In this document: piece after piece, positions 1 through 25,866 of the stretch
How positions within the stretch are numbered: position 1 is the first letter of the stretch
Layout: every line of letters begins with the position of its first letter
From: Promethearchaeati archaeon
GTDB lineage: Archaea; Asgardarchaeota; Heimdallarchaeia; Heimdallarchaeales; Heimdallarchaeaceae
Reading direction: 5' to 3'
Assembly (NCBI GenBank): GCA_013166775.1
Contig: JABLTJ010000039.1
Span: forward strand, 1-25,866
Length of the DNA: 25,866 nt
Translations under genes and position numbers: made by a program
The notes under the pieces: model-generated
Database searches by the model: none
Seen by the model: only the letters and a program-made list of their open reading frames with translations
Told to the model about the DNA's origin: nothing

Positions 1-290
1 AATTCTTTTGCTTTTTCTCCAATTAGAAGTTTATCTTCAAAAAATCCCCAAATAGCAGAAAGCCTCTGTTGACCATCAACTACTTCATATTCATACTTTG
101 AGTCTTCTCTTGTTTCTGCTAGATATATTTGAGATATATCAAAACCCCGTAGAATTGAATCAATTAGCATTTGTTTCTTTTCTTTCCCCCAAACTTCAGT
201 TCTTTGATATTTAGGACTTGTATCAATTACTGATTTCAATGTTTGGAATAATGTGATTGGCCAGGTTTGTTGTTTAGTACGATTTATCAC
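1..290 (-). CDS. DUF262 (GmrSD/ParB-like) domain protein, N-terminal part; runs off the left edge
   Basis: Manual translation from GTG at 290: MINRTKQQTWPITLFQTLKSVIDTSPKYQRTEVWGKEKKQMLIDSILRGFDISQIYLAETREDSKYEYEVVDGQQRLSAIWGFF. Has the DUF262 motifs PxYQR..VW, LIDS and DGQQR. Not in the ORF track. Confidence 0.9.
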   Translation of the reverse strand, partial: MINRTKQQTWPITLFQTLKSVIDTSPKYQRTEVWGKEKKQMLIDSILRGFDISQIYLAETREDSKYEYEVVDGQQRLSAIWGFFEDKLLIGEKAKE

Positions 291-357
291 AGGATTAAGT
301 TCTTCTTAATTTAATAAACATTTCCGTGATTTCTCCATAACTAGTGAATCTAATCTC

Positions 358-421
358 TTCTAACAAGCTTTCTTTTGATAAGTAGGTTATTCTAATAAGC
401 TATAGACTTTTTGATAAGTAC
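358..421. repeat. Degenerate two-unit tandem repeat upstream of the DUF262 gene
   Basis: ttctaacaagct..ttttgataagta (358-384) and ttctaataagct..ttttgataagta (390-420); the 12-mer ttttgataagta is exact at 373-384 and 409-420. Confidence 0.5.
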
Positions 422-476
422 TCACCTTCCTAGAACATGTCTCATTATTATTTTGCAGAAAGATGAAAAATGCATC

Positions 477-1640
477 TTAATCACGAATTTTTGTGTCTAC
501 TTCATTATTTAGGAAATCATTGTCAGCTAGATTATATGTTGAGTTATCGATATAGCATCCATATCTATTATTTTTGAATGTATTAGCAAATATATCAACT
601 TCTAATGAGTTGATGATATAAAGCCCATAATTGTTACTATCAAAGAAATTCCAGATAAGATCTATCCTTTTTGAACCTATCACTGTTATTCCTGAATAAT
701 CATCATTCGTAAAAGAATTCCATGAAGCACTGCAATTTGAACAGAATGCAAAATTAATTCCTAGACTACAATTTTCTAGAAAACTATTTTCTACACTTAT
801 GAATGAACAGTTTACAAAATATAGTTGTCCGTAATCTGTTAAATAGTAAGTTTCATTTTTTATATTAGTAAAATATCCAAATTCCTTCCCATTTATAACG
901 TTACTCTCTACAATGTGGGATAGATATGTCTCAAGTTCATAATTCAATATAGTTATCCCTATATTAGATAGATTGTTGTTTTTAATCGTTATATTCCCAG
1001 TTCTAGCGAAGTAAAATCCTCTTTTCCAATAATCTCCCTCTTCAAATCCTTCATCATACATACATCTATTATTCTCAATAACAGCTTTATTTATCTTGAA
1101 CAGAAATATAGCATCTTGTGAAATATTGATAAAAGTATTATTTACTATCGTACACTCAATCCAAGTAGTATAACTGGTAAGAGACATAATACCTATCCCT
1201 GCACCACAATTCCGGAAGGTATTGTTGATTATTTGACAACCAGACGTATCCCAGATTTTTACACCAATTCCATTTTCTCTACCATCGAATGTATTGTTTG
1301 TTATAATTAGTAAATCTGGGGATGAAATAGCTATAAATATTCCATCTCTTGAAGCCTGAAGGTGATTATTTCTTATAATGAAGCTTTTGGATACATTACC
1401 AATTGCTATTGCATAAAAATCATCTGTTTTTATCTCATAATTCTCAATAATGAATGGATCTTCAGTAGTTCCTGAACCTAGAAAATTATATTTCAGAAAA
1501 TCTCCATCGGATTGGATTAGTATCGGCTTATGCTTTCTCCTTACAATAATAGTGGGAATGACAATTGACAAAATAATCATTACTACTAAGAAGCTGAAGA
1601 GAAATACTTTTCTCACACTATAAGTTCTCAAATAACTCAT
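477..1640 (-). CDS. Right-handed parallel beta-helix (NosD/pectin-lyase-like) repeat protein with N-terminal membrane anchor
   Basis: N-terminal hydrophobic helix followed by RRKHK; GSGTTEDPFIIENYEI motif; repeated I.NNTF/GI.I beta-helix units. Confidence 0.88.
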   Translation of the reverse strand: MSYLRTYSVRKVFLFSFLVVMIILSIVIPTIIVRRKHKPILIQSDGDFLKYNFLGSGTTEDPFIIENYEIKTDDFYAIAIGNVSKSFIIRNNHLQASRDGIFIAISSPDLLIITNNTFDGRENGIGVKIWDTSGCQIINNTFRNCGAGIGIMSLTSYTTWIECTIVNNTFINISQDAIFLFKINKAVIENNRCMYDEGFEEGDYWKRGFYFARTGNITIKNNNLSNIGITILNYELETYLSHIVESNVINGKEFGYFTNIKNETYYLTDYGQLYFVNCSFISVENSFLENCSLGINFAFCSNCSASWNSFTNDDYSGITVIGSKRIDLIWNFFDSNNYGLYIINSLEVDIFANTFKNNRYGCYIDNSTYNLADNDFLNNEVDTKIRD

Positions 1641-1833
1641 TCCTACTTCCTATTTTCGGATTTAATTCTTCTCCTCTGTTGTTTGAATTTAATAAAATAT
1701 CCCTTTAAATCTCTTTCTAGTAAAAATTGTTGAAAATTTGTCATAAAATTACAATTTTAAGACTTTCTTTTAGTCCTTTTAAGAATATAGAATCTTTTTC
1801 TTTCTATGGCAAAAAAATGAATAGAAAAGAAGA

Positions 1834-2778
1834 TTATCTTCTTCTTCTCCAACCAAAAATAACAACTGTACTTACTAAAATTCCACCAAGTCCAAAAATC
1901 CAAGAATTTGTAACAGTTAAGCTCTCATCATAAGAATCTATAGAATATTCTAAGATAGTCTTTATCTTTAATTCAAATCTATTATCAATTTTTTCGTAAA
2001 ATTTGTACTGGCTGTAATAGTCATAAAGTTCTCCTTGTTTATTATAAGAAAACTTCGTTTCTATTTCCTCTTTATAATGCGACTCATCAACCCATTCCCA
2101 TTCATAATTATACGAAAATTCATAATGATATCCCTCGAAGTTCTTTCTTTGATACTTGAATGTATTTAGAAAACTAATTTTGAAATCTTTGTAATATTGT
2201 TCATATTCTTGAAAATTTGTTTTAAAGGAAAAATCTGGGTGATAAATAGGTAGAAATGTAAAACCCACTCCCCCATACCAGCCAAAAAGATAAAAACTAA
2301 TATCTACTGGATCAAAAGGAATGGGCATTCCAAATCCAAAAGGTATTGATTGAGATTGCACTGGATCTACAAACTGTAGCTTCTGGTTTTCATTATTGTA
2401 TCTATAGGTAACTTTGAAGCTATCTGTTGCAGCATTATACTCCCAAGCATTACGATATTCATCATAGCATTCCTCACTTTCACAATTAACTAAACCTAAG
2501 AAAATCTCCCATTGATCTGTTCTGAAAGATATGTTGTTATTTTCGCATTCCACATCCCACATCTTTACTTCTTTGTTTATCTCAGTTAATGGATCTTCCT
2601 TTTCATAGTCATAGTGTTTTAAATCATAAATATACGTATAGGAATCTCTTAAGGTTCCCCAACATTGTACTTCTTGTGTTGTTTCGGAATTAATAGAAAA
2701 TGATCCACACAACAAAACTAAGACAAATCCACTTAATAAAATACTCTGATAAGACTTCCCAAACTTCATGAGACTCAA
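1834..2778 (-). CDS. Uncharacterised secreted/surface protein with C-terminal TM anchor; paralogue of 20820..21761 (start may be ATG 2769)
   Basis: Signal-like N-terminus, NCESEECYDEY motif shared with the paralogue, C-terminal WIFGLGGILVSTVVIFGWRRRR. Confidence 0.85.
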   Translation of the reverse strand: MSLMKFGKSYQSILLSGFVLVLLCGSFSINSETTQEVQCWGTLRDSYTYIYDLKHYDYEKEDPLTEINKEVKMWDVECENNNISFRTDQWEIFLGLVNCESEECYDEYRNAWEYNAATDSFKVTYRYNNENQKLQFVDPVQSQSIPFGFGMPIPFDPVDISFYLFGWYGGVGFTFLPIYHPDFSFKTNFQEYEQYYKDFKISFLNTFKYQRKNFEGYHYEFSYNYEWEWVDESHYKEEIETKFSYNKQGELYDYYSQYKFYEKIDNRFELKIKTILEYSIDSYDESLTVTNSWIFGLGGILVSTVVIFGWRRRR

Positions 2779-2879
2779 CTAGAAAATTACACCCCCCTAT
2801 ATTTATAGTTTGGCAAATCATAAAATTAAGTGATACCTCAACCTTAGGACTTTTTTTTATTCCTTTTAAAAATTCGATA

Positions 2880-3009
2880 CTATCTTTTCTTGCGATTAAT
2901 TTGTGTAATAATAACTCCTATTATTATAGCTAGTAGCAAAAATCATGAAGTTCTTTCAGTTTCCCATCCACTTATTTCTAATATTTCTACAACATCGCTC
3001 TCATCTGCA
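2880..3009 (-). pseudogene. 3' remnant of an LVIVD-repeat surface protein gene (paralogue of 9382..10479)
   Basis: Translates ADESDVVEILEISGWETERTS*FLLLAIIIGVIITQINRKKR* versus ADENDAIEILEISGWNPKRTSGFLLPIVIITIIITQMRKKKEKT* in the intact gene; GGA>TGA internal stop. Confidence 0.88.
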
Positions 3010-3086
3010 CTTCTAGAATAACTAATATACAATTATAAATATTAATTAGAGTACTATCAGTTATATTGATGCTTTTAAATAGGAAA

Positions 3087-3212
3087 TTACTTAATTAATG
3101 TGATAAACATAACAGATATCAATGTAAGAATAGTCAGAACAAGCTGAACTCCCAATCTGATAGATCCAATATAGAAGGTTGCATTAGAGGGGAATACATG
3201 TGTTTTTTCCAT
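3087..3212 (-). pseudogene. 41-codon hydrophobic ORF or 3' remnant of a membrane-anchored protein
   Basis: MEKTHVFPSNATFYIGSIRLGVQLVLTILTLISVMFITLIK*; ends in a TM-like helix; parent gene unknown. Confidence 0.3.
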
Positions 3213-3314
3213 TGATAAACTTATCTTAGAAGTCTTAAAATTGCATTTATCTACTTTCTAACAAAGTGGTTCTTAGAAGTAAGGAAGAAGAAATCAGCTT
3301 ATTTGGCTTCAATC

Positions 3315-4232
3315 CTAGTAGTCAAAATTTGCTGTGTTGTACTCGTAGTTATCTGGGACTTTGAACCTTTTATCATTCTCAAATAATTCCTTCAATTTAA
3401 AGAATATTTCAGGATCTCCAGAGTTAGCGATATCTTGGGCGAGTTTATCCATCATTTCGTAAAGTTCTGGTGTAAGTTCTTCACTACTTGACCAAATTCC
3501 CCAGTGTTCCCAAGCCATAACTTCTATCTTATTTATACTAGCTAGATCCTGAATTAGTTTATATCTAGCAAACTTCTCACCAAGGAATGGACCTACTCCT
3601 ATTTGTTCAGGTGCAATTCTTCCTTCTCTGATTTTAGTCCACGATAGACCTGCTCCAAGAAACTCATCTCTAGGAACATCACATGTGTCTAATGTAACCT
3701 TCATTGCTTTTCTTTGGAAATCGTCAATTTGTGCATCAACTAGAAACCATTTCTGTTCTTCTTCGTTCCAGTACTCACAAACAAAGTGATCTTCAAAGAA
3801 CTTCTTTGGAGGGGGATGGAGATAACTAGCTGCACCACTTCTTTCTCTTGCTGGAATTCCTTTATGTCTGAGAATAGAAATCAGTAATAATGAGAAATCT
3901 CTACAGTTACCTACTGTTCTCTCAATGAGTTCTCGTGGAACAATGATAGGTTCATCCTTTATAGCAACAAACTTAGCTAATCTGTCTGAAATCTTTCTCA
4001 GATTGTGTTCTTCATTAGGATCTCTCCCAGTAGATGCAATGTCTTTAAGAGATATACCATAATTCTGATCGGTATATACCCAAAAGAAATGGAGAATAAC
4101 ATTCTGTACAGCTTTAATCAAGCTTGGAATATCATCAGGTAAACCCTCATAGAGATAGTCAAAATCTCCGGGGTCACTCAACTCGCTTTGAGTTCTATAG
4201 TACTCTAACATATCTGTTAATTTATCACTCAT
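3315..4232 (-). CDS. Transglutaminase-like (Cys-His-Asp) domain protein
   Basis: GNCRDFSLLLISILRHKGIPARERSG, DHFVCEYWN and WFLVDAQ motifs. Confidence 0.9.
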   Translation of the reverse strand: MSDKLTDMLEYYRTQSELSDPGDFDYLYEGLPDDIPSLIKAVQNVILHFFWVYTDQNYGISLKDIASTGRDPNEEHNLRKISDRLAKFVAIKDEPIIVPRELIERTVGNCRDFSLLLISILRHKGIPARERSGAASYLHPPPKKFFEDHFVCEYWNEEEQKWFLVDAQIDDFQRKAMKVTLDTCDVPRDEFLGAGLSWTKIREGRIAPEQIGVGPFLGEKFARYKLIQDLASINKIEVMAWEHWGIWSSSEELTPELYEMMDKLAQDIANSGDPEIFFKLKELFENDKRFKVPDNYEYNTANFDY

Positions 4233-4336
4233 AATTCACACCTTTGAGCTATGTAGGAACTGCAAGAAAACAGTATTTAAAGTTAAGAGAAAGACGGTTA
4301 TATGATTTTTACAAGCAATCATTTTCTTACCTAAAA

Positions 4337-4453
4337 CTAATGTTTTTTCTTTTCCTTCTTATTTCTTTTATAGTACATTTATAGCTTTGGATATAGGATT
4401 ATATTAGCAAGCACAACTCCTACAAATTCTATTATCCCATAATGACAAACGTC
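4337..4453 (-). pseudogene. Possible 3' remnant of a membrane protein gene
   Basis: DVCHYGIIEFVGVVLANIILYPKL*MYYKRNKKEKKKH*: hydrophobic stretch plus basic tail with one internal stop. Confidence 0.3.
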
Positions 4454-4609
4454 CATATATCCTAAAATGTAATTGTAATTTAGTGGTATCATTTTAGATT
4501 ATTCTCTAATTTATTTGGATTTAATCATTTTGTGAACCTTCCTCTAATTCTTTTAAAAACGTATTTTCTACAAAAAATTCAAATACTAACCTTTGTGTAA
4601 GTACAGTTT

Positions 4610-5338
4610 ATGAGTGATAACGAGCAGAAATATGAAAGGGAGAGAGTAATGGAGAGAGTAAAATATTCAAGTGAAAGAATGAAGGAAGTTATTTCTAGAT
4701 ATTATAATCAGGAGGAAACTGATAGGATTATCAATAAATCGTTAGAAGAAGTGGAGAAGTTCATTCCTATTTTACCTTACTTAGGTGAGAAAGAAAATAT
4801 GTTTGTGGGGGATTTCTTTGATTCACTCTTACATTTAGGCTTATATAATGTACTAGTTAAAGAAGGGTCTACTGCAAGAGATGTGGGTAAATTTGTGTAT
4901 GAAATTATGGAATTGCGGTATTCGAGGTACTATTCAAATATGTCCAAACTCAAGAAATTCTTATTTACAAGGAAGCTTTTTAGTGCATCCAATAGGGAAC
5001 GATTTAATGGAATGATTGATGCTATGAATGAAAAGAATTATCCTAATAACTGGATTATGGAATATGTTGATGGGGACAAAAAAACATTCAATTGGGGAAT
5101 AGATGTACATCAATGTGCAATCCACAAATTCTACCTAGAAAATGGGGGAAAAGAGTTAGCTCCATACATCTGTTTACAAGATTTTGCTATGTATCAAGAA
5201 AACAAAAAAATTGGTTTTTGGAGAACAAAAACTTTAGCAGGTGGTGGTGATTTCTGTGACTTTAGACTTAAGAAAGGTGAACCAACTCCAAAAGGTTGGC
5301 CTCCTGAAACATTAGAAGAATGGATAGAGTCTACTTGA
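4610..5338 (+). CDS. L-2-amino-thiazoline-4-carboxylate hydrolase-like (ATC_hydrolase family) protein
   Basis: GIDVHQCAIHKF, ELAPYICLQD and RTKTLAGGGDFCDFR with three conserved Cys typical of the family. Confidence 0.82.
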   Translation: MSDNEQKYERERVMERVKYSSERMKEVISRYYNQEETDRIINKSLEEVEKFIPILPYLGEKENMFVGDFFDSLLHLGLYNVLVKEGSTARDVGKFVYEIMELRYSRYYSNMSKLKKFLFTRKLFSASNRERFNGMIDAMNEKNYPNNWIMEYVDGDKKTFNWGIDVHQCAIHKFYLENGGKELAPYICLQDFAMYQENKKIGFWRTKTLAGGGDFCDFRLKKGEPTPKGWPPETLEEWIEST

Positions 5339-5437
5339 TTAAGTAGCTCCTCACTCAGAATTCTAGATGTTACAGAATGTTGTATCTATAGTTTGATGGC
5401 TGTAATAAACCTTCTCGCACCTATGAATAGTCTGAGT

Positions 5438-6202
5438 CTAAATACTTTCCAGGAATTTCAACACATGCGGAAGGATTATTCCTATCTCAAAATGTACTGT
5501 GTGTCCTTTCTTCTCGAAAAGGATAGCTTTAGCATTTTTCATCTTCTTGCTCGTTTCTAGTAGTTGTGGATAGGGATTCCATTCATCATCTTCTCCTGCA
5601 TAAAAGAGAAAAGGTTCTTCGAGTTCTGGTAAATGATCATCCACTTTGGTGAAAAAATCCGGACTATCTATCCATGCGTTTATTGCCTTAAAATCCATTG
5701 CTCTAATGAAATCCTCTACTCCAGGTGTAACATTATCTCCTCTTTCCCTAAGATGATCTAGTAATCCATCTGCTCCTTTTCTTACTTTCTCATCAAGAGT
5801 TTTTCTATACTCCTTAACTTCTTCAGTGGGTTCTTGAGGTTGATTTCCACCTATAATGTAACTTAGGAAACGTTCGGGATCATCTCTAGAAAGACAGAAA
5901 GCTAAGTAACCACCAAGCGAATATCCCCAACAATGAACCTTATCGATATTCAGCTCATCTAAGACTGCTATGATGTCAGATGTGTAATTAGTTGTTCGAT
6001 ATGCTTCGGGATCATGAGGTTTATCACTCTGACCATTTCCCCTTAGATCAAAGCGGATGAGTTGATATTTGTCCCTCAGATATTGCACATAACCATTCCA
6101 CTCATGATGTGTTCCTGGACCGCCATGAATCATGATCATAGGTTCTCCTTGACCCTCAACAACATAGTAAATTTTCACTCCTTCATTATTAACATAGGGC
6201 AT
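5438..6202 (-). CDS. Alpha/beta fold hydrolase; paralogue of 13026..13796
   Basis: HGGPG oxyanion motif, DLRGNGQSDKP, nucleophile GYSLG, GEDD acid, C-terminal GH. Confidence 0.95.
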   Translation of the reverse strand: MPYVNNEGVKIYYVVEGQGEPMIMIHGGPGTHHEWNGYVQYLRDKYQLIRFDLRGNGQSDKPHDPEAYRTTNYTSDIIAVLDELNIDKVHCWGYSLGGYLAFCLSRDDPERFLSYIIGGNQPQEPTEEVKEYRKTLDEKVRKGADGLLDHLRERGDNVTPGVEDFIRAMDFKAINAWIDSPDFFTKVDDHLPELEEPFLFYAGEDDEWNPYPQLLETSKKMKNAKAILFEKKGHTVHFEIGIILPHVLKFLESI

Positions 6203-6263
6203 GACAAATACCTATCTTGTAGCACTTATATAGATATGGAATTGAAGAACCAGTAGTTTCCTT

Positions 6264-6322
6264 TTATTCAAATATCTTGAAATACCACTTGCATTTACAG
6301 TACTCTTCAAAACCTGTCTTTT
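6264..6322 (-). pseudogene. Probable 3' remnant of a GNAT acetyltransferase gene
   Basis: IYKKTGFEEYCKCKWYFKIFE* resembles the terminal (L/I)YxKxGF motif of GNATs. Confidence 0.5.
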
Positions 6323-6388
6323 TGTAGATATACTAATCTCAAATCATTGAACACGTGAAAAATTGGACAGATAGTGTTTGAACTTGAT

Positions 6389-6520
6389 AGAACTTTTATT
6401 CTTTTTTATCTTGAGTTTCTCCGTTCTGTGAGTTTATCTTTCCAGTAAATTTTCCAGGATTAACACCGACTAATATTGAGAGAATGTGTTTACTGATTGG
6501 TTTAGGAAGTAATTTTAACA
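6389..6520 (-). repeat. 132-bp direct repeat copy 1; 3' remnant of an unidentified gene
   Basis: Aligns without gaps to 7806..7937 with about 20 mismatches (manual count); reads LKLLPKPISKHILSILVGVNPGKFTGKINSQNGETQDKKE*. Confidence 0.9.
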
Positions 6521-6595
6521 GATTGTTGCCTTCTTGTATGTTGTGAATGATTTTTTGCAGAAGAATGTAAAGATATGAATGGTCGAGTAATTATG

Positions 6596-7516
6596 TTAAC
6601 TTTCTTGCTCGATTTTAACTTCAGTTTTGATGTCTTCTATTACATTCATCTTTTTTGCTACTAATGAACCTAGAATAATTAGCAAGGATGGTAGGATAAA
6701 CAATACAATGATGTAGAATATTGTTGTAAGTGTCTCATTACCTTGATCGATATTGAAATCTATGATAAATAGGGTTACATCAATTGAGTAGTGTATGAGT
6801 ATTGCAGGTAGAATACTATTAAATTTGATCACTAGATAAGATAATGACATTCCTACAAATATAGCTGCAACAGATTGCAATAACACTGTTACCAAATCTT
6901 GACCAAGAAGAAGATAGTTATACAAATGAAAAACAGCAAACAGTAGTCCGTTAAAGACAATCGCTTTTCTTACCGAATATTTAGTTCTTAAACTGGAGAG
7001 AATAAAGCCACGAAAAGATACTTCTTCCCATATTCCAGGGATTAAAGCAAATACGAAAATAAACCAAGCAACTCCTCCTTCATATTCTGGAGAATTAAGC
7101 AATGAGAAATTAGGAGTAAAAGTCCCTATAAGAAATGCAGTAAAAACAACAAGTCCAAAAAAAGTTAAACCTGTTACCAGTCCTACCAAAATATTTCTCC
7201 AGCTAATTTGGCTAGGTTTTAGACGAAGAGTATGGAAAAAATCACGAAATGTTACTTTCTTTCTGAAAAATAACACTAGTGGAAGAAAAACTAACCAAAT
7301 TAATGCACTTAAGACAAATCTATAACTGAAAACTAGGAAGATGCTCCAAAAAGGCGATAAAGAGTTTTGAAAAAGCACCTGTTCTAGATTAAAAAAATCT
7401 GGAAGGTAAATAATTCCATATAATATCGTTAATATAAAACTGAAAAGCAGAGGGAATTTAGATTTAATAGATAGAGTTTCGTTCTTGTCAGAGGAATCAA
7501 CAGAACTATTCTTCAT
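6596..7516 (-). CDS. CPBP family (CAAX protease/Abi) intramembrane glutamic endopeptidase
   Basis: Multi-TM; EEVSFRG, FAVFH and AILIHYSID motifs. Confidence 0.93.
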   Translation of the reverse strand: MKNSSVDSSDKNETLSIKSKFPLLFSFILTILYGIIYLPDFFNLEQVLFQNSLSPFWSIFLVFSYRFVLSALIWLVFLPLVLFFRKKVTFRDFFHTLRLKPSQISWRNILVGLVTGLTFFGLVVFTAFLIGTFTPNFSLLNSPEYEGGVAWFIFVFALIPGIWEEVSFRGFILSSLRTKYSVRKAIVFNGLLFAVFHLYNYLLLGQDLVTVLLQSVAAIFVGMSLSYLVIKFNSILPAILIHYSIDVTLFIIDFNIDQGNETLTTIFYIIVLFILPSLLIILGSLVAKKMNVIEDIKTEVKIEQES

Positions 7517-7805
7517 GTTTCTTCAATTAGCTTTAAGCACTTAAAAAACTAACTTATTATTTTTAATGTGTGTGTGAAAGAAATTTACCTATCATTAAGA
7601 TTTGTAAAAAACTCTTTCTAGATTTTTTCATCCTTCTATCTATTTCAACAAGATAAAGATAAGCCAAAAACGAATGGACATTTTGTGGTTGTTTAATGTT
7701 GTTTACCTACTTCATAGTAGTTGAAAAACAAATAATTAAATTTTTAAATTAACGTCTTCAAGAGTTGATTCCATCACTACTGTTAGAAATATAAGGTTAG
7801 GAACA

Positions 7806-7937
7806 AGAACTTTTATTCTTTTTTATCCTGCTTTTCTCCATTCTGTGAGTTTATCTTTCCTATAAATTTTCCCGGATCAACACCCGCTAATGTAGCGAGA
7901 ATATGCTTACTGAATGGTTTTGAAAGCACTTTTAACA
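7806..7937 (-). repeat. 132-bp direct repeat copy 2; 3' remnant of the same unidentified gene family
   Basis: Reads LKVLSKPFSKHILATLAGVDPGKFIGKINSQNGEKQDKKE*; about half of the mismatches to copy 1 are at minus-strand third codon positions. Confidence 0.9.
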
Positions 7938-7966
7938 CTTTGTCTATTTTATCCTCTTGTTCCTCT

Positions 7967-8779
7967 TCACTCATTTTCCTTCTCCTTCATGTTAATTCTC
8001 CTCTTTATCAAGAAGAACAGCACAATTGTAAGTATTGTAAAAACAGCACAACCAATTCCTAGTGCTAACCATGGTGCTGGCTTGAAAGAGAATGTTATAA
8101 CGCCTAGACATGCTATGGCTCCAATACTGGTAATTGACAGAATGAAATATCTCCCCCTGTTTGGAGATCGGATAAGGAACCACTCTCGTCCTAGAAACAA
8201 GAATAAGGATAGACCCACTTTATGTAATTTCAGTTTCATAATTATTCTAATAAAGTATACAAGAGATACTATGAACAGTAGTAGACCAATAGCAAGAACA
8301 ATACCTCCTATCCAAACAACGTTGTCCCCTATCTTTTCATGAAGCATCCTTGTTATCATATTTAGCTTAACTATTCCGAAGACGCCAATAAAAGAAATGA
8401 CCATAGCTAAGAGCATACCCATTTGACTAATGAATAGGTTCAACTCAGATGCTGGTTGAATTGCTAATACAGCGGAGAACACACCAAATCTGTCAGCTCG
8501 TGCTTCTTCCTTAGTTTCTCTAGCTATCTCATCAACAAAAATCAAAGCTTTCTTTCCAGCATCTGTGATGGTATAATCCCCATTAGTTCTCTCTATCAAT
8601 CCTGCCTCATTCAGTTCTTTCAGGTGGTAATTGAAAGTACCACTCATGGATTGATCAAAACCTAATACCTCCATTAATTCAGTATAAGTAGCACTGCCTT
8701 TCTCAGAGATGTGATTCATCATTTCTCTACGTTTTGAGCTTGACAAGGCTTTCATAACGTTTTCAGATTCAGAACTCAT
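7967..8779 (-). CDS. Membrane-tethered ArsR-like winged-helix transcriptional regulator (about 4 TM helices)
   Basis: KALSSSKRREMM..ATYTELM..SGTFNYHLKEL..GLI..YTITDAG wHTH followed by four hydrophobic segments; ATG 8779 preferred over TTG 8785. Confidence 0.88.
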   Translation of the reverse strand: MSSESENVMKALSSSKRREMMNHISEKGSATYTELMEVLGFDQSMSGTFNYHLKELNEAGLIERTNGDYTITDAGKKALIFVDEIARETKEEARADRFGVFSAVLAIQPASELNLFISQMGMLLAMVISFIGVFGIVKLNMITRMLHEKIGDNVVWIGGIVLAIGLLLFIVSLVYFIRIIMKLKLHKVGLSLFLFLGREWFLIRSPNRGRYFILSITSIGAIACLGVITFSFKPAPWLALGIGCAVFTILTIVLFFLIKRRINMKEKENE

Positions 8780-8802
8780 TTGCAATATGTTTTTATCACG
8801 GG

Positions 8803-8839
8803 ACTATTTAAGGCATTTCGACTAATTTTTTCGTGTAGA
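8803..8839 (-). promoter_or_regulatory. Promoter/operator copy 1 (TATA box plus imperfect palindrome)
   Basis: actatttaaggcatttcgactaattttttcgtgtaga, 35/37 identical to 9271..9307; minus-strand TTAAATA about 27 nt before the ATG; tttcgac...gtagaaa inverted repeat. Confidence 0.8.
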
Positions 8840-8887
8840 AAATTAAGGTAAGTAAATAAAAAAAAAATCCTTCCCTCCTTACTGGAT

Positions 8888-9250
8888 TCATTCAATAATT
8901 TCTTCATATATGATGAATCGTTTACTTATGTTGAAATATAACATTATACTCATCCCTACTACAAATACACCTAAGAGTAACCAAAGGTAATAAGATTCAA
9001 AGATATCAGGTACTGCAAGTCCTATTATAGCTCCAATAGTAATTGGTACTCCTGTTACAAAGAACATTATTGAATAGTATTTCGATAATTTTTTTCTTTC
9101 TGCACTTTTCATGTTTTTTCTGATTGATTTATGAAACCACTCATATCTAGCTAGTAAGATACTAGGTTGTCCAAATATCATTAAAACACCAAGCACACTT
9201 AAAACGATCCCAGCAATTAAGTAAATGTATGTTATCTCCAATTTTTTCAC
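8888..9250 (-). CDS. Small 3-TM membrane protein (DUF3784-like)
   Basis: Three hydrophobic helices with a basic loop (LLARYEWF...ERKKLSKYY); GTG start; family assignment tentative. Confidence 0.7.
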   Translation of the reverse strand: MKKLEITYIYLIAGIVLSVLGVLMIFGQPSILLARYEWFHKSIRKNMKSAERKKLSKYYSIMFFVTGVPITIGAIIGLAVPDIFESYYLWLLLGVFVVGMSIMLYFNISKRFIIYEEIIE

Positions 9251-9270
9251 TAAGAATTGTTGATTACTAT

Positions 9271-9307
9271 ACTATTTAAGACATTTCGACTAACTTTTTC
9301 GTGTAGA
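9271..9307 (-). promoter_or_regulatory. Promoter/operator copy 2
   Basis: actatttaagacatttcgactaactttttcgtgtaga; TTAAATA about 24 nt before GTG 9250. Confidence 0.8.
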
Positions 9308-9381
9308 CGATTTTAGCATTAACGAGATTTTTCGTTCTTGTGATAATATATAGTTTTCACATATTGGTTCAAGGAAAACTG

Positions 9382-10479
9382 TTAGGTTTTCTCCTTCTTC
9401 TTCCTCATCTGTGTAATAATTATTGTTATTATTACGATTGGTAACAAAAATCCAGAAGTTCTTTTTGGATTCCAACCACTTATTTCTAATATTTCTATCG
9501 CATCGTTTTCATCTGCAACAAATAATAGATTGTCTTTCAATACAAAGCTGTATGAAGATCCACCATCGTAGAAACTAGCTACTTCTACGGGATTGGTTTT
9601 GTTGGTAATATCTAATATCTTCATCCCAGCAATATCATTGGATATAATCAAGATGTCTTCTTCTACATGTAAGCGCCAGATACTATTTCCATTCTCGTAT
9701 GTATATACTTCCACTGGATTAGCTATATCGCTAAAATCTATAATCATAAATCCATTATTTGCTAGTGCATAAAATGCCAGATCGTTTTCTACATAGATAT
9801 CATAAACATATATCTCTTCACTAGAATTGTACTCACTGATTAATTCTGGATTACTAGGGTTACTAATATCATATACACGAAAATGGGTTTGAGTTTGAGA
9901 TAAACTTCTTACACCAAAGTAAGCGAAATCACCACTGATAAAAGGTTTAGCTCCTTGTCCTTTACAGAATTCTTTTACTTTCTCTGGCTGGGTGGGATCA
10001 CTTATATCAATGATTTCATAAAATGAATCACTTGTATTGTGTTTACTTGCATAGATATAATCCTCAACTACTTTAACATGAGAAATCGAATCTGAAACAT
10101 ATTCACTGATTTTCGTAGGATTGGAAGGATTTGAAATATCAACTATTTCCATTCCATACTCCCAAGTACTCAAGTAAGCAATGTCTTCTTGGATTTCAAA
10201 ATCGTGTCCATCAGTTACAGAGTAGTTAGCTAGTGATATAGGTCTTGTTGGATCTTGCACATCTAATGAACAAAATCTCTTTGTGTCATATTCAGTAAAG
10301 TATACTATTTCATCTTTTACATCTACATGATAATACAACGCTCCTGTGGTAAATTCACCAATCTTTGTTATAGTTATATCTTGATAATCAGCTGAAGCAG
10401 AATTAACTAATAAATTGTAGCAACATAAGACATACAACAAAACAACAAAATATCCTTTACTTTTCACATTCCTTTTCAT
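9382..10479 (-). CDS. LVIVD-repeat (beta-propeller-like) surface protein with signal peptide and C-terminal TM anchor
   Basis: Repeated GMEIVDISNPSNP / IIDISDPTQP / VYDISNPSNP / ILDITNKTNP units; C-terminal TSGFLLPIVIITIIITQMRKKK. Confidence 0.92.
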   Translation of the reverse strand: MKRNVKSKGYFVVLLYVLCCYNLLVNSASADYQDITITKIGEFTTGALYYHVDVKDEIVYFTEYDTKRFCSLDVQDPTRPISLANYSVTDGHDFEIQEDIAYLSTWEYGMEIVDISNPSNPTKISEYVSDSISHVKVVEDYIYASKHNTSDSFYEIIDISDPTQPEKVKEFCKGQGAKPFISGDFAYFGVRSLSQTQTHFRVYDISNPSNPELISEYNSSEEIYVYDIYVENDLAFYALANNGFMIIDFSDIANPVEVYTYENGNSIWRLHVEEDILIISNDIAGMKILDITNKTNPVEVASFYDGGSSYSFVLKDNLLFVADENDAIEILEISGWNPKRTSGFLLPIVIITIIITQMRKKKEKT

Positions 10480-10650
10480 TCTTGATAAATTACCAAGAAC
10501 ACTTATTAATTATACAGTTGAGAAAGATTTCAAATCTTTACCCAACTAGAAGTAATAACCTATCCGATAAAAATCATCGCATTTTTTTTAATTTCTATGG
10601 GATATTTTGTGATGCCTCAAAATTGAAAAGAGGTGACTATTGTTCGCTGC

Positions 10651-10761
10651 TATGAGTTCATTGCTTTTTGCATGAAAGAAGGAATAGCTGTAGAGCTAAT
10701 TAATAGAGTTATCATAGAAAACCAAAGTAGAACACTTTCAATCAAACACATCAAGAAGTAA
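10651..10761 (+). pseudogene. 3' remnant of a phosphotriesterase-like gene (paralogue of 19454..20407)
   Basis: YEFIAFCMKEGIAVELINRVIIENQSRTLSIKHIKK* versus NEFIPFCEKEGIDTELINKVIIENSKRALSIKHINK*. Confidence 0.88.
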
Positions 10762-11039
10762 AAATCTTAATCCTTCATAGGTAATGGTCAATTAGGCTGT
10801 GCAATAGTTAAGCAACTTATTCTGAAGGGAACCTTCGTTAGAGCTTTGGATTTAGATGAATATGAAGATGAAGAATCTGTTGAAATCATTGTTGGTGATT
10901 TGTGTGACGAAAAATTATGACTGATGCTTTCAAAGATATTGACACTGTTTCAAATACTGCATCTGTTGTATATGACTCTTCACCGCCAGATTGGCTTCTT
11001 TATAATGTGAATACTGATGGTAATCGCAATGTCATATAA
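10762..11039 (+). pseudogene. 5' remnant of an NAD-dependent epimerase/dehydratase (extended SDR, 3-beta-HSD-like) gene
   Basis: KILI/GNGQLGCAIVKQLILKGTFVRALDL..VEIIVGDLCDEK/MTDAFKDIDTVSNTASVV..LYNVNTDGNRNVI*; frameshifted, truncated, no start codon. Confidence 0.82.
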
Positions 11040-11158
11040 TAGAAATGGAATATCTAGATCAAGAAGGTGTTTCTGTTAGATAACTAATTATTATAACATC
11101 TATTTAGATTGAAGAGGGAAAAAGTTTTATTTGTTATATACAATTTTATTCGATTCAC

Positions 11159-11923
11159 ATGAACAAGAAACTTATCTTTTGTATTTCATTCTTCTCAATT
11201 TTATTTTTTAGTCAAATGAATATTCAAGCTAATATCGATAGCGATAGCGTGATATTTTCTGAATCAATAAGCGAAAATACTACTTTTGAATGGACAGTTG
11301 AAAAATTTGATGTAAAACTGAGACCAACACCCGAAACTTATACTTTTTTCAAAGAAGGTGATACTATTAAAGCGAAAATAATTGCAGAGCCACCTGCTGA
11401 TTTAGAAAGTTGGAAATCTTATGTACCACGTGCAAATTTCAGTGATTGGATACAATTTTACAAAAATGATGTGATTTTTGAAATTGATATGGCAGGGAAT
11501 CTTTCCTTTCTCTTCAAATATGGTTTTATATATCCTATCTCTTGGGTTGAAGATAATTCTACAATCAGTTACTTCGAGCAATATGCTAATGCAGCTGAAG
11601 CTGCTTTTGCTTTTTCTCTAATGGATTTTAAATTGACCACAGACTTAGGTAAAGATCACTTCAAAGTAAAATACGATTTTACCTGCAAAAGATGTCTCGG
11701 TAAAACCTTAAACTACAGAATATATAATATACACACAGGAATTATAAGTAGATATCAATACATGTATAATAACGAGTACAATGATCATTATGAAATTATA
11801 ATCTCAAATCCAGAAGACAAAGTGGATTCTTACTCTCTAGTAATTCCGATAGTTACTCTCCTAGTAATTGTTACTGTTCGCTTCGTAAGAAGAAATCGGA
11901 AAAAATATTCAACAACCAGATAA
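11159..11923 (+). CDS. Uncharacterised secreted/surface protein with C-terminal TM anchor
   Basis: Signal peptide MNKKLIFCISFFSILFF; C-terminal SYSLVIPIVTLLVIVTVRFVRRNRKK. Confidence 0.85.
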   Translation: MNKKLIFCISFFSILFFSQMNIQANIDSDSVIFSESISENTTFEWTVEKFDVKLRPTPETYTFFKEGDTIKAKIIAEPPADLESWKSYVPRANFSDWIQFYKNDVIFEIDMAGNLSFLFKYGFIYPISWVEDNSTISYFEQYANAAEAAFAFSLMDFKLTTDLGKDHFKVKYDFTCKRCLGKTLNYRIYNIHTGIISRYQYMYNNEYNDHYEIIISNPEDKVDSYSLVIPIVTLLVIVTVRFVRRNRKKYSTTR

Positions 11924-11984
11924 GAGCTACACTGATAGATGAAAATAATTGAATTAGATACTCTCTTGTAAGATGAAATGAAAT

Positions 11985-12141
11985 CTAGTCACGAATATCA
12001 GTGTCTTCATCGTTATTTAGAAAATCATTGTCAGCTAGATTATATGTTGAGTTGTCGATATAACATCCATATCTATTATTTTTGAATGTAGTAATATATA
12101 TCAACATCTAGATGAGAATATAATTACTATCAATGAATTCC
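11985..12141 (-). pseudogene. 3' remnant of the beta-helix gene family (copy 2)
   Basis: TFKNNRYGCYIDNSTYNLADNDFLNNDEDTDIRD*; about 11 mismatches over the first 105 nt versus 477..581, mostly at third codon positions, then decays with deletions. Confidence 0.92.
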
Positions 12142-12240
12142 CTGAACTACTCCAATATATCTAGTAATCTATATCTATAACCTGTAAACTACTTTTTCAG
12201 AGAGAGTTCTCTTTTTATTTCAGTAAGATAGCAAGAACTG

Positions 12241-12254
12241 CGAACTTTATATAA
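12241..12254 (+). promoter_or_regulatory. Archaeal BRE/TATA promoter of the TA operon
   Basis: cgaactttatataa ending about 22 nt before ATG 12276. Confidence 0.6.
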
Positions 12255-12275
12255 TTTAATTTTACTATAATTTGT

Positions 12276-12587
12276 ATGGAAAAAACTCTGAATCTATCTG
12301 ATGTTTTAGACGAAATTCAAAGGAATAAAAATGTAATCTTGTCTTTTGGTGTAAAAAACATTGGTGTTTTTGGTTCTTTTGTTAAAAACGAACAAAAGAT
12401 TTCCAGTGATTTAGACATATTAATTGAATTTAAAAAAGGAATGAAAAGTTTTGATAATTATATGGGTTTACTTTTCTTTCTTGAAGATTTATTCCAAGTG
12501 AAAATTGATTTAGTTATAAAAGAAGCTATTAAACCCAGATTAAAATCACACATCTTAGAAAGTGTTACTTATGCAAAGGGACTATAA
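12276..12587 (+). CDS. mntA: Minimal nucleotidyltransferase (MNT) antitoxin
   Basis: [20 protein letters not shown] (GSx10DxD); 103 aa; overlaps the HEPN gene. Confidence 0.93.
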
Positions 12588-12909
12588 ACTATACTTAGAA
12601 GATATTCTGAATTCAATCTCAAAAATAAGTCAATACATTAAGGATTTAGTTTTTGAAGAATTCTCTTCTAATTCTCTGGTTCAAGATGCAGTTGTTAGAA
12701 ACCTTGAAATTATTGGAGAAGCTGCCAAAAACATTCCACAGGAAATTAGAGATTTAAATGAAGAGATTGAATGGAGACACATAGCTGGAATAAGGGATAT
12801 AATGATTCATGCGTACTTTACAATAGATCTTGAAATTCTTTGGGAAATCATTACTGATAAATTACATAAACTAAAAAAATCTGTAACAGAGTTGTTTAAC
12901 ATTTTATGA
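12571..12909 (+). CDS. hepT: HEPN/DUF86 ribonuclease toxin
   Basis: [26 protein letters not shown] and the RDIMIHAY (Rx4HxY) motif; ATG 12571 preferred. Confidence 0.93.
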
Positions 12910-13025
12910 AGATTTACTCTTTCAGCAAATATAACTAAAGTAAAGATTAGAAGGAGAGATACTTCTCAACTAATAGCTGTAGTATTCCTTCTGTTTATTG
13001 CATTTAATCAATACTCATTTATTTT

Positions 13026-13796
13026 TCATTGATTTTCAAGAAATTCTAGTACATGTGGAAGAACCACTCCTGGAATGAATTGTACTTCATGTCCTTTATT
13101 CTCAAAAAGAATCGCTTTTGCATTTTTCATTTCTTTACTTACTTCCGCAAGATGGGGGTAGGGATTCCATTCATCTTTTTCTCCTGCATAAAATAGAAAT
13201 GGTTCTTTAAGCTCTGGAAGGTGTTCATCTACTTTATGGAACAGATCCAAGCTGTTTATCCATGCGTTTATCGCTTCAAAGTCCATTGCTCTAAAACGTT
13301 TCTCAGTGTCAGGAGTCACCTCTTCTCCCTTCTCTTTCACATGAGCGATTAGACCATCAGCTCCATCTTTGAGTTTTTCTTTAGCATTTTTTAGATTTTC
13401 TTTTGTTTCCTTTGTTAATCCTCTAGGTTGCATTCCACCAATTATGTAACTATGGAAACGTTCGGGATAATCTCTTGAAAGACAAAATGCTATGTAACCG
13501 CCATATGAATATCCCCAACAATGTGCTTTATCTATCTTCAGCTCATCTAAAACTGCGATGATATCTGATGTAAATATCTTTGTCAAATATGATTCCGAAT
13601 CATGAGGTTTGTCACTCTGTCCATTTCCTCTGAGATCTATTAAAATAAGTTGATAGTCCTCCATTAAAGTTTGAATATGATCACAAGCATACCACTCTAA
13701 GTGACTTCCAGGACCACCATGTAACAAAACTAAAGGTGTTCCATGCCCTTCAACCTTATAAAAAATCTTAACTCCTTGATTATTTACAAATGGCAT
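13026..13796 (-). CDS. Alpha/beta fold hydrolase; paralogue of 5438..6202
   Basis: HGGPG, DLRGNGQSDKP, GYSYG, GEKD and GH motifs. Confidence 0.95.
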   Translation of the reverse strand: MPFVNNQGVKIFYKVEGHGTPLVLLHGGPGSHLEWYACDHIQTLMEDYQLILIDLRGNGQSDKPHDSESYLTKIFTSDIIAVLDELKIDKAHCWGYSYGGYIAFCLSRDYPERFHSYIIGGMQPRGLTKETKENLKNAKEKLKDGADGLIAHVKEKGEEVTPDTEKRFRAMDFEAINAWINSLDLFHKVDEHLPELKEPFLFYAGEKDEWNPYPHLAEVSKEMKNAKAILFENKGHEVQFIPGVVLPHVLEFLENQ

Positions 13797-13909
13797 AAGA
13801 AATAAAGAAGAACAGTCCCTCTTAAATGTAATTAATCACAAAATCAATGCCTTTGACTGTCTTCATATTGAAGTTAACATAGTATTTACAAACATATATA
13901 ACTGTCTGA

Positions 13910-15886
13910 ATGTATCCTACTGATGGTATAATGAAAAGAAATTCTCTTCTTCTTATGTTTGTTCTTAGTTTAATATCCGTTTCATTCCTTTCTTCTTCCA
14001 ATGTTAATAATATTGACAATTCAATTAGTAATGATTTTGTTCCTCATACGAATTCCTTTTCTCCAAAACTCGCTGGAAATCCTCATAATGAAACAGAATT
14101 ACAATTGTTTTTTGACGACCTATTAGAAAATCAATTGATTGATTATACACTTCCTGGTATCACTTTATCAGTTGTTAATGCTACAGATATATTGTACCTC
14201 AAAGGATATGGTTATGCAAACATAGAGGAATCTAAAGCTGTTTCTCCTACTTCCACAATGTTTCGAATAGCATCAACTTCTAAACTCTTTACTTGGACAG
14301 CAGTTATGCAGCTCTATGAACAGAGTCTTCTCGATCTTGATGAGAATATTAACAACTATCTTACAGAATTCAAAATCCCAATGAAATATGGCCCCATAAC
14401 TATGTATGATCTTATGAGTCATAGTCCTGGTTTTGAAGATTATTTCTTTCTAACCGGATCGATAAACAAAAAGATAACACTCTCTTTAGAAGATTACCTC
14501 ATAGAGTACATGCCTAAATGTGTTCGGTCACCAGGAGAAGTTTCTTCTTATTCCAATTATGGTGTTTCTCTAGCTGGATATATTGTTGGGGAAATATCAG
14601 GAAAACCTTTTCCTCAATATGTAGAAGAAGAAATATTAATCCCTCTTGGAATGGATTATTCAACATTTTTAAACTCTCTTCCTTCAGTTTTGGAAGAAAA
14701 CCTTGTTACAGAGTATTCGATAGATAAACAATCAAATTTGCTTCCTGCAACATCACTCGATCCGTATAATTTAGAATATGATCCAGCAGGATCATTGAAA
14801 ACAACAGCACTTGATATTAGTTATTTTATGCGCGCTCATCTTAATAATGGAAGTTTTGGTTCTAACCGTATACTAGAGGAAGCAACAGTTCAAGAAATGC
14901 ACAATCGTCATTTCTCACATCATCCAAATCTTGATGGATTCGCTCATGGATTTTTTGAGTTAACGATAAATGGCAAAAGAATATTGACGCATGGTGGATC
15001 TGTTTCATATACACGTTCAGAATTAATGCTTATTCCTGAAGAACAAATAGGATTCTTTATCAGTTATAATGCTTATCACATCGATCCTGTATATACTGTA
15101 TTTTACGAATTCATGGACCATTTCTATCCTGGTGTTCCTGTTTCGAGGTTGGAACCTGATCCCAATTTCAAGCAAACTGGAAAGAAATTTACTGGTAATT
15201 TCAGATATACTCGTGGTCCTTATAATACCCCCGCAGTGATTAATTATCTTATAGAATACAAACATGTAAGTATTGATAAAGAAGGATATCTAGTTGTTTC
15301 AGGATTTAAATATGTGCAAGTAGAAGAGTTACTATTCCGAGAACCGGAGTATGATTTCTACTTAGCGTTTAAAGAGGATGCTGAAGGAAAGATTACTCAC
15401 ATGTTTTATAGTCATGTTTCAGCGAATGCATTAGAGAAATTAACTGGAGCTGATAATCCTCCTATTGCTTGGAGTATTTGTATAACTATTGTTGTCATTA
15501 TATTAGCTTCATTGATTTATATTCCAATAAGAAGGAAGATTAAGAGAGAAGAAAAATATATTCCAGATACAGAAATTGAGAGATATACAAAACTCGCTAC
15601 TCAATATACTGGATGGGGAATCATTGGTTTTGTAGTCCTGTATGGAGGATTTTCTGTAATACTATTAGTATCAGAGGCTGTTTTCCCAGTTACTAGAGCT
15701 CTTCTTGTTATACCTTATATTTTAGTATTCAGTCTTCTAGTTCTGATTGGTTTAACGGCATTTCTTTGGATAAATAAGCAAGGATCAATTAATATCCGAG
15801 TAAACGCTACTATAATAGCTATCGTAGCAATTGTTTTCATGTGGTGGATGGTTCATTGGCGCTTGATAGGATTTTTCTATGCCTAA
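13910..15886 (+). CDS. Beta-lactamase-related (class C/PBP-like) serine hydrolase with signal peptide and C-terminal TM helices (start may be 13931)
   Basis: FRIASTSK (SxxK), YSN, LMSHSPG and HGG motifs; about four C-terminal TM segments. Confidence 0.93.
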   Translation: MYPTDGIMKRNSLLLMFVLSLISVSFLSSSNVNNIDNSISNDFVPHTNSFSPKLAGNPHNETELQLFFDDLLENQLIDYTLPGITLSVVNATDILYLKGYGYANIEESKAVSPTSTMFRIASTSKLFTWTAVMQLYEQSLLDLDENINNYLTEFKIPMKYGPITMYDLMSHSPGFEDYFFLTGSINKKITLSLEDYLIEYMPKCVRSPGEVSSYSNYGVSLAGYIVGEISGKPFPQYVEEEILIPLGMDYSTFLNSLPSVLEENLVTEYSIDKQSNLLPATSLDPYNLEYDPAGSLKTTALDISYFMRAHLNNGSFGSNRILEEATVQEMHNRHFSHHPNLDGFAHGFFELTINGKRILTHGGSVSYTRSELMLIPEEQIGFFISYNAYHIDPVYTVFYEFMDHFYPGVPVSRLEPDPNFKQTGKKFTGNFRYTRGPYNTPAVINYLIEYKHVSIDKEGYLVVSGFKYVQVEELLFREPEYDFYLAFKEDAEGKITHMFYSHVSANALEKLTGADNPPIAWSICITIVVIILASLIYIPIRRKIKREEKYIPDTEIERYTKLATQYTGWGIIGFVVLYGGFSVILLVSEAVFPVTRALLVIPYILVFSLLVLIGLTAFLWINKQGSINIRVNATIIAIVAIVFMWWMVHWRLIGFFYA

Positions 15887-15939
15887 ATATTCGCTAACTG
15901 GTTAATATTCTAGTCAAGTAAAATCGTTATGAATGATGG

Positions 15940-16224
15940 CTATTCTTTTTTTTTCCTAAACATTCCTTTTATAGTTTCCACTGCTTTTGAATCTTCTTTC
16001 ATTAGTCCTATTATTGCTGCTAGTAAAATCAAACCAATTACTAGAAAGAATAAAAGTCCCAATCCAACTGCTACACTTGCACTAATCCATATTGGAGAAA
16101 ATACCCATAACCATCTCCAACCAATTACGTTCGTTAGTTTTAATATAAGGAAAATAATTGTGAGAAGAATTGCTGTACCCGTTCCTCCGCTAGAAGTTTT
16201 ACGTCCTCTTCTGTCTGTCATCAT
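15940..16224 (-). CDS. Small membrane protein with an LKL...WxWxWVFSPIW motif (TMEM185/'Fragile-X-F'-like unit)
   Basis: ILLTIIFLILKLTNVIGWRWLWVFSPIWIS. Confidence 0.75.
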   Translation of the reverse strand: MMTDRRGRKTSSGGTGTAILLTIIFLILKLTNVIGWRWLWVFSPIWISASVAVGLGLLFFLVIGLILLAAIIGLMKEDSKAVETIKGMFRKKKE

Positions 16225-16312
16225 ATCGCTATTGGTTACCCTTGTATTTAATAGTTATCAAATAAAATAATCAAATCTGATTTAAGTTAGTATTTTCTAG
16301 TTTGAAGGAGAA

Positions 16313-16765
16313 TTAAATCTCACTTAACTTTCCCATGTTTTCTATTTTGTCATACTTTTTCCTTTTCGATTTGAAGTGAACAATGATTGAAGCATCATTC
16401 AGAAATTTGTTAGAATCAATCAAATCCCTCTCAGCATACTTTAGGATCTTAAAAACAAGAGGTAAATGACTCCTTATTATATTATTTCTGAATTTAGCTC
16501 CACCCAAAATACATCCTCCTGAGATGTGAGTATAGATGTGTAATTCATACTTGTCGTTTTTTCCCTTCCATTCAGCAAGTACTTCATCTCTCATAAATCG
16601 TACATAAAGTTTATTCAGTTTCTTGTAATCGTAATCATTACCTATAGAAAGGAAAAGTTCTCCAGTAAAATCTGAGTGTGTAAGTGTATATTTTCTGGAA
16701 AGAATATCAAGATTCTCTGAATGAAGATACTTCACGCTCAGCTTGTTTGGATTGAAATTTACCAT
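16313..16765 (-). CDS. Stay-green (SGR) family protein, Mg-dechelatase homologue
   Basis: FNPNKLSV, RKYTLTHSDFTGELFLSIG, MRDEVLAEW, LHIYTHISGG and IIVHF motifs; start at ATG 16765 by alignment with the second copy. Confidence 0.9.
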   Translation of the reverse strand: MVNFNPNKLSVKYLHSENLDILSRKYTLTHSDFTGELFLSIGNDYDYKKLNKLYVRFMRDEVLAEWKGKNDKYELHIYTHISGGCILGGAKFRNNIIRSHLPLVFKILKYAERDLIDSNKFLNDASIIVHFKSKRKKYDKIENMGKLSEI

Positions 16766-16884
16766 TTTAATATTAATATAAATAGCAAAATAAAAATTTA
16801 ACTGATGAATATTTTCAATCAAATTTTTTATAGTACCATTTGAATTTACAATATTCTTCAAATCCTATTTTTCTATAATATTAT

Positions 16885-17061
16885 CTAATCACAAATATTT
16901 GTATCTTGATAATTTTCTAAGAAATCATTATCAATTAGATTATATGTTGAGTTAGAAATATAACAACCACACCTGCAATTCTTGAATGTATTGTCAGCTA
17001 TATCTATATCTATTGAGTCAATTATATAAACTCCATAAAAATTTCTATCAAAGAAATTCCA
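16885..17061 (-). pseudogene. 3' remnant of the beta-helix gene family (copy 3)
   Basis: WNFFDRNFYGVYIIDSIDIDIADNTFKNCRCGCYISNSTYNLIDNDFLENYQDTNICD* aligns gap-free with the C-terminus of 477..1640. Confidence 0.92.
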
Positions 17062-17303
17062 ACATAATCTACTTTTTGAACAGGATCAGCAGAAGGAATA
17101 TTCATACTAAAAGTCTTATTTTGATGAATACCTTGATTTGTAAAATTAGATTGCTTCGAAGAAATGTAGACAATAGCTGGATTTCGAGAAATAATTCCAC
17201 TATATTCTATAACATTGAAATTAGGTTTACCATCAACATTAGCTCCTACTAAAACAACAGGAAGGGGAGTAGGATAAACTTTGGGAGAGTATATTTTTTT
17301 GAA
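17054..17303 (-). pseudogene. 5' remnant of a flavin reductase (flavoredoxin-like) gene, fused to the beta-helix remnant
   Basis: FKKIYSPKVYPTPLPVVLVGANVDGKPNFNVIEYSGIISRNPAIVYISSKQSNFTNQGIHQNKTFSMNIPSADPVQKVDYVGI; no in-frame start; C-terminal half missing. Confidence 0.85.
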
Positions 17304-17364
17304 CTGAAAGGAAATACATTCCGGTATTTATTTTTGTTTGAACTACTCTAAAATTAAACAAAAC

Positions 17365-18195
17365 CTACACTTTAGAACTCATTAATTCCTTTTGTACTTT
17401 TTTTCTTTTATATTTTATAAATGATTGAGTTATGAAACTTTTGTAAAATCTTACAAGCAAACGATTTTTTAGTCCTGGAATCACAATTACCTTATTTTTC
17501 TCTAGTTTTGCTAAGGAAGTTGAAACTACGTCAGTTGCATACAGCCACAATTTTTTTGGAATGACTGAAGAATCAAAGTTAGAAAAATGTCCAACATGAT
17601 GAAATTCAGTTTTGGTAAAACCCGGACATAAAGCTTGAACAATTATATTCGTTTTTTCCAACTCTAAATTTATATGCTCAGAAAAAGTAACAAGGAACGA
17701 TTTAGTAGCACTGTATATCGAATTTCCCTTAGTTGTAACAAGTGCACCTTGTGAAGCTACATTAATGATGATACCTCGGTTTTGCTCTTGCATTTTTGGT
17801 ATCAAAAAATAGCATAATGATACTGCTGCATTAATATGAAGATTAATCATCTGAGAATGAGTTTCTAAAGACACTGATGAAAATTCTCCTAAAGTAGCAA
17901 AACCTGCACAATTGATTAAAATATCAATAGGAGCTATCTTTAGAATTTCTTGACATACTCTCTGAACTTCCTCAATTTTAGATAAATCTGCTGAAATAAA
18001 AGTTGCAGAAATATCATAAGCATTTGATAATTCCTGACATGTTTCTTCCAATCTATCTTTTCTACGAGCTATTAGAATCAAATTTATTTTCTTTGTAGCA
18101 AGTTGTTTTGCATATTCTAATCCTATACCACTTGATGCTCCAGTTATAACAGCATTTTTACAATTTTGGAGAACAGAGAAATTCTTATCATTCAT
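17365..18195 (-). CDS. Classical short-chain dehydrogenase/reductase
   Basis: TGASSGIG, ARR (NADP-type), INCAG, YSATK and LCPGFTKTEF motifs; ATG 18195 preferred over 18243. Confidence 0.95.
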   Translation of the reverse strand: MNDKNFSVLQNCKNAVITGASSGIGLEYAKQLATKKINLILIARRKDRLEETCQELSNAYDISATFISADLSKIEEVQRVCQEILKIAPIDILINCAGFATLGEFSSVSLETHSQMINLHINAAVSLCYFLIPKMQEQNRGIIINVASQGALVTTKGNSIYSATKSFLVTFSEHINLELEKTNIIVQALCPGFTKTEFHHVGHFSNFDSSVIPKKLWLYATDVVSTSLAKLEKNKVIVIPGLKNRLLVRFYKSFITQSFIKYKRKKVQKELMSSKV

Positions 18196-18281
18196 AGTAT
18201 TTTGAGCAAGTACACAGACTTTTATATGTTTTTCAATATACATGTTTTTTGTGTTGAAAAAAAAGAAAATAGAAAAAAAGA

Positions 18282-19238
18282 TTATTTTTTCCTTTTTCTG
18301 CTCATGATAATTGGTGTGGCAATAAGAATAGTACTAAGTAAGACTAAGGATGGAACTGAATATTCTGATATGAGTGGAATAATACCAACAACTTTTGTTG
18401 CATTGAAATAATAGTAAAGATCTGCTGTAGAATTGTATTCAATCCAATGTAAGACAATACCAGTTTGCTTTTCGTAAAAAAAGGTTGTTTCACCTATTGT
18501 GTATGGTTCTGGAGATCCTAATCCTGAAATGTCAACCATTATCACTGCTTCTTCATGATGCACCTCAATAACTTCATATTTTTCTGTCTCACTGATTTCA
18601 TATTCCTTGAATCCCATAACTTCTCCTGTATATGTACCGTAGTCAATCTCTTGACCTATTGTTGCTTGAGGAGAAATTGCATATCTAGTTAAAGGCATTA
18701 GTTGCAGTTCAAAAGCATTTCCAAGTACAAAACTTAAATACCAAATACTAATATTTGAGTATAATTCTGACTCAGTGTCTATGTCTATTAAAGTGTAATT
18801 CACTCCATGATATGTGACTATTAGATCTTCCTCTGCAATGTCCATTGAATCTGTTATGTTGAGGAAGAATAATACTGCGTCTTCTACAGTCTCTGTGTAA
18901 AATCTGGAAGCTGGTAAGAGTACTGTTCTATTATCTTCCATAATTAAAGAAGTTACAATTTGTCTCTTAACATAATAGGGTGGGTTAGGTGGTGTATCTG
19001 TCATATTTCTAATCATTTCTACTAGATTTTCATCAGTGAAAGGGTCATACCAAATCTTGTCTATACCAAACTCCATTGTCCCAGAAATTTCATATTGATT
19101 AAGGTCTCCAGATACACTTATTCCTTCAGTAAGTTCGAGCAGATTAGGTGCTGTTTCGCTTCTCACAGTTAGTGACGTAAGTAAGAATACTATGAATATT
19201 AATACCAAAACTTTATTGTGCTTATTCATAGGCATCAA
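18282..19238 (-). CDS. Acidic secreted/surface protein with a PEF-CTERM-like C-terminal anchor
   Basis: Signal peptide; C-terminus PLISEYSVPSLVLLSTILIATPIIMSRKRKK. Confidence 0.85.
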   Translation of the reverse strand: MMPMNKHNKVLVLIFIVFLLTSLTVRSETAPNLLELTEGISVSGDLNQYEISGTMEFGIDKIWYDPFTDENLVEMIRNMTDTPPNPPYYVKRQIVTSLIMEDNRTVLLPASRFYTETVEDAVLFFLNITDSMDIAEEDLIVTYHGVNYTLIDIDTESELYSNISIWYLSFVLGNAFELQLMPLTRYAISPQATIGQEIDYGTYTGEVMGFKEYEISETEKYEVIEVHHEEAVIMVDISGLGSPEPYTIGETTFFYEKQTGIVLHWIEYNSTADLYYYFNATKVVGIIPLISEYSVPSLVLLSTILIATPIIMSRKRKK

Positions 19239-19453
19239 ATAGAAGCTACTTTATTTTTATATAAAAAGTCTACGCACAAGAATTAATAATCTAAATTTAT
19301 TTAAATCATTACCATTACATTATCTCGAAACTATTGATTAAACTCAAGAATTAATAAGAGAAAAAAAAAGAGAAGATATTCTATATGTTAAATTTAGAGT
19401 ATATTCAATAGAATTTAATAAGTTGAAGCTTGAAAAGTTAAATTAGGAAGGAT

Positions 19454-20407
19454 TTGATTATTGTGATTAATACTGTTTTAGGACCTATTTCTGAAGATGA
19501 ATTAGTTGTTACACTAATGCATGAACACATTGTTGTGAATATAGTGGGTGAAGAAAGTTCTGAAAAAACTTATACAACAGAGGATGTATTAGCTTATGTT
19601 TTACCTTACTTGATGGAAGCTAAAGAAAAAAATCTTCAGACTATTGTAGAAGCTACACCTCTTGGTCTTGGAAGAGATCTAGATGTTTTAGTACAGTGCT
19701 CTATGAAATCTGGGATCAATATTGTCACCTGTACTGGTGCTTGGGAGGGAATGGATTACAGGGGAAAATGTGTTCCCGCAACTATTAAAGAAATGTCCAT
19801 TGATGAAATAGCTGATGTCTGGATTAAAGAATTTGAAGAAGGCATCGATAGTACTGGAATAAAACCAGGTTTCATTAAACTCGCATTAGGTGATGAAGGA
19901 AAAATCTTTCCTTTACAAGAAAAACTGCTTCGAGCTGCAGTTAGAACTAGTAACAAAACAGGAATGGTTATTCAGTGCCATATCTTTGAATCATCATCCT
20001 TACCTAGTGCTATTAGAATTATCGAGGAAGAAAAATTGCCTTATGATAGATTCATCTGGGTACATGCTGATGGACAAATGGACATGGAGAAGATTCTCGA
20101 ATCTGGAAAGAAAGGAATTTGGATGGAATTTGATTGCATAGGTTCAGCTGAAGATTTCTCTAAATACCCCCCAGCTATAAAGATATTACTTGAAGAAGAT
20201 TTGATTGAACAACTACTTTTTGGACAAGATTCTGGTTCCTATTGGATTAAAGAGGAAGAGGAAGAATGGCCAATGAGACCCTATGCGCGATTTTTCAATG
20301 AATTCATTCCGTTTTGTGAGAAAGAAGGAATTGATACTGAACTAATCAACAAAGTTATCATAGAAAACTCAAAGCGAGCCCTTTCAATCAAACACATAAA
20401 TAAGTAA
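19454..20407 (+). CDS. Phosphotriesterase/lactonase family amidohydrolase
   Basis: INTVLGPI, TLMHEH, EATPLGLGRD, GFIKLA, QCH, WVHAD and GQD metal-ligand motifs; start may be GTG 19463. Confidence 0.93.
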   Translation: MIIVINTVLGPISEDELVVTLMHEHIVVNIVGEESSEKTYTTEDVLAYVLPYLMEAKEKNLQTIVEATPLGLGRDLDVLVQCSMKSGINIVTCTGAWEGMDYRGKCVPATIKEMSIDEIADVWIKEFEEGIDSTGIKPGFIKLALGDEGKIFPLQEKLLRAAVRTSNKTGMVIQCHIFESSSLPSAIRIIEEEKLPYDRFIWVHADGQMDMEKILESGKKGIWMEFDCIGSAEDFSKYPPAIKILLEEDLIEQLLFGQDSGSYWIKEEEEEWPMRPYARFFNEFIPFCEKEGIDTELINKVIIENSKRALSIKHINK

Positions 20408-20507
20408 TTAAAATGAGAAAATCAAGAATAGAATAAGCTTTTTTACATTTCTAACCAATAAGTCCGGTAATTTTCTATATTTGGATAATAAAGTGGGTTG
20501 TTCCAAC

Positions 20508-20690
20508 TTACTGACTGAATTGTAAAGAATACAACTGATGGAATTTTCCGTTTTTCTTGAGTAATTCTCGAAACGTTCCTTCTTCGATAATTTTTCCAGC
20601 TTCTAGGACAATTATTCGATTCACATTTTTAATTGTACTTAATCTATGAGCAATAATTATTGTAATTCTGTTTTCTATCATCTTATTAAG
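20508..20690 (-). pseudogene. 3' remnant of an ABC exporter (MsbA-like) ATP-binding domain
   Basis: LNKMIENRITIIIAHRLSTIKNVNRIIVLEAGKIIEEGTFRELLKKNGKFHQLYSLQFSQ*; only the H-loop region, with no Walker motifs. Confidence 0.92.
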
Positions 20691-20698
20691 TGATTATT

Positions 20699-20767
20699 TT
20701 GAAAGAGTATGATTTAATTGTAATTGGAACAGGTTCTGCAATGAATACTCCTTATTTAATGAATTAA
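20699..20767 (+). pseudogene. 5' remnant of a pyridine nucleotide-disulfide oxidoreductase (dihydrolipoyl dehydrogenase-like) gene
   Basis: TTG start: MKEYDLIVIGTGSAMN, then unrelated sequence and a stop. Confidence 0.7.
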
Positions 20768-20819
20768 TTTTGTCATGCTGTAAAAAAATCTTTTTCTTCG
20801 ATTTCTTTGATATATTTTT

Positions 20820-21761
20820 CTATCTTTTTGATAGGTATATCCGATAGCTAATTGCAATAAACACTAATCCCACAAATCCAAATATCCATTGTAGACTTAC
20901 AGCTAATTCCTCATCTATCTCATCAATTGTATAAGTCATTTCGTGATTCAAGTAAAGTTTGTATTTACCATTAACTTCTCTATATTCCTCATTTTTTCCT
21001 TCATAATTGTAGAGGACTCCCTGATTGTTGTATTGAAATAAAGCTTTGTTGAAGATTTTCTTTCCTGGAAAATCAACTATCTCGATAAAGAATGTATATT
21101 CGTAATTGTAGGAATATCCCTCAAATTTCTTCCTTTGCATTCTAAAACTATTTTTAAATTCAAGTTCAAAATCAGTATAGATTAATTCATAAACTGTATA
21201 ATTTGTTTCGAAACTGAAACTGGGCGATAAAACTGGAAGGAATAAACATCCTATATAGTCCCACATACCCATTGGCATAGGAAGATCGATTGGATCTATT
21301 GGAATATTTGCTTCGAATCCTAGAAACTCGTTGTTTCTTGGGTCAACAAATCCTACTTTTTGTTCGGTATCATTGTAAACATATGTCGCTTTAACACTCT
21401 CTGTTTCATCATCATACTCGAGGGCTTCTAAAAATTCATCATAACATTCTTCACTCTCACAATGAATATAACCAAGAAATGTCACCCATTTTGTAGTCCT
21501 AAAGGTTATGATATTTTCATTACTTACCACATCCCAAATCATTACTTCTTCTGTTGTTGTATTCGAATATTCCAATCCACCACTACCTTCAATATCATAT
21601 CTAGTTCTTTCAGAAACCTGAGAATATGTATATGTGTCTCTAGATATTCCCCAATAATTTTCTGCTTGTGATGTGAATGATAAAGGACAAAAGACTAATA
21701 GCAGCATCAAAGAAATAAAAATTAGTTTGTTTTGTTTTTTCCTAACTCCTCTTTTTAGCAT
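20820..21761 (-). CDS. Uncharacterised secreted/surface protein with C-terminal TM anchor; paralogue of 1834..2778
   Basis: Signal peptide; RDTYTY, IWDV, ITFRT, HCESEECYDEF, FVDP, QRKKFEGY, YNNQGVLY and WIFG shared with the paralogue. Confidence 0.87.
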   Translation of the reverse strand: MLKRGVRKKQNKLIFISLMLLLVFCPLSFTSQAENYWGISRDTYTYSQVSERTRYDIEGSGGLEYSNTTTEEVMIWDVVSNENIITFRTTKWVTFLGYIHCESEECYDEFLEALEYDDETESVKATYVYNDTEQKVGFVDPRNNEFLGFEANIPIDPIDLPMPMGMWDYIGCLFLPVLSPSFSFETNYTVYELIYTDFELEFKNSFRMQRKKFEGYSYNYEYTFFIEIVDFPGKKIFNKALFQYNNQGVLYNYEGKNEEYREVNGKYKLYLNHEMTYTIDEIDEELAVSLQWIFGFVGLVFIAISYRIYLSKR

Positions 21762-21919
21762 TGGTTATCAAAGAAATAATTCTATAACCTTCTATATATA
21801 CATTACTAAGTTATTTAATCTGGATTAGTAAAAGATCCTAGGAACCTATTAAGATATTTCATCTGTAGCTCCTACATATTGCTTAAATAGATTAGACTAA
21901 TTATGCTATCTTATAATGT

Positions 21920-22145
21920 CAAATAATGAATTCTCTCAAATCGGTATTCATGGAAGGAACAGAAACATTCACTATAAAATTGAAACTTAATCCAACAGTT
22001 GCTAATCATTCTATGTTTAGGTTAGCTATGTTGAAAGGAATGTTATAGTTTTCAGCTTTTGATAGAGAACAAATAAAAATCTGTTTGACTACAAATAATA
22101 TTATGCTTTTCATGATCAATATAGAAACTTTCTTTTCTCTTTCAC
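21920..22145 (-). pseudogene. Probable decayed 5' part of a secreted protein gene
   Basis: GTG overlapping the GNAT stop (TAGTG): MKEKRKFL/LIMKSIILFVVKQIFICSLSKAENYNIPFNIANLNIE*LATVGLSFNFIVNVS; one frameshift and internal stops. Confidence 0.4.
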
Positions 22146-23176
22146 TATAATTTTTCTTCTATTTTTTTAATTTCTATTTTCATTAAATATTCTGACATAT
22201 GTTTTTTGTATCCCATTTTTTTATTAATAGCTAGCATTGGTAAATTGTTATTTGCATTCCCTGTTTCGATATAATCTATCTTGGGATAATTTTCTTTAAT
22301 ATAGAGAAACATATCTGCTTTTAGCCATTTTCCTAATCCTCTACCTCGATATTTAGGTAAAACTCCTGTCATTTCTTGTTCTATCATGTGAGGCATATGT
22401 TTGTTATAGAATATTTCAGTCAAACCACATATAGTTCCATCTTCTTCTCTGGTTATTTTTGTTATCCAAGTATAGCCTTTTTCTGTGTAAAACTGTTCGT
22501 AATATCTTCTACTCTCTGGAGTTACTTTTAATCCTTGATAATCACCCGATTCATAATCAGGAGCTTGGTTTTCTGTTATTGTATATATTTTCGTGAATTC
22601 TTCTATATCTTCTTCTGGAACATCTTGGAAGGTTTCAATTCTTACTCCTTTTGCTCTTTCTTTTCCTTCTTCACACCATTTTTCCATTTCTTTCCATTTA
22701 ATCTCCCTGTAGTATAATCTGTTTCTTGATCTATCTGCTGCAATAATCCCTCCAAAATGCTCAATAAATTTTCTCCCCGATTCTAGATTTGTGACAGTTT
22801 GAAAAGTTTTTTTTCCCAATTCTTTTGCTTTATCTACTAATACTTTCAATAGTTCCGAGCCAATTTTCTTCCTTCTGAATTCTTTTGTTACAATAATAGT
22901 AATATCTGCTATGGATTTGTTTGTTTCAAACATTGGAGATTTTTTATTGGGGTAACTTAAACGAGCATAACCAAGAATTTCCTTTAATTCTGAAAAAACA
23001 ATCCAACGAAAAATTTCCTCTTGAGAACTATCTTCCAGAATAGCTTTTCTTATCAATTCTGGTGGAGCAGGTGGATCATCAGGATTTACTTCTCTCTGAA
23101 ATTCTATATTGAAATCAATATATTTATTCAAAATTGATTCATTCGTTTTATTAGGTATGAAGAGCTCTATTCCCAT
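22145..23176 (-). CDS. Tandem-domain GNAT N-acetyltransferase
   Basis: Two acetyl-CoA motifs (VTKEFRRKKIGSEL; TGVLPKYRGRGLGKWLK) and NLPMLAINKKMGY. Confidence 0.93.
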   Translation of the reverse strand: MGIELFIPNKTNESILNKYIDFNIEFQREVNPDDPPAPPELIRKAILEDSSQEEIFRWIVFSELKEILGYARLSYPNKKSPMFETNKSIADITIIVTKEFRRKKIGSELLKVLVDKAKELGKKTFQTVTNLESGRKFIEHFGGIIAADRSRNRLYYREIKWKEMEKWCEEGKERAKGVRIETFQDVPEEDIEEFTKIYTITENQAPDYESGDYQGLKVTPESRRYYEQFYTEKGYTWITKITREEDGTICGLTEIFYNKHMPHMIEQEMTGVLPKYRGRGLGKWLKADMFLYIKENYPKIDYIETGNANNNLPMLAINKKMGYKKHMSEYLMKIEIKKIEEKL

Positions 23177-23208
23177 TTGATTTATTCTGTTTTTTAAGTT
23201 CTATAAAT

Positions 23209-23523
23209 TTATCTAAGCATTCTCTCTAATTTGAAAATCACTGGTCTTATACTATCTGGATAAACTCCATAGATAGTATTCTCTCCTGTCCAATCTTGAT
23301 ACCTTCCTCCAAATCTAAGAAATTCAACACTCTTGTATATACCATACCAAGCATGATAACAGAATCCCTCAGGCATGTCACCTGTCTCTTTCACTTCAAA
23401 TTCTTGATTTTCCTTCATGAAGCTTTTAGTTATTGGCTTTCCTGACTCACGAATAAAATCTTCTCCAATGATATCTTTGGGCTCAAATTGCTTTACTACT
23501 GTAACTTTTACATTATATGACAT
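23209..23523 (-). CDS. TIGR04076-family protein
   Basis: VKVTVVK, MPEGFCYHAW and RPVIFKLER motifs; GGAGGA lies just upstream of ATG 23523, favouring it over 23538. Confidence 0.8.
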   Translation of the reverse strand: MSYNVKVTVVKQFEPKDIIGEDFIRESGKPITKSFMKENQEFEVKETGDMPEGFCYHAWYGIYKSVEFLRFGGRYQDWTGENTIYGVYPDSIRPVIFKLERMLR

Positions 23524-23669
23524 AATATTCTCCTCCATAAATTACTGCTATTTATCTTCAAAATATACTGTTTTTAGCAGTTAGAAATTACCTGATGCCC
23601 TTATAAGATTACCTTAAAATAAATTATAGTGGAATTAGAAATGATGAGCGTTAGAATTACTTAAGTAGA

Positions 23670-24121
23670 TTAAATCGATTTTATTTTTCCCATATTTTCT
23701 ATCTTATCGTATTTTTTCTTTTTTGATTGAAAGTGAACAATTATTGAAGCTTCCTCTAAAAATTTGTTAGAATCAATCAAATCTCTTTCCGCATATTTCA
23801 GAAGTTCAAAAACAAGTTGTAAATAACTTCTTATTATAGCATCTCTGAATTTCGCACTACCAAAAACGAATCCACCAGAAATATGAGTATAAATGTGTAA
23901 TTCATACTTTTCATTATTTCTTTTCCATTCAGCAAGAACCTCGTCTCTCATTAAACGTACATAGAATTTTTCAGTTTCTGATAATCATAATCTTTATCGA
24001 TGGATAGAAAAAGTTCTCCAGTAAAATCTGAATGTGTAAGTGTATACTTTCTGGAAAGTAAGTCAATATCACCTGAATAAAGATATTTTACTTGTAATTT
24101 ATTAGGATTGAAATTAACCAT
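23670..24121 (-). pseudogene. Second Stay-green family gene with a 1-nt frameshift
   Basis: Colinear with 16313..16765 from MVNFNPNKLQV to the stop, but 452 rather than 453 nt; the frame breaks at the T5 run 23967-23971. The ORF track shows only the C-terminal 93 aa. Confidence 0.88.
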
Positions 24122-24280
24122 TCTAATTCTAGTAAGATTAAATAAATAAAAATTTGTCTCAAAGTAGTAATATACTAATTATTCCTTCTGTTTTTATTTC
24201 CGCCTTATTTTTTTGATTTTTTATAAAAAGAATATAATAATTAACACCAATCTTTTTGAATATTATTGAGTTCTTTTATT

Positions 24281-25866
24281 ATGGAATCTTATAGTTTTAC
24301 TCACAAGGAAACTGTTTCAATTGTCTTAGCTGGTGCAGCAGGACAAGGAATTCAAACTTTAGAAAAAATTCTGGTTGATACATTAAGAAAACGATATCAT
24401 ATTTACGCTACTAAGGAGTATATGAGTAGGGTTAGAGGTGGAGTAAATTCTACTCAAATCAGAATCTCAAAACACAGAATTGCTGCTTTTGTTAACGAGA
24501 TTGACATCTTAATCCCCATACATAAAGATGTTATGAAACGTAAGAGTATTTTAAAAAGAGTAAATGAAAGAACTCTTATTATTGGCGATAAAACCGATCT
24601 TGATGAAGAGGATCTTAAAGATTATACTTTTGTTGATATTCCTTTTAACGCATTAGCCAAGGAGATGGGAGGAAAAATCTATTCTAATGTTATAGCAACA
24701 GGTATGTTGGTTGGTATATTGGATATTGAAGATGATCTAGCTATTGATAAAGTTAGAACTCAATTTAGTCGTAAATCCCAGGAAATTATTGATAATAATA
24801 TCAAAGCTATGAAAAAAGGTCTCGAAATTGGAAAGGATTTAGAAGTTAGAAAAGTAATTGAGGTTGAAATAGAACCAGAGGATGATCTTTCAAATAATAT
24901 TATTCTAGATGGATCTGAAGCAATTAGTATCGGAGCTATAGCTGGGGGATGTAACTTTATTGCTAGTTATCCAATGAGTCCTTCTACTGGTGTTCTTACT
25001 TATCTAAGTAGTGTATCACATAAGTTTGGAATTGTTGTTGATCAAGCAGAGGATGAGATATCCGCACTTAATATGGCTCTTGGTGCTTCATATGCAGGAG
25101 CACGAGCGATGGTAACAACTAGCGGTGGAGGTTTTGCTCTCATGAATGAAGCTTTGAGTCTTGCAGGAATGACAGAAACTCCTGTAGTAATCCATGTTGC
25201 CCAACGTCCAGGTCCAGCTACTGGACTCCCAACTAGAACTGAACAAGGAGATCTTGAATATGTCTTATATGCAGGTCATGGGTATTTTCCCCGAATAATA
25301 TTAGCTGCAGGAACAATTGAGGAAGGTATTGAATTAACTCACAAAGCATTCAATTTAGCTGATAAGTATCAAGTTCCAATTTTTATTCTCACAGACCAAT
25401 ATTACGTCGATTCATTTTATGATTTAGAAAAAGTGAATCTTGACAATCTCAAAAACGAATATCATATAATTGAGACTAAAGAAGATTATAAGAGGTACAA
25501 ATTAACTGAAAACGGAATCTCCCCAAGAGGAATTCCTGGTTTTGGTAAAGGATTTGTTGCAGTTGATAGTGATGAACATGATGAGATGGGAAGAATAACG
25601 GAAAATCATGATATGAGAAACAAAATGGTTGCTAAAAGAAAAGAGAAACTGAATCAGATTAAAAAAGAAATTCTTCATCCTGTTTTTATTGGTGAAGACG
25701 ATTATGAAGGTTTGATAATAGGTTGGGGATCAACTTTCAATATCATTTATGAAGCTCTTGAACATCTCAAAGAGAATAGAATTGCTTTTCTTCATTTCAA
25801 ACAAATTTATCCCTTACACCCAATAATTGAAGAATATTTCACAAAAGCTAAATTTACTGTTGTAAT
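24281..25866 (+). CDS. korA: 2-oxoacid:ferredoxin oxidoreductase subunit alpha (fused gamma-alpha type); runs off the right edge
   Basis: Manual translation: SIVLAGAAGQGIQT, EYMSRVRGG, ASYPMSPST, QAEDEISA, TTSGGGFALM, QRPGPATGLPTRTEQGDL and DSDEHDE. Not in the ORF track; substrate specificity not determined. Confidence 0.95.
   Translation, partial: MESYSFTHKETVSIVLAGAAGQGIQTLEKILVDTLRKRYHIYATKEYMSRVRGGVNSTQIRISKHRIAAFVNEIDILIPIHKDVMKRKSILKRVNERTLIIGDKTDLDEEDLKDYTFVDIPFNALAKEMGGKIYSNVIATGMLVGILDIEDDLAIDKVRTQFSRKSQEIIDNNIKAMKKGLEIGKDLEVRKVIEVEIEPEDDLSNNIILDGSEAISIGAIAGGCNFIASYPMSPSTGVLTYLSSVSHKFGIVVDQAEDEISALNMALGASYAGARAMVTTSGGGFALMNEALSLAGMTETPVVIHVAQRPGPATGLPTRTEQGDLEYVLYAGHGYFPRIILAAGTIEEGIELTHKAFNLADKYQVPIFILTDQYYVDSFYDLEKVNLDNLKNEYHIIETKEDYKRYKLTENGISPRGIPGFGKGFVAVDSDEHDEMGRITENHDMRNKMVAKRKEKLNQIKKEILHPVFIGEDDYEGLIIGWGSTFNIIYEALEHLKENRIAFLHFKQIYPLHPIIEEYFTKAKFTVV

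Follow-up and report, generated by a model that had tools for sequence, protein, structure and literature searches.

The window that we analyzed, a stretch of 25,866 nt that is one complete contig (C19) in the 3.85-Mb metagenome-assembled genome (MAG) of an uncultured Asgard archaeon of the Heimdall group, carries intact accessory genes with remnants of other genes between them. We believe that C19 is probably a flexible island whose present form results from segmental duplications that broke within genes, from trimming deletions, and from ectopic gene conversion, processes that would be independent of recombinases and unusually frequent here. The initial annotation had raised the possibility of a recombinase-free gene-capture or turnover locus. 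Nothing that we found shows a dedicated locus of this kind: motif discovery at the breakpoints, which it had proposed, produced no motif, and the pieces share no conserved cassette boundary.

C19 resembles flexible genomic islands (plasticity zones) of the surface-protein type in its accessory content, its richness in paralogues, its genome-like composition, and its variation at the scale of single genes. Its genes fall into about 20 lineage-specific families, the majority of which are surface proteins with a membrane anchor and hydrolases. The surface-anchored proteins comprise the beta-helix and LVIVD proteins and X, Y, and Z; the intact enzymes are two alpha/beta hydrolases, a beta-lactamase-fold protein, a phosphotriesterase (PTE), an SDR, a GNAT, a transglutaminase-like protein, and a CAAX protease; further intact genes encode a Staygreen protein and an MNT-HepT toxin-antitoxin pair. 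A fragment of a GmrSD-like gene forms the left contig end. Whole-gene paralogue pairs (ABH1/ABH2 and X1/X2) are present, as are three Staygreen copies, and the GC content of 0.315 is similar to that of the rest of the genome (about 0.33). The same families recur in all species of the genus that were sampled (18 to 24), in an order that differs each time and is reshuffled at the single-gene scale. In two respects C19 departs from known flexible islands: gene remnants are unusually dense (24 kb hold at least 12 of them, and 21.5% of the DNA is non-coding), and no conserved core flanks can be demonstrated. A korA orthologue was detectable at the nucleotide level in only 2 of the 24 genomes of the genus, with differing neighbours; next to korA, G036 and G016 hold other genes.

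Six-frame reading combined with similarity searches bore out the at least 11 coding remnants that had been listed for the spacers, with one exception, and brought the total to at least 12 (Table 1). The exception is an unknown gene noted twice as a stump, at 6389 and 7806. The latter is in fact U2, an intact conserved gene that overlaps the stop of a DUF7347 HTH-membrane gene and occupies an equal operon position in two other Heimdallarchaeaceae contigs; the former, U1, is its degenerate duplicate, and the two bracket the CAAX protease gene.

Table 1. The island on C19, its gene remnants, and the intact gene U2
Feature	Position	Strand	Details
Whole island, ~26 kb	477..24121	.	23 intact accessory genes, at least 12 gene remnants between them
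LVIVD-repeat surface-protein gene, 3' stump	2883..3029	-	~49 codons, one in-frame stop; 72% aa, E 2e-4
GNAT264-family acetyltransferase 3' tail, copy A	6264..6331	-	Last 21 codons + stop; 84% nt to 3' end of intact GNAT264 in G005
Beta-helix gene, 3'-end remnant (newly added)	6332..6364	-	~30 nt; abuts GNAT tail A
U1, degenerate duplicate of U	6399..6560	-	Start lost (ATG to ATC); N terminus diverged; 84% nt over 138 nt
U2, intact gene	7816..7974	-	53 aa; 53-aa homologues at 77-79% identity
PTE-family 3' stump	10594..10761	+	One in-frame stop
NAD-dependent epimerase 5' pseudogene	10762..11050	+	Frameshifts and stops; weak Pfam match, E 0.02-0.1
Beta-helix (NosD-like) surface-protein gene, 3' stump 2	11988..12161	-	84% aa over 38 residues, E 1e-12
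GNAT264 tail, copy B (newly added)	16815..16880	-	21 codons + stop; immediately upstream of Staygreen
Beta-helix gene, 3' stump 3	16886..17085	-	66 codons, no stop; 77% nt; NosD 26.3 bits
Flavin reductase 5' stump	17025..17327	-	Residues ~6-91 of ~189; PF01613 27.4 bits; 72% aa to intact 189-aa gene in G003
ABC-exporter ATPase 3' stump	20511..20720	-	E 1e-13
Dihydrolipoamide-dehydrogenase-like (DLDH) flavoprotein 5' stump	20689..20764	+	~21 codons; 90% nt to G013:C64
Staygreen-family pseudogene, second copy (newly added)	23673..24121	-	One frameshift; ~79% nt to intact copy 16316-16765

Several remnants can be traced to their parents or former partners. The LVIVD stump is a direct repeat of the 3' end of the intact gene (9407-9517; 111 nt, 78% nt identity), and the intact DLDH-like gene of G013 encodes 479 aa with a Pyr_redox_2 and a dimerisation domain. 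The stop codon of the PTE stump directly adjoins the epimerase start, which marks the two as the remnant of a PTE-epimerase operon. The flavin reductase stump lies downstream of the SDR gene and is joined out of frame to beta-helix stump 3. GNAT264, a GNAT family by Pfam match, has left two tails, of which copy A lies upstream of ABH1. The beta-helix part next to copy A matches at 22 of 31 columns by hand count (alignment of 6364-6220 with 16915-16783). A composite junction of beta-helix tail and GNAT tail is thus present twice, at 6220-6364 and 16783-16915, before two different genes and in copies that have diverged by about 25 to 29%.

A comparison of stump density with the rest of the genome, which had also been suggested, revealed a clear excess: C19 has 2.3 stumps with a paralogue in the same genome per 10 kb, about seven times the genome-wide average of 0.34. 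At least eight different genes have contributed stumps to C19, and none of the sites is used repeatedly. Likewise, the non-coding share of C19 exceeds both the median (8.7%) and the 99th percentile (18.7%) of the genome and ranks second among 480 windows, the first of which carries rRNA-like sequence; homologous islands of relatives are 8.5 to 19% non-coding. The stumps are short, at most 30% of the parent gene in 10 of 11 cases, far shorter than expected from random single deletions. All eight repeat families on C19 are in direct orientation, with 66 to 84% identity between copies, and stumps genome-wide that lie on the same contig as their paralogue share its strand in 25 cases versus 3. Genome-wide, 3' ends outnumber 5' ends among stumps (63 versus 38); 3' stumps lie downstream of the intact paralogue in 12 cases and upstream in 7, and 5' stumps lie upstream in 5 and downstream in 1. 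Part of this polarity may be explained by the poor conservation of signal-peptide N termini.

The origin of such pieces is best seen for GNAT264 and Staygreen. In G005, as on contig C2 of the same genome as C19, an intact GNAT264 gene directly precedes Staygreen, and C19 keeps only the last 21 codons of it. This agrees with the proposal of the initial annotation that each piece combines one whole gene with edges of the genes once beside it, as do direct duplications elsewhere in the genome that start 85 to 136 nt before a stop codon and extend into the next gene. Among these, a duplication on C76 (995 nt, 89% identity) starts 123 nt before the stop codon, and one on C102 spans 320 nt at 84%. 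Its other proposal, deletions that spare gene ends, also found support: G031 has two whole ABC genes, an opposite-strand gene, and then Z where C19 has the ABC stump, PTE, and then Z, and the PTE-epimerase operon is eroded differently in G000 and G006, the latter with PTE and then epimerase-like 3' tails in two occurrences as read from translation. Whole genes thus stand in relatives at the sites of several stumps, which in part is an outcome that the initial annotation had named as one that would refute its reading. As for whether stump and gene are neighbouring whole genes in another genome, counterparts in relatives or at other sites of this genome were found for GNAT264-Staygreen, for the ABC pair before Z, and for a PTE-epimerase operon; among the relatives searched, no such adjacency was found for the LVIVD tail and X1, for SDR and flavin reductase, or for ABC and DLDH.

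Gene conversion is indicated by the end of C2. A 217-nt tract there is 99.5% identical to C19 16869-16653, starting inside GNAT tail B; on C2, GNAT264 is whole. Beyond this tract, the C2 sequence is 100% identical to the second Staygreen copy of C19, with the switch falling within a shared run of about 24 nt. Taken together, local direct segmental duplications ending inside genes would have created copies composed of a whole gene and the edge of a former neighbour. Redundant or unneeded genes would then have been deleted up to a point short of the neighbours that were kept, with the remnants later trimmed to about 60 to 300 nt, and ectopic gene conversion would have acted among dispersed copies, with the stumps as the outer limit of homology. 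This order of events is conjectural, as are joining of the microhomology type and selection on neighbours as the force that would set where deletions stop.

Known cases of segmental duplication followed by pseudogenization and deletional trimming share with C19 the direct repeats, the paralogue pairs, and the pieces that start inside an upstream gene. In line with this, C19 carries direct repeats of a gene with part of its neighbour for which C2 and G005 retain the intact source. Duplication junctions that fuse a 5' stump to a 3' stump have their likeness in the flavin reductase head and the out-of-frame beta-helix tail. However, one or two simple tandem events do not suffice to produce the present gene order of C19, whose remnants are also shorter than neutrally expected and more often represent 3' ends. 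Under the explanation that we favour, the shortness of the stumps requires extra assumptions, namely, repeated trimming and a detection floor, and the polarity of their ends and positions is not predicted by a purely random process.

Conceivably, the stumps (60 to 180 nt) serve as portable homology arms with which single genes move between loci and genomes in the absence of a recombinase. Host homologous recombination would loop out circles between a stump and the end of an intact gene, and these would re-insert at a homologous gene end of the same or a related genome by Campbell-type or homology-facilitated illegitimate recombination, with gene conversion contributing; a second copy of a 3' end would remain after every insertion. 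The layout that Campbell-type insertion-duplication generates, an intact gene, an insert, and a same-strand partial copy of its end, is matched by the LVIVD repeat (6.4 kb of cargo) and by U2-CAAX-U1, and about 10 more sites in the genome show an intact gene, cargo, and then a downstream 3' copy. Likewise, the tract shared by C2 and C19, which appears to be recent, starts inside a stump, in G006 a direct repeat of about 15 to 17 nt (hand count) borders a 1.5-kb segment located at the start codon of PTE, and the reordering across the genus proceeds at the single-gene scale. Nevertheless, we consider this mechanism rather unlikely. The LVIVD and U repeats have diverged (78 to 84% identity), and given the 66 to 84% identity among C19 repeats in general, none of the events is demonstrably recent. 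Other stumps have the opposite polarity, with PTE and both beta-helix stumps upstream rather than downstream of the intact copy. Moreover, tandem or segmental duplication followed by deletion yields the same layouts, whole genes occupy several stump sites in relatives, and we saw no sign of circles or of one stump-gene unit in differing contexts across species.

It is improbable that C19 is, wholly or in part, a chimera that merges strains or species of the genus living side by side, with some junctions absent from every single genome. The concern arises from the nature of the assembly, a short-read MAG of 115 contigs with 89% completeness and 4.5% contamination, and from the stretches at the end of C2 that are 100% identical to two parts of C19, which shows that the assembly graph contains repeats that are collapsed or branching. 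The comparison genomes, all from different species of the genus, are also short-read MAGs, and the homologous regions lie mostly on short contigs. Yet copies of a repeat are identical over at most 8 to 32 consecutive nt, which argues against repeat-induced misassembly, as does the presence of the same kind of stumps in independent MAGs of the genus (for instance, G017 has a Staygreen tail and G001 an ABH head). The stump junctions are abrupt ends of homology rather than switches within shared sequence, and the divergence between the two copies of the beta-helix-GNAT junction likewise speaks against an artefact.

It is very unlikely that C19 is what remains of an integron-like or other site-specific cassette array that has decayed and whose recombinase is encoded elsewhere or has been lost. 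Integrons have been reported in archaeal MAGs. C19 shares with sedentary chromosomal integrons and CALINs an array of accessory genes that stand singly and are unrelated to one another, a toxin-antitoxin pair among them, and the lack of a nearby integrase. Elsewhere, the genome encodes two serine recombinases and carries about eight TnpB-like genes. The earlier statement that no integrase, transposase, or attC site is visible was confirmed for C19, and for tyrosine recombinases it extends to the whole assembled genome (89% complete): profiles PF00589 and TIGR02249 (tyrosine recombinase and integron integrase) had zero matches there, while 14 of 14 control genomes scored above the PF00589 cut-off. 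No recombinase is found among the genes enclosed by the LVIVD and U direct repeats, and the att duplication of 3' ends that is linked to integrases was not encountered. A core-pair pattern search found 2 attC-like R''/R' pairs on C19, both at a single site that lies inside a gene, versus 4.2 expected by chance; inverted repeats and hairpins in the spacers were weak, inconsistent, and never recurrent, and Rfam gave zero matches on C19. Unlike in integrons, genes occupy both strands, and the spacers are filled with recognizable gene remnants rather than recombination sites.

Equally doubtful is a role of the beta-helix and LVIVD tails as silent partial-gene cassettes of the pilS or msp2 type that would donate segments to expressed surface genes by gene conversion and so evade viruses. 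Two beta-helix tails, with open frames of 40 to 66 codons, and one LVIVD tail are present in addition to the intact genes, gene conversion is active in the island, and the N-terminal membrane anchor of the beta-helix protein would place its C-terminal tip in a distal, exposed position. However, the tails cover the conserved C terminus, which in the beta-helix protein is the most conserved rather than the most variable region, the parent genes of most stumps encode cytoplasmic enzymes (PTE, GNAT, ABC ATPase, flavin reductase, epimerase, and DLDH), and no variable core between conserved flanks is seen. Finally, 5'-truncated retrocopies, for which a reverse transcriptase would have inserted cDNA made from the 3' ends of mRNAs, much as in the processed pseudogenes of eukaryotes, would account for the predominance of stop-bearing 3' ends and for the composite of two 3' ends head to tail but are hardly credible, as no reverse transcriptase was found on C19 and RVT_1 had zero matches in the assembled genome, stump ends are without A-rich tails or target-site duplications, 5' stumps exist as well, and several stumps are in ancestral positions.

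In conclusion, C19 displays gene conversion and duplication with intragenic breakpoints at nucleotide resolution. Prokaryotes usually lose dead DNA fast, which makes one remnant per 2 kb across 24 kb in a free-living archaeon an unusually legible record of the duplication, reshuffling, and loss of accessory genes. Cassette-like arrays are not necessarily integrons, and it is a warning for annotation that the spacers of these genomes can hide stumps as well as genuine small genes, of which the 53-aa U is an example. If shuffling through homology arms were to operate after all, stump arrays of the C19 type would document a cassette system at work that relies on recombination. The host is a member of the Asgard lineage nearest to eukaryotes, where the duplication of genes and the expansion of genomes attract special interest.

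The gene remnants in the spacers of this island are real for the most part. Every spacer was read in six-frame translation, complemented by tblastn of all genome ORFs of at least 90 aa against the gene-masked genome, tblastn of the ORFs from relatives' fetched loci against the masked window, and a Pfam search with the peptides of the stumps (short leftovers of other genes). The remnants listed in the initial annotation are visible in translation and backed by tblastn or Pfam, except for an "unknown gene" at 7806. This is a genuine gene, here called U2: in a near-length search, other Heimdallarchaeaceae contigs yielded homologues that are likewise exactly 53 aa long and 77-79% identical. Three remnants were added to the list (see table). 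Ten of 11 stumps measure no more than 30% of their parent gene's length. At ~17070, a flavin-reductase head is joined out of frame to a beta-helix tail, and such a joint between a 5' stump and a 3' stump is the kind made by duplication or deletion between two genes. A putative alpha/beta hydrolase (ABH) remnant in the spacer between U2 and the CAAX protease gene, based on a 47-nt blastn match to an ABH gene of a relative (G017), was rejected, as the window's own ABH genes did not support it. Purifying selection on the stumps was likewise rejected: third codon positions hold a weak excess of mismatches (p 0.02-0.1 per pair), which is not evidence for functional stumps, and the bias between the acetyltransferase (GNAT) tails can be attributed to recent conversion from an intact gene, with no need to invoke function.

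The excess of remnants claimed for the locus also held up, since stump density is not equal across the genome. With a self-paralogue detector, 132 stump loci were found genome-wide (0.34 per 10 kb) versus six on this contig, C19 (2.3 per 10 kb), the highest value among contigs of at least 20 kb. Likewise, 21.5% of C19 is non-coding, compared with a median of 8.7% and a 99th percentile of 18.7% over 480 equally long windows. The sole window with a higher fraction (26.1%) lies on contig C52, and its ORFs look spurious, as if read across ribosomal RNA. In relatives, the homologous islands have a non-coding share of 8.5-19%. A second stump cluster of this genome is found on contig C78, where a methyltransferase-like gene and a GNAT gene have each left a 3' tail; the two tails lie convergently back to back, 7-8 kb from their intact, divergently arranged parents (84% and 75% nt).

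The window (25,866 bases) is the whole of C19 in a 3.85-Mb, 115-contig MAG of ~32% GC. Pfam and ORF reading gave 23 intact genes, which are full length when compared with relatives' homologues. Families X, Y and Z combine a signal peptide with a C-terminal transmembrane helix and basic tail; they are found genus-wide, frequently in tandem, and seem to be core cargo of such islands.

Genes, remnants and duplications of the island and of related loci (C2, C76 and C78 are other contigs of the same genome, as is C102; L063 and L064 are loci on other Heimdallarchaeaceae contigs)
Feature	Position	Remark
GmrSD-like fragment		left end of window
NosD/beta-helix protein		N-terminal anchor
Surface family X		two copies, X1 and X2; unannotated
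Y and Z		two more anchored proteins, unannotated
X, Y and Z families	1834-2778, 11159-11923, 18282-19238, 20820-21761	no Pfam match
LVIVD-repeat protein		window gene
Transglutaminase-like protein; ATC-hydrolase-like protein		window genes
ABH1, ABH2		two alpha/beta hydrolases
CAAX protease		window gene
DUF3784 protein; DUF7347 HTH-membrane protein; small gene U		window genes
DUF3784-DUF7347-U module	7816-9250	also at L063 3788-5162 and L064 575-2009
53-nt repeat	8792-8844, 9260-9312	83%
MNT-HepT pair		window genes
Beta-lactamase-fold protein; small membrane protein		window genes
Staygreen; SDR; phosphotriesterase-family protein (PTE); double GNAT; 109-aa protein		window genes
korA-like gene		right end of window
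Second GNAT tail (tail B)	16815-16880	added remnant
Beta-helix remnant, 30 nt	6332-6364	added remnant
Staygreen copy	23673-24121	frameshifted; added remnant
Staygreen	16316-16765	intact
Staygreen	C2:169622-169833	at contig end
Duplication on C76	13459-14452 with 16983-17977	995 nt, 89%
Duplication on C102		320 nt, 84%
Methyltransferase-like and GNAT tails	C78:64146-64528	intact parents at 71213-73231
PTE 3'-end copy	C2:165903-166012	81% nt
215-aa ORF	C2:165936-166583	minus strand

The small gene U encodes a 53-aa Lys/Glu-rich protein, and its ORF overlaps the stop of the DUF7347 HTH-membrane regulator gene both in the window and in other Heimdallarchaeaceae contigs. Together with a small DUF3784-like membrane protein these genes form a module that recurs in those contigs with 70-78% aa identity; a 53-nt repeat precedes two of its genes. 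U1 (6389-6560) aligns with U2 over nearly its full length, its start codon changed from ATG to ATC and its N terminus diverged, and it is a decaying duplicate of U. No parent gene was found among longer proteins, and a U query had no match in the 24 other genus genomes. After U2, the CAAX protease gene stands alone, without the beta-lactamase-fold gene that precedes this Rce1-like protease in a conserved pair in several Heimdall/Hodarchaeales contigs (L065-L068). No beta-lactamase remnant was found in the U2-CAAX spacer.

Where do the stumps come from? In the relative G005, as on contig C2 of this genome, an intact gene of the 264-aa GNAT family (GNAT264) immediately precedes Staygreen; at this position C19 has the last 21 codons only. 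Similarly, the order in G031 is two ABC genes, an opposite-strand gene and Z, and that in C19 an ABC tail, the opposite-strand PTE gene and Z. In C19, the PTE tail ends in a stop that directly adjoins the first bases of the epimerase remnant, the hallmark of a former operon. G006 has an intact PTE gene with an epimerase-like 3' tail after it and a second such tail 2.5 kb away, so the pair has eroded differently in the two lineages. The objection that stumps are simply whole genes lost by ordinary deletions is thus borne out in part, relatives having whole genes at stump sites for GNAT264-Staygreen, the ABC pair and PTE-epimerase. The initial annotation had proposed pieces made of a whole gene plus the edge of a former neighbor or, alternatively, serial deletions; both origins occur, the former in the duplications on C76 and C102. 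Elsewhere, on C2, a 215-aa ORF and a 3'-end copy of PTE overlap at the 3' end of the ORF, and the copy may have become the new C terminus of this neighboring gene.

Evidence for duplication comes from the island itself. Positions 6220-6364 align with 16783-16915 across the junction between a beta-helix stop codon and a GNAT tail, a junction that was made once and now stands before two different genes, ABH1 and Staygreen, in copies that have diverged by ~25-29%. Elsewhere in the genome, direct local duplications start 85-136 nt before a stop codon and run into the next gene. The clustering of stump starts at this distance was rejected as a site preference and is read as the product of a detection floor and trimming. 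All eight C19 repeat families are in direct orientation, and genome-wide, stumps on the same contig as their paralogue share its strand in 25 cases versus three on the opposite strand, as local duplication predicts.

Gene conversion is suggested by Staygreen (Mg-dechelatase family, PF12638), which has three copies in this archaeon; among the 24 other genus genomes, the gene is found in two and a tail only in one. The first part of the last 315 nt of C2 is 99.5% identical to C19 16869-16653, starting ~12 nt inside GNAT tail B, after which C2 is 100% identical to the second Staygreen copy (~24000-23910). The switch between the two partners lies inside a shared run of ~24 nt. Upstream of the tract, C2 continues as an intact GNAT gene and C19 as a beta-helix tail. 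The simplest reading of these alignments is that the three Staygreen loci have recently undergone ectopic gene conversion or crossing-over with one another and that the stump marks where homology ends, although the pattern may be an assembly-graph effect at the contig end.

Genome-wide, 3' stumps outnumber 5' stumps (63 versus 38); relative to the intact paralogue, 3' stumps lie downstream in 12 cases and upstream in seven, and 5' stumps upstream in five and downstream in one. The short length and polarity could be explained by successive rounds of trimming by deletion, by a detection floor of ~75-90 nt and by signal-peptide N termini that are poorly conserved. Short, polar stumps are also expected from single-crossover or homology-facilitated illegitimate recombination insertion, and the LVIVD pair with its 6.4 kb of cargo, as well as the U2-CAAX-U1 layout, fit such insertion. 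In G006 (L011 on contig C182, reverse strand, 615-2170), a 1.5-kb segment at the PTE start codon is located between the Z-PTE spacer and PTE and contains an epimerase-like tail, an ABH gene, a small membrane gene and a spacer; the beginning of the PTE ORF, with a ribosome-binding-site-like prefix, appears repeated on both sides, as direct repeats of ~15-17 nt by hand count. On these grounds, we retain recombination-driven cassette shuffling as an unlikely account of the locus.

An assembly or binning artefact is highly improbable. Exact sequence common to repeat-family copies is at most 8-32 nt, too short for k-mer-driven chimeric joins and hence for repeat-induced misassembly; stumps stop where homology ends and not at a switch inside it; the composite beta-helix/GNAT junction is present in two diverged copies; and independent MAGs carry stumps of the same families, namely G017 (a Staygreen tail), G006 (two epimerase-like tails) and the 20-contig assembly G001 (an ABH head).

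Nor does anything indicate a dedicated capture system. As initially noted, integrase, transposase and attC sites are absent: no recombinase or transposase is encoded in the window, and PF00589, TIGR02249 and RVT_1 have no match in the assembled genome (89% complete), with PF00589 recovered above cut-off in 14 of 14 control genomes. Other contigs encode two serine recombinases and about eight TnpB-like genes. Of 25 genomes of the genus, 12 have a PF00589 match above the family cut-off; hence, this Heimdall genus shows no evident universal recombinase of the XerA type, although incomplete MAGs may explain part of the missing matches. In the window, attC-like core-site pairs are no more frequent than chance predicts, no hairpin recurs, and inverted repeats are weak and mostly intragenic. 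A shared breakpoint motif was not found either, the best 6-mer occurring in 6 of 18 breakpoint windows, a frequency also seen in random ones. On these results, the locus is neither an integron nor a CALIN. Structured or known RNA was rejected (no Rfam match for the spacers and U repeat; no common fold between U1 and U2), as were retrocopies (no reverse transcriptase, no A-tails).

In summary, the best classification for the locus is a flexible island, unusually rich in scars, that owes its form to segmental duplication, deletion and gene conversion. For korA-anchored synteny over the genus, orthologues were too few and their neighbors different. The gene families of C19 recur in other genomes of the genus in differing order, and reshuffling at the scale of single genes is thus a property of the genus. 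The processes shaping the island are ordinary; what stands out is how dense and legible their traces are in a Heimdall-group archaeon, together with the recurring pattern of 3'-end copies.
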